Source: Winogradskyella sp. (GTDB lineage Bacteria > Bacteroidota > Bacteroidia > Flavobacteriales > Flavobacteriaceae). From it: 64,000 nt of DNA. Positions 1-64,000 of the stretch are shown here, piece after piece (the stretch's first letter is position 1; the number at the start of each line of letters is the position of its first letter). The notes below the pieces were generated by a model, which worked only from the letters and a program-made list of their open reading frames with translations, searched no databases and had not been told where the DNA came from. The position numbers were made by a program, and so were the translations under genes. The stretch lies in assembly GCF_003712105.1 (NCBI RefSeq), contig NZ_RHLG01000006.1:19240-83239 (forward strand), in the 5' to 3' direction.

Positions 1-8
1 TACATTTG
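1..8 (+). promoter_or_regulatory. Bacteroidetes sigma70 -7 box (TACATTTG) upstream of porU
   Basis: Matches TAnnTTTG, 53 nt before the ATG at 61; the -33 box would lie outside the window. Confidence 0.5.
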
Positions 9-60
9 AAATAAAAAGAGCTAACCTATAATAAGGCATAATCTTATGCGTTAATTTACC

Positions 61-3000
61 ATGAAAAAGAACTTTACTGTTTTCTTATTAGTGATAAGTT
101 TCTTCTGTTTTTCTCAACAAAAACAATTTACAATTAATTGGAATGGGAATAGAACATTGGAAACGGCTTACACCAAAATAGAAGTTCCTGCCTTCGATAA
201 TGAGCATTTTAGTTATAGCACAGAAACCGGCCTTGTATACTTTGCAGAATGGAAGGAAAATAGCCCGATAAATGAAGCTAGTGTTGCTTTAGAAAATGTA
301 AATTATGTTCCTATTTCAAGGTCAGAACTAAAAGATATTGAGCTAAACACAATACCTAATAATGTTAATTTAAAACTTTCGAACATTAATGCTAGGGGTA
401 AAAAATCTGTTTTTCTAGAATTACAACCTATAATTAAAGAGGGTAATTCCTATAAAAAAGTCAACAGCTTTACAATTAGTTATAATTCTCAAAGTGTTAA
501 TCGTTCTGCTAATGCTTCTTCCTTTAGAACAATAAGTAATTCGGTGCTTGCATCTGGTGATTGGTATCGCTTTTATGTAGATACCACCGGTGTGCATCGA
601 TTATCAAGAGATTTTATTAGTCAATTAGGTGTCAATGTAAATTCAGTAGACCCAAGAACAATAAAAATATATGGTAATGGTGGTGCAATGTTACCGTATT
701 TAAATTCAGAACCTCATGAAATAGATTTAACAGAAAACGCTGTACAATTTATAGGTGAGGCTGATGGTAGTTTTGATAATGAAGATTTTATTTTGTTTTA
801 CGCACAAGGACCACAAGGTTTTATTCAAGAGCAAAATTCTAATTTGAATTTGTATACAGATAAGACCTATTATTACCTTAATATTAGCAGTGGAAATGGT
901 AAACGCATCACCAACTTACCTCAAATAGATCAAGCTCCAGATATTATAATAAATACTTTTGAAGATTATGATTTTTATGAAGTTGATGAGTTTAATTTAG
1001 TAAAATTAGGTAGGCGATGGTTTGGTGATAAGTTCGATATTGAAACTCAAAGATCATATACGTTTAATATTCCAAATGTAAATTCGGCTGTTCCAGTATC
1101 AGTTAATATGGCATTTGGTTCTGTATCAGAGTTACCATCGTCCATGAATGTTTCAGTTAATGGGAATCCTACAACTGTTAATTTGCCGCCAATAAACCCG
1201 GATAGCTTTATTTTAGCTAATAGTGCTGTATTAAATACCGATGTCACAGTTTCAGGAGAGACCTTAGAAATTAATATTGAATATGATAATGGTGGTAATC
1301 CAATAGCGTCAGGATATCTAGATTATATAATAGTTAATTCTTCAAGAGGATTACAATATATAGATGAGCAATTATTTTTTGAAAATAGTGACGTTGTTTC
1401 TGCTTCTGGCATAGCTCAATATAATATTAACAATGCGTCGCAGGTTAATCAAGTTTGGGACGTTACTGATATTTTTAATGTTCAATCTTTTGAAAATACA
1501 GAATCAACTTCTGAGATAAATCTCAAGGCTAATGCCGGTCAACTAAGAAATTATGTTGCTTTTTCTAATTCTGATGCATTTATACCTAAGCGAGAAGCCA
1601 TTAGTCAAGTGGCCAATCAAAACTTAAAAGGCACCATATTTCAAAACAGTCAAGGTCAATTTCAAGACATTGATTATTTATTATTTACACCTCAATTGTT
1701 TTTATCTCAGGCTGAAAGATTAGCAGAGATTAATCGTATTCAAAATAATTTAAATGTAAAGGTTGTGACACTTCAAGAGGTGTATAACGAGTTCAGTTCA
1801 GGAAATCAAGATATTGCTGCCATACGAAACTTTATTCGCTACGTCTATGATAATGCAAGTTCTGACGAAAACCGTGTCAAATATCTGGGCTTTTTTGGTG
1901 ATACCTCTTACGATTATAAAGACCGAATTAATAATAATACCAATTTTGTGCCAACATGGTTTTCTTTAAATAGTTCAAGCGTTACAAATTCACTCTTATC
2001 TGATGATTTTTTTGGAATGATGGATGACGATGAAGGTACGCTATCAGCAACCGATAGGTTAGACATAGCTGTGGGTAGAATGCTAGCAGATAGTCCAACC
2101 AGAGCTAAACAGATTGTAGACAAAATAGAAGCTTATTATGCTCAAGAATCTTTTGGGAGTTGGCGTAACAATGTACTTTTAGTGTCTGATGACGTTGATG
2201 AAGCTTTCGAAAAAATATTACAAGAAACAACCGATGATGTTGGTGCCGAACTAAAAACGGAAAAACCTTTTATTAACTCGCTAAAGGTGCATACAGATTC
2301 TTTTCAGCAGCAATCGTCTGCCGGTGGTGATAGATATCCGGAGGTCAATAGTGCAATTCGTAACGCTATTGATGTCGGGGTGTTACTTGTTAATTATTTT
2401 GGTCATGGCGGAGAGCTTGGACTAGCCAATGAACGAATTTTTGATATCAATGATTCACAAGAGGTAAGTAATAACTGCAGGTTTAATTGTTTTGTAACTG
2501 TCACTTGCGAATATACTAAGTACGATAATCCCGATTTACCTACAGCTGGAGAGTTTACCTATTGGAACACAAATGGAGGAGCAATTGCACTAATAACAAC
2601 TACACGTCAAATTTTTGTAACTGTAGGGACAAATTACAACGAGGTTCTTGAAGACTATATCTTTGCTTATGGGTCCAATGAATATCCAACCATGGCTGAG
2701 GCTTTAAGATTAACAAAATTAGATCCACAGATAGCTGGTAGTTTCCAAAAACGGCTTGTTCATTTCATTGGAGATCCAGGAATGAAATTGGCTGTGCCAA
2801 GACCTAATATTAGGTTAACTCAAATAAATGATGTGCCAATTACTCAAACCACTGATGTTCTGCAAGCTTTAGGTCGGGTAAAAATGTCTGGCGAGGTAGT
2901 TGATGAAAGTGGTAATCTTTTATCTAACTATAATGGTGTACTTACAGCAACAGTATATGACAAAGAAATAGAGCGTGAAACTCTCGCAAATGACGGAGTT

Positions 3001-3954
3001 CTCCAATGCAATATCCCTGGAGTATCATTGCAAAATTGTCCACCTCCAAATAGAGTGCCTATAAAATTAAATTTTACCACACTTGGAGAAATCATATTTA
3101 AAGGTCAAGCAACTATTGAAAATGGCCGATTCAATTTTAATTTTGTTGTTCCTAGAGATATAGGAATACCAGTAGGTCAAGGTAAAGTTAGTTTTTATGC
3201 AAAGCGGAATAATGCACTTGAGGACCAAACAGGCTATAGTTTAGATATTCAAGTTGGTGGTATTAATGATAATGCCGAAGAGGATAATATTGGGCCATTA
3301 ATTAATCTATTCATGAATGATGAAAACTTTGTTTCTGGAGGTATTACTAATGAATCACCTACATTATTAGTGAAATTACAAGACGATAATGGAATTAATA
3401 CAGCAAGTGGTATAGGACATGATATTACTGCAATATTGGATGGAGATGAGACGAACCCGTTTGTGCTAAATGATTATTACCAAGCTAATATAGATGACTT
3501 CACCAACGGAACAGTAACCTTTGGTTTTAGAGATTTAGAGGCAGGCCCTCATACATTGACAGTAAAAGCTTGGGATGTATATAATAATTCATCAACATCC
3601 GAAATTCAATTTACCGTCTTTAATAACAATGAAGAGCTTGTCATAGATAATGTACTTAATTATCCAAATCCATTTGTCGATTATACCGAGTTTTGGTTTA
3701 ACCATAACAGTAGTGATGTTTTAGATATTTCTGTGCAAATATTTACAGTTTCAGGCAAACTGGTAAGAACATTGAACGGCCAAACAAATACGTCGGGCAA
3801 ATCTACAAGCACCTTATCTAGAGATATTGTTTGGGACGGTAGAGATGATTTTGGTGATAAAATTGGTAAAGGCGTATACATTTATAAACTAAAAGTAAAA
3901 TCTCAGCGTTTAAACAAACAGATAGAAAAAATCGAAAAACTTGTTATACTCTAA
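61..3954 (+). CDS. porU: Type IX secretion system sortase PorU (gingipain-like C25 peptidase)
   Basis: 1297 aa, signal peptide, C25 motifs GRMLAD, YFGHGG (His) and TVTCE (Cys), C-terminal NYPNPF...GVYIYKLKV CTD; directly upstream of porV. Confidence 0.95.
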   Translation: MKKNFTVFLLVISFFCFSQQKQFTINWNGNRTLETAYTKIEVPAFDNEHFSYSTETGLVYFAEWKENSPINEASVALENVNYVPISRSELKDIELNTIPNNVNLKLSNINARGKKSVFLELQPIIKEGNSYKKVNSFTISYNSQSVNRSANASSFRTISNSVLASGDWYRFYVDTTGVHRLSRDFISQLGVNVNSVDPRTIKIYGNGGAMLPYLNSEPHEIDLTENAVQFIGEADGSFDNEDFILFYAQGPQGFIQEQNSNLNLYTDKTYYYLNISSGNGKRITNLPQIDQAPDIIINTFEDYDFYEVDEFNLVKLGRRWFGDKFDIETQRSYTFNIPNVNSAVPVSVNMAFGSVSELPSSMNVSVNGNPTTVNLPPINPDSFILANSAVLNTDVTVSGETLEINIEYDNGGNPIASGYLDYIIVNSSRGLQYIDEQLFFENSDVVSASGIAQYNINNASQVNQVWDVTDIFNVQSFENTESTSEINLKANAGQLRNYVAFSNSDAFIPKREAISQVANQNLKGTIFQNSQGQFQDIDYLLFTPQLFLSQAERLAEINRIQNNLNVKVVTLQEVYNEFSSGNQDIAAIRNFIRYVYDNASSDENRVKYLGFFGDTSYDYKDRINNNTNFVPTWFSLNSSSVTNSLLSDDFFGMMDDDEGTLSATDRLDIAVGRMLADSPTRAKQIVDKIEAYYAQESFGSWRNNVLLVSDDVDEAFEKILQETTDDVGAELKTEKPFINSLKVHTDSFQQQSSAGGDRYPEVNSAIRNAIDVGVLLVNYFGHGGELGLANERIFDINDSQEVSNNCRFNCFVTVTCEYTKYDNPDLPTAGEFTYWNTNGGAIALITTTRQIFVTVGTNYNEVLEDYIFAYGSNEYPTMAEALRLTKLDPQIAGSFQKRLVHFIGDPGMKLAVPRPNIRLTQINDVPITQTTDVLQALGRVKMSGEVVDESGNLLSNYNGVLTATVYDKEIERETLANDGVLQCNIPGVSLQNCPPPNRVPIKLNFTTLGEIIFKGQATIENGRFNFNFVVPRDIGIPVGQGKVSFYAKRNNALEDQTGYSLDIQVGGINDNAEEDNIGPLINLFMNDENFVSGGITNESPTLLVKLQDDNGINTASGIGHDITAILDGDETNPFVLNDYYQANIDDFTNGTVTFGFRDLEAGPHTLTVKAWDVYNNSSTSEIQFTVFNNNEELVIDNVLNYPNPFVDYTEFWFNHNSSDVLDISVQIFTVSGKLVRTLNGQTNTSGKSTSTLSRDIVWDGRDDFGDKIGKGVYIYKLKVKSQRLNKQIEKIEKLVIL

Positions 3955-3962
3955 TAATAATT

Positions 3963-3970
3963 TATATTTG
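3963..3970 (+). promoter_or_regulatory. -7 box TATATTTG upstream of porV
   Basis: Exact TAnnTTTG, 50 nt before the ATG at 4020. Confidence 0.5.
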
Positions 3971-4019
3971 TTAACAGTTATTAACTTTTATTTCGACGGT
4001 TTAACTACAAAAAATTAGA

Positions 4020-5219
4020 ATGAAAAATATTTTATCTATTATACTAACATTTGCATTAGTAAATGTATCTTTTTCACAAGAGACCATTGTTTTTCCAGAT
4101 CAATCTTCAGTTATTACAACCGGTATACCATTTATGTTGGTAGCTCCTGATGCACGTTCTGCATCAATGGGAGATATGGGTGTTGCGACTTCTGTAGACG
4201 GTTTTTCTCAGCAATATAATCCAGCTAAGTATGCCTTTTCTGAGACCAAATCTGGATTAAGCTTAAGCTTTACACCATATCTTACCAGATTAGTTAATGA
4301 TATATCTATAAGTTATGCAACATATTTCAATAGATTAAATGATTACAGTGCTGTTTCTGCAAGTATCAAATATTTCAGTTTAGGAGAAATTGTGCTTACA
4401 CAAGATGCGAGCACACCAGGTGTTCCTGTAAAACCTAATGAATATGCAGTAGATGTGGCGTATTCTTTAAAATTGGCGGATCAATTTGCAATGGCAGTAG
4501 GTTTAAGATATTTCAGATCGGCCTTACGTATTGGTCAAGTAGATCCAAATGCAAATCCGGGTAGTTCTTTCGGTGCAGATATAACAGGGTATTATCAAAG
4601 TGAAGAAAACGCATATAACGATTTTAATGGTCGTTGGAGATTAGGTTTTGCTATCCAAAATCTTGGACCTAAGTTTAGCTATGATGACGCTGGTCAAGAT
4701 GTGTTTCAGCCTACTAATTTAAGATTGGGTGGTGGTTTTGATTTTATATTTGATCAAAACAGTAAACTAGGTTTAACGGCTGAGGTTTCTAAACTTCTAG
4801 TACCTACACCTCCAGAATTAGGTTTTGTAGATACAGATGATGATGGTGTACAAGATGCTGATGAACCAACAATAATTACGGCAGGACAAGATAATGATGT
4901 GAGTTTCTTGTCGGGAGTTTTCCAATCTTTTGGTGATGCGCCAGGAGGTTTTAGTGAGGAGCTTAAAGAGTTTACATATGCTTTAGGAGCTGAGTATACG
5001 TATAATAACTCATTTGCTCTAAGAGCTGGATATTTTAATGAAGCTGAAGAGAAAGGTGCTCGTAAGTTTTTTGCTTTAGGTGCTGGATTTAAGTACACAA
5101 CAATTCAGTTAGATTTATCATATTTATTCTCTGCTTCAAGAGTTCAGAGTCCGTTAGAGAATACATTGCGTTTTTCATTAACGTTTAATTTTGGTGAAAA
5201 CGAATATGCAGAATATTAA
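4020..5219 (+). CDS. porV: T9SS outer-membrane shuttle PorV
   Basis: ITTGIPFMLVAPDARSASMGD N-terminal motif, beta-barrel-like C-terminus LRFSLTFNF, adjacent to porU. Confidence 0.93.
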   Translation: MKNILSIILTFALVNVSFSQETIVFPDQSSVITTGIPFMLVAPDARSASMGDMGVATSVDGFSQQYNPAKYAFSETKSGLSLSFTPYLTRLVNDISISYATYFNRLNDYSAVSASIKYFSLGEIVLTQDASTPGVPVKPNEYAVDVAYSLKLADQFAMAVGLRYFRSALRIGQVDPNANPGSSFGADITGYYQSEENAYNDFNGRWRLGFAIQNLGPKFSYDDAGQDVFQPTNLRLGGGFDFIFDQNSKLGLTAEVSKLLVPTPPELGFVDTDDDGVQDADEPTIITAGQDNDVSFLSGVFQSFGDAPGGFSEELKEFTYALGAEYTYNNSFALRAGYFNEAEEKGARKFFALGAGFKYTTIQLDLSYLFSASRVQSPLENTLRFSLTFNFGENEYAEY

Positions 5220-5242
5220 TAGTATCATTTAGGATGAATAAC

Positions 5243-5274
5243 AAAGACTATTGTTGAAAGACAATAGTTTTTTT
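5243..5274 (+). terminator. Rho-independent terminator after porV
   Basis: actattgt/acaatagt 8-bp stem, 6-nt loop, following T tract. Confidence 0.7.
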
Positions 5275-5291
5275 GTCTGTAGACGTTTCTT

Positions 5292-5774
5292 ATGAAGGAA
5301 GTAAAAATAGAAAGCACACTCCAAGTTTTTGACTCAATTACTGAGTTGCCAGAAGATATTCAGGAGTTAATGAGTGTTGCTATTGAAGCACGGGAGAAAG
5401 CGTATGCACCATATTCAAAATTTAATGTTGGTGCTGCTATTTTATTAGATAATAATGAAGTGGTTTCTGGTAGCAATCAAGAAAATGCGTCTTATCCTTC
5501 AGGACTTTGTGCTGAACGAACTGCCATTTATTATGCTGGAGCAAAATACCCTAATTCCAAAATGCTAAAAATGGCGCTTACTGCATCTTCTCAAAATCAA
5601 TTAACCGATAAACCTATTCCACCATGCGGAGCATGTAGACAAGCTATCGCAGAATATGAGATTAAACAAAACTTACCCATCGAAATCTATTTTATGGGTG
5701 CAAAAGGTAAGGTTGTAAAATCCGAATCTTTGGTGAATCTCCTACCTTTAGTTTTCGAAAGTTCTGTACTCTAA
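5292..5774 (+). CDS. cdd: Cytidine deaminase
   Basis: AYAPYSKFNVGAA, CAERTA and PCGACRQ zinc motifs. Confidence 0.93.
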   Translation: MKEVKIESTLQVFDSITELPEDIQELMSVAIEAREKAYAPYSKFNVGAAILLDNNEVVSGSNQENASYPSGLCAERTAIYYAGAKYPNSKMLKMALTASSQNQLTDKPIPPCGACRQAIAEYEIKQNLPIEIYFMGAKGKVVKSESLVNLLPLVFESSVL

Positions 5775-5848
5775 CGTTTTCGTATAAATTAACGTTACAA
5801 ATTGCACATTTTTACAAATTTGTTTTTCTTGGTTTTAGCTTAAAACAT

Positions 5849-5856
5849 TATTTTTG
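5849..5856 (+). promoter_or_regulatory. -7 box TATTTTTG upstream of pdhA
   Basis: TAnnTTTG, 54 nt before the ATG at 5910. Confidence 0.45.
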
Positions 5857-5909
5857 TTTTTCGGCTTTGGGGTAAATACAAAGCATTTATTATTGATAGT
5901 ATTACATAA

Positions 5910-6908
5910 ATGGAAAAAGTAACAAAAGAGGTTTACCTTAAATGGTATGAAGACATGTTATTTTGGCGTAAGTTCGAAGACAAACTTGCAGCTGTATATA
6001 TTCAACAAAAAGTAAGAGGTTTTCTTCATTTGTATAATGGGCAAGAAGCAGTTTTAGCTGGGGCATTGCACGCAATGGATTTAACTAAAGACAAAATGAT
6101 TACTGCTTATCGTAATCACGTTCAACCAATTGGTATGGGAGTTGACCCTAAACGCGTAATGGCTGAGCTTTACGGTAAAGCAACAGGAACTTCACAAGGA
6201 TTAGGTGGTTCTATGCATATATTTTCTAAGGAGCATCGTTTTTACGGAGGTCACGGTATAGTAGGTGGCCAAATTCCTTTAGGTGCAGGTATCGCTTTTG
6301 GTGATAAATACCATGGTAGCGATGCAGTGACGTTATGTTGTTTTGGAGATGGTGCAGCAAGACAAGGTTCGCTTCATGAATCGTTTAATTTAGCGATGCT
6401 TTGGAATTTACCTGTAATATTTGTGTGCGAGAATAATGGTTATGCAATGGGAACTTCTGTAGAACGTACAGCAAACCATACAGATATTTGGAAACTAGGT
6501 TTAGGTTATGAAATGCCATGTGGACCAGTTGACGGTATGAATCCTGTTAAAGTTGCTGAAGCTTTCGATGAAGCAATTCAGCGTGCAAGAAATGGTGGTG
6601 GCCCAACATTCTTAGAAGTGAAGACATATAGATATAGAGGACATTCAATGTCAGATGCACAGCATTACAGAACAAAGGACGAGGTTGAAGAGTACAAAAA
6701 AATTGACCCTATAAAACAGGTTAAAGACATTCTCCTAGAAAAGAAATACGCAACTGAAGATGACATAAAAGTTATCGATAAGCGTGTGAAAGACTTAGTG
6801 TCCGAATGTGAAAAATTCGCAGAAGAATCTCCATATCCAGAAAAGAATGTGATGTACGATTCAGTATACGAGCAAGAAGATTATCCATTTATACAACATA
6901 AATTATAA
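5910..6908 (+). CDS. pdhA: Pyruvate dehydrogenase E1 alpha subunit
   Basis: GFLHLYNGQEA, TPP motif GDGA...NN, YRYRGHSMSD. Confidence 0.96.
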   Translation: MEKVTKEVYLKWYEDMLFWRKFEDKLAAVYIQQKVRGFLHLYNGQEAVLAGALHAMDLTKDKMITAYRNHVQPIGMGVDPKRVMAELYGKATGTSQGLGGSMHIFSKEHRFYGGHGIVGGQIPLGAGIAFGDKYHGSDAVTLCCFGDGAARQGSLHESFNLAMLWNLPVIFVCENNGYAMGTSVERTANHTDIWKLGLGYEMPCGPVDGMNPVKVAEAFDEAIQRARNGGGPTFLEVKTYRYRGHSMSDAQHYRTKDEVEEYKKIDPIKQVKDILLEKKYATEDDIKVIDKRVKDLVSECEKFAEESPYPEKNVMYDSVYEQEDYPFIQHKL

Positions 6909-6911
6909 GCT

Positions 6912-8540
6912 ATGGCAGAAGTAATTAATATGCCACGACTTAGCGATACCATGGAAGAAGGTACCGTTGCTACATGGCTAAAACAAGTAGGTGATAAGGT
7001 TGAAGAAGGTGATATTTTAGCTGAAATTGAAACTGACAAAGCTACAATGGAGTTCGAGTCTTTTCACGAAGGAACACTACTTCATATTGGTGTGCAAGAA
7101 GGTGAAACAACAAAAGTTGATGCGTTGCTAGCTATTATCGGTGACGAAGGCGAAGACATTTCTGGACTTTTAAATGGAAATGCTTCTGAAATAAAGGAAG
7201 AAGATGTCACTCTGAGCGCAGTCGAAGAGTCTAAAAGTGATTCTGGGTCACTGAGCGAAGTCGAGGTGCCTGAAGGAGTTGTAGTAGTTACTATGCCACG
7301 ACTTAGCGATACTATGGAAGAAGGTACTGTGGCAACATGGTTAAAAAAGGTAGGAGATACTGTAGAAGAAGGCGACATACTCGCTGAAATCGAAACAGAT
7401 AAAGCTACAATGGAGTTTGAATCGTTCAACGCTGGTACTCTGTTGCATGTTGGGCTACAAGAAGGAGATTCTGCTAAAGTAGATGCATTGCTAGCAATCA
7501 TTGGACCTGCTGGTACAGATGTGTCAAATGTGGCAAAAAACTTCAAGGTTGTTGGTGAAGCAAAACCAGAACCTAAAAAAGAAGAGAAAAAAGTTGAGGC
7601 TCCAAAAGCTGCTGAGCCTAAAAAAGAGAGCGTTGCTTCAAGTGCTGCTAAACCTAGTCCAGCACCAGTTTCTAGTAATGGCCGAATTTTTGTTTCTCCA
7701 TTAGCCAAGAAAATGGCAGAGGAAAAGGGAATTAATTTAAATCAAGTTAGTGGCTCTGGAGAAAATGGTAGAATTATAAAACGCGATATAGAAAACTTTA
7801 CACCTGCAGCTGCCGCAACGTCATCAGCTCCAGTTGCCAAATTTGTGCCTTCTGGTCAAGAAGATTTTGATGAGGTTCCAAATAGCAACATGCGTAAAGC
7901 TATTGCTAAAAATTTAGCAAAATCTAAGTTTACTGCACCACATTACTACCTTAACGTAGAGTTCGACATGGATAATGCTATAGCGTTTAGAGCGCAATAC
8001 AATTCATTGCCAGACACTAAGATATCGTATAACGATATGGTTGTTAAAGCATGTGCTTTAGCATTACGTCAGCATCCGCAAGTAAATTCTCGCTGGTTCG
8101 ATGACCATATGCAGTTAAATAATCATGTGCATATTGGTGTTGCAGTTGCAGTGCCTGATGGTTTAGTTGTGCCTGTGGTTAGATTTGCAAATGAGCAAAG
8201 TTTGCCGCAAATTGGTGCAGCTGTAAAGGATTATGCCAAACGAGCTCGTGATAAGAAATTAACATTAGATGAAATGGATGGCAGTACATTTACTATATCT
8301 AACTTAGGTATGTTTGGTATTGAAAGTTTTACATCTATAATTAATCAGCCAAATTCGGCAATTTTATCAGTCGGTGCAATAGTGTCGAAGCCAGTTGTAA
8401 AGAATGGCGTGGTAGTTCCTGGTAATACTATGAAGTTAACCATGGCTTGTGATCACAGAACAGTTGATGGTGCAACAGGAGCACAATTCCTTCAAACATT
8501 AAAAGGATATATTGAAAATCCTGTAACAATGTTAGTGTAA
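6912..8540 (+). CDS. pdhC: Pyruvate dehydrogenase E2 dihydrolipoamide acetyltransferase, two lipoyl domains
   Basis: Two ETDKATME lipoyl motifs, PSBD (SPLAKK...GSGENGRI), catalytic DHRTVDG. Confidence 0.95.
   Translation: MAEVINMPRLSDTMEEGTVATWLKQVGDKVEEGDILAEIETDKATMEFESFHEGTLLHIGVQEGETTKVDALLAIIGDEGEDISGLLNGNASEIKEEDVTLSAVEESKSDSGSLSEVEVPEGVVVVTMPRLSDTMEEGTVATWLKKVGDTVEEGDILAEIETDKATMEFESFNAGTLLHVGLQEGDSAKVDALLAIIGPAGTDVSNVAKNFKVVGEAKPEPKKEEKKVEAPKAAEPKKESVASSAAKPSPAPVSSNGRIFVSPLAKKMAEEKGINLNQVSGSGENGRIIKRDIENFTPAAAATSSAPVAKFVPSGQEDFDEVPNSNMRKAIAKNLAKSKFTAPHYYLNVEFDMDNAIAFRAQYNSLPDTKISYNDMVVKACALALRQHPQVNSRWFDDHMQLNNHVHIGVAVAVPDGLVVPVVRFANEQSLPQIGAAVKDYAKRARDKKLTLDEMDGSTFTISNLGMFGIESFTSIINQPNSAILSVGAIVSKPVVKNGVVVPGNTMKLTMACDHRTVDGATGAQFLQTLKGYIENPVTMLV
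7206..7232 (+). repeat. REP-like hairpin copy 1, in frame in pdhC (GTCA-CTCT-GAGCGCAGTCGA-AGAG-TCT)
   Basis: 26/27 nt identical to the reverse complement of 45129-45155; encodes VTLSAVEES. Confidence 0.85.
7247..7269 (+). repeat. REP-like hairpin copy 2, in frame in pdhC (CACT-GAGCGAAGTCGA-GGTG)
   Basis: Same core as copy 1, direct orientation, 14 nt downstream; encodes SLSEVEV. Confidence 0.8.
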
Positions 8541-8564
8541 AAATAAATTATAACTAGATATAAG

Positions 8565-8598
8565 ACCTGATTTGAAGCATTTCGAATCAGGTTTTTTT
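8565..8598 (+). terminator. Rho-independent terminator after pdhC
   Basis: acctgatttgaa/ttcgaatcaggt 12-bp stem (one G:T pair), GCAT loop, T tract. Confidence 0.8.
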
Positions 8599-8623
8599 AT
8601 CTTTAAGACTTTAAAAAGTAAAA

Positions 8624-9622
8624 ATGAAAAAACACAGTACAGTACTTATAATTTTATGTCTAGTCATTTCTTCTTGTGGTTTAACTACTAAAGGTCAAAA
8701 TGGAGCAAAAGGAAAAGACGGCGAAAATTCTAAAACGATAACGATAACAAAAGATGAGGTTAAAGATATAGTGTCGTATTTGGCTTCAGATGAACTTAAA
8801 GGTAGAAATACTGGCACTGAAGGTATCGAATTAGCCGCAAATTTTATTCAAAAGCAATTTGAAGATAATGGTGTTAAGCCTTTCTTTAAAGGTTTTAGAG
8901 ATGAGTTCAAGTTTAAATCTCGTAAAGATAGTATCACCGGATTTAATGTTGTTGGTTATTTAGAAGGTACTGACGAGAAGCTGAAAAATGAATTTATTGT
9001 TATCGGAGCACATTACGACCATATAGGTTTTGCGAAAAAAGTCGAAAACGATACCATAGCAAATGGTGCAAATGACAATGCGAGTGGTACGGCTGCAGTG
9101 ATGAGTATTGCAAAATATTTTTCAGCTAAAAAGAATAATAAACGTAGCCTGATATTTGCATTATTCTCAGCAGAAGAAATGGGATTGAGAGGCTCTGCAC
9201 ATTTGGCTGAAAAGTTAAAGTCTCAAAATGTTGATTTATACACGATGATAAATTTTGAAATGATAGGTGTGCCTTTTGTAGATAGAGATTACGAAGCCTT
9301 TTTAACGGGTTATGACAAATCTAATTTTGCCGGAAAGTTTAACGAATACTCAGGTTCTAACCTTATCGGATTCTCAGAAGTATCTAAGAAGTACGGCCTA
9401 TTTAAACGTTCAGATAATTTTGCGTTTTATAAATCTTTTGGAGTTCCGAGTCATACTATTTCTTCATGTGACTTAACCAATTTTGACTTTTACCATAAAG
9501 TAGGAGATGAGTCTGATGAAATGAATTATGAATTCATGGCTAATCTTATAAATAAGACAATTCCAGGTATTGAAAAAATAGCAAATACTGCCACAAGAGA
9601 AATTACACTTAATGAAAAGTAA
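8624..9622 (+). CDS. M28 family peptidase, probable lipoprotein
   Basis: Lipobox ISSC; GAHYDH, GANDNASG, AEEMGL and YHKVGD metal-binding motifs. Confidence 0.85.
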   Translation: MKKHSTVLIILCLVISSCGLTTKGQNGAKGKDGENSKTITITKDEVKDIVSYLASDELKGRNTGTEGIELAANFIQKQFEDNGVKPFFKGFRDEFKFKSRKDSITGFNVVGYLEGTDEKLKNEFIVIGAHYDHIGFAKKVENDTIANGANDNASGTAAVMSIAKYFSAKKNNKRSLIFALFSAEEMGLRGSAHLAEKLKSQNVDLYTMINFEMIGVPFVDRDYEAFLTGYDKSNFAGKFNEYSGSNLIGFSEVSKKYGLFKRSDNFAFYKSFGVPSHTISSCDLTNFDFYHKVGDESDEMNYEFMANLINKTIPGIEKIANTATREITLNEK

Positions 9623-10298
9623 GAATATTATAATTACTGGTACAAGTAGAGGTATTGGTTTTGAATTAGTAAAACTATTTCAAGAACAAGGACATCATGT
9701 TTTAGCCTTATCCCGAAATCATAAGCCTATATCAGACTTGAGTTTAACAAATGTAAGTTCTTTTGCTTTCGATTTATCAAAACCAGAAGATTACAGTAAA
9801 GTAGAAGCATTTATCAAGGCTGAATGGCAACACGTTGACGTACTAATTAACAATGCGGGAGTACTGCTAAATAAACCATTTTCTAAAACTACTTTTGAAG
9901 ATTTTTCTAGTATATACCAAACCAATGTTTTTGGTGTTTCCGAGCTAACAAGAGTTGTATTACCTTTTATGAGTAATCATAGCCACGTGGTTACAATAAG
10001 CTCAATGGGCGGCATTCAAGGCAGTATGAAATTTCCAGGTTTAGCTGCTTACAGTTCAAGCAAGGGCGCAGTTATTACACTGACTGAGTTATTAGCCGAA
10101 GAGTATAAAAACTCTGGCCCACAATTTAATGTACTAGCTCTAGGAGCTGTGCAGACAGAAATGCTGGAAGAAGCATTTCCAGATTATAAAGCACCAACTA
10201 CTGCAAAAGAAATGGCAAGCTATATTTTAGACTTTTCTTTAAACGGTAACAAATATTATAACGGAAAAGTACTGCAAGTTTCAAATTCAACGCCTTAA
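9612..10298 (+). CDS. SDR family oxidoreductase
   Basis: TGTSRGIG, NNAG, YSSSK catalytic motif. Confidence 0.9.
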   Translation: MKSKNIIITGTSRGIGFELVKLFQEQGHHVLALSRNHKPISDLSLTNVSSFAFDLSKPEDYSKVEAFIKAEWQHVDVLINNAGVLLNKPFSKTTFEDFSSIYQTNVFGVSELTRVVLPFMSNHSHVVTISSMGGIQGSMKFPGLAAYSSSKGAVITLTELLAEEYKNSGPQFNVLALGAVQTEMLEEAFPDYKAPTTAKEMASYILDFSLNGNKYYNGKVLQVSNSTP

Positions 10299-10943
10299 AT
10301 GTACAAATACAAGTGTGTTATTTTTGATTGTGATGGCGTATTAGTAGATAGTGAGCCAATTGGCAACGAAGTTTTAGTAGAAATGACTAATGAGCTAGGT
10401 GGCAACATTGAATTAGATTTTGCGTACGAACACTTCAAAGGAAATTCAATACAAACGGTTGTCGATCATATTTCAAAATTAGTAAACCACAAGCTTGGTG
10501 AAGCATTTATTTCTGAATATAGAGAGCGTTCCTACAAAGCATTTAAAGAAAAGATAAAACCTGTCACAGGTGTAGAAGATGTAATTAAAAAATTGCAAAT
10601 TCCTTTTTGTGTGGCTTCAAGCGGTCCTATAGAGAAAATAAAACTTAATTTAAATCTTACAGGATTACTACCTTATTTTGAAGACAAAATTTTTAGCTGT
10701 TATACGATACAAAAGTGGAAACCTGAACCAGATATTTTTTTGCTAGCTGCAAAAACTATGGGATTTTTACCTGAAGATTGTTTAGTAATCGAAGATAGTG
10801 AGATAGGTGTGCAAGCGGCAAAAAATGGTGGCTTTAATGTATTTTCTTACACAGAGCACGATTACAATGGTAAATTGGCCAAAGTTTCTCTTAAAACTTT
10901 CGATAAGATGTCAAGTCTACCGGCTCTTTTAACAAATATTTAA
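10299..10943 (+). CDS. HAD family hydrolase (beta-phosphoglucomutase-like)
   Basis: FDCDGVLVDS, KPEPDIF, IEDS motifs. Confidence 0.88.
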   Translation: MYKYKCVIFDCDGVLVDSEPIGNEVLVEMTNELGGNIELDFAYEHFKGNSIQTVVDHISKLVNHKLGEAFISEYRERSYKAFKEKIKPVTGVEDVIKKLQIPFCVASSGPIEKIKLNLNLTGLLPYFEDKIFSCYTIQKWKPEPDIFLLAAKTMGFLPEDCLVIEDSEIGVQAAKNGGFNVFSYTEHDYNGKLAKVSLKTFDKMSSLPALLTNI

Positions 10944-10976
10944 TACTAATTTTTATCTTAGCAAAAAAAGGATTTT

Positions 10977-13900
10977 ATGCTAAGAAAACTACTCAGAAAT
11001 CGCTGGTCTTTTTTATTAATTTTTTGTTTTATAATTCAACGCAATTATTCCCAAACCTTTAATCGTGTTGAGGATATTGTTGGTTTAGGAATTCTTTCAG
11101 AAAATAACGGAGCAGCAGTTGCCGACTATGATGGTGATAATGACCTAGATATTTTTGTGGTTGCTAAATCACCAGATGATCCAGACAGTCCTAAAACGCT
11201 AAGTCGTCTGTTTAGAAATAATAATGATGGCTCTTTTACAGATGTAACTGAGGCAGCTGGGTTTACAGACTTGTTATTACCAGATGAAGCAGGTGAAGAT
11301 TTTGATGGTCTTGATGGCCAAAAAAGTGGTGCATCTTGGGGTGACTATAATAATGATGGCTTCCCGGATTTATTTTTAACCTATTCTTTTAAAGTTCAAT
11401 TGTTCAGAAACCTTGGTAATGGAACTTTTGTTGACTTAACAGGCATCGCTGGGTTTGACGATTTAAACAGCTGTCGAAATATGGGAGCCACTTGGTTTGA
11501 TTATAATAATGATGGCTTCTTAGATATATACATTAATGATTGGAATACATGTGGTAGTAATCAATTATACAGAAATAATGGCAACAATACGTTTACCAAT
11601 GTAACGGTGTCTTCAGGTATTCAATCTTTGCCAAATTTAGCAACATATTCGGCATTGCCTTTCGATTTTAATTCAGATGATGATATGGATTTGTTTGTGG
11701 CCAACTACTTAAGTCAAACCAATGATTTATTTATTAATAACGGTGGTACTTCATTTTCAAATCAGGCTTCAACTTATGGTGTAAATACAACAACAGGAGA
11801 AAACGGAATTTCAGTAAGTGATTATAATAGCGATGGCTTCTTTGACATATTTGTAACAGGAGTTGATGGTAATGCACTATATACAAACAACGGTGATAAC
11901 ACATTTACGGAAAACGCAAGTGCTCTTGGTCTTAATAATACGCTATGGTCAAAAGGTTCATGTTTTTCGGATTTTGATTTAGATGGAGATGAAGATCTCT
12001 ATATTGTTAATGGTTTTGAAACTGATACCCGTGGAGCAGAAGCTAATGTTTACTATAGAAATTTAAGTGCTCAAGGTCAAACTGCTTTTGAAAATGCTTC
12101 AGCATCTTTGGGCTTAGACTCACAATCAGTCAGCGTTGAATCTATTCATTTTGATTATGACAATGATGGAGATATTGACATTTTTGTTACCAATAGTGAT
12201 GGAACATCATTCCTGTACGAAAATACGTTGTTAAATTTTGATGATGTTACAGCTGCTAAAAATTGGTTTAAATTAAATTTAGTTGGTACAACATCAAATA
12301 GAAATGCGATTGGTGCTATTGTAAGATTAACTACTTCTTCAGGTACAATTATTAGATATAATTATGGTGTTGGATTTTTAGGACAAAGTTTGCAGGCACT
12401 TCATTTTGGCTTGGATAATGATACCACGATTACATCTCTAGAAATTAACTGGCCATCAGGCGCTGTTGAAAACTACAATTCTAATTTATCTATAAATAGT
12501 ACAATGCAAGCTTTAGAAGGTGTTGGTTTGGTAAATCAAAATATATTGCCAAGTCAAAAAGTGTATGGATGTACAGATACAGTTTCATGTACTTACAATC
12601 CTGCAGCTACACTTGATGACGGTTCTTGTACCTACCTGCCTTCTCAAAGTATTATTGGAAATACCGATACCGGATTTTATAGTACAGAAACCTATACGTA
12701 TGCCTTGGCAAATGGCTCCACTGCAGATTGGCATGTAGAAGGCGGCGAAATTTTAAGTGGTCAAGGTACTAATACCATTACTGTATTGTGGGAAGTTGAA
12801 GCAGAAGGTTCGGTTTCTGTTACTGAAATGAGTGATTTATGTTCTAGCTTAAGTACAAGTCTAAATGTTAATATTTCGGCTGAAGATTTATCAGAAAATG
12901 TATCAATAGCACGGCTGTGGAATGAAACTCTATTAAGTGCTATACGTGGAGATTTTGCTAGACCTACAGTTCATGCAAGAAATTTATTTCATACAAGTTT
13001 TGCTATGTTTGATATTTGGGCAATATACAATAGTAACAAAGCAAACCCATATCTCTTAGGTAAAGACTTAAACGGTTTTTCATCAACTTTAGAACCCTTT
13101 ACACCTCAAGAGTCTATAAGTGAATCAACTAAAAAAGCAATTAGCTATGCCATGTATAGATTGCTTGCGTATCGTTTTCAAAACTCGCCAGGAGCAGAAG
13201 CTAATCAAAGACGTATAGATTTAATTATGGAAAGTCTTGGTTATGATACCGCCTTTACGTCATTGTTTTACGAAGATGGTGATGCAGCAGCTTTTGGAAA
13301 TTATGTTGCGCAAACAGTTATCGATTACGGATTGCAAGATGGTTCTCGCGAAAGCACAGGCTTTGATAACGCTTATTACGAGCCAGTTAACCAAGCCTAT
13401 AATCTTGAGCTACCTAATAATCCGCCAATGGTTGACCCAAATAGATGGCAGCCACTTGGCTTAGACACATTTATAGATCAAGGCGGAAATGTCGTTGATG
13501 GTAATGTTCCTGAATTCTTAAGTCCAGAATGGGGAAATGTATTTGGTTTTGCTTTAAAGGAAGAAGATGTAACAACGTATAATAGAGACGGAGATACCTA
13601 TCGTGTTTACCATGACCCAGCTGCGCCACCGTATATCAATACTTCTGTTGAAGATGAAATGAGTGAGCAGTACAAATGGGGCTTTTCAATGGTTTCAGTA
13701 TGGCAGTCTCATTTAGATCCTACTGATGGTGTAATGTGGGATATCTCTCCTGGAGCAATAGGAAATACAGATATCGCTGATTTTCCAACAGATTTTGCCG
13801 ATTATCCATCCTTTTACAATTTTATTGATGGAGGAGATATAGGTACAGGACATGTCGTTAATCCAAAAACAGCGTTACCATACCAACCAAATATGGTGCC

Positions 13901-15011
13901 ACGCGGTGATTATGCAAGAGTTTTAGCAGAGTTTTGGGCAGATGGGCCAGATTCTGAAACACCACCAGGGCATTGGTTTACGATACTTAATTATGTGAAT
14001 GACCATCCAGAATTTGAAAAACGTTTTGAAGGTGAAGGCGAAGAGTTAAATGGATTAGAATGGGATGTTAAGGCCTATTTTATATTAGGTGGTGGAATGC
14101 ACGATTCAGCTATAGCTGCATGGAGTGTTAAAGGCTGGTACGACTATGTAAGACCAATTTCAGCTATAAGATATATGGGAGATGAGCAAGGGCAAAGTAC
14201 AGACCCAAACTTACCTAATTATAGTGTTACTGGCTTTCAACTTATGCCTGGATATATAGAACTTGTAGAAGCAGGTGATCCATTAGCGGGCTTTTTTGGA
14301 CAGAATATTGGAAAAATAAAACTCTTTACATGGCGTGGTCACGATTTTATTAACGACACAGAAACGGATGTGGCAGGAGTTGGATGGATTTTAGCCGAAG
14401 ATTGGTATCCTTATCAACGTCCTACATTCGTTACACCGCCATTTGCAGGTTATGTTTCAGGGCATTCAACATATTCTAGAGCAGCATCAGAAATCTTAAC
14501 TAAACTTACTGGAGATCCATTTTTCCCAGGAGGTTTAGGAGAATTTGTTGCTAGACAGAATGAGTTTTTAGTTTTTGAAGATGGTCCTTCAGTAGACGTT
14601 GTATTACAATGGGCGACATATAGAGATGCATCAGACCAAACTAGTCTTTCACGTATTTGGGGTGGAATTCATCCACCAGCAGATGATATTCCTGGAAGAT
14701 TTATAGGTCAAAAAGTGGCAGATGATACCTTTGAGTTTGCACTACCTTATTTTGAGGCTACTCAAAACCCAGCGGTGGTCATAGAACAGATTGTATATCC
14801 GAACCCTACTAATGATCAGCAATTTTTTATTTCTAATACATTGCCTGGAGATAATATCGAGATTTTTGATATTAGTGGAAGAAAGATTGATATTATCCAA
14901 TCTCAGTACGATGATTTAAACCGTATTACTCTAATACGTCTAAACAACGCGACAACGGGTATTTATATTTTGCGTGTTAACGATAATCCTATTAAGGTTG
15001 TAGTTAAATAA
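10977..15011 (+). CDS. T9SS cargo: FG-GAP repeats + ASPIC/UnbV + Cys-rich linker + vanadium haloperoxidase/PAP2-type domain + CTD
   Basis: Seven D[YF]xxDxxxD[LI][FY] repeats, SNRNAIGA...LHFGL...INWPSG, K-X6-RP / SGH / SR-X5-H motifs, YPNP...GIYILRV CTD. Confidence 0.8.
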   Translation: MLRKLLRNRWSFLLIFCFIIQRNYSQTFNRVEDIVGLGILSENNGAAVADYDGDNDLDIFVVAKSPDDPDSPKTLSRLFRNNNDGSFTDVTEAAGFTDLLLPDEAGEDFDGLDGQKSGASWGDYNNDGFPDLFLTYSFKVQLFRNLGNGTFVDLTGIAGFDDLNSCRNMGATWFDYNNDGFLDIYINDWNTCGSNQLYRNNGNNTFTNVTVSSGIQSLPNLATYSALPFDFNSDDDMDLFVANYLSQTNDLFINNGGTSFSNQASTYGVNTTTGENGISVSDYNSDGFFDIFVTGVDGNALYTNNGDNTFTENASALGLNNTLWSKGSCFSDFDLDGDEDLYIVNGFETDTRGAEANVYYRNLSAQGQTAFENASASLGLDSQSVSVESIHFDYDNDGDIDIFVTNSDGTSFLYENTLLNFDDVTAAKNWFKLNLVGTTSNRNAIGAIVRLTTSSGTIIRYNYGVGFLGQSLQALHFGLDNDTTITSLEINWPSGAVENYNSNLSINSTMQALEGVGLVNQNILPSQKVYGCTDTVSCTYNPAATLDDGSCTYLPSQSIIGNTDTGFYSTETYTYALANGSTADWHVEGGEILSGQGTNTITVLWEVEAEGSVSVTEMSDLCSSLSTSLNVNISAEDLSENVSIARLWNETLLSAIRGDFARPTVHARNLFHTSFAMFDIWAIYNSNKANPYLLGKDLNGFSSTLEPFTPQESISESTKKAISYAMYRLLAYRFQNSPGAEANQRRIDLIMESLGYDTAFTSLFYEDGDAAAFGNYVAQTVIDYGLQDGSRESTGFDNAYYEPVNQAYNLELPNNPPMVDPNRWQPLGLDTFIDQGGNVVDGNVPEFLSPEWGNVFGFALKEEDVTTYNRDGDTYRVYHDPAAPPYINTSVEDEMSEQYKWGFSMVSVWQSHLDPTDGVMWDISPGAIGNTDIADFPTDFADYPSFYNFIDGGDIGTGHVVNPKTALPYQPNMVPRGDYARVLAEFWADGPDSETPPGHWFTILNYVNDHPEFEKRFEGEGEELNGLEWDVKAYFILGGGMHDSAIAAWSVKGWYDYVRPISAIRYMGDEQGQSTDPNLPNYSVTGFQLMPGYIELVEAGDPLAGFFGQNIGKIKLFTWRGHDFINDTETDVAGVGWILAEDWYPYQRPTFVTPPFAGYVSGHSTYSRAASEILTKLTGDPFFPGGLGEFVARQNEFLVFEDGPSVDVVLQWATYRDASDQTSLSRIWGGIHPPADDIPGRFIGQKVADDTFEFALPYFEATQNPAVVIEQIVYPNPTNDQQFFISNTLPGDNIEIFDISGRKIDIIQSQYDDLNRITLIRLNNATTGIYILRVNDNPIKVVVK

Positions 15012-15041
15012 CCACTGCGTGATTTTTACAATATCAAATTG

Positions 15042-15638
15042 ATGGATAAAACAGTAATCAATCACATTCCTTCAGCAGCGGTAAATTTAATTCAAAGCTT
15101 AATCGAAAACGAAAATCTAGTAATAAAAATAAAGCAAGAACGTAAAACCAGGCACGGTGATTACAAAAAGCTTCATAATGGCAAGCATCAGATTACGGTA
15201 AATTCAAACTTAAATATATACCGGTTTTTAATAACACTTGTGCATGAGATTGCGCATTTAAAGGCATATCAAGAATATGGTTTACGGATAAAACCTCACG
15301 GTAAAGAATGGAAAAAAACGTTTCAACATTTAATGTTACCATTTTTAAATCCAGATATTTTCCCACCACATGTATTACCATTGTTAGCACAACACTTTAA
15401 AAACCCGAAAGCATCGAGTGATACAGATACTGATTTAGCGTTAGCACTTAAGCAATATAACCCATCAAATAATAATAAATTTGTATTTGAGTTAGATGAA
15501 GGCGTAACATTTAAGCTATATAATGGACGAATATTCAGAAAGGGCCTAAAACGAAGAAAGCGTTTTGAGTGCATAGAATTAAGTACAGGAAAGCTATATT
15601 TGTTTAACCCTAATGCTGAGGTGGAGATTTTAGAATAA
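15042..15638 (+). CDS. SprT-like zinc metallopeptidase domain protein
   Basis: HEIAH (HExxH) followed by PHGKEWK; ATG at 15042 preferred over TTG at 15039. Confidence 0.8.
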   Translation: MDKTVINHIPSAAVNLIQSLIENENLVIKIKQERKTRHGDYKKLHNGKHQITVNSNLNIYRFLITLVHEIAHLKAYQEYGLRIKPHGKEWKKTFQHLMLPFLNPDIFPPHVLPLLAQHFKNPKASSDTDTDLALALKQYNPSNNNKFVFELDEGVTFKLYNGRIFRKGLKRRKRFECIELSTGKLYLFNPNAEVEILE

Positions 15639-15674
15639 CCAACACCTTATGCAAAGTCTAAAGATATTTTAGAT

Positions 15675-16757
15675 ATGAAAAATAAAGATTACTATGCAAT
15701 TTTAATGGCTGGCGGTGTAGGCTCTAGATTTTGGCCAGTGAGTACTCAAGACTTTCCAAAACAGTTTCACGATATGCTTGGTTCAGGAGATACACTCATT
15801 CAGAAAACGTTTAATCGACTTGCAAAGTTTATACCAACAGAGAATATCTTTATTCTAACCAATGAACGCTACAACGATTTGGTTTTTGAGCAACTGCCCA
15901 GTGTAACCTCGCGACAAGTGGTTTTAGAACCAGCTATGAGGAATACGGCTCCATGTATACTTTATGCATCACTCAAAATTCAAAAAGAAAATCCAAATGC
16001 CGTCATGATTGTAGCACCAAGTGACCATTGGATTGAAGATGAGCAGTCCTTTACTAATAATGTAAAACAAGCGTTCGAGTTTTGCTCTAATAATGATGCT
16101 TTAATGACCTTGGGCATTACACCAACTTTCCCTAATACAGGATATGGTTATATAGAGTATAATAAGTCTTCGGTTTCGGATATTAAAGTTGTAAACCAAT
16201 TTAGAGAAAAGCCAGATTATGAAACCGCAAAGCACTTCTTAAACCAAGGCAATTTTCTTTGGAATGCAGGAATATTTATGTGGAGTGTGACTTCTGTGGT
16301 TAAAGCGTTTCAAAATAATCAAGGAGAATTGTATAGTTTATTCGAAAAAGGCCAAGACGCTTACAACACGGATTCTGAAGATAAATTTATTCAAGAAAAT
16401 TATAAAAAAGCCGAAAATATTTCTGTGGATTACGCCATAATGGAAAAGAGCGATAATGTGTATGTTATACCTGCTACATTTGATTGGAACGACCTCGGAA
16501 CTTGGGGAAGCCTTTACGATAAATTAGATAAAGATGATGATGGCAATGCAGTAGTTAACGCCAAAACATTGTCTTTAGAATCATCGGGAAATATGATTAG
16601 AACAACAGACAATAAGATTGTTGTAGTCGATGGCCTTAAGGACTATATAATTGTAGATAAAGACGAAGTTTTACTTATCTTTCCTAAAGCGAAAGAACAA
16701 GATATAAAGGTAGTTCTTAAGCAAGTTAAGGATAAGTTTGGTGAAAAATATGGGTAA
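15675..16757 (+). CDS. manC: Mannose-1-phosphate guanylyltransferase
   Basis: MAGGVGSRFWP...PKQF, EPAMRNTAP, SVDYAIME, WNDLGTW. Confidence 0.9.
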   Translation: MKNKDYYAILMAGGVGSRFWPVSTQDFPKQFHDMLGSGDTLIQKTFNRLAKFIPTENIFILTNERYNDLVFEQLPSVTSRQVVLEPAMRNTAPCILYASLKIQKENPNAVMIVAPSDHWIEDEQSFTNNVKQAFEFCSNNDALMTLGITPTFPNTGYGYIEYNKSSVSDIKVVNQFREKPDYETAKHFLNQGNFLWNAGIFMWSVTSVVKAFQNNQGELYSLFEKGQDAYNTDSEDKFIQENYKKAENISVDYAIMEKSDNVYVIPATFDWNDLGTWGSLYDKLDKDDDGNAVVNAKTLSLESSGNMIRTTDNKIVVVDGLKDYIIVDKDEVLLIFPKAKEQDIKVVLKQVKDKFGEKYG

Positions 16758-16759
16758 CT

Positions 16760-18235
16760 ATGAGTGAAGAAAATAAATTTAATTTTTCTGAAGAGGAAAA
16801 TGAATCAATAGCTAAAGAGACATCAGTAGAAGAAAAAAAAGAAGCTGTTAAAGAAGACGCCAAAGGCTTGTTTTCTAGCATATCAATTTTTATAAAGGAA
16901 TTACTAGACTTTAGAGACGACACTGACAGAGAAGCTACTGTAAATGCAATCAAGGCAGACATTCCTTTTAAAGGTGCGACAGCTTGGATATTAGTATGCT
17001 CAATTATGGTAGCATCTGTAGGATTAAATGCTGATTCCGCGGCAGTTGTAATTGGTGCCATGTTAATATCTCCATTAATGGGACCAATTTTAGGTTTAGG
17101 GATGTCAATAGCAATTAATGATATAGATACGCTCAAAAGCTCCTTAATTAACCTAGCGGTTATGATTATACTTAGTCTATTGACTGCTTATTTGTTTTTT
17201 AGATTCTTTCCAACTGCTGACATAGGAAATAATGAGATTTTTGCGCGTACTAAACCAGATATTAGAGATGTATTAATTGCATTTTTTGGTGGATTGGCAC
17301 TGATAATTGCTAGAACTAAAAAAGGCACAATTGCTTCGGTAATTTTTGGTGTAGCAATCGCAACAGCCTTAATGCCACCATTATGTGTTGCTGGCTATGG
17401 ACTTGCAAACGATTGGACGTCTTTTATTGGAGCTATGTATTTGTTTACAATAAATACAATTTTTATAGCCTTAGCGACATTTATTGTTTTAAAGGTATTG
17501 CGTTTTCCAATGCTTAAGTATGCCAATTCAAAAAAAAGAAAACGTATATCCCAACTAGCGTCATTAGTAGCAATTTTGGTGATGATATGGCCTACAATTA
17601 AGTTTATTGATTTTATAGATGAAACCCGAATAGCATCAGATTACAGTGAGTTTAAAAAAGAAATTGAAGCCAATGAGAAAATATGGCTTCAAAATGAAAT
17701 TAAAAATGATGATGACAAAACTATTAAGCTTTACTTCAATAATTTAATGGATGAGGTTGCTATTGCTAATTTCGAAAATGACCTATCTCAATATGAAAAA
17801 ATTAAGGATTATAAACTAATAGTTTATGGAGATGATAGCCGTTCTGCCAAAAACCTATCTGAACAATTGAGGAGAGCCTATTCAGATTTAGATCAAAAAG
17901 ATTTAATCATTTCGGGATTAGAAGAACAGTTAAATGAACTTCAAGAAACTGTATCTGGACTCAATCGACAGTTAGAAGCCCAAAACACCTCAGATGAAGT
18001 CTCATTTTCTGGTTTGGCTAAGGATGCTAAAATACGTTTTAATGACCTAGAATATTTTGGTTATTCTAAGATGTTAGAATCTAAGGATTTTATTAAAGTC
18101 GATACGATTACTGTGGCAAATATAAAATGGAAAGCGACGTTAAGTGATAGCTTAGCTACCTTAAAGGAAAAAGAATTGTCAAATTGGTTAAAGGAAGAAA
18201 TTAAAGTCGATACAGTAGTTATTAAAAGAAACTAG
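16760..18235 (+). CDS. DUF389-family membrane protein with C-terminal soluble extension
   Basis: SAAVVIGAMLISPLMGPI, GVAIATALMPPLC, multiple TM segments. Confidence 0.8.
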   Translation: MSEENKFNFSEEENESIAKETSVEEKKEAVKEDAKGLFSSISIFIKELLDFRDDTDREATVNAIKADIPFKGATAWILVCSIMVASVGLNADSAAVVIGAMLISPLMGPILGLGMSIAINDIDTLKSSLINLAVMIILSLLTAYLFFRFFPTADIGNNEIFARTKPDIRDVLIAFFGGLALIIARTKKGTIASVIFGVAIATALMPPLCVAGYGLANDWTSFIGAMYLFTINTIFIALATFIVLKVLRFPMLKYANSKKRKRISQLASLVAILVMIWPTIKFIDFIDETRIASDYSEFKKEIEANEKIWLQNEIKNDDDKTIKLYFNNLMDEVAIANFENDLSQYEKIKDYKLIVYGDDSRSAKNLSEQLRRAYSDLDQKDLIISGLEEQLNELQETVSGLNRQLEAQNTSDEVSFSGLAKDAKIRFNDLEYFGYSKMLESKDFIKVDTITVANIKWKATLSDSLATLKEKELSNWLKEEIKVDTVVIKRN

Positions 18236-18243
18236 TCTTAAAT

Positions 18244-19011
18244 CTATTGATTCTCTTCAATATACATTCGTCTTACTTTTTTAAATAAGTTAGAAGAATA
18301 TACAAAGTTGGTTACCGCTTCATTATCTGTTTTGAAAATAGTGTCTTTTGAACCTTCCCATTCTTTATAACCATTTTTAAGAAAGATAATTTTTTCGCCA
18401 ATTTCCATTACAGAATTCATATCGTGAGAATTAATCACAGTTGTAATTTGATATTCATCTGTAATTTCCTGAATTAAATTATCTATTACTATAGCCGTTT
18501 TTGGGTCAAGCCCAGAGTTTGGCTCATCACAAAACAAGTACTTGGGATTATTAACAATTGCTCTCGCAATTGCAACACGTTTTTGCATACCTCCAGAAGC
18601 TTCACTTGGCATTTTTTTATGAGCATCAGGAAGATTAACACGTTTAAGAACAAGGTCAACGCGGTCTTCCATTTCACTAAAACTTTGCTTTGTAAACATA
18701 CGCAATGGAAACATTACGTTTTCTGCAATAGTCATAGAATCAAACAAGGCACTACCTTGAAATACCATACCAATATCTGCTCGAAGATCACGCTTTTCAT
18801 TAGTATTTAATTCATTAAATATTTTACCTTCATAGGAAATACTACCCTTTTCATATTCAAAAAGACCCAATAGGCATTTTAAAAATACTGTTTTTCCAGA
18901 GCCACTTTGACCAATAATTAAGTTTGTTTTACTCTTTTCAAAAGTGGTGCTAATGCCTTTTAAAATATGTGCATCTCCAAACGATTTATGTAAGTCTTTA
19001 ACTTCTATCAT
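18244..19011 (-). CDS. mlaF: ABC transporter ATP-binding protein, MlaF/Mkl type
   Basis: GQSGSGKT, SGGMQKR, DEPNSGLD; likely start MIEVKDLHKS at 19011, overlapping the mlaE stop (TAATG), rather than 19071. Confidence 0.85.
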   Translation of the reverse strand: MIEVKDLHKSFGDAHILKGISTTFEKSKTNLIIGQSGSGKTVFLKCLLGLFEYEKGSISYEGKIFNELNTNEKRDLRADIGMVFQGSALFDSMTIAENVMFPLRMFTKQSFSEMEDRVDLVLKRVNLPDAHKKMPSEASGGMQKRVAIARAIVNNPKYLFCDEPNSGLDPKTAIVIDNLIQEITDEYQITTVINSHDMNSVMEIGEKIIFLKNGYKEWEGSKDTIFKTDNEAVTNFVYSSNLFKKVRRMYIEENQ

Positions 19012-19748
19012 TAGCCTAAGAGTAAACTCGTTAAAAAGTAATTTGCCAAAATAATCACAACGCTGGTCCACACAAAAGATGTCGTACTGGCTTTACCAAC
19101 CTCGAGAGCTCCACCTTTCATAAAATACCCATAAAATGATGGTATTGTCGCCAATAAAAATGCAAATACTAGTGTTTTAATAAATGCATAAGCCATATGA
19201 AATGGAATAAAATCGTTTTGAACACCATCAATATAATCTTCAAGGGTTCCATAACCACCATAAACACATGCAGCTAAACCACCCAAAATACCTAAAAACA
19301 TCGCAATGGAAATGACAAATGGGTAAAGCGTTAAAGCAATGAATTTCGGAAAGACTAAGTAATTTATTGCGTTAATTCCCATAACCTCTAATGCATCAAT
19401 CTGTTCTGTAACACGCATCGTACCAATACTCGAAGTTATAAATGAACCAACCTTACCTGCCATAATTATAGAAATAAATGTTGGTGCAAACTCTAATATT
19501 ATTGATTGTCTAGTGGCAAAACCGACTAAATATTTTGGAATTAGTGGGTTAGAAATATTTAATGAAGTTTGAATAGCAACCACACCGCCAACAAAAAACG
19601 ATATAAATGCAACTATACCTAGTGAATTAATAATAAGATCGTCGATGTCTTTAAAAATAAGTGTTCGCATTACAGACCATTTAGTGGGCTTGCGAAACAT
19701 GTCTTTAATCATTAAAAAATAGACACCAATATTTTGGAGGTACTTCAT
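19011..19748 (-). CDS. mlaE: MlaE family ABC permease
   Basis: LEFAP...AGKVGS...IGTMRVTEQIDALEVMG, EVGKASTTSFV; ATG at 19748. Confidence 0.88.
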   Translation of the reverse strand: MKYLQNIGVYFLMIKDMFRKPTKWSVMRTLIFKDIDDLIINSLGIVAFISFFVGGVVAIQTSLNISNPLIPKYLVGFATRQSIILEFAPTFISIIMAGKVGSFITSSIGTMRVTEQIDALEVMGINAINYLVFPKFIALTLYPFVISIAMFLGILGGLAACVYGGYGTLEDYIDGVQNDFIPFHMAYAFIKTLVFAFLLATIPSFYGYFMKGGALEVGKASTTSFVWTSVVIILANYFLTSLLLG

Positions 19749-19859
19749 CAAGTAAATTATTAATGCTAAATTATAAAAAACTATGCTTTAATTAATGTTT
19801 TATTAAATTAACATCAATCAATTAATCCTATTTTTGTGCAAATTGATTTCAATAGCCTT

Positions 19860-21518
19860 ATGAAAAAAGTAGCACTTATTTTTTCTTTTTGCTTTGTAGT
19901 ATTTTCTTGTAACAAAGGAGATAGAGACAGTCAAAGCAGTAATTCAGATAAATACACTGATAATCCAAAATTAGTAGTTGGTATTGTAGTAGATCAGATG
20001 AGATACGACTACCTCACCCGTTTCTATTCAAAATTTGGTGATGGCGGTTTTAAACGGATGATGCGAGACGGTTTCAATTGTAAAAACAATCACTTTAATT
20101 ATGTACCAACTTATACAGGTCCTGGACATGCATCAATTTATACTGGTACAACACCAAAGTATCATGGCATTATAGCCAATGATTGGTACGATAAGGTTGC
20201 TAAAAAGTTTGTGTATTGTGCTGCTGATGACTCAGTATTAGCAGTTGGAAGTGATTCTGAATTAGAGCGTATGTCACCACATCGTTTATTAACTACAACT
20301 ATAACAGATGAAAACAGGTTATTTACACAGATGCGAGGTAAATCGATTGGTATATCTATAAAAGATCGAGGCGCTGTTTTACCAGCAGGTCATACAGCCA
20401 ACGCGGCTTATTGGTTTAGAGGAAAAGACGAAGGTAATTTTATTTCAAGTACGTATTACATGGAAGAATTACCTCAATGGGTTGTTGATTTTAATGCATC
20501 AGAAACAGCGGAATCATACTTAAAGGTTTGGGATACGTTTTATGATATTTCAACTTATACAGAAAGTGGCACTGATTTAAACAATTTTGAAGGTGGTTTT
20601 AAAGGTAAAGAGACAGCTGCTTTTCCATACGATTTAAATGCACTTAAAGACCAAAATGAAGGTTTTGATATTGTAAAGTATAGCCCATTTGGTAATAGTA
20701 TTGTTGCAGATTTTGCAATTGCTGCGGTTGAAAACGAGCAATTAGGTCAAGATGATGATACTGATATTCTCACAGTTAGTTTTTCTAGTACAGATTATAT
20801 AGGGCATAATTTTGGAGTGAATTCTAAAGAAATTGAAGATACATACATAAGGTTAGATAATGATTTAGAACGCTTTTTTAAGTTTTTAGATTCTCAAGTT
20901 GGCAAGGGTGAATACACAGTATTTTTAACTGCTGATCATGGTGCTGTTGAAGTTCCATCATATTTGCAATCCGTTAAGGTTCCTGCAGGGTATTTAGATT
21001 TTGACACCAGAAGAAAGCAGTTCAGAGCATTTTTAGAGCAAACTTATGGAACAACAGAAATTGTTGAAAATGTGAGTAATAATCAAGTGTTCTTAAATAA
21101 AGAAAAGCTTGAGGAATTAAATTTGAACCTTCAAGATGTTGAACAGGCTTTTGTTAATGAACTCATCACATATACTAATATTGCTAAAGCTTATACTTCA
21201 ACAACTATGAGTTCAAACAATTTTACTACTGGAATTGAGTCACTTTTACAAAATGGTTACAATCAAAAACGTTCAGGGGATGTTATTGTAGTTAATGATA
21301 TTGCTCATATTCCTTATGGTAGAACCGGATCTACTCATGGTAGCGGACTTAATTATGACACGCATGTGCCTTTATTATTTTTTGGAAAAGGCATAAAACA
21401 AGGCGAAACTTTGCAAAAAACTGTAATTCCAGATATTGCTCCGACGATTTCAGCACTTTTAGGCATTAGCTATCCTAACGGTGCTACAGGTAAGCCTTTA
21501 GAGTTTGTGCTAGATTAG
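19860..21518 (+). CDS. pafA: Alkaline phosphatase PafA family lipoprotein
   Basis: Lipobox VFSC, VVDQMRYDY, PTYTGPGH (Thr nucleophile), TADHG, STHGS; ATG at 19860. Confidence 0.88.
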   Translation: MKKVALIFSFCFVVFSCNKGDRDSQSSNSDKYTDNPKLVVGIVVDQMRYDYLTRFYSKFGDGGFKRMMRDGFNCKNNHFNYVPTYTGPGHASIYTGTTPKYHGIIANDWYDKVAKKFVYCAADDSVLAVGSDSELERMSPHRLLTTTITDENRLFTQMRGKSIGISIKDRGAVLPAGHTANAAYWFRGKDEGNFISSTYYMEELPQWVVDFNASETAESYLKVWDTFYDISTYTESGTDLNNFEGGFKGKETAAFPYDLNALKDQNEGFDIVKYSPFGNSIVADFAIAAVENEQLGQDDDTDILTVSFSSTDYIGHNFGVNSKEIEDTYIRLDNDLERFFKFLDSQVGKGEYTVFLTADHGAVEVPSYLQSVKVPAGYLDFDTRRKQFRAFLEQTYGTTEIVENVSNNQVFLNKEKLEELNLNLQDVEQAFVNELITYTNIAKAYTSTTMSSNNFTTGIESLLQNGYNQKRSGDVIVVNDIAHIPYGRTGSTHGSGLNYDTHVPLLFFGKGIKQGETLQKTVIPDIAPTISALLGISYPNGATGKPLEFVLD

Positions 21519-21640
21519 GGTTTGCCAAGGTTCAAATTCAATTATAGCAAATTAATTCTGCTCTAAGTGTTAGATAACTAACACTTTAAAAAAAATGTTG
21601 CACATATTTTCGTAATAATTAATTAATCCAATTTATTATT

Positions 21641-24370
21641 ATGAAACAGAATCAACATTTAGTTTTATTTAAAGACTATATCCAAGTGTGTAAAATCTTG
21701 TGCTTTAGTCTTTTTTTATGTTTTTCACTTAATGGTTTTTCGCAAAGCGAATCACGTTTTATTGATGGCGGTGTAATAAGTACAACCGATGATACTACAA
21801 TTTGTGTAGATGGAAACCCGGACCCTATAGATGTAAATCTTGACGATGCCCAAGGCAGGCGCATGCGATGGATTATTACAGACGATTTAAATAATATCTT
21901 GGCGTTACCTACTGCGCCACCATTTGACTTAGATGGAGCAGGTCCAGGAGTTTGTAGAATTTGGCATATTTCATACATATTTGTTAGAGGACTCCGTGTC
22001 GGGAGAAATCTGGATAGATTGCGAGGTATTTATGACCTATCTAATTTCATTACTGTAACAAGAGTACAACCAGAAGGCGGAACCTTAGAAGGTGGACCTT
22101 TTGAATTTACTATGGTTGGTGATGGAAATCCAGACAATATTCCACAAGGTGCAATAACATTGTCAGGTAATTCAGGGAGTAATTCTCAATGGGTAGTTAC
22201 CGATGATCAAGGTGTTATTTTAGGTTTGCCGCCAAATCCATTTGTTGTAGACTTTGATGGTGCTGGTAATGGTACTTGTTTGGTATGGCATTTAAGTTTT
22301 GAAGATGGATTAGAAGGCGCTATTCCAGGTAACAATGCAGCTACTGATCTAGTGGGTTGTTACAGTTTATCAAACCCTATTGAAGTGATACGAAGCGGAG
22401 CTCTTGATGGAGGAACATTATCAGGCGGCCCATTTGAGTTCTGTGTTGGTGACGGCGTTGCCGATAATATAGAGCAAGGTGCCATCACATTAACAGGAAA
22501 TCAAGGTACAAACTCACAATGGGTAGTTACCGATGATCAAGGTGTAATCTTAGGCTTGCCACCAAACCCTTATGTAGTGGATTTTGATGGCGCAGGAGAT
22601 GGCACATGTTTAGTATGGCATTTAAGTTTTGAAGATGGATTACAGGGTGCTGTTCCTGGGAATAATGCGTCAACAGACTTAGTTGGTACCTACGACTTAT
22701 CTAATCCAATTTCAGTAATAAGAACACAACCAGAAGGCGGAACCTTAGAAGGTGGACCTTTTGAATTTACGATGGTTGGTGATGGAAATCCAGACAATAT
22801 TCCACAAGGTGCAATAACATTGACGGGAAATTCAGGAGGTAACTCGCAATGGGTAATCACAGATGATCAAGGTGTTATTTTAGGCTTACCACCAAATCCA
22901 TTTGTTGTAGACTTTGATGGTGCTGGTAATGGTACTTGTTTGGTATGGCATTTAAGCTTTGAAGATGGATTAGAAGGCGCTATTCCAGGTAACAATGCAG
23001 CTACTGATCTAGTGGGTTGTTACAGTTTATCAAACCCTATTGAAGTGATACGAAGCGGAGCTCTTGATGGAGGAACATTATCAGGCGGCCCATTTGAATT
23101 CTGTGTTGGTGACGGCGTTGCCGATAATATAGAGCAAGGTGCCATCACATTAACAGGAAATCAAGGTACAAACTCACAATGGGTAGTTACCGATGATCAA
23201 GGTGTAATCTTAGGCTTGCCACCAAACCCTTATGTAGTGGATTTTGATGGCGCAGGAGATGGCACATGTTTAGTATGGCATTTAAGTTTTGAAGATGGAT
23301 TACAGGGTGCTGTTCCTGGGAATAATGCGTCAACAGACTTAGTTGGTACCTACGACTTATCTAATCCAATTTCAGTAATAAGAACACAACCAGAAGGCGG
23401 AACCTTAGAAGGTGGACCTTTTGAATTTACTATGGTTGGTGATGGAAATCCAGACAATATTCCACAAGGTGCAATAACATTGACGGGAAATTCAGGAGGT
23501 AACTCGCAATGGGTAATCACAGATGATCAAGGTGTTATTTTAGGCTTACCACCAAATCCATTTGTTGTAGACTTTGATGGTGCTGGTAATGGTACTTGTT
23601 TGGTATGGCATTTAAGCTTTGAAGATGGATTAGAAGGTGCTATTCCAGGTAACAATGCAGCCACTGATTTAGTGGGTTGTTACAGTTTATCCAACCCTAT
23701 TGAGGTGTTTAGAAATGATAATGATATTGTATGCGATGTTGATGGAGGTACAATTACTCCAGGAGGTTTATATCTATTTTGTGAAGGTGATGGAGAACCA
23801 GATTACGCAACAGGAATAACACTCTCAGGAAACTCTGGTGGCAACTCACAATGGGTTGTTACTGATGCTCAAGGAACAATTTTAGGATTACCAGCTGACC
23901 CAGCAAATGTAAACTTTGATGTTGCTGGTCCTGGTGTATGTCTTATTTGGCATTTAAGTTTTTCTGGTAATTTAGAAGGCGCAGAACAAGGCAATAGTGC
24001 TTTCACAGATTTAGATGGATGCTATAGTTTGTCTAACCCTATTGCTGTGTTTAGATTTCCTTCTGGAGGAGTAGTTTGTGAGCTGTTGTCTTTCTTAAAT
24101 AGAGAAAGTGATATCGAAATATCAATGTTCCCTAATCCAGCAAGTGAGAAGATTAATCTTGATTTTTCTGAAGTTGAATCAGACAATTTAACGGTTAAGA
24201 TTTTTGACTTCTCTAATAACGAGTTGTATACTAATAAAGTAAACACATTTAGTTTAAGTAAAAAGACACTGCAAGTAAACGTTCAGAATTTTAGACCTGG
24301 CTTTTATTTGGTGAGTGTTACTGATGAGAGTGATAACGTTAAAATGGTTAAGCGCCTAATAATTAAGTAA
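21641..24370 (+). CDS. T9SS cargo protein with seven ~110-aa repeat domains
   Basis: Signal peptide, repeats DGG-L...WV.TD..G.ILGLP...DFDGAG.G.C..WHLS...SNPI.V.R, CTD MFPNP...GFYLVSV...KRLIIK. Confidence 0.8.
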   Translation: MKQNQHLVLFKDYIQVCKILCFSLFLCFSLNGFSQSESRFIDGGVISTTDDTTICVDGNPDPIDVNLDDAQGRRMRWIITDDLNNILALPTAPPFDLDGAGPGVCRIWHISYIFVRGLRVGRNLDRLRGIYDLSNFITVTRVQPEGGTLEGGPFEFTMVGDGNPDNIPQGAITLSGNSGSNSQWVVTDDQGVILGLPPNPFVVDFDGAGNGTCLVWHLSFEDGLEGAIPGNNAATDLVGCYSLSNPIEVIRSGALDGGTLSGGPFEFCVGDGVADNIEQGAITLTGNQGTNSQWVVTDDQGVILGLPPNPYVVDFDGAGDGTCLVWHLSFEDGLQGAVPGNNASTDLVGTYDLSNPISVIRTQPEGGTLEGGPFEFTMVGDGNPDNIPQGAITLTGNSGGNSQWVITDDQGVILGLPPNPFVVDFDGAGNGTCLVWHLSFEDGLEGAIPGNNAATDLVGCYSLSNPIEVIRSGALDGGTLSGGPFEFCVGDGVADNIEQGAITLTGNQGTNSQWVVTDDQGVILGLPPNPYVVDFDGAGDGTCLVWHLSFEDGLQGAVPGNNASTDLVGTYDLSNPISVIRTQPEGGTLEGGPFEFTMVGDGNPDNIPQGAITLTGNSGGNSQWVITDDQGVILGLPPNPFVVDFDGAGNGTCLVWHLSFEDGLEGAIPGNNAATDLVGCYSLSNPIEVFRNDNDIVCDVDGGTITPGGLYLFCEGDGEPDYATGITLSGNSGGNSQWVVTDAQGTILGLPADPANVNFDVAGPGVCLIWHLSFSGNLEGAEQGNSAFTDLDGCYSLSNPIAVFRFPSGGVVCELLSFLNRESDIEISMFPNPASEKINLDFSEVESDNLTVKIFDFSNNELYTNKVNTFSLSKKTLQVNVQNFRPGFYLVSVTDESDNVKMVKRLIIK
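22066..23706 (+). repeat. Intragenic tandem repeat, 660-bp period, about 2.5 copies (A-B-A-B-A)
   Basis: Lines 660 nt apart are nearly identical; by hand I count about 16 differences between copies 1 and 2, one of them in the B half. Confidence 0.95.
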
Positions 24371-24402
24371 TTTGTTGAGTAACAATTAATGTATTGTTGT
24401 TG

Positions 24403-24435
24403 AAAAAAGGCTACTTATTTTAAGTAGCCTTTTTT
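24403..24435. terminator. Bidirectional terminator between convergent genes
   Basis: Perfect 15-bp inverted repeat aaaaaaggctactta-ttt-taagtagcctttttt; the GT2 stop codon lies at the loop. Confidence 0.85.
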
Positions 24436-25256
24436 AATATTCCTTTCCAACGTAGTTGACGTATAAATTGTCCTTCTGCTTTAGTAACTATGTGATTTTT
24501 GCCTTTAAAGTAGCCAATAATATAATTGAAGAACACGATTACACTTCTTTTCTTAAAAGCCATTTTTAAAGAAGATATTAGAGTTAATACAAAGCCGTAT
24601 CGCATTTTGTACAACGCCTCACCTTGAAGATATCTAGAGGATTTATTATATGAATTACCAGTAGGTTTTAAATGTTTTACAATAAGATCTTTATCAGTAG
24701 TAACTTCCCAATTATGATATTGAGCCAAAAGCGTATCTAAAGTATCCCAACCAATGGATGTTTTTAATCCTCCAATAGCTTTAAAGCATGCTTTTCTATA
24801 GGATTTAAAAGGGCCACGAACATGATTTTTGTTAGAAATGTTTTCATAAATCCAGTTGCCATTTTTCTGAATATAAGCCAAGCCTCCGGCAATACCTAAA
24901 GATTTATTTTGAGTAAAAATATCTTTTAGTCGTTCGAGATAGTTGATTGGTAAAATAATATCAGCGTCATACTTACAGATAATATCATAGTCTTCATCAA
25001 GAGTTTCAAATCCTTTATAAAATGCTCTTATAACCTTAGCACCAGGAATATGCTCGTCCGAAGATTCAGCGTTGAGATAAGTTATCCAGTTGTATGTACT
25101 AGCATATTCTGAGATGATTCCTTCTGTGCCGTCTGTAGAATTATCATTAACTATAACAACTTTACTCGGTAAACAGGTTTGCTGGGTTAGGGATTCTAAA
25201 GTTTTACCAATAGAATCTTCTTCATTATGTGCAGGAATGACAATGTAAAATCTCAA
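24420..25256 (-). CDS. Glycosyltransferase family 2
   Basis: IVIPAHNEE, VNDNSTDGT, YDAD (DxD). Confidence 0.88.
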   Translation of the reverse strand: MRFYIVIPAHNEEDSIGKTLESLTQQTCLPSKVVIVNDNSTDGTEGIISEYASTYNWITYLNAESSDEHIPGAKVIRAFYKGFETLDEDYDIICKYDADIILPINYLERLKDIFTQNKSLGIAGGLAYIQKNGNWIYENISNKNHVRGPFKSYRKACFKAIGGLKTSIGWDTLDTLLAQYHNWEVTTDKDLIVKHLKPTGNSYNKSSRYLQGEALYKMRYGFVLTLISSLKMAFKKRSVIVFFNYIIGYFKGKNHIVTKAEGQFIRQLRWKGILKKAT

Positions 25257-25308
25257 AATTCAGTTCTCAATATCCAAAACTAATTAAACCGTTTTGTATT
25301 TTTTGAAT

Positions 25309-25842
25309 TTAGTGGTCGGAATTTTTTATCCGCTCAGCATAAATGATATAATACCGTGGTGTAAACCATCTTAAAAGAGGTCTTATGCCAATTTTCTTAG
25401 TTGGATTGGTCCATTTTTTACGGTCAATAATTTTCCAACCAGATTTCTCTAAAAGCCAATCAAATTGCCAGTCTTCAAATTCATGGTAATGCCTATCCCA
25501 CATATCTGTTTTGCTTCTGTATGCAGATGAAAACCACAATTTAAGTGGTACACTAGCAACAAGTTTATCAGCTTTTATAGATTTTAAAACGGTAAATGGC
25601 GATAATAGATGCTCAAAAATTTCAAATGCTGTGACTACAGTAGCACTAGACTTTTCAATAAAAGAAGTGTCTATATCTAAATCTTCTCCTTTGGTGTTTT
25701 CAACTTTAAATCCATGCTCTCTCATTATTTTAGTGAAAGGGTTTTCCACGCCCAAATCTAAAATCCCTTCAGAGCTACTAATATGAGATTGTAAAAACTC
25801 TAGCGTATGTTTATATCTCTTTTTCGGAAAGTATTTATACAT
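25309..25842 (-). CDS. Small class I SAM-methyltransferase-like protein
   Basis: ILDLGVEN (degenerate motif I), AFEIFEHL (post-II-like). Confidence 0.65.
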   Translation of the reverse strand: MYKYFPKKRYKHTLEFLQSHISSSEGILDLGVENPFTKIMREHGFKVENTKGEDLDIDTSFIEKSSATVVTAFEIFEHLLSPFTVLKSIKADKLVASVPLKLWFSSAYRSKTDMWDRHYHEFEDWQFDWLLEKSGWKIIDRKKWTNPTKKIGIRPLLRWFTPRYYIIYAERIKNSDH

Positions 25843-25868
25843 GAAATCTACAGAAAATAGAATAAAAT

Positions 25869-26927
25869 CTAATATCTGTAAACGATAGCGTTAATATGCA
25901 TGCCAGCGCCTACGCTAGCAAATATAATAACATCGCCTTTATTAATTTCGTGATTACTTAATTTATTATTTCTAATTAAGTCAAACAAAGTTGGTACAGT
26001 CGCAACAGAACTGTTACCTAATTTGTGTATGCTCATAGGCATAATATCTTCAGGAGCTTTGGCTTTAAACAATCTGTAAAAGCGTTTAATTATCGCCTCA
26101 TCCATTTTTTCATTGGCTTGATGAATTAGCACCTTTTTCACTTCAGAAATAGCAACACCACTTTTTTCCAGACAGTCTTTCATGGCCTGGGCCACATTAG
26201 TAAGTGCAAACTCATAGATTTTACGTCCATGCATTTTAATGTATCGCGTGTCTGGATTTAAGTTTTTATTATTTGAATTCCCAAAGAATAAATAATAGGC
26301 TTCGTCGTAAGTAAATGACGCTGTTTCATGGGCTAGTATTCCACCTTCTTCGTCAGAAGCTTCAACAATACTTGCACCTGCACCATCTGAATAAATCATA
26401 GAATCTCTATCGTGTTTATCGACAACCCTCGATAATGTTTCGGCACCAATTACCAAGCAACGCTTTGCCATACCGGCTTTAATAAAAGCCTGAGCTTGTA
26501 TAACGCCTTCAACCCAACCTGGGCAACCAAATAAGATGTCGTAAGCAACACATTTTGGGTTTTTTATTCTAAGTCTATGTTTAATTCGAGAAGCAAGGCA
26601 AGGTAAAATATCACTCTGTATCGTATTATGTTTTACATCACCAAAGTTATGAGAGCATATGATGTAGTCGATAGTTTCCATATCAATATTTGCATCATCA
26701 ATAGCTTTTTGTGCTGCTAAAAATCCAAGGTCTGATGCAGTAAGTTGATCGTCGGCATAACGACGTTCAACTATTCCAGTAATGGCCTTAAATTTTTCTA
26801 CAATAACTTCATTAGGGTAATCTATACTTGAACCATCTGCATTGAGAAATTCATGTTGATGAAAGTCTTGGTTCTTCTCTATGCTACTAGGGATATAACT
26901 ACCTGTGCCAGTTATTTTAATACTCAT
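25869..26927 (-). CDS. fabH: 3-oxoacyl-ACP synthase III (FabH-like)
   Basis: ITGTGSYIP, catalytic C (FGCPGW), H (HQAN) and N (LGNSS), SVGAG; ATG at 26927. Confidence 0.82.
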   Translation of the reverse strand: MSIKITGTGSYIPSSIEKNQDFHQHEFLNADGSSIDYPNEVIVEKFKAITGIVERRYADDQLTASDLGFLAAQKAIDDANIDMETIDYIICSHNFGDVKHNTIQSDILPCLASRIKHRLRIKNPKCVAYDILFGCPGWVEGVIQAQAFIKAGMAKRCLVIGAETLSRVVDKHDRDSMIYSDGAGASIVEASDEEGGILAHETASFTYDEAYYLFFGNSNNKNLNPDTRYIKMHGRKIYEFALTNVAQAMKDCLEKSGVAISEVKKVLIHQANEKMDEAIIKRFYRLFKAKAPEDIMPMSIHKLGNSSVATVPTLFDLIRNNKLSNHEINKGDVIIFASVGAGMHINAIVYRY

Positions 26928-27030
26928 AATTGTGTTACTAAAATTGTTATTCAATTAAAGCGACAATGTAATGATATAAATTTTAACCAGAATTAGATAG
27001 TGTTAGAATTTACGATGCCCAACATGAGAA

Positions 27031-29880
27031 TTATGCTTCTGCATAAGCTTCAATCGGAGTACAGCTACACATTAAATTTCTGTCGCCATAAGCTTCATCA
27101 ACACGTCTAACCGTTGGCCAAAACTTATTATCAGCAACAAAATCTAACGGAAAAGCTGCCTTTTCTCTTGAGTAAGGTAAAAGCCACTCATCTGACGTTA
27201 GCATTGCCATTGTATGAGGTGCATTTTTAAGCACATTATTTGGGTCATCTTTTGTAACGGTCTCAATTTCTTTTCTAATAGAAATCATTGCATCACAAAA
27301 ACGATCCATTTCAGCTTTGCTTTCACTTTCTGTTGGCTCTATCATCATAGTACCAGCTACTGGGAATGATACCGTTGGTGCATGAAACCCGTAATCCATT
27401 AAACGTTTTGCAATATCAACGACTTCAATGCCATTGGCTTTAAAAGCACGACAATCAATAATCATTTCGTGAGCAGCACGTCCGTTTTCTCCAGTGTAAA
27501 GGGTGTCGTAGTAGCCTTCTAAACGTTCTTTGATATAATTGGCGTTAAGAATAGCCACTTCTGTTGAATCTTTAAGTCCTTTTGCACCTAGCATTTTAAT
27601 ATAACCATACGAAATAATACATGCCAATGCAGACCCGAAAGGTGCTGCTGATATCGCCGTAATTGCTTGATTTCCGCCAGTAGTAATAATAGGATTTGTA
27701 GGTAAGAATGGTACGAGTTGTTTGGCAACGCAAATTGGCCCAACACCTGGTCCACCACCACCATGTGGAATTGCAAAGGTCTTGTGTAGGTTAAGGTGGC
27801 AAACGTCAGCACCAATATTACCTGGATGTGTTAATCCTACTTGAGCATTCATATTGGCGCCATCCATGTATACTTGGCCACCATTATCGTGAATAATTTT
27901 TGTGATCTCAGTAATCTCAGATTCGTAAACACCATGAGTAGAAGGATAAGTTACCATTAATGCCGCTAAATTATCTTTATGCAATTCTGCTTTAGCTCTT
28001 AAATCCTCAACATCTATATTACCATTTTCGGATGCTTTTGTAACTACTACTTTCATACCAGCCATTACAGCACTTGCAGGGTTTGTACCATGTGCGGATG
28101 ACGGAATTAAGCATATATTTCTATGGTGGTCACCACGAGATTGGTGATATGCTCTTATCACCATTAACCCAGCAAATTCTCCTTGTGCACCAGAATTTGG
28201 CTGAAGTGAAGTACCCGCAAAGCCTGTAATTTCAGTAAGCTGGTCTTCTAGAGCCTTTAGCATTTTTGCATAGCCTTGAGCTTGTTCAATAGGTGCAAAT
28301 GGATGTATATTACCCCAACTACTCCAGCTTAGAGGTAACATCTCGGAAGCAGCATTAAGCTTCATTGTACAAGATCCAAGCGAAATCATAGAATGGTTCA
28401 ATGCTAAATCTTTTCGCTCTAAACGCTTAATGTAACGCATTAATTCAGTCTCAGAATGATAAGAATTAAACACATCGTGAGATAGAAAATCCGATTTACG
28501 AACTAATGCATTTGGTGTTGTATTTGCTGATGAAAGCGTTGTAATTTTATCAGTAGATTTTCCTAATACAGCTTCAAAAATTTCAACTATTTCATTTAAA
28601 TCCGAAATAGATGTAGTTTCATTTACTGAAATGGTTACTGTATCTTCATTTGGGTAATAGAAATTAACTTGTCTTTTTTCGGCTTCTGTCTTAACTTTTG
28701 AAGCCTCAGCATTAATCTGAATGGTATCAAAGTAGTGCGAATTTGTTTGAGTTAAGCCCAAGCCTGAAAGTGCATTAGATAATGTATAGGCAGAGTCGTT
28801 GACTTTATTGGCAATAAACTCTAAACCTTTTGGGCCATGATACACAGCATACATCCCGGCCATTACCGCCAATAGAACTTGTGCTGTACATATGTTTGAT
28901 GTTGCTTTATCGCGCTTTATGTGTTGTTCTCTAGTCTGTAATGCCATACGAAGCGCACGATTGCCATTCATGTCCCGTGTAACACCTATAATACGACCAG
29001 GTACGTCTCTTTTATATGCTTCTTTAGTTGCAAAGTAAGCCGCATGTGGACCACCATATCCCATTGGGATTCCAAATCGTTGCGTAGTTCCAACGACAAC
29101 ATCAGCACCAAATTTTCCTGGAGCTTCTAGTTTTATTAAGCTCAAAATATCAGCAGCAACTGCAACTTTAATCCTCGCTGCTTTTGCACTCTCAATAAAT
29201 GATTTAATATCTGTTATTTGTCCACTTTTTCCTGGGTATTGGAGTAGTGCACCAAAGAAATCTTCAGTAAAATTAAATTCAGATTCTTTACCAACTACTA
29301 ATTCTATACCAATAGGAGTCGCCCTTGTTTCGAGCAATGATAGTGTTTGTGGTAAAATTGCTTCAGAAACAAAGAATTTATTGACTCCAGCCTTTTTTTG
29401 GTCACGTTCTCTAACTGCAAATAGTAAACTCATAGCTTCGGCCGCAGCAGTACTTTCATCAAGTAAAGATGCATTAGCTATTTCCATACCGGTCAAGTCA
29501 ATTACCACAGTTTGAAAATTAAGCAGGGCTTCTAATCTACCTTGAGCGATTTCAGCTTGGTAAGGCGTATATGCCGTGTACCAACCAGGATTTTCAAGAA
29601 TATTTCTTTGAATAACCGCAGGTAAATTTGTTGGATGATAACCTAAACCAATATAGGATTTAAATACTTTATTAAGTTGCGATAATTCGTATATGTGACT
29701 TAGATATTCTTGTTCGCTTAAAGCGGGTTCTAATTCTAAATCTTTATCAAGTCTAATATGAGATGGTACAGTTTCAGAAATTAGTTGCTCTATACTTGTT
29801 ACACCTATAGTATTTAGCATTTTTTTTTGCTCCTCAGGGTTAGGCCCAATATGTCTTAATGCAAAAGAAGTTGTGTCCAT
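27031..29880 (-). CDS. gcvP: Glycine dehydrogenase (glycine cleavage P protein)
   Basis: [30 protein letters not shown] (PLP lysine), MIEPTESES. Confidence 0.97.
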
Positions 29881-29903
29881 TATTTGTTAGCTGAATTATC
29901 GTG

Positions 29904-29911
29904 CAAAAATA
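29904..29911 (-). promoter_or_regulatory. -7 box TATTTTTG upstream of gcvP
   Basis: CAAAAATA on the + strand, 24 nt from the start codon. Confidence 0.45.
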
Positions 29912-29998
29912 ATGCAATTAGGGCTTATTTTTAGTTAAGGAATACTAAAGTTTTTAACTGAAACATATGGTTATTAACACTTTGGTTATTTTTACATT

Positions 29999-30832
29999 AT
30001 GAAGGTATTTAAGTCTTTATTTAATTTTTACATCAATGCTAGCATTCACGTAGCTTTAGGAGTGTATGCTATGACTTGGATTACGTGTATTGAATACGAC
30101 GTGGCATACGATGAGGACTATTTATATTTTGTGTTTTTTGCGACGATTACGGCCTACAATTTTATCAAGTATTTTGGGTTGGCCAAATTTCATCATCGTA
30201 GCCTTGCTAATTGGCTGAAAGCTATTCAGATTTTTTCGGCAATTGCTTTTGTATTTATGTGCTATTATCTTCTTCAACTTAATAGCGCCACATATATATT
30301 ATTGGGTGTTTTAGGCTTAATTACTTTTCTGTACGCCATACCATTTCTTCCTAAGCATTATTTGTTTGATGAACAGCAGAACCTAAGAGAAATAAGCGGA
30401 ATTAAAATCTATATTATAGCTTTAGTATGGGCAGCTGTAACAGTACTTTTGCCCTTAGCTAATAACGGTATAGAGTTTTCTTTTGATGTTATTATCACAG
30501 GATTTCAACGCTTTTGCTTTGTGATTGTATTGATGTTGCCGTTTGAAATCAGAGATTTAAACTACGATAGTTTAAAACTCGCTACCATTCCTCAAAAAAT
30601 TGGCATAAAAAAAACCAAATTAATAGGAGTACTATTACTTATGGTATTTTTAATGTCTGAATTCTTTAAAGATGGCCTTGATTATACTGAGGTAATCAGT
30701 ACTTTGATTATATGTTTTGTAACCCTTTTATTTTTAGTGTTTTCATCACAAAAAAAATCAAAATACTATTGTGCTTTTTGGGTAGAAGCCATTCCTATAT
30801 TTTGGTTAGGAATTTTACTTTTGCTTAGCTAA
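29999..30832 (+). CDS. Polytopic membrane protein, UbiA-prenyltransferase-like
   Basis: About 8 TM segments, PFEIRDLNYD..TIPQKIG Asp-rich loop. Confidence 0.6.
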   Translation: MKVFKSLFNFYINASIHVALGVYAMTWITCIEYDVAYDEDYLYFVFFATITAYNFIKYFGLAKFHHRSLANWLKAIQIFSAIAFVFMCYYLLQLNSATYILLGVLGLITFLYAIPFLPKHYLFDEQQNLREISGIKIYIIALVWAAVTVLLPLANNGIEFSFDVIITGFQRFCFVIVLMLPFEIRDLNYDSLKLATIPQKIGIKKTKLIGVLLLMVFLMSEFFKDGLDYTEVISTLIICFVTLLFLVFSSQKKSKYYCAFWVEAIPIFWLGILLLLS

Positions 30833-31072
30833 TTCCTTTTCAAATTGTGTTTGAAGATTGTTTTTCTCTTCGTCATTTAGACAATTTGCGTCAGATTTTT
30901 CTATTAACTCAGTTAATTTATTATTTCTTTTAGTGTAAGCTTTTGTGATTTTGCACCAAGATAATCTAATACCTAGCTTAACTCTTTCCCATAATGTAGC
31001 TTCACCATATTGATTTTTATCACATATATGATGCGCTTCTTCACACGTAATAAATAAAATACTCTTCTTCAT
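30815..31072 (-). CDS. Small Cys/His protein, probable anti-sigma factor (ZAS-like)
   Basis: 85 aa, 6 nt downstream of the ECF sigma gene, CEEAHHICDK and WCK motifs. Confidence 0.6.
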   Translation of the reverse strand: MKKSILFITCEEAHHICDKNQYGEATLWERVKLGIRLSWCKITKAYTKRNNKLTELIEKSDANCLNDEEKNNLQTQFEKELAKQK

Positions 31073-31078
31073 TTTTAA

Positions 31079-31633
31079 TTAAAACCAATTTTTTTCCATG
31101 CAATTAGCCATAGCAGTTCGAGCTCTATGGATAATTACCCAAAGGTTAGACGCTGTAATTTCTAATTCATTACAAATTGCTTCAGTTTCGTAATTTAATA
31201 ACGTTTTCATTTTAAAAACTTGAGCCTGTTTTTCTGGTAATTTACCTAGACAATCATGAATAGCGACGCCTAATTCGGTATTCTCAATTGTATCTTCGGC
31301 AGTCTTATCAAAAGGGTCAGCCACACGTTCCTCTAACCAGTCGCCCTCAGTTTCGGTGTCACTATTGTAGCTCATTCGAACTTCGGCTTTACCTTTATTA
31401 GAGTTTATCTTACGATAGTAATCAATAATTTTTCGCTTTAATATGGCAACAAGCCATGTACGTTCACTAGCTTCACCTTTAAAATTATCCATTGATTTTA
31501 AACCCGCTAGAAACGTTTCTTGAACTAAATCTTGTGCGGTATCTCTATCATTTACTCTCGTAATTGTATAGTTGAAAAGGTAATCGGAATAAAGTTTTAT
31601 CCAATCGTTAGGGTTGATGGCGTGCTTTGGCAT
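31079..31633 (-). CDS. ECF sigma-70 factor
   Basis: AQDLVQETF, SERTWLVAILKRKIIDYYR region 2; C-terminal region 4 HTH ending IIHRAR. Confidence 0.9.
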   Translation of the reverse strand: MPKHAINPNDWIKLYSDYLFNYTITRVNDRDTAQDLVQETFLAGLKSMDNFKGEASERTWLVAILKRKIIDYYRKINSNKGKAEVRMSYNSDTETEGDWLEERVADPFDKTAEDTIENTELGVAIHDCLGKLPEKQAQVFKMKTLLNYETEAICNELEITASNLWVIIHRARTAMANCMEKNWF

Positions 31634-31656
31634 GCTGCGGGCATAATTTATTCCCC

Positions 31657-31664
31657 CAAAAATA
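31657..31664 (-). promoter_or_regulatory. -7 box TATTTTTG upstream of the ECF sigma gene
   Basis: CAAAAATA on the + strand, 24 nt from the start codon. Confidence 0.45.
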
Positions 31665-31668
31665 GGAT

Positions 31669-31699
31669 AAAAAAACCAGTTTTAAAACTGGTCTTTTTT
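31669..31699 (-). terminator. Terminator after the methyltransferase operon
   Basis: accagttt/aaactggt stem flanked by an A run and a T run. Confidence 0.7.
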
Positions 31700-31708
31700 A
31701 ATCTAAAA

Positions 31709-32587
31709 CTAAGCTTTGGTTGCGCTGATAATATAATACCCAAAACTTTTTAAGTGCAACCCAGAAAGTAGAGCATAAAATGAACCTTTTAGGTTATGAA
31801 AACTCTCACGCTTTAAACGCTTAAAGCTAAGTAGTTTTTTAAGAATAAAGCCAATAATAGCAAATGGTACATGCAATACAGAAGGTGCAACTCTAAGAGA
31901 TACATCTTCGACTTTTATGTCTTTAAAACCTAACTCTTGTAATTTTTCTGTTATATAATAGTGTGTCTCTAATTTTTCTAGACTCCAATGGTCACAAAGA
32001 TTTTTGTAGGCATATTTTCCACCTTTACATAGCGTATTCACTTCTTTTTTTAAAAATGCATCACCAATGACCAATCTTCCGCCAGGTTTTAAAATGCGAT
32101 ATGCTTCCTTAAGTGAACTAAAATTATGACCTGAGTGACATAAGCTTTCGATAGCAATAGCAGAATCAAAGCTATTAGATTGAAAAGACGTGTTGTTGTA
32201 GTTTTCTTTTAAGATGATTCCGTTTTCGCCTTTAAGTAACTCGTTACCTTGTTTTACTTGAAAATTTGAAAGTGTTACACCATAGCTAATGAGGTTTTTA
32301 TAGGTTTTTAATGCATATCGCATTGTGCCACCCATACCGCAGCCAAGATCTATTAATCGGTTTTTATCTGAACCAATTTTAAGACGTTTTAAAATCTGCG
32401 CATTCATTTGGTTGAGCATAGAATCACGTTTAAAAGGATTGGTTTTAAAAGGAATAAAATACCCGAAATGCATATTATAATCCTTGCTCCAAAATTTATA
32501 ATCTTCGGTAGCTTCGTTATAGAAATCTACCATTTCTATTCTGTTTTGTTCAGAATAGTCTGTGTATTGTAGTGTTTGTGTGTTCAT
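31709..32587 (-). CDS. Class I SAM-dependent methyltransferase (sterol/tocopherol-methyltransferase-like)
   Basis: MHFGY, LIDLGCGMGG, AIESLCH, LKPGGRLVI. Confidence 0.8.
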   Translation of the reverse strand: MNTQTLQYTDYSEQNRIEMVDFYNEATEDYKFWSKDYNMHFGYFIPFKTNPFKRDSMLNQMNAQILKRLKIGSDKNRLIDLGCGMGGTMRYALKTYKNLISYGVTLSNFQVKQGNELLKGENGIILKENYNNTSFQSNSFDSAIAIESLCHSGHNFSSLKEAYRILKPGGRLVIGDAFLKKEVNTLCKGGKYAYKNLCDHWSLEKLETHYYITEKLQELGFKDIKVEDVSLRVAPSVLHVPFAIIGFILKKLLSFKRLKRESFHNLKGSFYALLSGLHLKSFGYYIISATKA

Positions 32588-33024
32588 GATGAAATAATTT
32601 TAAAGAGATTACTAATAGCTAACCACGTATAGACAACAGCAAAAAGTGTAAACAAGAAGTTCATAAAATAACTTCCGATTTTGAATATTACTTTTTGTGG
32701 AATTTGATACATTGGATAGTATGCAATTTGTGTTATGACTTTAGCAACCCAATAAGCAGCAATTAAGCCAGTAATTGCAAGTGCTAAATGCGTTCCGTTT
32801 TTTAAATCAGTTGGAATTAAAATTGCAATTAAACCAAAAGAAAAATTTAAGCCTTGAATATATCTACCATAGGTTTTTGCGATTTCTTGATTTAATGGTT
32901 TTAACTGTTTTACATCGTTGTACCAATCAAATACTCTATGCCTTATATAAGGATAAATTAATGCTGTAAATATTTGGCCACATCCACCTAGGATGATTAA
33001 CCAATTAGGTATTTGAGTTTTCAT
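32584..33024 (-). CDS. Hypothetical membrane protein (about 4 TM)
   Basis: 146 aa, hydrophobic, 4-nt ATGA overlap with the methyltransferase gene. Confidence 0.7.
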   Translation of the reverse strand: MKTQIPNWLIILGGCGQIFTALIYPYIRHRVFDWYNDVKQLKPLNQEIAKTYGRYIQGLNFSFGLIAILIPTDLKNGTHLALAITGLIAAYWVAKVITQIAYYPMYQIPQKVIFKIGSYFMNFLFTLFAVVYTWLAISNLFKIISS

Positions 33025-33370
33025 TTTTGTGTTTTTTTAGAGTTAATATTGTCACAATCACAAAGTATAATCCTATAATCATAGGTATTACTAATAATAT
33101 CGTAATGCTATAATTTTCGTGGTTTAAGGATGAATTAAATAGAGATATAATTATTGAAATAAACCAGACAAAAACTAATATGAAATAAAATCTAAGAGCT
33201 TTCTTGTTTATTCGCTTTGAGAACTGGTTGTTATCTAATAGTGTAATGGCAAATACAAATTGAAAAATACCTAATCCAATTTGAGTTAAAGCACCAAGTA
33301 TAGGTTGATATATATATAAAGAAACTACAGTTATGTATAGTATTAAATTAAATAGGATGCTGAATCTCAT
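33005..33370 (-). CDS. Hypothetical membrane protein (about 4 TM)
   Basis: 121 aa, very hydrophobic and AT-rich, 20-nt overlap with the next gene. Confidence 0.6.
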   Translation of the reverse strand: MRFSILFNLILYITVVSLYIYQPILGALTQIGLGIFQFVFAITLLDNNQFSKRINKKALRFYFILVFVWFISIIISLFNSSLNHENYSITILLVIPMIIGLYFVIVTILTLKKHKNENSNT

Positions 33371-33384
33371 ATTTTATTATTTTT

Positions 33385-33410
33385 AAACTTTCAGAAAAAA
33401 TTGAAAGTTT
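33385..33410. promoter_or_regulatory. Operator palindrome 1, AAACTTTCA-N8-TGAAAGTTT
   Basis: Perfect 9-bp arms, 15 nt upstream of the membrane-protein operon; the same arms recur at 33969. Confidence 0.75.
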
Positions 33411-33428
33411 TATTTAAAAAATATATTT

Positions 33429-33932
33429 CTACTTCATTAGCTTAAAAACAGACTTAGTTAACCAATTTTGATTTTGGTTTACCATTTTATGCATTAAACT
33501 ATCTAAATTTTCAGTTAGCTCATGAAGTGCTTTAGTCTGTTTTATTAATTCTTTTGTTTTTGATGTACCATCATCTTTTATTGAAGACACTTCATTTAAT
33601 ACTTTTATTACTGGTTTAATTTCACGTCTACTTCTTTCTTTAGCAATCACTCGTGCTAGTTCTTGCACGTCCTTTTCCGTAGTAAAGTATTCTTTTCGTT
33701 CTCCTGAAACTAGGACTTTGGTTACAATACCCCAATCGATTAGCTGTCTTAAATTCATACTGGTATTACCACGAGAAATTTTAAGCTCTTCCATAATATC
33801 TTCCATCGATAAGGCTTTTGGAGATATAAATAACAATGCCTGTATTTGTGCCATTGCTTTATTAATACCCCAAAGTGTGCCTAGACTTCCCCAGGTACTT
33901 ATAAACTTATATTTTGCTTCTTGGTAATCCAT
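33429..33932 (-). CDS. GbsR/MarR family transcriptional regulator
   Basis: WGSLGTLWGINKAMAQIQALL, ISRGNTSMNLRQLIDWG wHTH, GERKEYF. Confidence 0.88.
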   Translation of the reverse strand: MDYQEAKYKFISTWGSLGTLWGINKAMAQIQALLFISPKALSMEDIMEELKISRGNTSMNLRQLIDWGIVTKVLVSGERKEYFTTEKDVQELARVIAKERSRREIKPVIKVLNEVSSIKDDGTSKTKELIKQTKALHELTENLDSLMHKMVNQNQNWLTKSVFKLMK

Positions 33933-33949
33933 AATTGCTAATTACAATA

Positions 33950-33957
33950 CAAATATA
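33950..33957 (-). promoter_or_regulatory. -7 box TATATTTG of the regulator gene
   Basis: CAAATATA on the + strand, between operator 2 and the start codon. Confidence 0.55.
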
Positions 33958-33968
33958 CAATAATTTTT

Positions 33969-33994
33969 AAACTTTCAATAATTATTGAAAGTTT
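33969..33994. promoter_or_regulatory. Operator palindrome 2, AAACTTTCA-ATAATTAT-TGAAAGTTT
   Basis: Fully palindromic 26-mer between the divergent regulator and DUF2235 genes. Confidence 0.78.
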
Positions 33995-34041
33995 ATTTAA
34001 TTCAATTTTTTATTTTAGATGTATATCAAAAAAACAGATTC

Positions 34042-35325
34042 ATGTTTTTACTAAATAGAGACTCAGTTAAATTTCAAGTTATAAGTATCGCTGTTTTATT
34101 ATTTATGGGGTGTAGGTCTACAGCACCATTAATAACTAATAATGCTACAATAGATTCGTCAAAAGACATTGTCATTTTTATAGATGGTACATCTAATACC
34201 CCAAAAGATAATACTAATATTAATAAGTTAAGAAACCGCGCAAGGGTGAGTGATAGTCTAGATACATTCTATACTGTTGGTGTTGGTGGTGGAAAAGATT
34301 TTAAGTTAACAGGTTTGGCTTTTGGTGTTGGTGTTAAAAGAGATGTGGTCGAGGCTTATGATTTTTTGACCAAACGTTATCAGCATAATCGAGGCGATAG
34401 AATTCACTTATTTGGATTTAGTAGAGGTGCATATACCTGCCAAGTGTTATCAGATTTTATTTATACTGTCGGTATGATAGATCTGGAGAAGCCAATTGAT
34501 AGTGTAAAAAAAATGCGGTTGATTAAGAAAATGTATAGAGCCTATCGCAGTAATATTACACACACCGAACGACAACGCAGAGTACAATCAGCACTTAAAA
34601 AATGGGAAGCTAAAAATGGTCAAAAAATTACGGTTACGCCTAATATAACCATTACCAATTTAGGAATGTTTGATAATGTTGAAGCGCTCGCTGCACCAGA
34701 TTATAAAGAGAAATTTTGCAAGCCAAACCCAAGTCATCTCAACCAATTTGTTAATATAGATAAGGTGTATCATGCAGTTGCATTAGATGATAATAGAGCT
34801 CAGATATTTACACCAATTTTAGCAAGTTGTAATAATATTAAACTCAGAAGAGGCAAAACGCTTGATGATGTTGTCAATGAAGTTTGGTTTTCTGGCGCAC
34901 ATACAGATGTAGGCGGTGGTTATTTAGATAACTTCGAGATTTCATATGTGTCTCTTGATTGGATGATAAATGTTCTAAAAGCAAATCATTTTGATTTATT
35001 TGAAGACGTTGAGATTACAGATGAAAATATTGAAGGAACAATACACGATTCTGAAGATACCATATTAGGAATTTTCTATCGCAGACGAAACCGTGATATA
35101 CCGCTATACCTTTCAGAAAATGGCGAAAACTACAATAATGGGCAACTTAATGTTCACAGTTCTGTAATAAAACGTTTAGAACGAGGCTTGTTGCCAGAGT
35201 TTAAAAAAATGAAAAAAGATTCCTTGGATTGGTTCGATAAAGAACCATTCAAAAAATGTTTTGATTCACTCGAAGGTAAAAGACTATTTAAAAAACCTTG
35301 CGATGTTATTAAAGTTGTAGACTAG
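34042..35325 (+). CDS. DUF2235 / Tle1-like alpha-beta hydrolase, probable lipoprotein
   Basis: IFIDGT, GFSRG (GxSxG), MFDNV, HAVALDD.R, WFSGAHTDVGGG; ATG at 34042 gives a signal ending LFMGC. Confidence 0.8.
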   Translation: MFLLNRDSVKFQVISIAVLLFMGCRSTAPLITNNATIDSSKDIVIFIDGTSNTPKDNTNINKLRNRARVSDSLDTFYTVGVGGGKDFKLTGLAFGVGVKRDVVEAYDFLTKRYQHNRGDRIHLFGFSRGAYTCQVLSDFIYTVGMIDLEKPIDSVKKMRLIKKMYRAYRSNITHTERQRRVQSALKKWEAKNGQKITVTPNITITNLGMFDNVEALAAPDYKEKFCKPNPSHLNQFVNIDKVYHAVALDDNRAQIFTPILASCNNIKLRRGKTLDDVVNEVWFSGAHTDVGGGYLDNFEISYVSLDWMINVLKANHFDLFEDVEITDENIEGTIHDSEDTILGIFYRRRNRDIPLYLSENGENYNNGQLNVHSSVIKRLERGLLPEFKKMKKDSLDWFDKEPFKKCFDSLEGKRLFKKPCDVIKVVD

Positions 35326-35334
35326 TTTACAACT

Positions 35335-35685
35335 TTAAATAGGTAATAATTCTTTAGTTTCTAATGCCTTAGCTATGTCAACTTTTAAGAATTTATGACT
35401 ATTAAAAAACCGTTTATTAGCCATTTTGATTGTTGCAATCGTACGACCTTCTTTATTTTCTTTAATAGAAACAACTTCTACTTTATTTCCTGCCAGATTA
35501 TCGTAATTAGCAATGCCGCCTTTTTTGATAATTACATTAGGTTTAGGTAAATCTATGGATTCATATTGTCCACTTTCGGTTTCACCAATAGTAAACATAT
35601 CACCTACTTTGGCAGTAGTGTTTTGAGAAAAAGAAATACAAGTAAATACTATAAAAAATAGTGTGGCTAAAAATTTAGTTCTCAT
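35335..35685 (-). CDS. Hypothetical secreted protein
   Basis: 116 aa with an N-terminal signal peptide; no motif recognised. Confidence 0.65.
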   Translation of the reverse strand: MRTKFLATLFFIVFTCISFSQNTTAKVGDMFTIGETESGQYESIDLPKPNVIIKKGGIANYDNLAGNKVEVVSIKENKEGRTIATIKMANKRFFNSHKFLKVDIAKALETKELLPI

Positions 35686-35811
35686 AATTTAAATTGTTGA
35701 TTACTCAAAAATAAGTTATTAAAATGAGAATAATTTAAAAATGAATCAATTTTAACAGGCTAAAATATCAGATTGGTAATTTTGTGGGTAATGTCGATTT
35801 TTTAAAGAAGC

Positions 35812-37854
35812 TTATTTTATCAACCCAGCCCGTCTTAATAGTGCTTCAGGTTTAGGTTCTTGACCTCTAAACTTTTTGTATAAGGTCATTGGGTTTTCTG
35901 TACCACCTTGAGATAATACATAAGCTTTAAATTTATTAGCAACAGTTTTATTAAAAATACCTTGGTCTTTAAAATATTCAAAAGCATCAGCATCCAAAAC
36001 TTCGGCCCATTTGTAACTGTAATACCCTGAAGAATAACCACCTTGAAAAATATGCGCAAAAGCTGTACTCATACAATTTTCAGCTACATCAGGATATAAA
36101 CTTGTTGAGCCAAAAGCTTTTTTCTCAAACTCTTTTACAGATACTTCTCTAGAATGCTTGCGCTGAGCGTAGTCGAAGTGCCACGCCATATCTAACATTC
36201 CAAAACTAAGTTGGCGCAAGGTTTGCATACCTTCATGGAATGTGGCCGAAGCTTTTATTTTTTCAATTAATTCCATCGGAATAACATCGCCAGTTTTGTA
36301 ATGTGTTGCAAATAACTTGAGTGTTTCTTCTTCGTAGCACCAATTTTCTAATATTTGACTAGGTAACTCAACAAAATCCCAAAATACACTTGTGCCAGAT
36401 AAACTTGGATATGTTGTATTTGCAAGCATACCATGTAAAGCATGACCAAACTCGTGAAAAAGTGTGGTAACTTCATTAAAGGTTAGTAAAGAAGGTTTGC
36501 TTTTTGTAGGCTTTGTAAAGTTGCAAACGATAGATACATGAGGCCTATGATTCTGACCGTCTTTAATCATTTGAGGTTTAAAGGATGTCATCCATGCACC
36601 ATTTCGTTTTCCAGCTCTTGGAAAAAAGTCGGCATAAAAAATCGATACTAATTCATTTTCAGCATCCACAACTTTGTAGGTCATTACATCTTCATGATAT
36701 TTGTCTATAGTATCAATGTCTTCAAACCGTAACCCAAATAATTTTTCAGCTACAGTAAATGCGCCGTTAATTACATTTTCTAACTTGAAATAAGGTTTTA
36801 ACTGTTCATCATCAAGGCTAAAAAGTTTCTGCTTTAATTTTTCAGAATAGTAAGCCGAGTCCCATTTTTGGAGTTGGTTAATACCATCTAAATCCTTTGC
36901 AAAAGCTTCTAAATTTTCAAATTCTTTTTGTGCTGCAGGTTTGGCTTTTTCTAAAAGCTCGCCCAAAAAGTTATTTACCTTTTCTGGCGTTTCTGCCATG
37001 CGCTCTTCTAACACAAAATCGGCGTGTGTTTTATAGCCCAAAAGTTGTGCGCGTTGCGCTCTAAGATTTGCAATTCGTAGTACAATATCTTGATTGTCTA
37101 ATTCGTCACCTTTAAACCCTTTACTGCCAAAGGCTTTTGATAATCGTTCTCTTAATTTACGATTATCAGCGTAAGTCATAAACGGAATATAGCTTGGATA
37201 ATCTAAGGTAATTAACCAGCCATTTTTCCCTTTGCTTTCAGCCATCTGCTTTGCAGCTTCTTTTGCACCTTCAGGTAAGCCAGACACATCTTCTTCTTTG
37301 GTAAGTAACATTTCAAAGGCATTCGTTTCTGCCAAAATGTGTTCGCCAAATTTTAGCTTCAATTGGCTTAATTCTTTGTCAATAGCACGAAGTTGCTCTT
37401 TTTTATCCTCCGGCAGATTTGCGCCATTTCTGGCAAAACCTTTATACTTTTTGTCTAGTAGTGTGGTTTGCTCGGTAGATAAGCCTAACCCTGATTTAGA
37501 ATCGTAAACTGCTTTAACGCGCTTAAATAAATCTTTATTTAGCGTAATATCATTGCTAAACTCAGACAATAATGGTGATACCTCTTGTGCTATTTTCTGT
37601 ATCTCATCATTAGTTTCGGCAGAGTTTAAATTGAAAAATATACTCGATATTCTATCTAATTCTTCACCAGAATAATCCAAAGCTTCAATAGTATTTTGAA
37701 ATGTTGGAACTTCGGCGTTTTGTACAATAGCATCAATCTCTGATTTTGCTTTTTCAATAGCTGTTTTAAAAGCAGGTAAAAAATCGTCGTTTTTTAGTTT
37801 TGAAAACGGTGCTGTATTATATGCTGTATTGAAGTATTGATTAAGAATGTTCAT
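35812..37854 (-). CDS. dcp: M3 family peptidyl-dipeptidase Dcp
   Basis: KRNGAWM, TLFHEFGHALH, DFVELPSQ, YSYKWAEVLDAD. Confidence 0.9.
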   Translation of the reverse strand: MNILNQYFNTAYNTAPFSKLKNDDFLPAFKTAIEKAKSEIDAIVQNAEVPTFQNTIEALDYSGEELDRISSIFFNLNSAETNDEIQKIAQEVSPLLSEFSNDITLNKDLFKRVKAVYDSKSGLGLSTEQTTLLDKKYKGFARNGANLPEDKKEQLRAIDKELSQLKLKFGEHILAETNAFEMLLTKEEDVSGLPEGAKEAAKQMAESKGKNGWLITLDYPSYIPFMTYADNRKLRERLSKAFGSKGFKGDELDNQDIVLRIANLRAQRAQLLGYKTHADFVLEERMAETPEKVNNFLGELLEKAKPAAQKEFENLEAFAKDLDGINQLQKWDSAYYSEKLKQKLFSLDDEQLKPYFKLENVINGAFTVAEKLFGLRFEDIDTIDKYHEDVMTYKVVDAENELVSIFYADFFPRAGKRNGAWMTSFKPQMIKDGQNHRPHVSIVCNFTKPTKSKPSLLTFNEVTTLFHEFGHALHGMLANTTYPSLSGTSVFWDFVELPSQILENWCYEEETLKLFATHYKTGDVIPMELIEKIKASATFHEGMQTLRQLSFGMLDMAWHFDYAQRKHSREVSVKEFEKKAFGSTSLYPDVAENCMSTAFAHIFQGGYSSGYYSYKWAEVLDADAFEYFKDQGIFNKTVANKFKAYVLSQGGTENPMTLYKKFRGQEPKPEALLRRAGLIK
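36160..36181 (+). repeat. REP-like hairpin copy 3, antisense within dcp (CGCT-GAGCGTAGTCGA-AGTG)
   Basis: Same core; read on the gene strand as HFDYAQR. Confidence 0.8.
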
Positions 37855-37892
37855 TGATAGTTAATATTAAAATGAATTTGTATCAGTTGAAA

Positions 37893-38735
37893 CTAAACCT
37901 TGGTGTATGCAATTAATAAATCATCTTTTTCATTATATAATCTTAAATCACCATTATTATCAAGTACAAAATACCAACCAAAAGGGTCATACTTTGGTCT
38001 AAATGCAAAGTCTTTAGTGTTGTTCTCGATAATATTTACTGGTTTAAAACCAGTTTTATTAAATCTTATATAATAGCCGTTATCAGATAGTTTTAATAAC
38101 TCAAAATTACCTTTTGGTGGCTCATAGGCTTCACTTTTAAATCTTTTTCTATGCCAAGCACCTATTTCTTCTTTTATAGATAGTTTCTGAATTCGTTTTG
38201 TTTCTAAGTAAGTGTCAATTAAAGCTTCACTTAATTTTTTATCCGAATCTGGTTTAATTTGCGATAATAGATGCTCATAAATACTGTCTTGTCCAAACAC
38301 TGAATAATCATAAAATGAGCTGGTAATACCTTCTAATTGATAGGATGGAAACATCAAAACATCATCCTTGATTTCTTTTTGTTTTATAAGTAAAGGCCAA
38401 AAATCTAAATTGGATTTTGGAATATGGTTATGAATAAAAAAGATCTCATTATAAGTGTTAGGTGCCTTAAATATTGAATCACCTTTGAGTTCGTAAAATA
38501 AAGCAGATTTAATAAGTGTTACAAGTGTTAAAGAATCGTAGGCTTTATAATTCTTAGCTTCTATTACTACCTTCTGGTCAAAATTGCGAAGTTGCTCCCA
38601 ATAGGTATGGTAATCTTTACTATTTAGGGCTTTAATTTCGTTTTTGTATTCCTCTAATGGTAAGTCAATTCCCTTCTTATTACTACAATTGGACAAAAGG
38701 AGTAGTAAACCAAAAATGTATAAGCAATATTTCAA
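37893..38735 (-). CDS. Hypothetical lipoprotein
   Basis: LLLLSNC lipobox, 280 aa, AT-rich, no recognised motif. Confidence 0.65.
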   Translation of the reverse strand: MKYCLYIFGLLLLLSNCSNKKGIDLPLEEYKNEIKALNSKDYHTYWEQLRNFDQKVVIEAKNYKAYDSLTLVTLIKSALFYELKGDSIFKAPNTYNEIFFIHNHIPKSNLDFWPLLIKQKEIKDDVLMFPSYQLEGITSSFYDYSVFGQDSIYEHLLSQIKPDSDKKLSEALIDTYLETKRIQKLSIKEEIGAWHRKRFKSEAYEPPKGNFELLKLSDNGYYIRFNKTGFKPVNIIENNTKDFAFRPKYDPFGWYFVLDNNGDLRLYNEKDDLLIAYTKV

Positions 38736-38747
38736 TTTAAATCTTAA

Positions 38748-39227
38748 TTACAGGTCTTTTGCAGAATCAATAACCTTTGCTTTTAAACCTTCTTTGTAGA
38801 CTTGAACTTTGTCTAAAATGCATTTGTCGCTACTTCCTAAAATTTGTGCAGCTAATATTCCCGCATTTTTAGCACCATTTAGCGCAACTGTTGCAACAGG
38901 AACACCGCCAGGCATTTGTAAAATAGACAGTACAGAATCCCAACCATCGATAGAATTACTACTTTTTACAGGAACCCCAATTACAGGTAAAGGTGATAAT
39001 GATGCAACCATACCTGGTAAATGAGCAGCGCCACCAGCCCCAGCAATTATGACTTTAATATCTCTGTTATGGGCATTTTTACCGTAATCAAAAAGTTTAT
39101 CAGGTGTCCGATGTGCAGAAACAATATCTACGTCTACTTCAATATCAAAACCTTTTAAAATATCTATCGCGTCTTGCATTACTGGCAAGTCGCTTTTGCT
39201 ACCCATGATTACACCAACTTTACTCAT
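38748..39227 (-). CDS. purE: N5-CAIR mutase
   Basis: MGSKSD, SAHRTP, AGGAAHLPG, PGGVPVAT. Confidence 0.97.
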   Translation of the reverse strand: MSKVGVIMGSKSDLPVMQDAIDILKGFDIEVDVDIVSAHRTPDKLFDYGKNAHNRDIKVIIAGAGGAAHLPGMVASLSPLPVIGVPVKSSNSIDGWDSVLSILQMPGGVPVATVALNGAKNAGILAAQILGSSDKCILDKVQVYKEGLKAKVIDSAKDL

Positions 39228-39229
39228 AC

Positions 39230-40384
39230 TTATTTGCTTATTACTTTAATGGTTTGTTTTACATTTTCTGCTATTTCCCTAGCTTTATTAATATCCTTAT
39301 CTACGATAGTAACATGGCCCATTTTTCGGAATGGACGTGTTTGTTTTTTGCCATAAATATGTGGCGTAACACCATCCATAGCCATGATGTCTTCTATATT
39401 TTTATACAGCACATCTCCAGTATGGTTTTCTGCACCAACTAAATTAACCATAACACCAGAAACTTTACTATCGGTATTCCCTAGAGGTAAGTCTAGTATT
39501 GCTCTAAGATGTTGTTCAAACTGGCACGTGTAACTTCCTTCAATGCTATAATGACCAGAATTATGTGGTCTAGGAGCGACCTCATTAACTAATATCTCAT
39601 CATCTTGAGTTAAAAACATTTCAACTGCTAATAATCCAACATGTTGGAAAGCCTCTGCAACTTTAAGTGCAACTGCTTCCGCTTTATCTGTTATCTTTTG
39701 TGGTAAACGTGCTGGGCAAAGTACATATTCTACTTGATTTGCTTCAGGATGAAACTCCATTTCAACAGTTGGATATGTCTTTATTTCTCCAGAAACACTT
39801 CTAGCTACAATAACTGCTAATTCATTTTTAAAAGGAATCAATTCCTCAGCAATGCACTCTACATTAGGAAGTTGTTTTAAATCTGAAAACTCACGAACAA
39901 CCTTTACACCTTGCCCATCATAACCAAAACGAGCACTTTTCCATACAAATGGGATATGTAAGCCACCATTATCAATAGCATCTTTAATCTCAGAGCTGTA
40001 AGCAAATCTCGAGAATGGTGCTGTTGGGATATTATGATCCGTGTAAAATAGTTTTTGAGTTGCTTTATTCTGAATTGTTCTTAATGTCTTCGATGCTGGA
40101 TATACTGTTTTACCTTCGTTTTCAAGCTGTTCGAGAGCATCGACATTTACATTTTCAATTTCGAAAGTTAAAACATCAACACTTCTACCAAATTCTATAA
40201 CGGTATCGTAATCCAAAATATCACCTTGCACAAACTCATTACATGCTAGTCTTGAAGGCGCATCAGCACTCGAATCTATAACCTTGGTGCCTATATCGTA
40301 CTTTCGAGCAACATAAAGCATCATTTTGCCAAGCTGACCACCACCTAAAATTCCGAGTTTAAAATCTGAAGAGAAATAGCTCAT
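39230..40384 (-). CDS. purK: N5-CAIR synthetase (ATP-grasp)
   Basis: LGGGQLGKM, GYDGQG, NEVAPRPHNSGH, RKMGHVT. Confidence 0.96.
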   Translation of the reverse strand: MSYFSSDFKLGILGGGQLGKMMLYVARKYDIGTKVIDSSADAPSRLACNEFVQGDILDYDTVIEFGRSVDVLTFEIENVNVDALEQLENEGKTVYPASKTLRTIQNKATQKLFYTDHNIPTAPFSRFAYSSEIKDAIDNGGLHIPFVWKSARFGYDGQGVKVVREFSDLKQLPNVECIAEELIPFKNELAVIVARSVSGEIKTYPTVEMEFHPEANQVEYVLCPARLPQKITDKAEAVALKVAEAFQHVGLLAVEMFLTQDDEILVNEVAPRPHNSGHYSIEGSYTCQFEQHLRAILDLPLGNTDSKVSGVMVNLVGAENHTGDVLYKNIEDIMAMDGVTPHIYGKKQTRPFRKMGHVTIVDKDINKAREIAENVKQTIKVISK

Positions 40385-40436
40385 ATTTATTTTCCACGAA
40401 AGTGGAAATCATTAATGTTAAACCTATTTTGATGAA

Positions 40437-40444
40437 CAAAAATA
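40437..40444 (-). promoter_or_regulatory. -7 box TATTTTTG upstream of purK
   Basis: CAAAAATA on the + strand. Confidence 0.4.
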
Positions 40445-40508
40445 CACTAATTATGGAAGAATAATCTAAAATTAGAAACCAAAAATCGGCTAACCTTAAT
40501 CATTTGAT

Positions 40509-40516
40509 TATCTTTG
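40509..40516 (+). promoter_or_regulatory. -7 box TATCTTTG upstream of hpt-adk
   Basis: TAnnTTTG, 26 nt before the GTG start. Confidence 0.5.
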
Positions 40517-40541
40517 GGCTTTTAAAATTTAACACAGAAAA

Positions 40542-41648
40542 GTGAAGCTTCAAGATTTACACTTTAAGCCATTTATTTCAGAGGAAAAAATTCTGGATAC
40601 TGTTCAGCAAATGGTGGATACTATTGCAGCAGATTTAAAAGACGAGATGCCGATATTTGTGGGTATACTCAATGGGTCTTTTATGTTTGTTAGTGATTTT
40701 GTAAAAAAGTACCCGCATCCTTGCGAAGTCACTTTTATAAAATTGGCATCTTATGATGGCGTTAAGTCTACTGAAGACATTCAACGTCTTATAGGTCTTA
40801 CACAGGATTTAACAGGCAGAACAGTTGTGATACTCGAAGATATTATCGATTCGGGTAATACACTTGCAGAGGTGCATAGAATATTTAAAAATGAAAATGT
40901 AAAGCAATTACTTATTGCTACATTGTTTTACAAGCCAGATGCTTATAAAAAAGACTTTAAGCTTCATTATGTAGGTATGGAGATTCCTAATAAATTCATT
41001 GTAGGCTATGGATTAGATTACAATGGTTTAGGAAGAGATATACCTTCTGTCTACCAATTAAAAACTACACAGCACATGACGAATATTGTATTATTTGGAC
41101 CTCCAGGTTCAGGAAAAGGTACACAAGCAAATCTTTTAAAAAATAAATACAATTTAGTACACATATCTACAGGAGATGTGTTTAGATACAATATAAAAAA
41201 CGAAACAGCTTTAGGAACACTAGCAAAATCTTATATAGATAAAGGCGAGCTAGTTCCTGATGAGGTTACCATTGATATGCTTAATGCTGAGGTTGAAAAA
41301 AATGCCGATGCTAAAGGATTTATTTTTGATGGTTTCCCAAGAACGAATGCTCAAGCTGAGGCTTTAGATGTTTTGATGAGCACAAAAGATTCTCAGATAA
41401 ATACTATGATTGAGCTTGAAGTGGAAGATGAAATTTTAGTTGAACGTTTAGTAGAGCGAGGAAAAACGAGTGGAAGACCAGATGATGCTGATGAAGGTGT
41501 AATCAGAAATCGCTTAAAAGTTTATTATGCCGAAACTGCTGTTGTTGCAGATTATTACGCAGCTCAAACTAAGCATATTGTAGTAAATGGAGAAGGTGAG
41601 ATTCAGGAGATAACTGAGCGATTAGGTAAAGTTATCGATACACTTTAG
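40542..41648 (+). CDS. hpt-adk: Hypoxanthine phosphoribosyltransferase - adenylate kinase fusion
   Basis: N-terminal half ILEDIIDSGNT and VGYGLDY; C-terminal half from Met at 41076 has GPPGSGKGT, HISTGD, DGFPRT; no stop between the halves. Confidence 0.9.
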   Translation: MKLQDLHFKPFISEEKILDTVQQMVDTIAADLKDEMPIFVGILNGSFMFVSDFVKKYPHPCEVTFIKLASYDGVKSTEDIQRLIGLTQDLTGRTVVILEDIIDSGNTLAEVHRIFKNENVKQLLIATLFYKPDAYKKDFKLHYVGMEIPNKFIVGYGLDYNGLGRDIPSVYQLKTTQHMTNIVLFGPPGSGKGTQANLLKNKYNLVHISTGDVFRYNIKNETALGTLAKSYIDKGELVPDEVTIDMLNAEVEKNADAKGFIFDGFPRTNAQAEALDVLMSTKDSQINTMIELEVEDEILVERLVERGKTSGRPDDADEGVIRNRLKVYYAETAVVADYYAAQTKHIVVNGEGEIQEITERLGKVIDTL

Positions 41649-41652
41649 AGTA

Positions 41653-41727
41653 GTCATTCCTGCGACAGTAGGAACCTAAATTAGTAATAACTTCAAATTA
41701 TGAGATTCCTGCCTTCGCAGGAATGAC
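41653..41727. repeat. Inverted doublet of GTCA-TTCCTGC-GAAG-GCAGGAA-TC REP-like hairpins
   Basis: 41653-41676 and the reverse complement of 41704-41727 match at 20/24 nt; 27-nt AT-rich spacer. Confidence 0.85.
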
Positions 41728-41732
41728 AACAC

Positions 41733-42731
41733 ATGACTGAAGGAAATTTTGTTGATTATGTAAAAATGCATGTAGCCTCTGGTAACGGAGGTAAAGGTTC
41801 TGCGCATTTACATCGCGAAAAATATATTGCAAAAGGTGGTCCTGATGGTGGTGACGGTGGTCGTGGTGGTCATGTTATTATTCGAGGTAATCCAAACCTG
41901 TGGACTTTACTTCACCTTAAATTTAAGAGACATATAAAAGCGGGTCACGGAGCTCATGGTAGCTCAGGCAGAAGCACTGGAGCTGATGGAGAAGACGCGG
42001 TAATTGAAGTGCCGTTAGGAACCGTTGTAAGAGATACTGAAACCAATGCTATTCTTTTTGAAATTACAGAAGAAGAACAAGAAAAAATTGTAGCCGAAGG
42101 TGGAAAAGGCGGTCGTGGCAATTGGCATTTCAAAAGTTCTACAAATCAAACTCCTCGATATGCACAACCGGGTATTCCATTAGAAGAAAAAAATATAACT
42201 TTAGAGTTAAAAGTTTTAGCAGATGTTGGTTTGGTAGGTTTTCCTAATGCTGGTAAGTCTACACTACTTTCTGTTATGACATCTGCAAAACCTAAGATTG
42301 CAGATTATGAGTTTACAACACTAAAGCCAAATTTAGGTATTGTAAAGTATCGGGACTTTCAGTCGTTTGTAATGGCAGATATCCCTGGGATTATTGAAGG
42401 TGCTGCCGAAGGTAAAGGGCTTGGCTATTATTTTTTAAGGCATATTGAACGCAACTCTATTTTATTATTTTTAGTACCAGCTGATGCCGATGACATAGCA
42501 AAACAATACGAAATATTGTTAGATGAGCTAAGACGATACAATCCCGAAATGTTAGATAAAGAACGCTTTTTATTAGTATCAAAGTCAGACCTATTAGACG
42601 ATGAATTAAAAGCTGAACTAAAAGCAGAACTTGATGAAAGTTTAAAGGTAGACTATATGTTTATGTCTTCGGCTGCACATCAAGGCATTCAAGAATTAAA
42701 AGATAAACTCTGGAAAATTTTAAATGACTAA
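41733..42731 (+). CDS. obgE: GTPase ObgE/CgtA
   Basis: [31 protein letters not shown]. Confidence 0.97.
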
Positions 42732-42871
42732 AGTCTTTTGAGAGTATTTTTAAAGACTATTGCTTAAGAGATTATTGGCAGACGTACCAGAGAATTAGAC
42801 CATTACAATCCCTATTTTCAAGTTAAAGTTTTAGATTCAGTTTCAAATTTTAGTATCTTTAAAAGAAAAAG

Positions 42872-43387
42872 ATGAAACGCTCTGGATTACTTATATTGCT
42901 GATGTTACTGACTTCTTGCGGTGCATATGTCAACTACGACTTTGAGAAAAATACTGATTTTTCAGAATATAAAACCTACAATTACTTTACAGACATGAAT
43001 ACAGGTTTTAGTCAGTTAGATAACAAACGAATCATGGCAGCAATTGATAATAAACTTAAATCTTTGGGTTTTGAAAAATCTGAAAATCCAAGTTTTAATA
43101 TAGATATTCAATCAGCTGAGGTAACAAACACTTCAAATAGTAATGTTGGTGTTGGTATTGGAGGTACAGGAAGAAATGTTGGTGGTGGCGTTTCTATTGG
43201 AATTCCTGTTGGCGCTTCAAGAACCACAAGAGAAATCAGCTTTGAGTTTGTTGATGACTCTAAGAGTGGTGTTTTTTGGCAAGCAATTACTAAAATTTCT
43301 TACATAGGCAATACTCCTGAGAAACGTGAAGCTAATTTTGCCAAACTCATAGAAAAAGTTTTTAGCAAATATCCACCACAGAAATAA
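42872..43387 (+). CDS. DUF4136-like lipoprotein
   Basis: LLTSC lipobox, DFSEYKTY, Gly-rich GVGIGG...GVSIGIP segment. Confidence 0.75.
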   Translation: MKRSGLLILLMLLTSCGAYVNYDFEKNTDFSEYKTYNYFTDMNTGFSQLDNKRIMAAIDNKLKSLGFEKSENPSFNIDIQSAEVTNTSNSNVGVGIGGTGRNVGGGVSIGIPVGASRTTREISFEFVDDSKSGVFWQAITKISYIGNTPEKREANFAKLIEKVFSKYPPQK

Positions 43388-43420
43388 AAAAGAGGCTTTT
43401 TAAAAGCCTCTTTTTTATTT
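43382..43420. terminator. Bidirectional terminator between convergent genes
   Basis: 19-bp perfect inverted repeat aaataaaaaagaggctttt-t-aaaagcctcttttttattt. Confidence 0.85.
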
Positions 43421-43435
43421 GAGAATTATTTTGAA

Positions 43436-43807
43436 TTATTTAAGTAATGCGCTGTATTTGTCTTTATAGCCATATAGTACAGCAATATTAAGTATTAATA
43501 ATACAGCAGCTCCGCCAATACCACCTGGGTCTAAAACTGCATGAAATAATACAGCGTTTACAGAAATACTCATTAGTATTAATGTAAGTAAAGCACCATA
43601 TTTATTCAAAATTAGAGCTAATCCTGCTACTATTTCAACTACTCCGACTAAAACTAAGGTTTTAGAATTAGCAAGTGCGCCAAAATAAGCTCCAGCGTCA
43701 GGATTTAGTTCTGGCATAGGTAAAAAATTTGCAAATTTATTTACTCCAAATACTAGAATAAATACTCCAAGCAAGATTCTTAGAACCATAAATACTTTTG
43801 AATTCAT
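43436..43807 (-). CDS. DoxX-family membrane protein
   Basis: LRILLG..ILVFGVNKF, EIVAGLALIL, four TM helices. Confidence 0.75.
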   Translation of the reverse strand: MNSKVFMVLRILLGVFILVFGVNKFANFLPMPELNPDAGAYFGALANSKTLVLVGVVEIVAGLALILNKYGALLTLILMSISVNAVLFHAVLDPGGIGGAAVLLILNIAVLYGYKDKYSALLK

Positions 43808-43907
43808 AATGTAAAATTTTATTAGTTAGTAATCTGTAAGTTACAAAATATTTTTTTCGACCTTACTCACATGTGGTCGGAATACACTTACTAAACTAAC
43901 ACAGTCT

Positions 43908-46900
43908 TTAATTTACATTTACTCTTATCCCTTCAGAATGGCTACTAAATTCTGGCGCGTACATAGACTGTATTGTAGTAATTCCATTGCTCATGTCCCC
44001 TGCATTATTTACCCTAAGGTCATATTCAAAAATATAAATCCCTTTAGGTAAATAGTCTATAAAAAAGTTTGTTGCAGCATCCTTAGTGCTTTCGTAATAG
44101 CCTAAGCCATCTTGCCATTTGTATTGAGACAATACGTTTACAGGTTCAAATCCTGCTGCTCGCATATCTTTAAGATGGAGGAATTCCATATCACGATCAC
44201 TACGAAGCTCAATACGAACTCTCACCAAATCACCAACTTTAAGTTGCGTATCGGTATTTATTTCTGCTAGTTCTTCACCACGGTCAGTGTTCGTTTTTTT
44301 GAATAATTTTTTCTGCAATTGCAAAGGTGTTTTAGCAGAAGTGATCTTATCTAGACCTTCAAAGTACTGCCAATATAATACACCCCAAGCAATACCTTCA
44401 CCTTTTTTGGTCAATGTCACTTGAGCTTGTTCCTGAGATATTTCGTTAGCATTCCAGCTGGTTTTATAATAACCTGTGCCAGCTTCAATGTTTACATTAT
44501 CAAGTTTTGAAGGTGAAATAGACTTACCTCCAACTTTAACATCAACAGCATCTGTAATACTCAACCATTCACTACCCTGAAGTAATAATGCATAAACAGC
44601 TTCGGCTGTAGCTTTTGTAGTTTCCCATTTATTGGTTTGCTTATTTTTCAACAACCATATTTTTAAGTTATCAACGGTTTCTATATTATTCTCAATTTCA
44701 GAAAACGCTTCTATTAAAAGTGATTGAGTTTCAATAGGCGCTTGATGCCAATAATAAGATGCAGTATTAGCTTTCCAATACATGCCTAATTCTTCGGAGG
44801 TAATACTCGTTTCTTTTAGAGACCTTAATATTTTGCTAGCCACTGTATGTTCTTCAGCTCGATGCATTGTTAACGCCATCAATCCTTTTGCATATAACGA
44901 GCGACTTAACCAATAGTCTTCGATTTGACCTTTATAATAATCCATAATTCGACCAACTTCTTTTGAAGCTTTAATTTCTGGATAGAAACTACGCACATAC
45001 ATATAATGTAGTTGTGTGTAAGACAAATGGTCTTTACTTAAATCAACTTTTGGATTGTAGCGTTTTAAATCTTTATATTCTTTTACAAATTGCTTGTCTA
45101 AATATCGAATAGCTTTTTCAATCATCTGAGACTCTTCGACTGCGCTCAGAGAGACATTTAATTGTTTCAAATGTCCAAACCCACCAACGATATGTTGGGT
45201 TATATATCTATTATCACGTCCACCATTAAACCATGGCCATGCGCCAGATGAATGTTGATTGTTTTTTAACTTACCAATAGAAGCTTGTAACTCGCTATTC
45301 ATCTTATTTAAATCGAATAACAATGCTATGCGTTTTTTCTGTTCGGTTTCAGATTGTGCATCACGTAACCAAGGTGTTTCTTGAATTAATAATGATTTTA
45401 ATTCTTCGTTTTTTTCTAAGTTTGAAAGCAACGCGTCTGTCGACTTCCATTGGTTAAAAACTGCTTCAATTTTTGGACTAGACTTAGTAATATGTTGTGC
45501 TAATGCATTAGCATAATAACGACTGAATGTTTGCTCATTACACTGGTATGGATATTCCATTAAATATGGTAATGCTTGTACGGCATACCATGCCGGATTA
45601 GAAGTAATCTCTAAAGTAAGCTTATGATGTTTTAAAGTTGAATTTGGGTCGCTGATCGAAGTCGAAGCGAGCTTATCTAATGTAAATGTCTTCGTTTGAT
45701 TACTGCGTACCCACATTGGTAAGGTTTCAGTAACTAACATTCGGTTAGATAATACAGGTAATACATTTTGCTCACCATCGCTAAAATCTTCAGATTGTGC
45801 AATGACTTTATATTGCACGGCTTGGATATTATCTGGAATTTTAAGTGTCCAATTGACTTGTGTATTTCCTTTTGCATCTACAGAAAAATCTTGGACACTG
45901 AGCGTAGTCGAAGTGTTGTCGTTTCGACCTCGCTCAACGACCAATAATTCTTCGGATATCTCTTTTCCAGTTATGGCATCTTCTAATACTAGCTGCGCTT
46001 TTCCGGTTAAGGCTTTATCACTAAGATTTGCAATTTTTGTACTTATAGATATGGCATCACCTTCACGGAGAAAACGTGGTGCATTTGGGATTACCATCAA
46101 TTCTTTTTGTGTTACTGCTTCATATTCTGAAACAGTACTTTCTAGAGATTTGGTATGTGCAAGCAATTGCAATTTCCATTTGGTTAATGCTTCGGGAGCT
46201 TTAAAATTAAAGCTCACATTACCATTTGCATCTGTTTGTAACTGAGGAAAGAAAAAGGCCGTTTCTTGAAGATTTTTACGGATTTGAATAAGTGTGTTTG
46301 CCTTAGACTTGCCAGGACTATTTTCACCCTTGGAAATTTTTAATCCAGGAACTTGCCCTGAAAATGATTCTGTAACATTAGCATTTATATTAAATTCAGA
46401 TTCTTCAGGATCAGCTAAAGCTGCTAACTCATTGCTTGGAGCGGATGATCTTGATTTTTTATCAATACCAGAACCAATTATTACCACTTCATCTAGGGAT
46501 TCGTCTTCTTCAGCTAACGAATATGCTAATTGATCATATCTGCGAATGTTATCTCCAAAGTATAACCCAAACCAATTTAGCCTATCAAAAGTCTGCCCAT
46601 TATAACGCGGTATATTTTCAAAATTATTATGGCGTCTAAAATTAATTACGCCAAAACTATTCCTGTTATTTTTATAATGCTTCGAGCTATAGTTAGGTTT
46701 GTAAATTGGATTAAATGACCAGTTGTGCGGTTTAAACTCATTTAAAGAGGCATCGTACATACTTGCCAGAAGCTCAGCGGTTACTTTATCACCTTTAGGG
46801 CCTTTAACTTTAAATGACCAAGTCTCATCTTGTCCAGGTTGTAATTTATCTCTAAACGTGCTGGTTTCGATTTCTAAATCTGTTTTAGGATATGGCACTC

Positions 46901-49900
46901 TTATAGTAATACTGCTAGAAGTTAAACTGTTATAAGCAGCCAAACTATAATGTATTACAAACCCACCAATATCATCAGGATATATAGGTACTTGTATTGT
47001 GTGTTTTGAATCTGAAATTTGATGTATTTGGGTTTCAATAATCTCACCTTTTTTCTCTATCTCTATGGTAAGCTTTGCATCTTCCATGGCACTGCCAAAT
47101 GTTAGTAATGCAGTTTCGTTTATAGCATATTGTTGTTTATCTAAGCTAATTTTAAACAATGAATTGTCTGCAACAGTTTTGTCTTTATCACTGTATAAAT
47201 ATGTGTAAGCTTGGTCTTTAACCTTTTGTCCAAACTTATCTGTGGTTTCAAGCTCAATAATATAGTTGCCCGACGCCCATTTTTTGGTGCGTTTTAATAA
47301 GACAGACTTTGAAGTTTCAGTATCAAAACCTGTTTCATAAACAACATCACTTTTATCCCAATTTCTGTAATTACTTTCGTCATCATAAGCTTCATGAGGA
47401 AACATTTTTTTGAATTCCTCTTTTGATAATAGCTTATAATCTGGTGCTTTCCATGGTCGTGGTCTTAAAACCGTATTTGGCGCGATAAGCTTATAGATTT
47501 TAAGTTTTCCTTTTGCAGGTACAAACTCACCATTAAGGTTAGTTGTGTTAATCTGAAGTTCTGTTTCTTTCTGAGATTTATCAATACGCTGAGGTATATT
47601 TAGTGTAGCCGTCAGTGTGTGATAACCTACGCTCACTAGAGTAGTGACGCTTCTTGTTTCTCCATTAATATCGGTAACGTCTGCTGTAACTTCATAATTA
47701 AATACCGGTAAATCATCTTTAGATACACTTTTGTCTGGTAAGGCTTTAAAATTGATTTCAAAATTACCAGAAGCATCCGTTTTAGTTTCGCCAAATGCAA
47801 TTTCTTGAGGTTCGATATTAAAACTTGGTCTTCTGTAAAAATACCACCTTGGTAATTGTACTTGTCGTTTTACGCGATATACAACCTTAGCATCTGTAAT
47901 ATTACTTCCAGCAAAGGCAATAGCATTTCCTTTAACTGTTATGCTGTCATTAACCTTATACGATTCTGTAACAGGAAGAAATTGAGCCTCAAATTTTGGA
48001 CGTTTGTACTCTTCAACGGAGATGTATTCGTAAGCTCTATCTATGATGTTAGAGTAGCTTTGTATACTAAACTGACCTGTTAAACCGGTATTAGGCAATA
48101 TAAATTCACCATGAAAAGAACCATATTCATTAGTAGTGAAACTAAGTTCGGCAACTTTCTCACCATTCACATTATGCAATGCAGCAGTAATTGATGTATT
48201 AGCTACAATAGATGTATTTTTATTTACAGTCTTTGTAACTATACCTTTAAAGTACACCGTTTGGCCAGGTCTATAAATACTTCGGTCTGTAAATACAAAG
48301 GTCTTGTATTGCGTACTTGTGTTTTCTCTGTTGTTGTATTCACGATTGATGTAAGATCGACCAAAAATTCCCGTATCATTTCCAGATGTAATAATGGCAT
48401 AAACATCATGGTAATTTTCCTTTACTTTTTTAAAGTAGAACTTGCCATAATTATCTGTTGTATACGATGAACTAAATGTCTTTTCTCTGTTCCTGTAGGT
48501 TTTGTATTTTAACTTCACATCAGCATTAACAACCGGATGGCCGTTATTTCTATTAATAACTTGGTAGGTTACTTGTTTGTCTTCTTGAGTTTCTAATAGC
48601 GCTAAATCAGTTACTTGAATAGTTGTTGCATAAAATACATCTGTATTAGTTTTTGCCACAATGATATATAGACCATTATCAAGTGCTGGTAGTACAACTT
48701 CAATACTATGTGCTTGATAATCGCCTTCATTTTTTAATTGACTTTTAAAAGATGTGTTGGGTTTTAATCGCTTTATGAACTTCTCCTTTTCTTTAGTGTT
48801 ATATAGCTCTCCGAATTTGTCTCTTTGTGAAGCATTTATTTTATAGATGTCAAAATCTAAAGCATCTAAGTTTTTGTAATTCACTAAAATAAGTGCAGGA
48901 TTATTTACTGGTAAATAGCTTTCTGTACGTAAACTTAAGCTAGGTTTTTCTATTCTTCCTTTTAGATTTTTGCATTTAGCAGCGGCATCACTTTTTGGGT
49001 ATTTAGAAATCACAGACTCGCATAGTTCTAATGCATCTTTATTTAGCCATCGATAAGTTAAAGTAGTCTCATCTTGAGTTCTATATTTTAAGGCTTTAAC
49101 CGCTTTTATGTTTGCTATTTCGTAACTGTATAGTGCTGAATTCTCATTTTTGCCTATGGTTTCTAATTCTTTTCTGTAGGTCTCGGTTAACTCATCTAAA
49201 ACACCATCAAAAGTTGCATGTTGCTTCACAAAATCTAGCCTTGATATATTAGCAGAAATAAATGGCTTTGAACTTTTATCTTTTTGATGAAAACGCAGTA
49301 AGTTTTGATATACTTTAAGTGCCTTAAGTTGTAAATTAACGGAATCTTTGGATGCAAGTTTTAGGCTTATAAATCTATCGTTAGGAGCAATTAAATCTGG
49401 ATTGTCAATACTAAATTTATAAGCGGGTTGGATTATAGAGTTTTCGCTAGTCTTATAAAACTCTAAAGCATTGTAGCTTAAAAAATCAAAAAGCGTTGGC
49501 CTATAGTCTTTAGATTTTTTTTGAGTAATTAAAAGCGCATCATAATTTTCTAAAGGCTCTTGCTGTAAAAGAAGTCCATTTTGTAGTGACCTCTCATAAT
49601 ATGTGTGTATTTCAAAGAAAAGAGTTTCTAAATCCCAAGTTCTAAAATCATCAGATACGTTGACTTGTGGTTTTGAACGATCGTAAAATTTATAACGGTT
49701 TTGATTATAATATTGCCAATATAGATTCGCTAATAAATTTTCAAGAAGGCGTTTTGTTACCAATTCGCTGGTATCTATCTCAGCTTTAAAGTTTGAAACT
49801 ATTTTTAATTGTGAATCTTCTTCTAATGTTTGAAGGTATTTGCTCTGGTGGATGAGGCATTTTACCTTTTGAATAGTATTGTTGTCTTTTCTGGCCTTGG

Positions 49901-50054
49901 TAAATATAATTTCAACCTTTTCAGAAGCAGATTTAATTAACCCTTGATTCTCAAGTTTTGTGATTTCTTTCCACAAAGTATCATAGTCCTTAGACTGCGC
50001 ATTAGTTAGAGATGCAAAGCATATAAGCATAAAAACGATTACGGCTTTTTTCAT
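43908..50054 (-). CDS. Bacterial alpha-2-macroglobulin family protein
   Basis: TDRSIYRPGQ, QETAFFFP, YPYQCNEQ thioester motif (CxEQ), C-terminal EFSSHS. Confidence 0.9.
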   Translation of the reverse strand: MKKAVIVFMLICFASLTNAQSKDYDTLWKEITKLENQGLIKSASEKVEIIFTKARKDNNTIQKVKCLIHQSKYLQTLEEDSQLKIVSNFKAEIDTSELVTKRLLENLLANLYWQYYNQNRYKFYDRSKPQVNVSDDFRTWDLETLFFEIHTYYERSLQNGLLLQQEPLENYDALLITQKKSKDYRPTLFDFLSYNALEFYKTSENSIIQPAYKFSIDNPDLIAPNDRFISLKLASKDSVNLQLKALKVYQNLLRFHQKDKSSKPFISANISRLDFVKQHATFDGVLDELTETYRKELETIGKNENSALYSYEIANIKAVKALKYRTQDETTLTYRWLNKDALELCESVISKYPKSDAAAKCKNLKGRIEKPSLSLRTESYLPVNNPALILVNYKNLDALDFDIYKINASQRDKFGELYNTKEKEKFIKRLKPNTSFKSQLKNEGDYQAHSIEVVLPALDNGLYIIVAKTNTDVFYATTIQVTDLALLETQEDKQVTYQVINRNNGHPVVNADVKLKYKTYRNREKTFSSSYTTDNYGKFYFKKVKENYHDVYAIITSGNDTGIFGRSYINREYNNRENTSTQYKTFVFTDRSIYRPGQTVYFKGIVTKTVNKNTSIVANTSITAALHNVNGEKVAELSFTTNEYGSFHGEFILPNTGLTGQFSIQSYSNIIDRAYEYISVEEYKRPKFEAQFLPVTESYKVNDSITVKGNAIAFAGSNITDAKVVYRVKRQVQLPRWYFYRRPSFNIEPQEIAFGETKTDASGNFEINFKALPDKSVSKDDLPVFNYEVTADVTDINGETRSVTTLVSVGYHTLTATLNIPQRIDKSQKETELQINTTNLNGEFVPAKGKLKIYKLIAPNTVLRPRPWKAPDYKLLSKEEFKKMFPHEAYDDESNYRNWDKSDVVYETGFDTETSKSVLLKRTKKWASGNYIIELETTDKFGQKVKDQAYTYLYSDKDKTVADNSLFKISLDKQQYAINETALLTFGSAMEDAKLTIEIEKKGEIIETQIHQISDSKHTIQVPIYPDDIGGFVIHYSLAAYNSLTSSSITIRVPYPKTDLEIETSTFRDKLQPGQDETWSFKVKGPKGDKVTAELLASMYDASLNEFKPHNWSFNPIYKPNYSSKHYKNNRNSFGVINFRRHNNFENIPRYNGQTFDRLNWFGLYFGDNIRRYDQLAYSLAEEDESLDEVVIIGSGIDKKSRSSAPSNELAALADPEESEFNINANVTESFSGQVPGLKISKGENSPGKSKANTLIQIRKNLQETAFFFPQLQTDANGNVSFNFKAPEALTKWKLQLLAHTKSLESTVSEYEAVTQKELMVIPNAPRFLREGDAISISTKIANLSDKALTGKAQLVLEDAITGKEISEELLVVERGRNDNTSTTLSVQDFSVDAKGNTQVNWTLKIPDNIQAVQYKVIAQSEDFSDGEQNVLPVLSNRMLVTETLPMWVRSNQTKTFTLDKLASTSISDPNSTLKHHKLTLEITSNPAWYAVQALPYLMEYPYQCNEQTFSRYYANALAQHITKSSPKIEAVFNQWKSTDALLSNLEKNEELKSLLIQETPWLRDAQSETEQKKRIALLFDLNKMNSELQASIGKLKNNQHSSGAWPWFNGGRDNRYITQHIVGGFGHLKQLNVSLSAVEESQMIEKAIRYLDKQFVKEYKDLKRYNPKVDLSKDHLSYTQLHYMYVRSFYPEIKASKEVGRIMDYYKGQIEDYWLSRSLYAKGLMALTMHRAEEHTVASKILRSLKETSITSEELGMYWKANTASYYWHQAPIETQSLLIEAFSEIENNIETVDNLKIWLLKNKQTNKWETTKATAEAVYALLLQGSEWLSITDAVDVKVGGKSISPSKLDNVNIEAGTGYYKTSWNANEISQEQAQVTLTKKGEGIAWGVLYWQYFEGLDKITSAKTPLQLQKKLFKKTNTDRGEELAEINTDTQLKVGDLVRVRIELRSDRDMEFLHLKDMRAAGFEPVNVLSQYKWQDGLGYYESTKDAATNFFIDYLPKGIYIFEYDLRVNNAGDMSNGITTIQSMYAPEFSSHSEGIRVNVN
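45129..45155 (-). repeat. REP-like hairpin copy 4, in frame in A2M (GTCT-CTCT-GAGCGCAGTCGA-AGAG-TCT)
   Basis: 26/27 nt identical to copy 1; encodes VSLSAVEES. Confidence 0.88.
45648..45671 (+). repeat. REP-like hairpin copy 5, antisense within A2M (CGCT-GATCGAAGTCGA-AGCG)
   Basis: Perfect TCGCT/AGCGA stem, one core mismatch; encodes ASTSISD. Confidence 0.72.
45895..45943. repeat. REP-like inverted doublet (copies 6 and 7), in frame in A2M
   Basis: ACACT-GAGCGTAGTCGA-AGTGT on + (45895-45916) and CGTT-GAGCGAGGTCGA-AACG on - (45920-45939); encodes VVERGRNDNTSTTLSV. Confidence 0.85.
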
Positions 50055-50229
50055 TTAATTGATTTTGATAACAAAGTACCTTCAAAAGGCATTCCAAAAA
50101 AAGGGGATTTAAGTTAAGTTACTCTTTGGATGAGTTAAGTTAATGATTTTATAAGTTAAAGATGGTGTAAGCATTTTAAAATATTAACGTCAATACAACA
50201 AGATTGATATTTGTATTTTAGCCATTTCT

Positions 50230-51183
50230 ATGAGGTTATTAATTCTTTTTTTGTACTTCCCAATACTAGCAATTTCTCAAACTTCTGCAGAAAGAGCCAA
50301 GAAATTAATTAACCAAAAACAATATAAAAAAGCCGAAGTCTTAATGTCTGAATATGTGCAACAATATTCAAAAGATAAGGAAGCTATAGAATTGCTAGGT
50401 GATGCTTATGGTCATCAAAAAAAGTGGGATGAAGCTATTGAGCAATATAAGAAGCTTACTGAACTTGAGAACATGAATGCCAATTATCACTATAAATATG
50501 GCGGCTCATTAGGAATGAAAGCCTTATCTGTGAGCAAGATAAAAGCTTTAGGTTTAATTGGTGATGTAAAACGTGCCTTTTTAAAAGCTGCAGAATTAGA
50601 TCCAAAACATATAGAAACCAGATGGGCTTTGGTAGAGTTATATATGTCTTTGCCTGGAATTGTTGGAGGAAGTAAAAAGAAATCGATAAAATATGCTAAT
50701 GAACTTCAGGCATTATCAACAGTAGATGGGTATTTGGCAAAAGGTTATATCTATGAATATGATGACGAACCAGAGCTAGCCGAAAAGTATTATAAATTGG
50801 CAGTAGAAGTTGGTGGTTCACTCACTTGCTTTGAAAAATTATCCAATCTTTATGAGTCCCAAAACCAGCCAAACAAGGCTATAGCAACTATTGAATCTTC
50901 TCAAAAAAAGCACAACAGAAATGCTTTGCATTACCAATTAGGCAAAGTATCTGCAGATTATAATGTTCAGCTTAATAAAGGTGAACGATGCCTTTATGAG
51001 TACATAAAAAATTATACAGCTGCTGATGGTGTGCCTGTAGAATGGGCATACTATAGATTAGCCCAAATCTATAAGCATAAAAACGAAAAAGACAAAGCTT
51101 TAAGTTATATAGATAAAGCATTGTCTATCAGGGCTGATTTTAAGCAAGCGCTTCAAGAGAAAGCCATTATTTCCAAAAAATAA
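50230..51183 (+). CDS. Tetratricopeptide repeat protein
   Basis: Signal peptide, repeated TPR-like helices (LGDAYG...AIEQYKK, YQLGKVS, YYRLAQIY...ALSYIDKAL). Confidence 0.8.
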   Translation: MRLLILFLYFPILAISQTSAERAKKLINQKQYKKAEVLMSEYVQQYSKDKEAIELLGDAYGHQKKWDEAIEQYKKLTELENMNANYHYKYGGSLGMKALSVSKIKALGLIGDVKRAFLKAAELDPKHIETRWALVELYMSLPGIVGGSKKKSIKYANELQALSTVDGYLAKGYIYEYDDEPELAEKYYKLAVEVGGSLTCFEKLSNLYESQNQPNKAIATIESSQKKHNRNALHYQLGKVSADYNVQLNKGERCLYEYIKNYTAADGVPVEWAYYRLAQIYKHKNEKDKALSYIDKALSIRADFKQALQEKAIISKK

Positions 51184-51299
51184 CAATCAGTTTCTAGAAT
51201 TTTCATGCCTATCTAAACAATTGATGCTTAGCTAAATATTTGTTAATTATTTTAGAATTAATAGTAATACTATCATATTTGCAATCAAAATAATTAATA

Positions 51300-51974
51300 A
51301 TGAAAAATTTACTTTCAAGTATTAAGATTTCTGTCCCTGAGAAAATCTTTTTAAAAGATCCAGAATCATCGGATTTAGGAAAGCGAATTATTGGAAATGG
51401 AATTTCTCTCATCGCCGAAATTGGCTTCGACAGTTTTACATTCAAAAAACTAGGTACTAAGATTGGTTCAAATGAAAGTTCGATCTATAGATACTTTGAA
51501 AACAAGCATAAGTTTCTTTTATATCTAACATCGTGGTATTGGGCATGGATAGAGTATCAATTGGTGTTTTCCACTTCTAATGTGTCTGATAAAACAGAAC
51601 GCTTGTTAAAAGCTATTGAGGTCGTAACAAGAACCATTAAAGAAGATAATAATTTCACACATGTTAATGAGGTAACACTTAACCAAATTATAATCAATGA
51701 AAACTCAAAGTCTTTCTTAACCAAAGAAGTAGATAGTGAAAATAAAGAAGGTTATTTCGTTGTTTACAAGCGATTAGTATCACGAATTAAGGAAATGATT
51801 TTAGACATCAATCCTGATTATAAATATGCATCGAGTATTTCTAGCACCATCATAGAAGGTGCATTGCACCAGCATTTTCTCAAAGATCATTTCAGTTCTA
51901 TTACAGATTGTGATACCGTAACTCCAACGAAGTTCTTTCAAGAATTAACTATTAACGCCATCAAACCAAACTAA
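51300..51974 (+). CDS. TetR/AcrR family regulator
   Basis: GFDSFTFKKLGTKIGSNESSIYRYF HTH; first gene of the exporter operon. Confidence 0.88.
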   Translation: MKNLLSSIKISVPEKIFLKDPESSDLGKRIIGNGISLIAEIGFDSFTFKKLGTKIGSNESSIYRYFENKHKFLLYLTSWYWAWIEYQLVFSTSNVSDKTERLLKAIEVVTRTIKEDNNFTHVNEVTLNQIIINENSKSFLTKEVDSENKEGYFVVYKRLVSRIKEMILDINPDYKYASSISSTIIEGALHQHFLKDHFSSITDCDTVTPTKFFQELTINAIKPN

Positions 51975-51976
51975 AG

Positions 51977-53644
51977 ATGAACCAAGAAAAGTCAATTCTA
52001 ACGCCGTGGCAACGGTTTTTAGGATTATTAAGGCTTGAAAAAAAGGATGTTTTTCAGGTCATATATTATGCCGTTTTTGGTGGGTTAATTAATTTGACTT
52101 TACCACTCGGAATTCAGGCAATTGTGAATTTAATAGGAGGTGCTCAGATGAGTACATCTTGGATAGTTCTAGTAACTTTAGTAACCTTAGGTGTTGCTTT
52201 TGTTGGTGTGCTTCAATTGATGCAAATGCGAATTATTGAAACCCTTCAACAGCGCATTTTTATGCGAGCATCGTTTGAGTTTACGTATCGTTTTCCAAAA
52301 ATACGTATGGACCAACTCTACAACTATTATCCGCCAGAGTTAGCAAATAGATTCTTTGATATACTAACCGTTCAAAAGGGTTTGGCAAAATTGTTACTTG
52401 ATGTGCCTGCAGCTGTATTACAGATTGCATTTGCTTTAATTCTTTTGTCCTTTTATCACCCGTTCTTTATTGCTTTCGGTGTGTTATTAATCATATTAAT
52501 TTATGTAGTATTTAAGTTTACTATTCAACGTGGTATGGATACCAGTCTTGTTGAATCTAAACGGAAATACATTGTAGCGCATTGGATTCAAGAAGTTGCG
52601 CGGTCTATTATGAGTTTCAAACTTTCTGGTAAAACATCATTAGCACTAGATAAAAATGACAAACTGGTCAACGATTATTTAGGAGCTAGAGAAGGTCATT
52701 TTAAGATTTTGATACTGCAGGTTGTTCAGATGATAGGTTTCAAAGTATTAGTTACTGCAGGGCTTTTAATTATTGGCGGTTTATTAGTGCTTAATCAAGA
52801 AATGAATATTGGTCAATTTGTCGCAGCAGAAATTATAATTCTATTGGTAATCAATTCGGTTGAAAGGCTTATTCTAGGCTTAGAGTCTTTTTATGATGTA
52901 CTGACATCATTAGAGAAAATGGGACAAGTGGTTGATAAAGAAATCGAGCCACAAACAGGAGAACCAATAGTTATTGATGATGATTTTAAAATAGAATTAG
53001 AGTCGGTAACCTATGATGTTCCTGGTCGAAGTTTACCAATATTAGAAGATATTTCTTTTAAAATAGACTCAAAGAGCAGAATTTTAATTCAAGGCGAAAG
53101 CGGCTCAGGAAAATCTACTTTACTCAGAATTATATCCGGAATATTAAAACCAACTAAAGGGCGCGTGTTTTTAAATAATACCGCAATAAGTAACCTAAAC
53201 CTTAATAGCTATAGGAGTAATTTGGGTATGGTTTTAAGTGACGAAACGCCTTTCGAAGGAACTATAAAAGAAAATTTAACGCTTGGAGACGATTCAATTT
53301 CAAGCACAAGAATTAATGACGTTCTGGACCTTCTTGGTTTAACTGATTATTTAAAAGAAACAGAGCTTGGATTAAGCACTGTTATTTATCCAGAAGGAAA
53401 ACAAATTCCATTTACGGTTGCTAAGAAAATTATTTTGGGTAGAGCAATTTTGAAGCAACCAAAAGTATTAATTCTTGAAGAGCCTTTAGAGCATTTTGAA
53501 ATACCAGAAGCCAACAAAATTATCGAGTATTTAACAGATAAAGAACATCCATGGTCATTAATTGTGGTAAGTTTCAATAAAGACTGGTCTACGTGCTGTT
53601 CGCAAGTAATACACCTAAAAAGGGGTAAAATAGAAAAAGCCTAA
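51977..53644 (+). CDS. ABC exporter (TMD + NBD), type I secretion-like
   Basis: Six TM segments, IGQFVAAE, Walker A GESGSGKS; signature and Walker B degenerate. Confidence 0.85.
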   Translation: MNQEKSILTPWQRFLGLLRLEKKDVFQVIYYAVFGGLINLTLPLGIQAIVNLIGGAQMSTSWIVLVTLVTLGVAFVGVLQLMQMRIIETLQQRIFMRASFEFTYRFPKIRMDQLYNYYPPELANRFFDILTVQKGLAKLLLDVPAAVLQIAFALILLSFYHPFFIAFGVLLIILIYVVFKFTIQRGMDTSLVESKRKYIVAHWIQEVARSIMSFKLSGKTSLALDKNDKLVNDYLGAREGHFKILILQVVQMIGFKVLVTAGLLIIGGLLVLNQEMNIGQFVAAEIIILLVINSVERLILGLESFYDVLTSLEKMGQVVDKEIEPQTGEPIVIDDDFKIELESVTYDVPGRSLPILEDISFKIDSKSRILIQGESGSGKSTLLRIISGILKPTKGRVFLNNTAISNLNLNSYRSNLGMVLSDETPFEGTIKENLTLGDDSISSTRINDVLDLLGLTDYLKETELGLSTVIYPEGKQIPFTVAKKIILGRAILKQPKVLILEEPLEHFEIPEANKIIEYLTDKEHPWSLIVVSFNKDWSTCCSQVIHLKRGKIEKA

Positions 53645-53648
53645 TGTT

Positions 53649-54998
53649 ATGCTAAATATATCTCGTAATCCTTTAAATAAAGATGTAGATTTAAGTAAGT
53701 TTAAGTCTGCAGAGCAAGTCTTAAATAAGGACTATTTTAAGCAATCACGTCGATTTTTAACAGGCTTTGCTATTGTATGCTTTGTAATGTTGTTCTTGCC
53801 TTGGACACAGAATATTTCTGGAAGAGGAAATGTAACCACACTAACACCAGAACAACGTCCACAAACTATACAGTCTCCAATACCTGGAAGTATTCAACAA
53901 TGGTTTGTTCGCGAAGGAGATAGTGTTAGAAAAGGAGATACTATCATGAAAATAGCTGAAATTAAGAGTGAGTATTTCGACCCTAATCTCGTACAACGAA
54001 CAGAGAAACAAAGACAAGCAAAAGAATTTTCGGTAGAGTCGTATCAAGGCAAGGTGAAAGCTCAAAACGTTAGAATCTCAGCTTTGGTTAACGAACGAAA
54101 ATTAAAGCTTGAGCAAGCACAAAATAAAATACTTCAAGCTTATCAAAAAGTAAAAGCAGATAGTATTGATTTGGTCGCAGCACAAACCAACATGGTTATC
54201 GCACAAACAAAATACAACCGTGCAGACTCCTTATATCAAGATGGCTTTACGGCATTAAAACGTGTTGAAGATGCAAGAGTGAAATTGCAAGAAACGCAAG
54301 CTAAAGAAACATCTCAAGAAGCTAAATTACTTGTGAGCAGAAACGAAGTCATTAATGCAAAGCTCGAAATTTCTCGAATAAGAGCAGAATATGCAGATAA
54401 GATTTCTAAAGCAGAAAGTGAGAAGTTTTCAGCTTTATCAAATCAGCTAGATACTGAAGCACAAGTGCAAAAATTAGAAAATCAGGTATCAAATTATACG
54501 ATTCGGAATGGTCTTTTGTATGTAACTGCACCTTATGATGGTTTTATTCAAACCGTATTACGTGGTGGTGTCGGGCAAACCTTTAAAGAAGGAGAAGAAT
54601 TAGTGGGCATTTTACCAGCTCAAGTAGATTTAGCCGTTGAAACTTATGTAGAGCCAATAGATTTACCATTAATCCATAAAGGTGAAAAAGTAAGAGTTCA
54701 GTTCGATGGATGGCCAGCTATAATTTTTAGTGGATGGCCTAATGTGTCTTATGGTACTTATGGTGCTGAGGTTGTTGCTGTAGAACGTTTTATTAGCCCT
54801 AACGGAAAGTTTAGAGTGTTATTAAAACCTGATCCAGAAGACCATCCATGGCCAAAGGATGTGCGTGCCGGTTCTGGTGCTTATACAATGGCTTTGTTAG
54901 AGGATGTTCCGATTTGGTTTGAACTTTGGAGGCAGCTTAACGGTTTCCCACCAAACTATTACCAACCTTTAGATTCAGATATAGCGAAAAAGAAATAA
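53649..54998 (+). CDS. HlyD family periplasmic adaptor
   Basis: TM anchor, IQSPIPG...VREGDSVRKGD, long coiled coil, VRVQFDGWP. Confidence 0.88.
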   Translation: MLNISRNPLNKDVDLSKFKSAEQVLNKDYFKQSRRFLTGFAIVCFVMLFLPWTQNISGRGNVTTLTPEQRPQTIQSPIPGSIQQWFVREGDSVRKGDTIMKIAEIKSEYFDPNLVQRTEKQRQAKEFSVESYQGKVKAQNVRISALVNERKLKLEQAQNKILQAYQKVKADSIDLVAAQTNMVIAQTKYNRADSLYQDGFTALKRVEDARVKLQETQAKETSQEAKLLVSRNEVINAKLEISRIRAEYADKISKAESEKFSALSNQLDTEAQVQKLENQVSNYTIRNGLLYVTAPYDGFIQTVLRGGVGQTFKEGEELVGILPAQVDLAVETYVEPIDLPLIHKGEKVRVQFDGWPAIIFSGWPNVSYGTYGAEVVAVERFISPNGKFRVLLKPDPEDHPWPKDVRAGSGAYTMALLEDVPIWFELWRQLNGFPPNYYQPLDSDIAKKK

Positions 54999-55000
54999 TC

Positions 55001-56404
55001 ATGCGAAGTATTATTATAATAGTATTCTTTTTTGTCTCAAGTTTTGGATTTTCGCAATCCGAAGGCTTGGAGAATGTGCTTCGCTTTAATGAATATTTGG
55101 GCTTTGTAAAGAAGTTTCACCCTATTGTAAAGCAGGCAGAATTAGTCATTGATGAGAGCCAAGCGAAGCTTATGAAATCTAGAGGTGCTTTTGACCCAAA
55201 GATTGATATTGATTACGATAGAAAGCGATTAAAAGGTACTGAATATTGGGATCAGCTTAATGGTACATTTAAGGTGCCGACCTGGTTTGGTATAGAGCTA
55301 AAAGCATCTTTTGAAGAAAATACGGGCGATTTTCTAAACCCTGAAGATTTTATTCCTGAAGGTGGTTTGTATTCTGCTGGAGTTTCAATTCCTATTGCTA
55401 GAGGTTTGCTAATAAATGATAGAATGGCATCGTTAAAACAAGCGCGATTATTCAGAGAGCAGGCTAAAGCAGATAGAGATATATTAGTCAATACTATTTT
55501 GTTTGAAGCATCAAAAGTATATTTCGATTGGCTTAAGGCTTACAATGAACTCAAGCTATTTCAGAACTTTTTAACTAATGCAGAATTACGTTATCGCGGT
55601 GTTGTACGTGGTGTAGAGTTAGGAGAGAATGCACAAATTGATGCCACAGAAGCGAGGATTGCGCTAAATAATAGAAAACTAAGTCTAGAGCAATCAAGAG
55701 TGAAACTTATAAAAACAGCATTGCAGCTTTCTACATTTTTATGGTTAGACAACAACATTCCAGTGGAACTACAACCTAATGTAATCCCAGATGTTAATAC
55801 AGAGCCAATTGTTGATGCTACATTTAATATAGATGCTTTACAAAGTGAAGCAGTGGTTATAGATGAGCATCCAAAACTACAATCTCTAGATTTTAAACGC
55901 CAAAGTCTTAATGTTGAGAGACGTCTTAAAGCAAATATGCTGTTACCTCGAATTGATTTGGAATACAATTTTTTAACCCAAACACCAGATATTTCTAGGT
56001 CCTTTAATACAAACGATTATAAAGGTGGTCTTAATTTTAGTTATCCTCTTTTTCTTAGAAAGGAACGAGGTGATCTTAAATTAGCCAAGATAAAGTTGAG
56101 CGATACAGAGTTTGAAATCAATGCTACAAGAGTAAATATTCAGAATAAAATAGACGCCATAAAACAAGAGTTGGATTCTTATGTAACTCAAAATGAAATT
56201 ACTCTGCAAATGGTAAGTGATTATCAACTAATGCTAACCGCTGAAGAACGTAAATTTCAATTAGGAGAAAGCTCTTTGTTCTTAGTTAATTCAAGAGAGT
56301 CAAAACTTATTGAAGGACAATTAAAAGCAATTGAAATTCAGAATAAATTCTTCAATACCAAAGCAAAGTTGTTTAATAGCTTAGCTGTAAATCCAGATTT
56401 ATAG
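55001..56404 (+). CDS. TolC family outer-membrane protein
   Basis: HPIVKQAEL, ERKFQLGESSLFLVNSRE; last gene of the exporter operon. Confidence 0.88.
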   Translation: MRSIIIIVFFFVSSFGFSQSEGLENVLRFNEYLGFVKKFHPIVKQAELVIDESQAKLMKSRGAFDPKIDIDYDRKRLKGTEYWDQLNGTFKVPTWFGIELKASFEENTGDFLNPEDFIPEGGLYSAGVSIPIARGLLINDRMASLKQARLFREQAKADRDILVNTILFEASKVYFDWLKAYNELKLFQNFLTNAELRYRGVVRGVELGENAQIDATEARIALNNRKLSLEQSRVKLIKTALQLSTFLWLDNNIPVELQPNVIPDVNTEPIVDATFNIDALQSEAVVIDEHPKLQSLDFKRQSLNVERRLKANMLLPRIDLEYNFLTQTPDISRSFNTNDYKGGLNFSYPLFLRKERGDLKLAKIKLSDTEFEINATRVNIQNKIDAIKQELDSYVTQNEITLQMVSDYQLMLTAEERKFQLGESSLFLVNSRESKLIEGQLKAIEIQNKFFNTKAKLFNSLAVNPDL

Positions 56405-56469
56405 ATAGTGTTTAGATATTAGCCATTAAAGCATTTGGATATTCGTTCAGGTAACTAGATATTTGTTAT

Positions 56470-57825
56470 ATGAATGTACATTTTATCGCTATCGGTGGAG
56501 CAGCTATGCATAATTTGGCAATAGCACTTCATAATAAAGGCTATAAAGTCACTGGAAGTGACGACACTATTTTTGACCCATCAAAATCCCGTTTAGAAGC
56601 TAAAGGTTTACTTCCTGAAACTTTTGGTTGGTTTCCTGAGAAGATTACATCGGAGTTAGATGCTATTGTTTTAGGTATGCATGCTAAGGCTGATAATCCT
56701 GAGCTACTTAAGGCACAAGAACTCGATTTGAAGATTTACAGTTATCCTGAATTTCTATACGAGCAATCTAAGGATAAAACCAGAGTTGTTATTGGCGGAA
56801 GCCATGGTAAAACAACCATTACATCCATGATTTTGCATGTAATGCATTACCATGATAGAGATGTAGATTATATGGTTGGCGCTCAGCTTGAAGGCTTTGA
56901 TGTTATGGTAAAGCTTACTGACGATAATGATTTTATTGTGCTAGAAGGCGATGAGTACTTAAGCTCACCAATAGATAGACGCCCAAAATTTCATTTGTAC
57001 AAACCAAATATTGCGTTGTTAAGTGGTATTGCTTGGGATCATATTAATGTGTTTCCAACCTACGATAATTATGTGGAGCAGTTTAGCATTTTTGTAGATA
57101 GTATTGTGCGTGGTGGCAGTATTAACTATAATGAAGAAGATGAAGAAGTAAAACGTGTAGTTGAAGCATCAGAAAACCAAATACGAAAATTACCATACCA
57201 AACTCCTGAATACTCGGTTGAAGATGGCGAAACGCTTCTTGAAACACCAGAAGGCCCAATGCCTATTGAAGTATTTGGAGCGCATAATCTTAACAATTTA
57301 GCCGGTGCTAAATGGATTTGTCAACATATGGGCATTGATGAGGATGATTTTTACGAGGCGATTTCAACCTTTAAAGGTGCAAGCAAACGATTAGAAAAAA
57401 TAGCTGAATCTACTAGCTCTGTTGCCTATAAAGATTTTGCACACTCACCAAGTAAGGTCAAAGCAACTACCGAAGCCGTTAAGTCGCAATACAAAGACAA
57501 AGAATTATTAGCCTGTTTAGAGTTACATACCTATAGTAGCTTAAATGCCGAGTTTTTAAAACAATATAAGGGTACTTTGGACGCTGCGGATAAAGCTGTA
57601 GTATTTTATTCACCGCATGCTGTTGAAATTAAAAAACTAGATGAAATCACGCAGGAGCAAATTGCCAATGCTTTTGAGCGTGATGATTTAATTATTTATA
57701 CCAATCCAGCTGACTTTAAAGCGTTTTTATTCTCTCAAAATTTTACTAATAAGGCATTGCTGTTAATGAGCTCTGGCAATTATGGTGGCTTGGATTTTGA
57801 TGAGGTCAAAACGTTGATTAAGTAG
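56470..57825 (+). CDS. mpl: Murein peptide ligase (Mpl/MurC family)
   Basis: HFIAIGGAAM, GSHGKTT, EGDEY, DFAHSP, MSSGNYGG. Confidence 0.88.
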   Translation: MNVHFIAIGGAAMHNLAIALHNKGYKVTGSDDTIFDPSKSRLEAKGLLPETFGWFPEKITSELDAIVLGMHAKADNPELLKAQELDLKIYSYPEFLYEQSKDKTRVVIGGSHGKTTITSMILHVMHYHDRDVDYMVGAQLEGFDVMVKLTDDNDFIVLEGDEYLSSPIDRRPKFHLYKPNIALLSGIAWDHINVFPTYDNYVEQFSIFVDSIVRGGSINYNEEDEEVKRVVEASENQIRKLPYQTPEYSVEDGETLLETPEGPMPIEVFGAHNLNNLAGAKWICQHMGIDEDDFYEAISTFKGASKRLEKIAESTSSVAYKDFAHSPSKVKATTEAVKSQYKDKELLACLELHTYSSLNAEFLKQYKGTLDAADKAVVFYSPHAVEIKKLDEITQEQIANAFERDDLIIYTNPADFKAFLFSQNFTNKALLLMSSGNYGGLDFDEVKTLIK

Positions 57826-58057
57826 TAATACCATTAATGTAAGGGCAGTAAATCATTGTTTAGGATTTTAATAAAATAGTGGACTCCACAATATATAGGG
57901 TTTTGGTATTGATAGATTACTTTTTATATAATTGCAAGTCAAAAATACCTTATCCGACTAACCTAAAAAGTACGTTCTCGACTAGTAATAATTAGGCTCT
58001 ATTCGGCCAATTTAAAGTGACTTTTACTGTGCTTTAACATAAATTTAGGAAAAAATG

Positions 58058-58065
58058 TATATTTG
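58058..58065 (+). promoter_or_regulatory. -7 box TATATTTG upstream of the protease gene
   Basis: TAnnTTTG, 24 nt before the ATG at 58089. Confidence 0.55.
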
Positions 58066-58088
58066 TAACGTACCCCTAAAATAATAAC

Positions 58089-61000
58089 ATGAACGCTAAA
58101 CCCCTATTATGCGTAGCAATTTTATTGCTAACGTTAACTGCTGGACATTCCCAATCTAGAATTTGGGCAGAAAATGCAAAGTCTGAAAAAGCCAATTCTA
58201 TTGCATCGTTAAAAGAAGGTAAGTATAAACTCTATTCCTTAGATTTTAATAGCTTCAAAGCACAATTACAAGCCGTAAATAGAAGAGGTGAAGGAAAAAG
58301 TGGTGTAAAGGTATCTTTTCCTAATCTTGATGGAAAATTTGAAGAATACAATGTGTTTGAAGCACCTGTATTGTCAGATGAGCTATCTATTCAATACCCT
58401 GATATAAAGACCTATGTTGGTTTCAGTACTGATAAAACATATTCTCGAATTAGATTTAGCGTTACGCCACAAGGCTTACAAACCATGGTGTCTTACCTAG
58501 ATAAACCAACTTCTTTTTTAGTACCTCTTAGAAGAGGAAATAATACGCAATATATTATTTATAATAGAGGCTCAAAAGATTTTGTAGAAAAGGAGTTTGA
58601 TTGCTTTACACCTGATGAAAGAATAAATGATTTAAAGTTTAATCAAAGCAATCATAGAGATGCTAATGACCAAATGTTAAGAACATTTAGAATTGCCGTT
58701 TCTACAACTGCAGAGTATACCAATTTTTGGGATGACGGTAATAATGGTAACGGAAATGCTCAACAAGACGCTCTAGCTCAAATTGTTTCTACTTTAAATA
58801 GAAATAACGAAGTGTTCGAAGTGGACATGGCAGTAACTTTTAATTTAGTAACAGGTACTCAACTTATATACACAAATTCAGGTACAGACCCATACACAAC
58901 AAGTGGTAGTTACAATGGGCAATTACAAACGACCTTAACTAATAATTTTGGAGAAGCAAATTATGATATAGGACATTTATTTGCTTCAGGGTTTAATAGT
59001 GGAAATGCAGGTTGTATAGGATGTGTATGTGTGGATGGAAGTAAAGGAAGTGGTTGGTCTGCGCACACTTGGCAAGATAACGATGGTGGTCCTTACATGA
59101 ATGACTTTTTTGATATCGATTACGTGCCGCATGAGATAGGTCATCAAATGGGTGCAAATCATACTTGGTCTTTTCAGAGTGAAGGCACAGGTGTTAATGC
59201 AGAACCTGGAAGTGGTACCACGATTATGGGTTATGCAGGTATTACAGGTGCTAATGATGTACAAGACCATTCAGATCCATATTTCCATTACTATAGTATT
59301 CAACAAGTATTGGATAATCTTGAAACTAGAACCTGCTGGCAGGGGCAGAGTTCAACTTTAACCAATGAACCACCTGTTGCAGAGGCTGGACCAAACTATA
59401 CAATTCCAGCTGGTACGGCTTTTGTTTTAAGAGGTTCTGCAACTGATGCAGATGCTGGAGATATACTAACGTATAATTGGGAACAAATTGATAATGGTGT
59501 TACGACCTCTGGAAATTTTGGACCGAATAAAACTACTGGAGCCGTTTGGAGATCTAGACCGCCAAGCACAAATCCTGATCGATATATGCCAATTATAGAA
59601 CGTGTAGTTAATGGCCAATTAACAGAAACTAATCCAGTAGAAACAGTTGCTAATACATCATGGGAAACAGTTTCAAACGTTTCAAGATCATTAAATTTTG
59701 CACTCATTGTTAGAGATAGATCCGAGGCTAACGGAGTTGGTCAAAATCCTCAAAGCGATTACGATACAATGACGGTTACTGTTGATGACAATTTTGGACC
59801 TTTTACAGTAACATCACAACCAACTAACGTGACTTGGGACACCGGAACAATTCAAACTGTTACATGGAATGTTGCAGGAACAGATGGCGGTGCTATAAAC
59901 ACTTCAAACGTTAATATTTTACTTTCAATTGATGGTGGTTTTACTTATCCTTACACATTGGCATCAAATGTAGCAAACGACGGTTCTCACGATATTTCGG
60001 TTCCATCTATTGGTAGTAATTCTTCTACAGCTCGTGTAAAAGTAGAGGCAGAAGGAAATATATTCTACGCCATTAATTCGACCAATTTTACAATTCAACA
60101 AACAGAATTTGACTTAACAGTTTCTAATCCTTCAATAGATGTATGTGCTCCTAATGATGCCGTCTATAGTTTTACTTATAACACGTTCTTAGGATTTAGT
60201 GGAACAACAAATTTCTCAGCTAATAATTTGCCTACAGGAGCAAGTATTGTTTTTAGTCCTACTTCAGCTTCTGCAAATGGTACAAATGTTACTGCCACAA
60301 TTTCTGGAACAGGAAGTGTTGCAACAGGGTCTTATAATAACATAGAATTGGTTGGAACCTCTGGCAGTATAACAAAAACTAGTATTGTGAGCCTTAATGT
60401 TTTTGATAGTACTTTTTCGGCACTCAACCTTACATCTCCATCTGATGGTGCAACAGGCGTAAGTCAGTCACCAACACTAGTATGGGATGCTGATGCTAAT
60501 GCATCATCATATGACGTAGAATTAGCAACCGACAATACGTTTACAACTATTGTGAGTTCTGCTAATGTGACAACAACAAGTTATTCGGTATCTGGACTCA
60601 ATCAGACAACGCTTTATTACTGGAGAGTGAAACCAAAAAATAATTGTGGCGAAGGTTCTTTTTCGTCAATATATAGTTTTACTACTTTAAGTTGTACAGC
60701 TTGCCCATCTGTAGCCAACACCATTTTTGAGACGAGTACGACTTTAGTCAATTTTGCGGGTATAAATAATCCATCTGGTAAGCCATCAGGGTATAGTGAT
60801 TATACTAATTTAACGGCCACAGTTGTAGTAAATAACAGTTATGATATAACTGTAAATGTTGATACTGATGGTAATTTTGTTACTCACACTTTGGTATGGA
60901 TAGACTGGAATCAGAACTGTAGTTTTGATGACCCTGGGGAAGAGTATGATTTAGGAACGGCTTTTGGTGAAACTAATGGTGCAACGAGTGATAGCCCTTT

Positions 61001-61412
61001 TTCTATAACTGTTCCGTCTAATGCAGTGTTGGGCAATACTATAATGAGAGTTACTACTAAATATAATTCTGATCCTACATCTTGTGAGAATAATCATGAC
61101 GCCGAAGTTGAAGATTATACAGTTGAAGTTCAGGGTCAGACATTAGAAGCTGGTGATTTTACGTTTGCGAATTTCAATTTGTATCCTAATCCGTCTAATG
61201 GAATAATAAACCTTGTTTTTGATACTATTGACTCTAATAATGTAAAAACAACTTTGTACGACATTAGAGGGAGAAAGGTAAGTGAAAAAGTCTACAGAAA
61301 TGTAACTTCAACTTTTAACGAAGCCCTTAGTTTTAATGCTACCGCAGGTATCTATCTATTAAGGATTGAAAACGGAGGAAGACAATTGACACGTAAAGTG
61401 GTAATTAGATAA
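58089..61412 (+). CDS. Reprolysin-like (M12B) zinc metalloprotease with FN3-like, GEVED and T9SS CTD domains
   Basis: HEIGHQMGANH zincin motif, GTTIMGY Met-turn, YYWRVK, DWNQN...EVEDY, LYPNP...GIYLLRI CTD. Confidence 0.88.
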   Translation: MNAKPLLCVAILLLTLTAGHSQSRIWAENAKSEKANSIASLKEGKYKLYSLDFNSFKAQLQAVNRRGEGKSGVKVSFPNLDGKFEEYNVFEAPVLSDELSIQYPDIKTYVGFSTDKTYSRIRFSVTPQGLQTMVSYLDKPTSFLVPLRRGNNTQYIIYNRGSKDFVEKEFDCFTPDERINDLKFNQSNHRDANDQMLRTFRIAVSTTAEYTNFWDDGNNGNGNAQQDALAQIVSTLNRNNEVFEVDMAVTFNLVTGTQLIYTNSGTDPYTTSGSYNGQLQTTLTNNFGEANYDIGHLFASGFNSGNAGCIGCVCVDGSKGSGWSAHTWQDNDGGPYMNDFFDIDYVPHEIGHQMGANHTWSFQSEGTGVNAEPGSGTTIMGYAGITGANDVQDHSDPYFHYYSIQQVLDNLETRTCWQGQSSTLTNEPPVAEAGPNYTIPAGTAFVLRGSATDADAGDILTYNWEQIDNGVTTSGNFGPNKTTGAVWRSRPPSTNPDRYMPIIERVVNGQLTETNPVETVANTSWETVSNVSRSLNFALIVRDRSEANGVGQNPQSDYDTMTVTVDDNFGPFTVTSQPTNVTWDTGTIQTVTWNVAGTDGGAINTSNVNILLSIDGGFTYPYTLASNVANDGSHDISVPSIGSNSSTARVKVEAEGNIFYAINSTNFTIQQTEFDLTVSNPSIDVCAPNDAVYSFTYNTFLGFSGTTNFSANNLPTGASIVFSPTSASANGTNVTATISGTGSVATGSYNNIELVGTSGSITKTSIVSLNVFDSTFSALNLTSPSDGATGVSQSPTLVWDADANASSYDVELATDNTFTTIVSSANVTTTSYSVSGLNQTTLYYWRVKPKNNCGEGSFSSIYSFTTLSCTACPSVANTIFETSTTLVNFAGINNPSGKPSGYSDYTNLTATVVVNNSYDITVNVDTDGNFVTHTLVWIDWNQNCSFDDPGEEYDLGTAFGETNGATSDSPFSITVPSNAVLGNTIMRVTTKYNSDPTSCENNHDAEVEDYTVEVQGQTLEAGDFTFANFNLYPNPSNGIINLVFDTIDSNNVKTTLYDIRGRKVSEKVYRNVTSTFNEALSFNATAGIYLLRIENGGRQLTRKVVIR

Positions 61413-61443
61413 GCACATAAATTTTACTAAACAACTTAAGTAT

Positions 61444-62034
61444 TTAGAACACCTTATCTAAGAATGCTCTTATACTGTCTTGGTTGGTTTTTATAAGGTG
61501 CTCTCTAGCAGCCTTTATATCGCTTGGCTTTTTATCTTGTGAGAGTTTAAACTTGCCTTCCCAATTGGTAATCGTAATCTCAAACATTTCGATATAGTTG
61601 AGGTTTCTATCTAGTCTTGGGTTATCTGGCTCAAGCACATATTTATGGTCTGGAGCTTCTAAAAACTCAGTCATAGTAATTAAAGACTGTTTAAGTGCAG
61701 CCTTACTTTCAATTGCTTTTACAGAACCTTTAAGATGTACTTTTATATAGTTCCAAGTTGGTAGCTGGGTTGTACCATATACTGTAGGTGAAATATAGCA
61801 TTCAGGTCCAGAAAATAAAATCGTCACCTCATTATTATCCTTTAATAACTGAGCTTGTGGATTGTAAATGTCAATATGTCCAATTAGCTTTTCATTATCG
61901 TAAATGAGTGGTAAATGGGTAATAAGCGGTTGATTGTCCTTTACAGATATTACCGTAGCTAAAGGATACGTTTTAATCACCTCAATCATATGATCAAGGT
62001 TATCGTCTTGATGTAGTTTAGGAGGATAGTTCAT
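61444..62034 (-). CDS. FMN-binding negative transcriptional regulator (PaiB family)
   Basis: THLPL, YISP, LPTWNY..VH, KFKLSQ. Confidence 0.82.
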   Translation of the reverse strand: MNYPPKLHQDDNLDHMIEVIKTYPLATVISVKDNQPLITHLPLIYDNEKLIGHIDIYNPQAQLLKDNNEVTILFSGPECYISPTVYGTTQLPTWNYIKVHLKGSVKAIESKAALKQSLITMTEFLEAPDHKYVLEPDNPRLDRNLNYIEMFEITITNWEGKFKLSQDKKPSDIKAAREHLIKTNQDSIRAFLDKVF

Positions 62035-62478
62035 TTATACACCAAATTGCGTTAAGTGATGGTCCAAATGTTTGTACTGCATTTGGCCCCATTGTTGAGC
62101 TGTAAAATAACCAAATGCAGGATGAGGTGCCCATTCTACCTTGTCTTTTTGCGCATAAGTCTCGTCAATTAAATTCTCTAGTATTGCTTTTTCAGCTTCT
62201 AAATTTTTGCCCTCATTGGTTTTTAAAAACTTAGCGGTTGGCAATCCTTTTTTCCAAGGTGTATCATTGTATAGAGATTTTTTAAAAAACAACTTAGCAA
62301 ACCAGCTTGGTTTCATACCATAGTGATTTTTACCCAAAATAATATTAAGTGGTCCTTGACAATGCCATACCATTTGCCCAACATTCATTTTGCCCCAATT
62401 TGCTTTAGAGTTATCATCGAGTTTACTAATTCTTGCCTTGATTTGATTATAAGTTGTTTCCTCAAAAATAGATTGCAT
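62035..62478 (-). CDS. DUF1569 / DinB-like protein
   Basis: WGKMNVGQMVWHC, HPAFG, KHLDHHLTQFGV. Confidence 0.8.
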   Translation of the reverse strand: MQSIFEETTYNQIKARISKLDDNSKANWGKMNVGQMVWHCQGPLNIILGKNHYGMKPSWFAKLFFKKSLYNDTPWKKGLPTAKFLKTNEGKNLEAEKAILENLIDETYAQKDKVEWAPHPAFGYFTAQQWGQMQYKHLDHHLTQFGV

Positions 62479-62529
62479 AATTATTGATTTAATTGGATGC
62501 TTAAAATTACATTTTTTTATCTTTAGAGC

Positions 62530-63228
62530 ATGTCAGAAATTTCAAATTCCTTCTCAATAAAGCAATGGTCCCAAGATGACCAACCTCGTGAGAAATTGCG
62601 AGATAAAGGAAAATCTATATTAAGTGATGCAGAGTTAATTGCAATACTTATAGGTTCGGGCAGCAGAGAAGAAAGTGCTGTAGATTTAAGCAAACGAATT
62701 TTGGCAAGTGCAAATAATAATCTCAACACACTCGGTAAGCTATCTTTAAAACAATTACAATCGTTTAAAGGAATAGGCGAGGCCAAGGCAATTACTATTG
62801 CTGCAGCTTTAGAACTTGGAAGAAGGCGAAGATTAGAAGATGCTGCTAAGCAAGAGCAAATTACAAGCAGCCGAGATGTTTATAATATTATGCAACCTTT
62901 ACTTGGGGAGTTACATCACGAAGAGTTTTGGATTCTGTATCTTAATAACTCTAATAAAGTACTACATAAACAACAATTAAGTAAAGGTAGTATTACTGGT
63001 ACTTTGGTTGATGTACGTTTGGTACTTAAGCAAGCGTTAGAGGTTGGAGCAGTTGCGATGATTTTGTGTCATAACCATCCATCAGGTACGCTAAGACCAA
63101 GTGAAGCTGATAAAAACATTACTCAGAAATTGAAAGTGGCAACGCAAAGTCTCGATATGAAAGTCTTAGACCATTTAATTATAACCGAGCAAGCTTATTT
63201 TAGTTTTGCAGACGAAGCACTATTGTAA
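62530..63228 (+). CDS. radC: RadC family JAB-domain protein
   Basis: DQPREKL, LSDAELIAILI, HhH GIGEAKA, HNHPSG...D, LDHLII. Confidence 0.93.
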   Translation: MSEISNSFSIKQWSQDDQPREKLRDKGKSILSDAELIAILIGSGSREESAVDLSKRILASANNNLNTLGKLSLKQLQSFKGIGEAKAITIAAALELGRRRRLEDAAKQEQITSSRDVYNIMQPLLGELHHEEFWILYLNNSNKVLHKQQLSKGSITGTLVDVRLVLKQALEVGAVAMILCHNHPSGTLRPSEADKNITQKLKVATQSLDMKVLDHLIITEQAYFSFADEALL

Positions 63229-63230
63229 TC

Positions 63231-64000
63231 ATGTTGCTGGTATATACACATAAAATCACACCACGACTAACCTATACGTTTAAGCATATTTGTAAACGAA
63301 TTTTAGGATTAGAAGTGTCTTTTACTTCTAAGATTGAAGATTTTATTGCGCATAAGTCTATTAAGATGTCTTATGCGAAACAACCCTTGAGTAATGAAAT
63401 ATTTGTTAGAAGCCATGCATTGCTTTTTGAGCAAGGTTTATCTGATATAGATATTTCTGTAAATGATTGGGATAATACCAAAGGGTTTTTTGCTACAGGC
63501 GAGCGTAGTAATTTACCTTACGATATTTTTGCAGCATCTTTCTATTTGCTTAGTAGATACGAGGAATATCTACCCCATGTTAATGACGATTATGGCCGCT
63601 TTTTAGCTTCAGAAAGTTTAGCTAAAAAAGAAGGGTTTTTAAAGCAACCAATTGTTGATGTTTGGGCTTACAAACTGAAGTCTGTCTTGCAGGAACGTTT
63701 CCCAGATTTCACATTTCCAATACGCAAATACAATGTTGACCCAATAATTGATATTCCTATGGCTTACAAATACAGTCATAAAGGATTGTTGAGAACAATT
63801 GGTGGGGTTTTAGGCGATGTATTTCGGTTTAAATTTAGACAATTCTATCAACGTGTTTCTGTATTGCTAGGCTTTCAGAAAGACCCATTTAACACATTCA
63901 ATTGGCTTATAAATAGGCAAAAAAGTGTTGATTTTAAATTCACGGTTTTCTTTTTAGTAGGTGATTATTCTACCTTCGATAAAAATATAAGTACCAATAA
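63231..64000 (+). CDS. Partial CDS (runs off the window), conserved flavobacterial polysaccharide-deacetylase-associated protein
   Basis: Not in the ORF track. ATG 2 nt after the radC stop, open to the window end: MLLVYTHKITPRL...DIFAASFYLLSRYEEYL...GRF...PIVD. Confidence 0.7.
   Translation, partial: MLLVYTHKITPRLTYTFKHICKRILGLEVSFTSKIEDFIAHKSIKMSYAKQPLSNEIFVRSHALLFEQGLSDIDISVNDWDNTKGFFATGERSNLPYDIFAASFYLLSRYEEYLPHVNDDYGRFLASESLAKKEGFLKQPIVDVWAYKLKSVLQERFPDFTFPIRKYNVDPIIDIPMAYKYSHKGLLRTIGGVLGDVFRFKFRQFYQRVSVLLGFQKDPFNTFNWLINRQKSVDFKFTVFFLVGDYSTFDKNISTN

Follow-up and report, generated by a model that had tools for sequence, protein, structure and literature searches.

Short hairpin modules within and between genes of Winogradskyella: a probable repeat partner of UPF0213/YhbQ-type GIY-YIG nuclease genes

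Introduction

The closest described system is that of SsnA from Neisseria meningitidis (cd10448), a GIY-YIG nuclease that goes together with NTS/SRM hairpin repeats; this one GIY-YIG branch, Ssn, cleaves single-stranded DNA at hairpin repeats, site-specifically and on one strand (Chenal et al., Nat Commun 2025, PMC11893778). CGTC-tagged palindromic repeats with stems of 8-9 bp and loops of 4-5 nt have also been described, and for these the partner enzyme was not identified (Di Nocera et al. 2013, PMC3733652). Here we report a variant of the nuclease-hairpin partnership, Ssn/NTS being the closest system already known, which came to light in a 64-kb stretch of Winogradskyella DNA (the window) and in the genome to which it belongs. 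A preliminary description of the window had recorded seven in-frame hairpin copies in three genes and four reading frames, and had taken them for a REP-type element that depends on RAYT enzymes and adds short peptides to proteins. The genes that we find next to these hairpins are related to the UPF0213/YhbQ proteins. Proteins of this kind are widespread and structures have been solved, and we know of no function assigned to them.

Results

Seven copies in three genes

The core GAKCGNRGTCGA has seven exact matches in the window, compared with 0.01 expected from dinucleotide shuffles, and the cores are located at 7214, 7253, 36165, 45136 (-), 45654, 45900 and 45924 (-). The 4-nt flanks are complementary in all seven copies, with a single G-T pair in one of them, and all seven reside within long ORFs in a frame free of stops, in agreement with the initial account. 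The host genes encode a 2-oxoacid dehydrogenase E2 acyltransferase with two lipoyl domains, a family M3 peptidase (Dcp) and a bacterial alpha-2-macroglobulin (A2M). Four frame/orientation classes are represented. Among the sense copies, phase 2 yields the peptides LSAVE/LSEVE and phase 0 yields ERGRN; among the antisense copies, STTLS/STSIS come from phase 0 and FDYAQ from phase 1.

The inter-lipoyl linker of the E2 protein carries a type-A module (7205..7232, plus strand, TGTCA-CTCT-GAGCGCAGTCGA-AGAG-TCT, peptide VTLSAVEES) and also a type-B module (7244..7270, plus strand, TGGGT-CACT-GAGCGAAGTCGA-GGTG-CC, peptide GSLSEVEV). A type-C module lies antisense to the M3 peptidase gene (36155..36180, plus strand, TGCTTG-CGCT-GAGCGTAGTCGA-AGTG, peptide FDYAQRK). 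The remaining copies are found at three sites in the A2M gene. Site 3 holds a type-A module (45126..45156, minus strand, TGTCT-CTCT-GAGCGCAGTCGA-AGAG-TCTCAG, peptide VSLSAVEESQ) and site 2 an antisense type-B module (45644..45669, plus strand, TTGGGT-CGCT-GATCGAAGTCGA-AGCG, peptide ASTSISDP), while site 1 is an inverted doublet of type-B modules, the first half antisense (45891..45915, plus strand, TTGGA-CACT-GAGCGTAGTCGA-AGTG, peptide TSTTLSVQ) and the second sense (45920..45944, minus strand, TTGGT-CGTT-GAGCGAGGTCGA-AACG, peptide LVVERGRN).

Anatomy and distribution of the family

The complete genome contains about 65-70 copies; the core is exact in 46, and about 25 more are near-exact with paired flanks. 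The module is 24-30 nt long and consists of a 5' tag, a stem of 4-5 bp and an invariant 12-nt core, GAGCG-N-AGTCGA; the letters of the stem are free and complementarity is always kept. The tags are TGTCA (19), T[T/G]GGT (about 20) and GCYTG (about 6). Modules are strongly concentrated between genes, with 41 of 71 copies outside ORFs of at least 100 aa though such ORFs span 93% of the genome. The earlier statement that every clear copy is intragenic is thus correct for the window but does not extend to the genome, where about 20 copies (about 29%) stand in frame within real genes. Inverted doublets also form without any gene between the two halves. Seven were found in the order (+) then (-) with a spacing of 24-47 nt, and there is one further pair with (-) then (+). 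A modest orientation bias toward the G-rich strand (42 of 63 copies, p 0.011) is confounded with gene orientation.

Each of the four stem pairs is formed in 98-100% of 63 genomic copies and occurs as three to five pair types. The covariation score of these copies is 0.79, whereas shuffles score 0.27 and sliding the partner column gives no more than 0.21, which corroborates the earlier view that the stems covary beyond what protein selection would produce. Note that the C...G positions closing the loop are invariant and therefore carry no covariation evidence. Nearest-neighbour DNA folding predicts marginally stable hairpins for single modules (-1 to -2 kcal/mol, not above shuffles), and the very stable C(GNA)G mini-hairpin that had been proposed was not recovered. 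In single-strand DNA folding, only the A2M site 1 doublet (-12.9 kcal/mol, z -3.1) and a GATCG variant folded better than shuffles.

Covarying stems classically indicate a structured RNA, and the modules could in principle act in transcripts as a regulatory hairpin, a terminator or a protein-binding site. We regard this as extremely unlikely. Relative to the mRNA, intragenic copies are found either way round: of those in real genes, about 13 are sense and 7 antisense, and the raw ORF count yields 18 and 12. Doublets hold both strands, no T-run adjoins the modules, the window matched no Rfam family when gathering thresholds were applied, and the consistent partner described below is a gene of a DNase family.

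In-gene copies compared with orthologues

Copies located in protein loops and linkers, in a stop-free frame, persist as inserts of 8-11 aa, some of them across genera. The idea that short peptides are added to proteins was therefore sound, and the Dcp copy and two of the A2M sites proved to be lineage-specific indels when orthologues were aligned. The Dcp copy is present in the source genome only (one of 30 genus orthologues), where it replaces 12-15 nt of a length-variable loop with a net gain of three to four codons. In the E2 linker, other species have intact or decayed copies at the same position, and the stem can be swapped, reading CTCC/GGAG in L013 versus CTCT/AGAG in the source genome. 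Same-site copies decay freely in many lineages, both in this linker and in A2M.

At A2M site 1, the sense half of the doublet adds 11 aa that most genus orthologues lack, and at this position other species have other modules. The type-B module at site 2 occurs in four of 30 genus orthologues. Its place is within the core of an earlier type-B copy, now decayed (TSTTLSHH), which many orthologues appear to share, to judge from their DNA. Site 3 is occupied by a module or a relic at the same codons in most of 30 genus orthologues and, within the family, the same codons are occupied in about one third of the genera sampled, with stems that differ and are still paired. The rare codons AGC and GTC are retained in 10 of 13 cases. 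The refuting condition named in the preliminary description, the same peptide with scrambled codons in distant relatives, turned out in the opposite direction: several genera retain the rare codons next to paired but different stems. Loop length at this site is almost constant in 30 other genera, whether or not a module is recognisable. As a clean empty site was not found in 60 orthologues, these 30 genera included, we infer insertion at site 3 from its homology to the module family.

These data also bear on a trivial origin of the modules by chance, by convergence at the protein level or as a DNA uptake sequence, to which we assign a negligible probability. Uptake sequences, too, are conserved and short, often lie within genes and are paired in some cases, but they have no covarying stems, and about 70 copies per 3.15 Mb are far below uptake-signal density, so that this candidate was rejected on copy number. 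Chance and protein selection are refuted by the shuffles, the frames and codon use, as peptides vary with the frame and the codons that are retained are the rare ones.

Gain, loss and nesting across relatives

Species differ by gain and loss of modules: copy number ranges from 0 to 65 in 37 congeners. Across the phylum, the core matched in 192 of 301 genomes, several dozen of which have at least 10 copies, with a maximum of 134; the reversed core, which served as a control, gave 0-4 copies. Modules nest within each other's cores. A type-B unit resides in a type-A core as an identical composite at five loci, and the source genome contains one triple nest.

A small GIY-YIG nuclease gene as the partner

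An intact GIY-YIG gene (107 aa, C9:220649-220930) has a type-A copy on either side, the two being inverted, at 220600 (+) and 220955 (-). Another GIY-YIG gene (C3:88865-89152) is directly followed by a type-B doublet, and a type-B copy resides after a weak GIY-YIG match (C2:235440). In relatives, the motif occurs within about 60 nt of the GIY-YIG gene at 12 of 30 homologue loci, at 10 of them on both sides, and its orientation at nuclease loci is invariably (+) upstream and (-) downstream. The type of tag follows the nuclease clade: YYGGT goes with proteins of 76-81% identity, TGTCA-CACT with those of 53% and TGTCT-GGTC with those of 42-46%. Near other nuclease clades there are sister cores, among them GAGCYTGTCGA and GAGCGATAGTCGA. 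Genus genomes with a close nuclease homologue have a median of 35 copies, versus 5 in those without (p 0.0009 in a Mann-Whitney rank test on copy number, which ignores phylogeny). Congeners G005, G017 and G026, with 26-42 copies and no close nuclease homologue, are exceptions.

The best solved relatives of the nuclease are the UPF0213 proteins 1zg2 and 1ywl (E 9e-16). The Ssn-like genes of the same genome (WYVYI..NG.LYIG type) match neither structure and are flanked by another hairpin, ATTCC-N3-GAARG-N3-GGAAT, which points to the module-linked nuclease as a sister branch to the Ssn-like genes. A search of NCBIfam assigned these nucleases to no specific family. A literature search for UPF0213/YhbQ/COG2827 together with repeats retrieved nothing relevant, and a full-text search with the core sequences gave unrelated primer matches only.

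The original assignment to REP/REPIN elements mobilised by RAYT, an HUH Y1 transposase, was right in that the modules are a dispersed REP-like hairpin family. Like REPINs, they are short palindromes with a tag, lie preferentially between genes and frequently form inverted doublets, and in-frame REPs have precedent (PMC3733652). It failed with regard to the enzyme, in whose place a GIY-YIG nuclease was found. The genome, which is 99.7% complete, contains zero PF01797 (Y1_Tnp) matches, ten congeners with 26-65 copies have either no Y1 or a weak match in a frame of about 500 aa, and the presence of Y1 is not associated with motif number in the genus (p 0.16). Moreover, the motif is absent within 1.5 kb of six Y1 loci in relatives, and the module tags differ from GTAG. 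Mobilisation by RAYT is thus very unlikely, and a RAYT partner is largely refuted by the search of the source genome and 60 relatives, which revealed no link.

Discussion

The modules are probably the repeat partner of single-domain UPF0213/YhbQ (bacterial Slx1-like) GIY-YIG genes and would spread by a cut-and-copy mechanism. The layout module(+)-gene-module(-) corresponds, in Bacteroidota, to REP-RAYT and NTS/SRM-Ssn, with another hairpin and apparently another nuclease branch. By analogy with Ssn and NTS, which appear to represent a different branch of the superfamily, the nuclease would recognise the folded core on single-stranded DNA and would cut there, and the same analogy suggests strand specificity and a defined cut site. 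Repair of the break might then copy a module from another locus. Such copying could account for the spread of modules and for guest modules in the centre of host cores. If stem and core were overwritten together at resident sites, perfect hairpins would result and rare codons would be kept in coding sequence. What speaks against the copying step is that GIY-YIG enzymes cut DNA and do not join it.

Alternatively, the modules may be not selfish DNA but programmed sites of single-strand cleavage or recombination that serve the host by regulating transformation, repair or replication of flanked or host genes. This reading is compatible with the nuclease partnership and differs as to why copies persist. 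The phylum-wide conservation of the core, the resident A2M copy retaining core and pairing across genera and the precedent of NTS/SsnA in Neisseria (PMC11893778) would be in line with it. Given that some congeners have no copy at all while others of the same genus reach 65, that same-site copies are so readily lost to decay and that no common functional class was seen among host or neighbour genes, we consider a host-serving role unlikely.

To return to the nuclease partnership, it is possible, albeit doubtful, that UPF0213/YhbQ-type nucleases are the dedicated enzymes of phylum-wide 25-nt modules and drive a homing-like break-and-copy renewal that edits protein loops. If this were true, resident modules in essential and large surface-related genes would repeatedly be cut and rewritten, and protein loops would be edited at the DNA level, with stems swapped, guests nested and peptides exchanged while the frame stays intact.

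A cognate DNA module provides a direct candidate substrate for UPF0213/YhbQ proteins. Our findings suggest that the GIY-YIG/hairpin partnership is broader than Ssn, encompassing a design with fixed loop and free stem, and that coding sequence can be colonised by modules of this kind. Nature offers an experiment in the in-gene copies: at the same codons, many species have a module that either forms a perfect stem of another sequence or is visibly decayed. Such comparisons tell maintenance at the DNA level apart from selection on the protein and can reveal how the repeat is renewed. For annotation, the modules account for many odd short peptides (LSAVE, STTLS, ERSRS) in Bacteroidota genomes and for ORFs there that are spurious or fused.

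Among the known systems, the CGTC-tagged repeats share with the modules a tag that is often TGTC, an occurrence in Bacteroidetes, one of the five phyla from which those repeats are described, and some copies in frame within ORFs, but their tag fits type A only, and stem and core measure 4-5 bp and 12 nt here. As in REP/REPIN-RAYT, the palindromes are short and tagged, form inverted doublets and are enriched between genes, and an enzyme gene has its own repeats on its flanks. The enzyme, however, is GIY-YIG here and HUH Y1 there, the tag is not GTAG, and here the stem is free and the loop fixed. Rickettsia palindromic elements are 100-150 bp long as opposed to units of 24-30 nt here; to our knowledge they do not go together with any nuclease and occur in Rickettsia only. 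The only trait shared with them is that repeats persist in frame within functional protein genes.

The likeness to Ssn/SRM goes further. In both cases a single-domain GIY-YIG gene of about 100 aa resides between inverted copies of a genome-dispersed tagged hairpin, as seen here at C9:220600/220955 and at ten two-sided loci in relatives, each nuclease clade has its own cognate hairpin, and the type-A tag TGTCA agrees with HGTCW, with which the SRM consensus begins. The SRM search pattern HGTCWYN(0-2)YYVSBRH... gave 0 matches in 30 loci, but it is a narrow pattern that also missed NTS-like hairpins there. The present family differs in that the partner is nearest to UPF0213 structures and not to the Ssn-like genes of its own genome. 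A free stem of 4-5 bp with an invariant 12-nt core stands against a conserved stem of 7-8 bp with a 5-nt loop in SRM. Finally, nested copies occur in the present family, and its intragenic share contrasts with 2% for NTS.

A family of hairpin modules with covarying stems

In the 64-kb window, GAKCGNRGTCGA matches seven times, against a mean of 0.01 in dinucleotide-preserving shuffles. The flanks listed in the preliminary description were borne out when the window sequence was read, and all seven copies indeed lie in frame within long open frames, in four frame and orientation classes. Their host ORFs encode a two-lipoyl-domain E2 acyltransferase of 542 aa (pdhC), a 680-aa family M3 peptidase (Dcp) and a 2048-aa bacterial alpha-2-macroglobulin (A2M). 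The original observation is sound. The window corresponds to C4:19240-83239 of the assembly. Throughout this assembly (3.15 Mb, 34% G+C, 10 contigs), GAGCG-N-AGTCGA occurs 46 times, and the flanks are paired at 3.5 or more of 4 positions in 43 of these copies. The family comprises about 71 copies when one or two core mismatches are permitted and paired flanks are required. Each of the four stem pairs is paired in 98-100% of 63 copies, with three to five pair types; one-mismatch copies were chosen partly on pairing, and 43 of 46 is the cleanest pairing figure. The 63 copies score 0.79 for covariation, against 0.27 in shuffled sequences and no more than 0.21 with slid partners, which confirms the proposed stem covariation. 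The core is near-invariant with the exception of its sixth base. Three subtypes are distinguished by their 5' tags: TGTCA (type A, mostly with loop GCA plus 3' TCT), T[T/G]GGT (type B) and GC[C/T]TG (type C).

A very stable C(GNA)G mini-hairpin had been invoked for these elements, and nearest-neighbour DNA folding does not confirm it: single copies reach -1 to -2 kcal/mol, no better than shuffles. The inverted doublet of A2M site 1 folds well (-12.9 kcal/mol, z -3.1). The mini-loop is compatible with invariant C4, G5, A7 and G8, and invariant columns give no test. Given the folding of single copies, plain stability is not what keeps the stems paired; the simplest alternative is that a protein recognises the core as presented by the stem.

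Modules are enriched between genes

That every clear copy is intragenic holds inside the window and is a property of the window only: genome-wide, 41 of 71 copies lie outside every ORF of at least 100 aa, while such ORFs span 93% of the genome, which amounts to a strong intergenic enrichment. Once two-mismatch hits and ORFs that are short or hit near their start are set aside, about 20 copies (~29%) remain in frame within real genes, and seven of these lie in the window. Nine copies are read in sense phase 2, 6-7 in antisense phase 0, 4-5 in sense phase 0 and one in antisense phase 1. TGA/TAG block sense phase 1, and the Arg-rich antisense phase 2 is not used by any in-gene copy. A 247-aa ORF on contig C2 (C2:235783-236523), uracil-DNA glycosylase-like by eye, contains three in-frame copies (TERSRS, AERSRS, NERSRS) within 72 nt and has additional copies on either side, at 235740(+) and 236570(-).

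The modules accompany GIY-YIG nuclease genes

The proposal that a REP-like element adds peptides to proteins stands, while the enzyme, a RAYT transposase (HUH Y1, PF01797), was wrongly named. PF01797 has no match in the genome, which is 99.7% complete, and the same search was positive in 6 of 14 control genomes. Y1 genes are present in some of 60 relatives, several genomes with 26-65 copies having none or a weak match only; Y1 presence did not correlate with motif copy number (rank test p 0.16), and the motif is absent from six Y1 loci of relatives, 1.5-kb flanks included.

A search for genes between inverted copies identified a GIY-YIG-domain ORF of 107 aa, bracketed by C9:220600(+) and C9:220955(-). 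A type-B doublet directly follows a second GIY-YIG gene (C3:88865-89152) and a type-B copy follows a weak third match (C2:235440); in all, three of the five small GIY-YIG genes in the genome adjoin copies. Since there is only about one copy per 45 kb, this adjacency is not chance. Among 30 homologue loci fetched from relatives, 12 have the motif within ~60 nt of the nuclease gene, and ten of these are flanked on both sides, (+) upstream and (-) downstream every time. Tag type tracks nuclease clade: C3 orthologues, at 76-81% identity, are accompanied by YYGGT-GGCT/GACT-GAGCGTAGTCGA, a clade with 53% identity by TGTCA-CACT/GGCT-GAGCGCAGTCGA, and a clade with 42-46% identity by TGTCT-GGTC or TGTCA-CCTC with closing pair C-G, and further clades have the sister cores GAGCYTGTCGA and GAGCGATAGTCGA in unchanged architecture. 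Genus genomes with a close nuclease homologue have a median of 35 copies versus 5 without (p 0.0009, in a test that ignores phylogeny), with G005, G017 and G026 as exceptions. The best solved relatives of the C3 protein are the UPF0213 proteins BH0048 (1zg2, E 9e-16) and EF2693 (1ywl).

No stop codon separates the C3 GIY-YIG ORF from the gene beyond its downstream hairpin doublet, so that a single frame of 428 aa stays open (C3:88865-90148), and such a fusion is also open in two of four orthologous loci (L038, L041). By eye, the cassette neighbours are HMG-CoA-reductase-like and GHMP-kinase-like genes, the fusion running into the latter.

In-gene modules differ between species

The Dcp module is present in this genome only among 30 congeners, a lineage-specific indel; it substitutes for 12-15 nt of a loop already variable in length, with a net gain of 3-4 codons. 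The doublet at A2M site 1 (window 45891-45944) adds 11 aa that most orthologues lack, and close relatives have a single copy at the same spot in either orientation. Site 2 (45644-45669) carries an intact type-B copy in 4 of 30 species. On our reading of the DNA, this copy lies within the core of an earlier type-B copy, now decayed (TSTTLSHH), which many A2M orthologues appear to share.

At site 3 (45126-45156), the majority of the 30 congeners carry either a module or its remnant at identical codons, with stems CTCT/AGAG, GCCT/AGGY and CATC/GATG in the genus. Some species show plain decay, others the GAGCGACAGCGA sister core, a long TTCC...GGAA hairpin resembling NTS (the repeats of Ssn nucleases) or antisense type-B tandem copies (window compared with L068, L069, L076, L077, L084, L094 and L096); the site seems to have been re-used or overwritten. 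In 30 other genera the loop is of near-constant length; intact modules recur with stems CGTC/GACG and CCCT/AGGG, and in many genera the sequence there is unrecognisable. Of 13 genus orthologues having the S-x-V-E peptide, 10 use AGC (9.9% of the genome's Ser codons) and GTC (7.6% of its Val codons). Hence the element is maintained or renewed at the DNA level.

The pdhC linker is hypervariable, and its type-A copy recurs at the equivalent position in several species, in differing states of preservation. In one species, CTCC/GGAG takes the place of CTCT/AGAG, a two-sided change that costs a Leu-to-Pro replacement. Linkers of congeners (loci L010, L014, L015, L023, L027) contain other recurring peptides at this position (SDAIPEGEDT..., ISDVDF...), which look like other module families or relics.

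Nesting and distribution of modules

Seven pairs are ordered (+) then (-) with a spacing of 24-47 nt, a REPIN-like arrangement. At five loci (C3:75681, C6:53943, C6:57636, C6:138622, C9:426965) a 24-nt type-B unit, TGGT-CACT-GAGCGAAGTCGA-AGTG, interrupts a type-A copy precisely at its GAGCG/CAGTCGA junction, and a triple nest is found at C9:184360. As we read them, type-C copies would usually be guests in the core of another copy. Head-to-tail arrays that repeat every 24 nt, and so in multiples of three, were seen at C2:235930/235954 and in relatives (G013:C1:3981695-3981780; L038:1448/1472). Across 37 genus genomes, between 0 and 65 copies of the 14-mer were counted. The 12-nt core has at least one match in 192 of 301 phylum genomes sampled, and several dozen, from many families, have ten or more copies (maximum 134; reversed-pattern control 0-4).

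Proposed mechanism and relation to known systems

Ssn proteins are small cd10448 GIY-YIG proteins acting as site-specific single-stranded DNA nucleases, and their genes are flanked by NTS/SRM hairpin repeats, of which there are hundreds of dispersed copies (Chenal et al. 2025, PMC11893778). A mechanism for the module/nuclease-gene partnership, clade-specific tags, interspecies gain and loss, core-centre nesting and in-frame persistence observed here can be proposed by analogy: the nuclease would bind the folded module on single-stranded DNA and then cut. Of 63 copies, 42 have the tag on the strand that is locally richer in G (binomial p 0.011), a modest excess that is confounded with gene orientation and would fit action on the lagging-strand template. 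GIY-YIG enzymes have no DNA-joining activity, so for modules to spread and be renewed, host repair would have to copy the module from another place in a homing-like process. Stepwise compensatory change under selection for host function is the alternative; homing-like copying would explain guests in core centres as well as wholesale stem change at one site.

Two WYVYI..N..G.LYIG-type genes outside the window (C6:47815-48039 and C6:50718-50942, one with an internal TGA) encode Ssn-like GIY-YIG proteins (cd10448-type motif) that gave no match to UPF0213 structures. They are flanked by another hairpin, ATTCC-N3-GAARG-N3'-GGAAT, which resembles the published NTS. The genome therefore contains two nuclease-hairpin pairs. 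CGTC/TGTC-tagged palindromes with 8-9 bp stems are described from five phyla, Bacteroidetes among them; some occur in frame within genes, and no enzyme was assigned (Di Nocera et al. 2013, PMC3733652). Our literature search found no paper naming the GAGCG-N-AGTCGA core or tying UPF0213 proteins to repeats. The system is a variant of the recently described nuclease-hairpin partnership and is itself new; it differs from Ssn/NTS in its module design, in its unusual tolerance inside genes and probably in its nuclease branch.

Follow-up and report, generated by a model that had tools for sequence, protein, structure and literature searches.

In-frame hairpin repeats at three sites of a flavobacterial alpha-2-macroglobulin gene and a candidate link to Ssn-type nucleases

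The alpha-2-macroglobulin-family (A2M) gene of this Winogradskyella genome contains four in-frame copies of a hairpin repeat of the Flavobacteriaceae, probably a satellite of an Ssn-type nuclease that is lodged in three old permissive slots of the gene. We refer to the whole stretch of DNA analysed, 64 kb in length, as the window.

Copies in the A2M gene

The original prediction, that four repeat copies are clustered in 815 bp around the thioester codons of the A2M gene, is borne out independently by a covariance model trained on 47 genomic copies outside A2M, with the A2M copies left out. This model finds seven places above noise in the window, four of them within the 6.1-kb A2M gene (Table 1). 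The next match in the gene (9.6 bits, E 5) is noise, so the model gives no fifth copy and the statement that the other ~5.3 kb is free of the repeat stands. When 68 copies are placed randomly in 3.15 Mb, four fall within 815 bp in 4.5e-5 of trials, and with doublets collapsed three events do so in 0.0066. The reading frame and CxEQ motif are intact, as had been claimed; all Pfam domains and the CNEQ of the predicted thioester are present, the A2M orthologues are full length, and the motif is kept as C[NS]EQ in 18 of 20 of them. Judged from sequence, then, the trap looks intact and the repeats should have little consequence for A2M biology.

Table 1. Features of the window; scores are those of the covariance model, and orientation (sense or antisense) is relative to the gene that contains the copy
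Feature	Position	Strand	Score	Core	Stem	Reading and remarks
A2M gene	43908..50054	-				2048 aa, frame intact; Pfam MG2, A2M_BRD, A2M, bMG10
YPYQCNEQ codons	45534..45557	-				aa 1500-1507; CNEQ thioester motif 45534-45545, aa 1504-1507
Hairpin copy A (site 4)	45126..45157	-	38.8 bits, E 2e-8	45136-45147	CTCT/AGAG	subfamily tGTC..; sense; NVSLSAVEESQ; length unchanged relative to most orthologues
Hairpin copy B (site 2)	45644..45675	+	23.5 bits, E 6e-4	45654-45665, GATCGAAGTCGA, 1 mismatch	TCGCT/AGCGA	antisense; KLASTSISDPN; +4 aa relative to most orthologues
Possible worn tandem copy beside copy B	45624..45647	-				codons PNSTLKHH; low confidence
Hairpin copy C (site 1, half of doublet)	45890..45921	+	36.5 bits	45900-45911	ACACT/AGTGT	antisense; DNTSTTLSVQD
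Hairpin copy D (site 1, other half of doublet)	45914..45945	-	32.2 bits	45924-45935, GAGCGAGGTCGA, 1 mismatch	GTCGTT/AACGAC	sense, in another frame; LVVERGRNDNT
Two copies, E2 acetyltransferase linker	7204-7235 and 7243-7274	+				found by the covariance model
One copy, 680-aa peptidase gene	36155..36186	+				antisense; FDYAQ

Copy A has its nearest paralogue in the first of the two E2 linker copies, in pdhC (29/32 identical), and the stem of copy B is also present in two further species, at 26/28 and 24/28 identity. At the position of the possible worn copy beside copy B most orthologues read TSTTLS(H/N)H, three of them with DNA that is 1-2 mismatches from the repeat core. Copies C and D are convergent, with 12 nt separating their cores; jointly they add 11 aa relative to the shortest orthologues, and the doublet can fold into a single long hairpin, at -26.6 kcal/mol for RNA and -12.9 for DNA.

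The peptides were mapped on an AlphaFold2 model of aa 1255-2048 (62 sequences), whose mean pLDDT of 58 makes it usable for secondary-structure placement only. All three sites lie between predicted secondary-structure elements and are variable in length among orthologues, so these three regions are probably loops. Site 1 would be a connecting loop in the beta-sandwich domain following the Pfam A2M domain and site 2 one at the junction preceding the thioester domain, and the third place, site 4, is predicted to be a helix-helix loop ~130 residues past the thioester. Of this protein only MG2 aligns by sequence (single sequence and profile) with solved A2M structures, and none of these aligns in the region of the copies.

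The repeat family and small GIY-YIG genes

The repeat unit is ~24-32 nt long and consists of a short 5' tag (tGTCA or tGGT) and a 4-6 bp stem of variable sequence around a conserved 12-nt centre, GAGCGNAGTCGA. The genome has 46 exact cores, 43 of them with at least 4 complementary flanking bases (shuffled cores give 0-2 exact matches), and ~68 copies if up to 2 core mismatches are allowed. The stems covary: at four stem pairs there are 69 double-sided changes, versus 18.6 in shuffles. ORFs of at least 120 aa cover ~92% of the genome, yet 63% of the copies lie outside them and 37% inside. Copies inside ORFs require a stop-free frame; the TGA-containing reading frame is used by none of the 25 such copies. 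Exact 14-mers occur 1-47 times per genome in all 19 Winogradskyella genomes and are present in 77 of 121 genomes that sample the family with one per genus (reversed control, 0-1), so the hairpin repeat is widespread across many Flavobacteriaceae genera.

Copies are clustered locally throughout the genome, with 22 of the 61 gaps between neighbours at 1 kb or less. Local clustering thus holds genome-wide, but the hotspot in A2M is not a recent local spread in this strain. Of 19 single intergenic copies between co-directional genes, 17 are oriented along transcription. Convergent doublets recur as a unit, and leucyl-tRNA synthetase (LeuRS) has the same ERSRN...STTLS doublet; the repeat is also found inside RNase R, E2 linkers and other proteins, with no common theme among them. 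It accounts for the odd peptides LSAVE, TSTTLS and ERSRN in flavobacterial proteins, which should be of use in annotation. In five or more intergenic places, and also in two A2M orthologues, where it is read VVKHRSLSEVEVSRNDN, a 24-nt unit is nested centrally within another copy. In tRNA-like units a repeat copy takes the place of the T-loop. No Rfam family reaches the gathering threshold in the window, and on four hairpin-rich loci Rfam gives only tRNAs and sub-threshold chance matches. A hammerhead-like or T-loop-like centre was considered from the sequence and rejected, since neither agrees with the core positions. The family is apparently undescribed.

The hairpins form the inverted ends of single-domain GIY-YIG genes of ~100-135 aa in this genus. 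In this genome (G000) one such gene (C9, 220619-220942) is bracketed by inverted hairpins 8 and 13 nt beyond its ends, and a second (C3, 88865) has two paired hairpins after it. Three other species (L032, L036 and L037) have the gene bracketed on both sides: upstream the order is TGTCA, stem, centre, stem and TC, then 4-5 nt and the ATG of a GIY-YIG gene of ~115-135 aa, and downstream an inverted hairpin lies inside the gene end or a few nt past the stop. Two loci in each of genomes G013 and G014 have coordinates consistent with this layout. Four copies are seen in 3.6 kb around the four small GIY-YIG genes of G000, versus ~0.08 expected by our estimate, and only two of these four genes adjoin a hairpin. 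The proteins of both match Pfam PF01541 only, and no NCBIfam match to the G000 GIY-YIG proteins is above cut-off. Two genomes without small GIY-YIG genes hold 1-2 hairpins, and copy number is only loosely correlated with GIY-YIG gene number.

This is the arrangement published for the single-domain GIY-YIG Ssn nucleases of the cd10448 clade, which are single-strand-specific and bracketed by SRM hairpins (Chenal et al. 2025, PMC11893778). The most suitable reading of the repeat is therefore that of a candidate non-autonomous satellite of an Ssn-type nuclease. We infer that the GIY-YIG nuclease cuts or moves the hairpins. Ssn systems are not known to move such hairpins.

The 2025 description of the Ssn/SRM type drew chiefly on Neisseria and further proteobacteria (PMC11893778), and the present family would be a flavobacterial relative, often intragenic and missed by the published search pattern. 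That pattern, HGTCWYN(0-2)YYVSBRHN(0-5)WNVSBRGN(0-2)RNCYNB (PMC11893778), matches none of the 68 copies and has three unrelated matches in the genome; the HGTCWY tag is present in 17 of the 68 (the tGTCA subfamily), the other subfamily having tGGT. Like SRM, NTS and dRS3, ours is a 20-50-nt hairpin repeat, present here in tens of copies per genome and in Neisseria in hundreds; a non-palindromic 5' tag, TGTCA in one subfamily here and CGTCA in NTS, may lend it a direction, and as in SRM inverted copies bracket a ~100-aa GIY-YIG gene and copy number varies widely among related species (PMC11893778). It differs from NTS in having a free stem and a conserved 12-nt centre, where in NTS the 7-bp stem is conserved and the loop small, and in having 37% of its copies inside ORFs, compared with 2% for NTS in N. 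meningitidis (PMC11893778).

Re-use of the three sites among A2M orthologues

With >100 orthologues and three fixed sites, A2M offers an unusually clear record of such elements in coding DNA. We compared 20 orthologous loci at the DNA level (~154 kb) and 116 protein orthologues. The model or core matches in the 20 loci are all at alignment positions 1374/1382, 1464/1471 and 1636, except for one weak match in L021 (18.3 bits), the only one without a mapped site; likewise, 131 of the 142 repeat-type peptide matches in the 116 proteins are at aa 1369-1384, 1463-1471 or 1634-1636. Repeat-derived codons are found at the same three positions in dozens of orthologues from Winogradskyella, Flavivirga, Algibacter and other genera, and the proposal of an insertion hotspot is in substance correct.

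The copies at these sites vary in frame, orientation and copy number and are scattered over the tree, with up to four different readings per site among the 116 orthologues. The minimum numbers of state changes on the A2M gene tree are 24, 15 and 47 for the three sites, and in the closest relatives the flanking segments are 84-93% identical, yet all three sites differ. Since the same three places are filled with copies that differ in these ways, the cluster that flanks the thioester codons is made up of three sites that are old and permissive and turn over fast, and is not a recent local burst. Orthologues free of the repeat do not have the same loops; they differ in loop sequence, often with equal length.

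Synonymous sites are saturated among the orthologues (53% same codon at identical residues). The spelling GTC...CTG AGC GCA GTC GAA is nevertheless identical between species that are 65% identical overall, and codon usage alone gives this a probability of 6e-6; the shared repeat spelling is DNA-level identity, not protein conservation. The site-4 stems of L003 and L006 differ at 5 of 5 stem pairs, and their centres at 1 of 12 positions; we judge it unlikely that these stems arose by compensatory evolution in situ. A fresh copy does not alter the length of site 4 or of the shortest forms of site 1 when compared with the unrecognisable sequence of other species. A true insertion therefore cannot be shown in these cases, and an older copy may have been replaced or converted. 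The direct target-site duplication that, along with terminal inverted repeats, marks a MITE is not visible between filled and shorter sites (none is truly empty). The closest other protein in a collection of 5.8 billion is 81% identical over aa 1340-1700, and because one set of six relatives is the closest in nearly all segments there is no sign, at this depth, of mosaic recombination with the hairpins as breakpoints.

These observations suggest a history in which the three slots would have held hairpin-derived codons since before the genus diverged, their content turning over fast as copies were replaced, flipped, doubled, nested and worn down, with the rest of the ~2000-residue protein never showing a copy. 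The element would tend to land in or beside existing hairpins, for which reason re-occupation of the slots is probably favoured, and only in-frame, stop-free outcomes would survive selection. The A2M protein most likely merely tolerates the extra peptides, and the A2M repeats are a colonisation that has long been tolerated, with no new mechanism behind it.

Alternative readings and other repeat systems

The hairpins could instead function as nucleic acid, either in the mRNA as pause, processing or stability signals or as single-stranded DNA cut sites through which the Ssn-type nuclease would restrict or steer recombination of the thioester-coding segment. The repeat spelling, with its genome-rare codons, persists or reappears at the same sites across species in spite of the synonymous saturation, the stems vary between orthologues yet always pair, the single intergenic copies tend to follow transcription, and the C/D doublet folds strongly. 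In N. meningitidis a gene with NTS copies on its flanks shows lower transformation (PMC11893778), and this limiting effect of an NTS-gene-NTS arrangement is a parallel for a cut-site role (PMC11893778). We nonetheless think such a function unlikely: in many orthologues at least one site has no hairpin that can be recognised, has it reversed or has an unrelated palindrome in its place, the closest relatives differ in content from this genome at each of the three sites, and the family also resides in LeuRS, RNase R and E2 linkers that have no common theme. Moreover copies A and B, the nearest to the thioester codons, diverge, while the hairpins that bracket GIY-YIG genes converge.

Selection for surface loops, novel or variable, close to the thioester domain of a protease trap, also raised in the original prediction, would account for the hypervariability of site 1, whose length over the same stretch is 23-45 aa in the 116 orthologues and whose content varies as well; the three sites are moreover in predicted loops, and A2M-type proteins meet foreign proteases. 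The DNA of one site, however, is read in several frames and orientations into unrelated peptides (LSAVE, TSTTLS, FDSAQ or ERSR in different species) or is replaced by unrelated palindromes, so that no particular peptide is favoured. The known bait region (Pfam A2M_BRD, aa 968-1083) is elsewhere, and housekeeping enzymes share the peptides. The proposal thus finds no support here, and we regard such adaptive or diversifying retention as improbable. Doubtful to a like degree is the idea that Ssn-type cutting of single-stranded DNA, with repair from other copies, overwrites the loops, a form of hairpin-addressed loop rewriting or recombination control; if true, it would explain new-stem copies at the same codons without a change in length.

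A motif built up by point mutation and biased uptake or repair, without insertion, in the manner of a DNA uptake sequence or HIP1-type word, would fit site 4 and the shortest forms of site 1, where lengths are equal with and without the repeat; it is made very unlikely by the small number of copies (only ~68 per genome) and their concentration outside ORFs, the covarying stems, the discrete 24-nt units that are nested or in tandem, the extra length at sites 1 and 2, and the linkage to GIY-YIG genes. Least credible is a REP/REPIN family moved by a RAYT (IS200/IS605-type Y1) transposase, which the short hairpins, mostly extragenic location, frequent convergent doublets and orientation with flanking genes would suit, since no Y1_Tnp (PF01797) is present in G000 (the same search was positive in 6 of 14 control genomes) or in the high-copy relatives G003, G005 and G018, low-copy G008 and G010 have one, and four Y1_Tnp loci from relatives contain no copy of the core.

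The REPIN-like geometry noted at first is right in form, with convergent doublets recurring also in LeuRS, but the REPIN enzyme is absent from this genome, the associated gene being that of a small GIY-YIG nuclease instead of a RAYT. Hairpin units, convergent doublets, local clusters and long-lived copy populations are features shared with REP/REPIN (Bertels and Rainey 2011, PMC3116915). Unlike in REPINs, the stems of the two doublet halves here are not alike, so that self-pairing within a half is at least as good as pairing across the doublet.

Rickettsia palindromic elements (RPE) reportedly lie in frame within intact genes. Like these and intragenic REPs, the present repeats are in-frame palindromes that add short peptides at tolerated places in intact genes, housekeeping genes included, and in-frame palindromic repeats in A2M are thus an ordinary kind of event. 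In two Xanthomonas species different REPs are present near the same recB site (Di Nocera et al. 2013, PMC3733652). The flavobacterial units are shorter than RPE (24-32 nt against ~100-150) and, unlike RPE and intragenic REPs, they have no GTAG or CGTC tag and re-use three sites across >100 orthologues with frame and orientation changing.

The small dispersed repeats (SDR) of Nostoc are said to be ~21-27 nt long, mobile-looking, with hairpin potential, nested and inside conserved genes, and reportedly have no identified associated enzyme gene. Ours differ in phylum, in sequence and in having a candidate enzyme gene; they resemble SDRs in being ~24-nt hairpin units that are nested in one another and lie inside conserved genes.

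The A2M gene and its repeat copies

The alpha-2-macroglobulin-family (A2M) gene of the window encodes a protein with the Pfam domains MG2, A2M_BRD, A2M and bMG10. A 16-mer from the copies of the original prediction has six matches in the window (0.24 expected), and a covariance model trained on 47 copies from the rest of the genome, A2M copies excluded, finds seven repeat places there, four of them within A2M. These are exactly the four that had been described as clustered in 815 bp around the thioester motif, and the remainder of the gene has no further match above noise. When 68 copies are placed at random in simulations, the chance that four of them lie inside 815 bp is 4.5e-5, or 0.0066 for three events when each doublet is counted once. 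A different part of the protein, aa 1178-1259, matches ~1010-1150-aa proteins elsewhere in the genus with 30-47% identity and is the point where alignment to several orthologues breaks; it looks like a shared, variable module.

Features of the A2M gene and of hairpin-bearing loci (C2, C3, C6 and C9 are contigs of this genome, G000; G013 is the genome of a relative)
Feature	Location	Strand	Remarks
A2M gene	window 43908..50054	minus	one open frame, 2048 aa
YPYQCNEQ	window 45534-45557 (aa 1500-1507)	minus	A2M
Repeat copy in A2M	window 45126-45157	(-)	covariance model
Repeat copy in A2M	window 45644-45675	(+)	covariance model
Repeat copy in A2M	window 45890-45921	(+)	covariance model
Repeat copy in A2M	window 45914-45945	(-)	covariance model
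Site 1	A2M aa ~1372-1390		+11 residues vs shortest forms; convergent doublet VVERGRN-DN-TSTTLSV
Site 2	A2M aa ~1463-1471		+4 residues in this genome
Site 4	A2M aa ~1634-1642		no length difference between orthologues
Variable module	window ~46280-46520		A2M aa 1178-1259
Leucyl-tRNA synthetase gene	C6:209528-212398		four in-frame copies
52-nt composite	C3:75679, C6:53941, C6:57634, C6:138620, C9:426963		TGTCACCTTGAGCG[TGGTCACTGAGCGAAGTCGAAGTG]CAGTCGAAAGGTCT; outside window
tRNA gene, then two tandem tRNA-like units	C6:966300-967200 (L043), C2:131600-132500 (L044)		112/117 nt
GIY-YIG open frame	C9:220619-220942		107 aa; inverted hairpins 8 nt past one end, 13 nt past the other
Read-through ORF	C3:88865-90148		427 aa
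Four tandem copies	G013 C1:3981695-3981780		spacing exactly 24 nt (8 codons)

The repeat in the genome and in other genes

The exact 12-nt centre of the repeat, GAGCGNAGTCGA, occurs 46 times in the 3.15-Mb genome (34% G+C), and 43 of these occurrences have at least four complementary flanking bases; shuffled centres occur zero to two times each. With up to two mismatches in the centre and a stem required there are 68 copies, and two subfamilies are seen, tGTCA-N4-GAGCGCAGTCGA-N4'-TCT (subfamily 1) and tGGT-N4-GAGCG[AGT]AGTCGA-N4' (subfamily 2). Stem sequence is free and pairing is always kept; double-sided changes over four stem pairs number 69 against 18.6 in shuffles, a count made on copies preselected for a stem, the independent figure being 43 of 46. 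No Rfam family matches the repeat. Of the 121 genera of the bacterial family that were sampled, 77 have the centre of the repeat, ~17 of these with at least 20 exact copies.

Although ORFs of at least 120 aa cover 92% of the genome, 43 of the 68 copies lie outside them. Among the 25 copies inside, four of the five stop-free readings occur (LSxVE, ERSR, STxLS and FDYAQ); the reading that contains TGA is absent. Clustering is general (22 of 61 gaps between neighbouring copies are ≤1 kb), convergent doublets are a recurrent arrangement, and single copies between co-directional genes are mostly oriented with transcription (17 of 19). Other genes with in-frame copies, named by eye from their translations, presumably include those for leucyl-tRNA synthetase, RNase R, two E2 acyltransferases, a 2-oxoacid dehydrogenase E1 and BioF. 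The copies in the first of these, an essential enzyme, include a doublet read AVRSRSNQDVISTTLNHQ, whose pattern (ERSRN..STTLS) is also that of A2M site 1. The A2M cluster belongs to a known class of events, in which genes tolerate in-frame palindromic repeats, and any role of the hairpins in A2M itself is putative.

Copies also occur within one another: in at least five cases a copy has a 24-nt unit at its exact centre, and the 52-nt composite, which recurs at five positions with a constant outer stem, is one copy nested at another's exact centre and then multiplied as a unit. The tRNA-like units of loci L043 and L044 have a hairpin copy in place of the T-loop region, which suggests that the repeat inserts into loops of pre-existing hairpins. 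Tandem copies were seen in G013, whose A2M orthologue has two copies in tandem at site 4 as well (TSTTLSDQ NSTTLSDQ).

Three sites and their turnover among A2M orthologues

We aligned 20 A2M orthologues from the genus and two outgroups at the protein and codon levels, and 116 orthologues from a protein collection, in which the source names point to Winogradskyella as the genus. Core or model matches in ~154 kb of orthologous loci all fall at sites 1, 2 and 4, except a weak one in locus L021 (18.3 bits, position unmapped), and 131 of 142 repeat-type peptides in the 116 proteins lie at aa 1369-1384, 1463-1471 or 1634-1636. A doublet of the same kind occupies site 1 in at least 15 other orthologues of scattered clades, with spacers of varying length; two orthologues have an extra copy nested in it, and others have just one copy, either sense and in another frame (LVGSSAVET) or antisense. 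In other species this place (window ~45880-45950) holds unrelated palindromes, for example SSPLGKLEGAS / RKQASSPPSGELEGA and AEALEATK...TSKTSAT, and it therefore accepts several repeat families. The site 2 copy is present with the same stem in two other species (26/28 and 24/28 identical); just downstream most orthologues have TSTTLS(H/N)H, whose DNA in three of them is one or two mismatches from the repeat core. At site 4 the stretch of 27 nt that runs from GTC to TCT matches the repeat perfectly in this genome and in several other species, with stems that vary by species (CTCT/AGAG, AGCCT/AGGCT, TCTTC/GAAGA, ACATC/GATGT); the copy is doubled with reversed orientation in one species and is a worn hairpin (VIQSDSEES) in many others.

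In a weak AlphaFold2 model of aa 1255-2048 (mean pLDDT 58), site 1 lies in a loop of low confidence between beta-sandwich strands, site 2 in a loop preceding the helical thioester domain and site 4 in a loop joining two long helices of that domain. Orthologue length variation at exactly these places agrees with the predicted loops; no solved relative is alignable by sequence in this region.

Synonymous sites are saturated among the species (the same codon at 53% of identical residues, not above the most distant outgroups). The site 4 spelling GTC/CTG/AGC/GCA/GTC/GAA is nevertheless identical in species 65% identical overall, with a chance of 6e-6 from codon usage, so this identity belongs to the repeat DNA and not to the protein. 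On a tree built with all three sites left out, the minimum numbers of state changes are 24, 15 and 47. In segments beside and between the sites the closest relatives show 84-93% identity, yet their content at each of the three sites is different from that here. One of these relatives has a lone subfamily-1 copy at site 1 against the subfamily-2 doublet of this genome, and in both genomes element DNA fills the entire loop from a conserved L to F. The site 4 copy here matches the repeat at window 7204-7235 (the pdhC copy, 38 kb away) at 29/32 positions, against 22/28 for the best orthologous copy. Segment-wise comparison with relatives gave no sign of exchange of larger A2M segments.

The original prediction had offered two readings of the cluster. 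Selection for new surface loops finds no support, since the peptides read from the same DNA are unrelated from species to species. The sites are indeed an insertion hotspot, the other reading, but not one of recent local spread; they are old, site-specific and found across neighbouring genera as well as the genus itself. Most simply, they can be read as three old, permissive slots in which hairpins have been replaced again and again. Replacement might proceed by renewed insertion at a hairpin already present, either into it or next to it, as the nested copies and tRNA-like units indicate the repeat does, or sequence might be copied from another hairpin after a break.

Hairpins beside small GIY-YIG genes

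SsnA proteins are single-domain GIY-YIG nucleases that cut only single-stranded DNA, beside a hairpin repeat (NTS, more broadly SRM) that is typically on both sides of the nuclease gene (Chenal et al. 2025, PMC11893778). In this genome one GIY-YIG frame is flanked by inverted hairpins and a pair of hairpins comes after a second GIY-YIG gene; PF01541 is the sole match of both proteins. Three other species share the layout TGTCA-stem-centre-stem-TC, 4-5 nt, ATG, GIY-YIG gene of ~115-135 aa, stop and inverted hairpin, the last inside the gene's end or a few nt past it, and coordinates in two further genomes are consistent with it. Genomes of the genus without a small GIY-YIG gene have one or two hairpins each. 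The architecture and the association with a GIY-YIG gene are those of SRM, whereas the hairpin design differs and the intragenic share is far larger. Membership of SRM proper has against it that not one of the 68 copies fits the degenerate SRM pattern in the literature, and the GIY-YIG subfamily assignment stops at PF01541; we therefore take the repeat to be a flavobacterial relative of SRM. It is apparently an undescribed relative of the Ssn-associated hairpins, and gene association makes the GIY-YIG genes candidate nucleases for it.

A Y1/RAYT transposase was also considered as the mover and rejected: this genome has none, its occurrence across the genus does not follow hairpin number, and none of four Y1 loci examined has a hairpin. 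On contig C3, a small GIY-YIG gene and the next, kinase-like gene form a single ORF through the hairpin pair, since most frames of the hairpins are free of stops, and such a read-through is likely to mislead gene callers.
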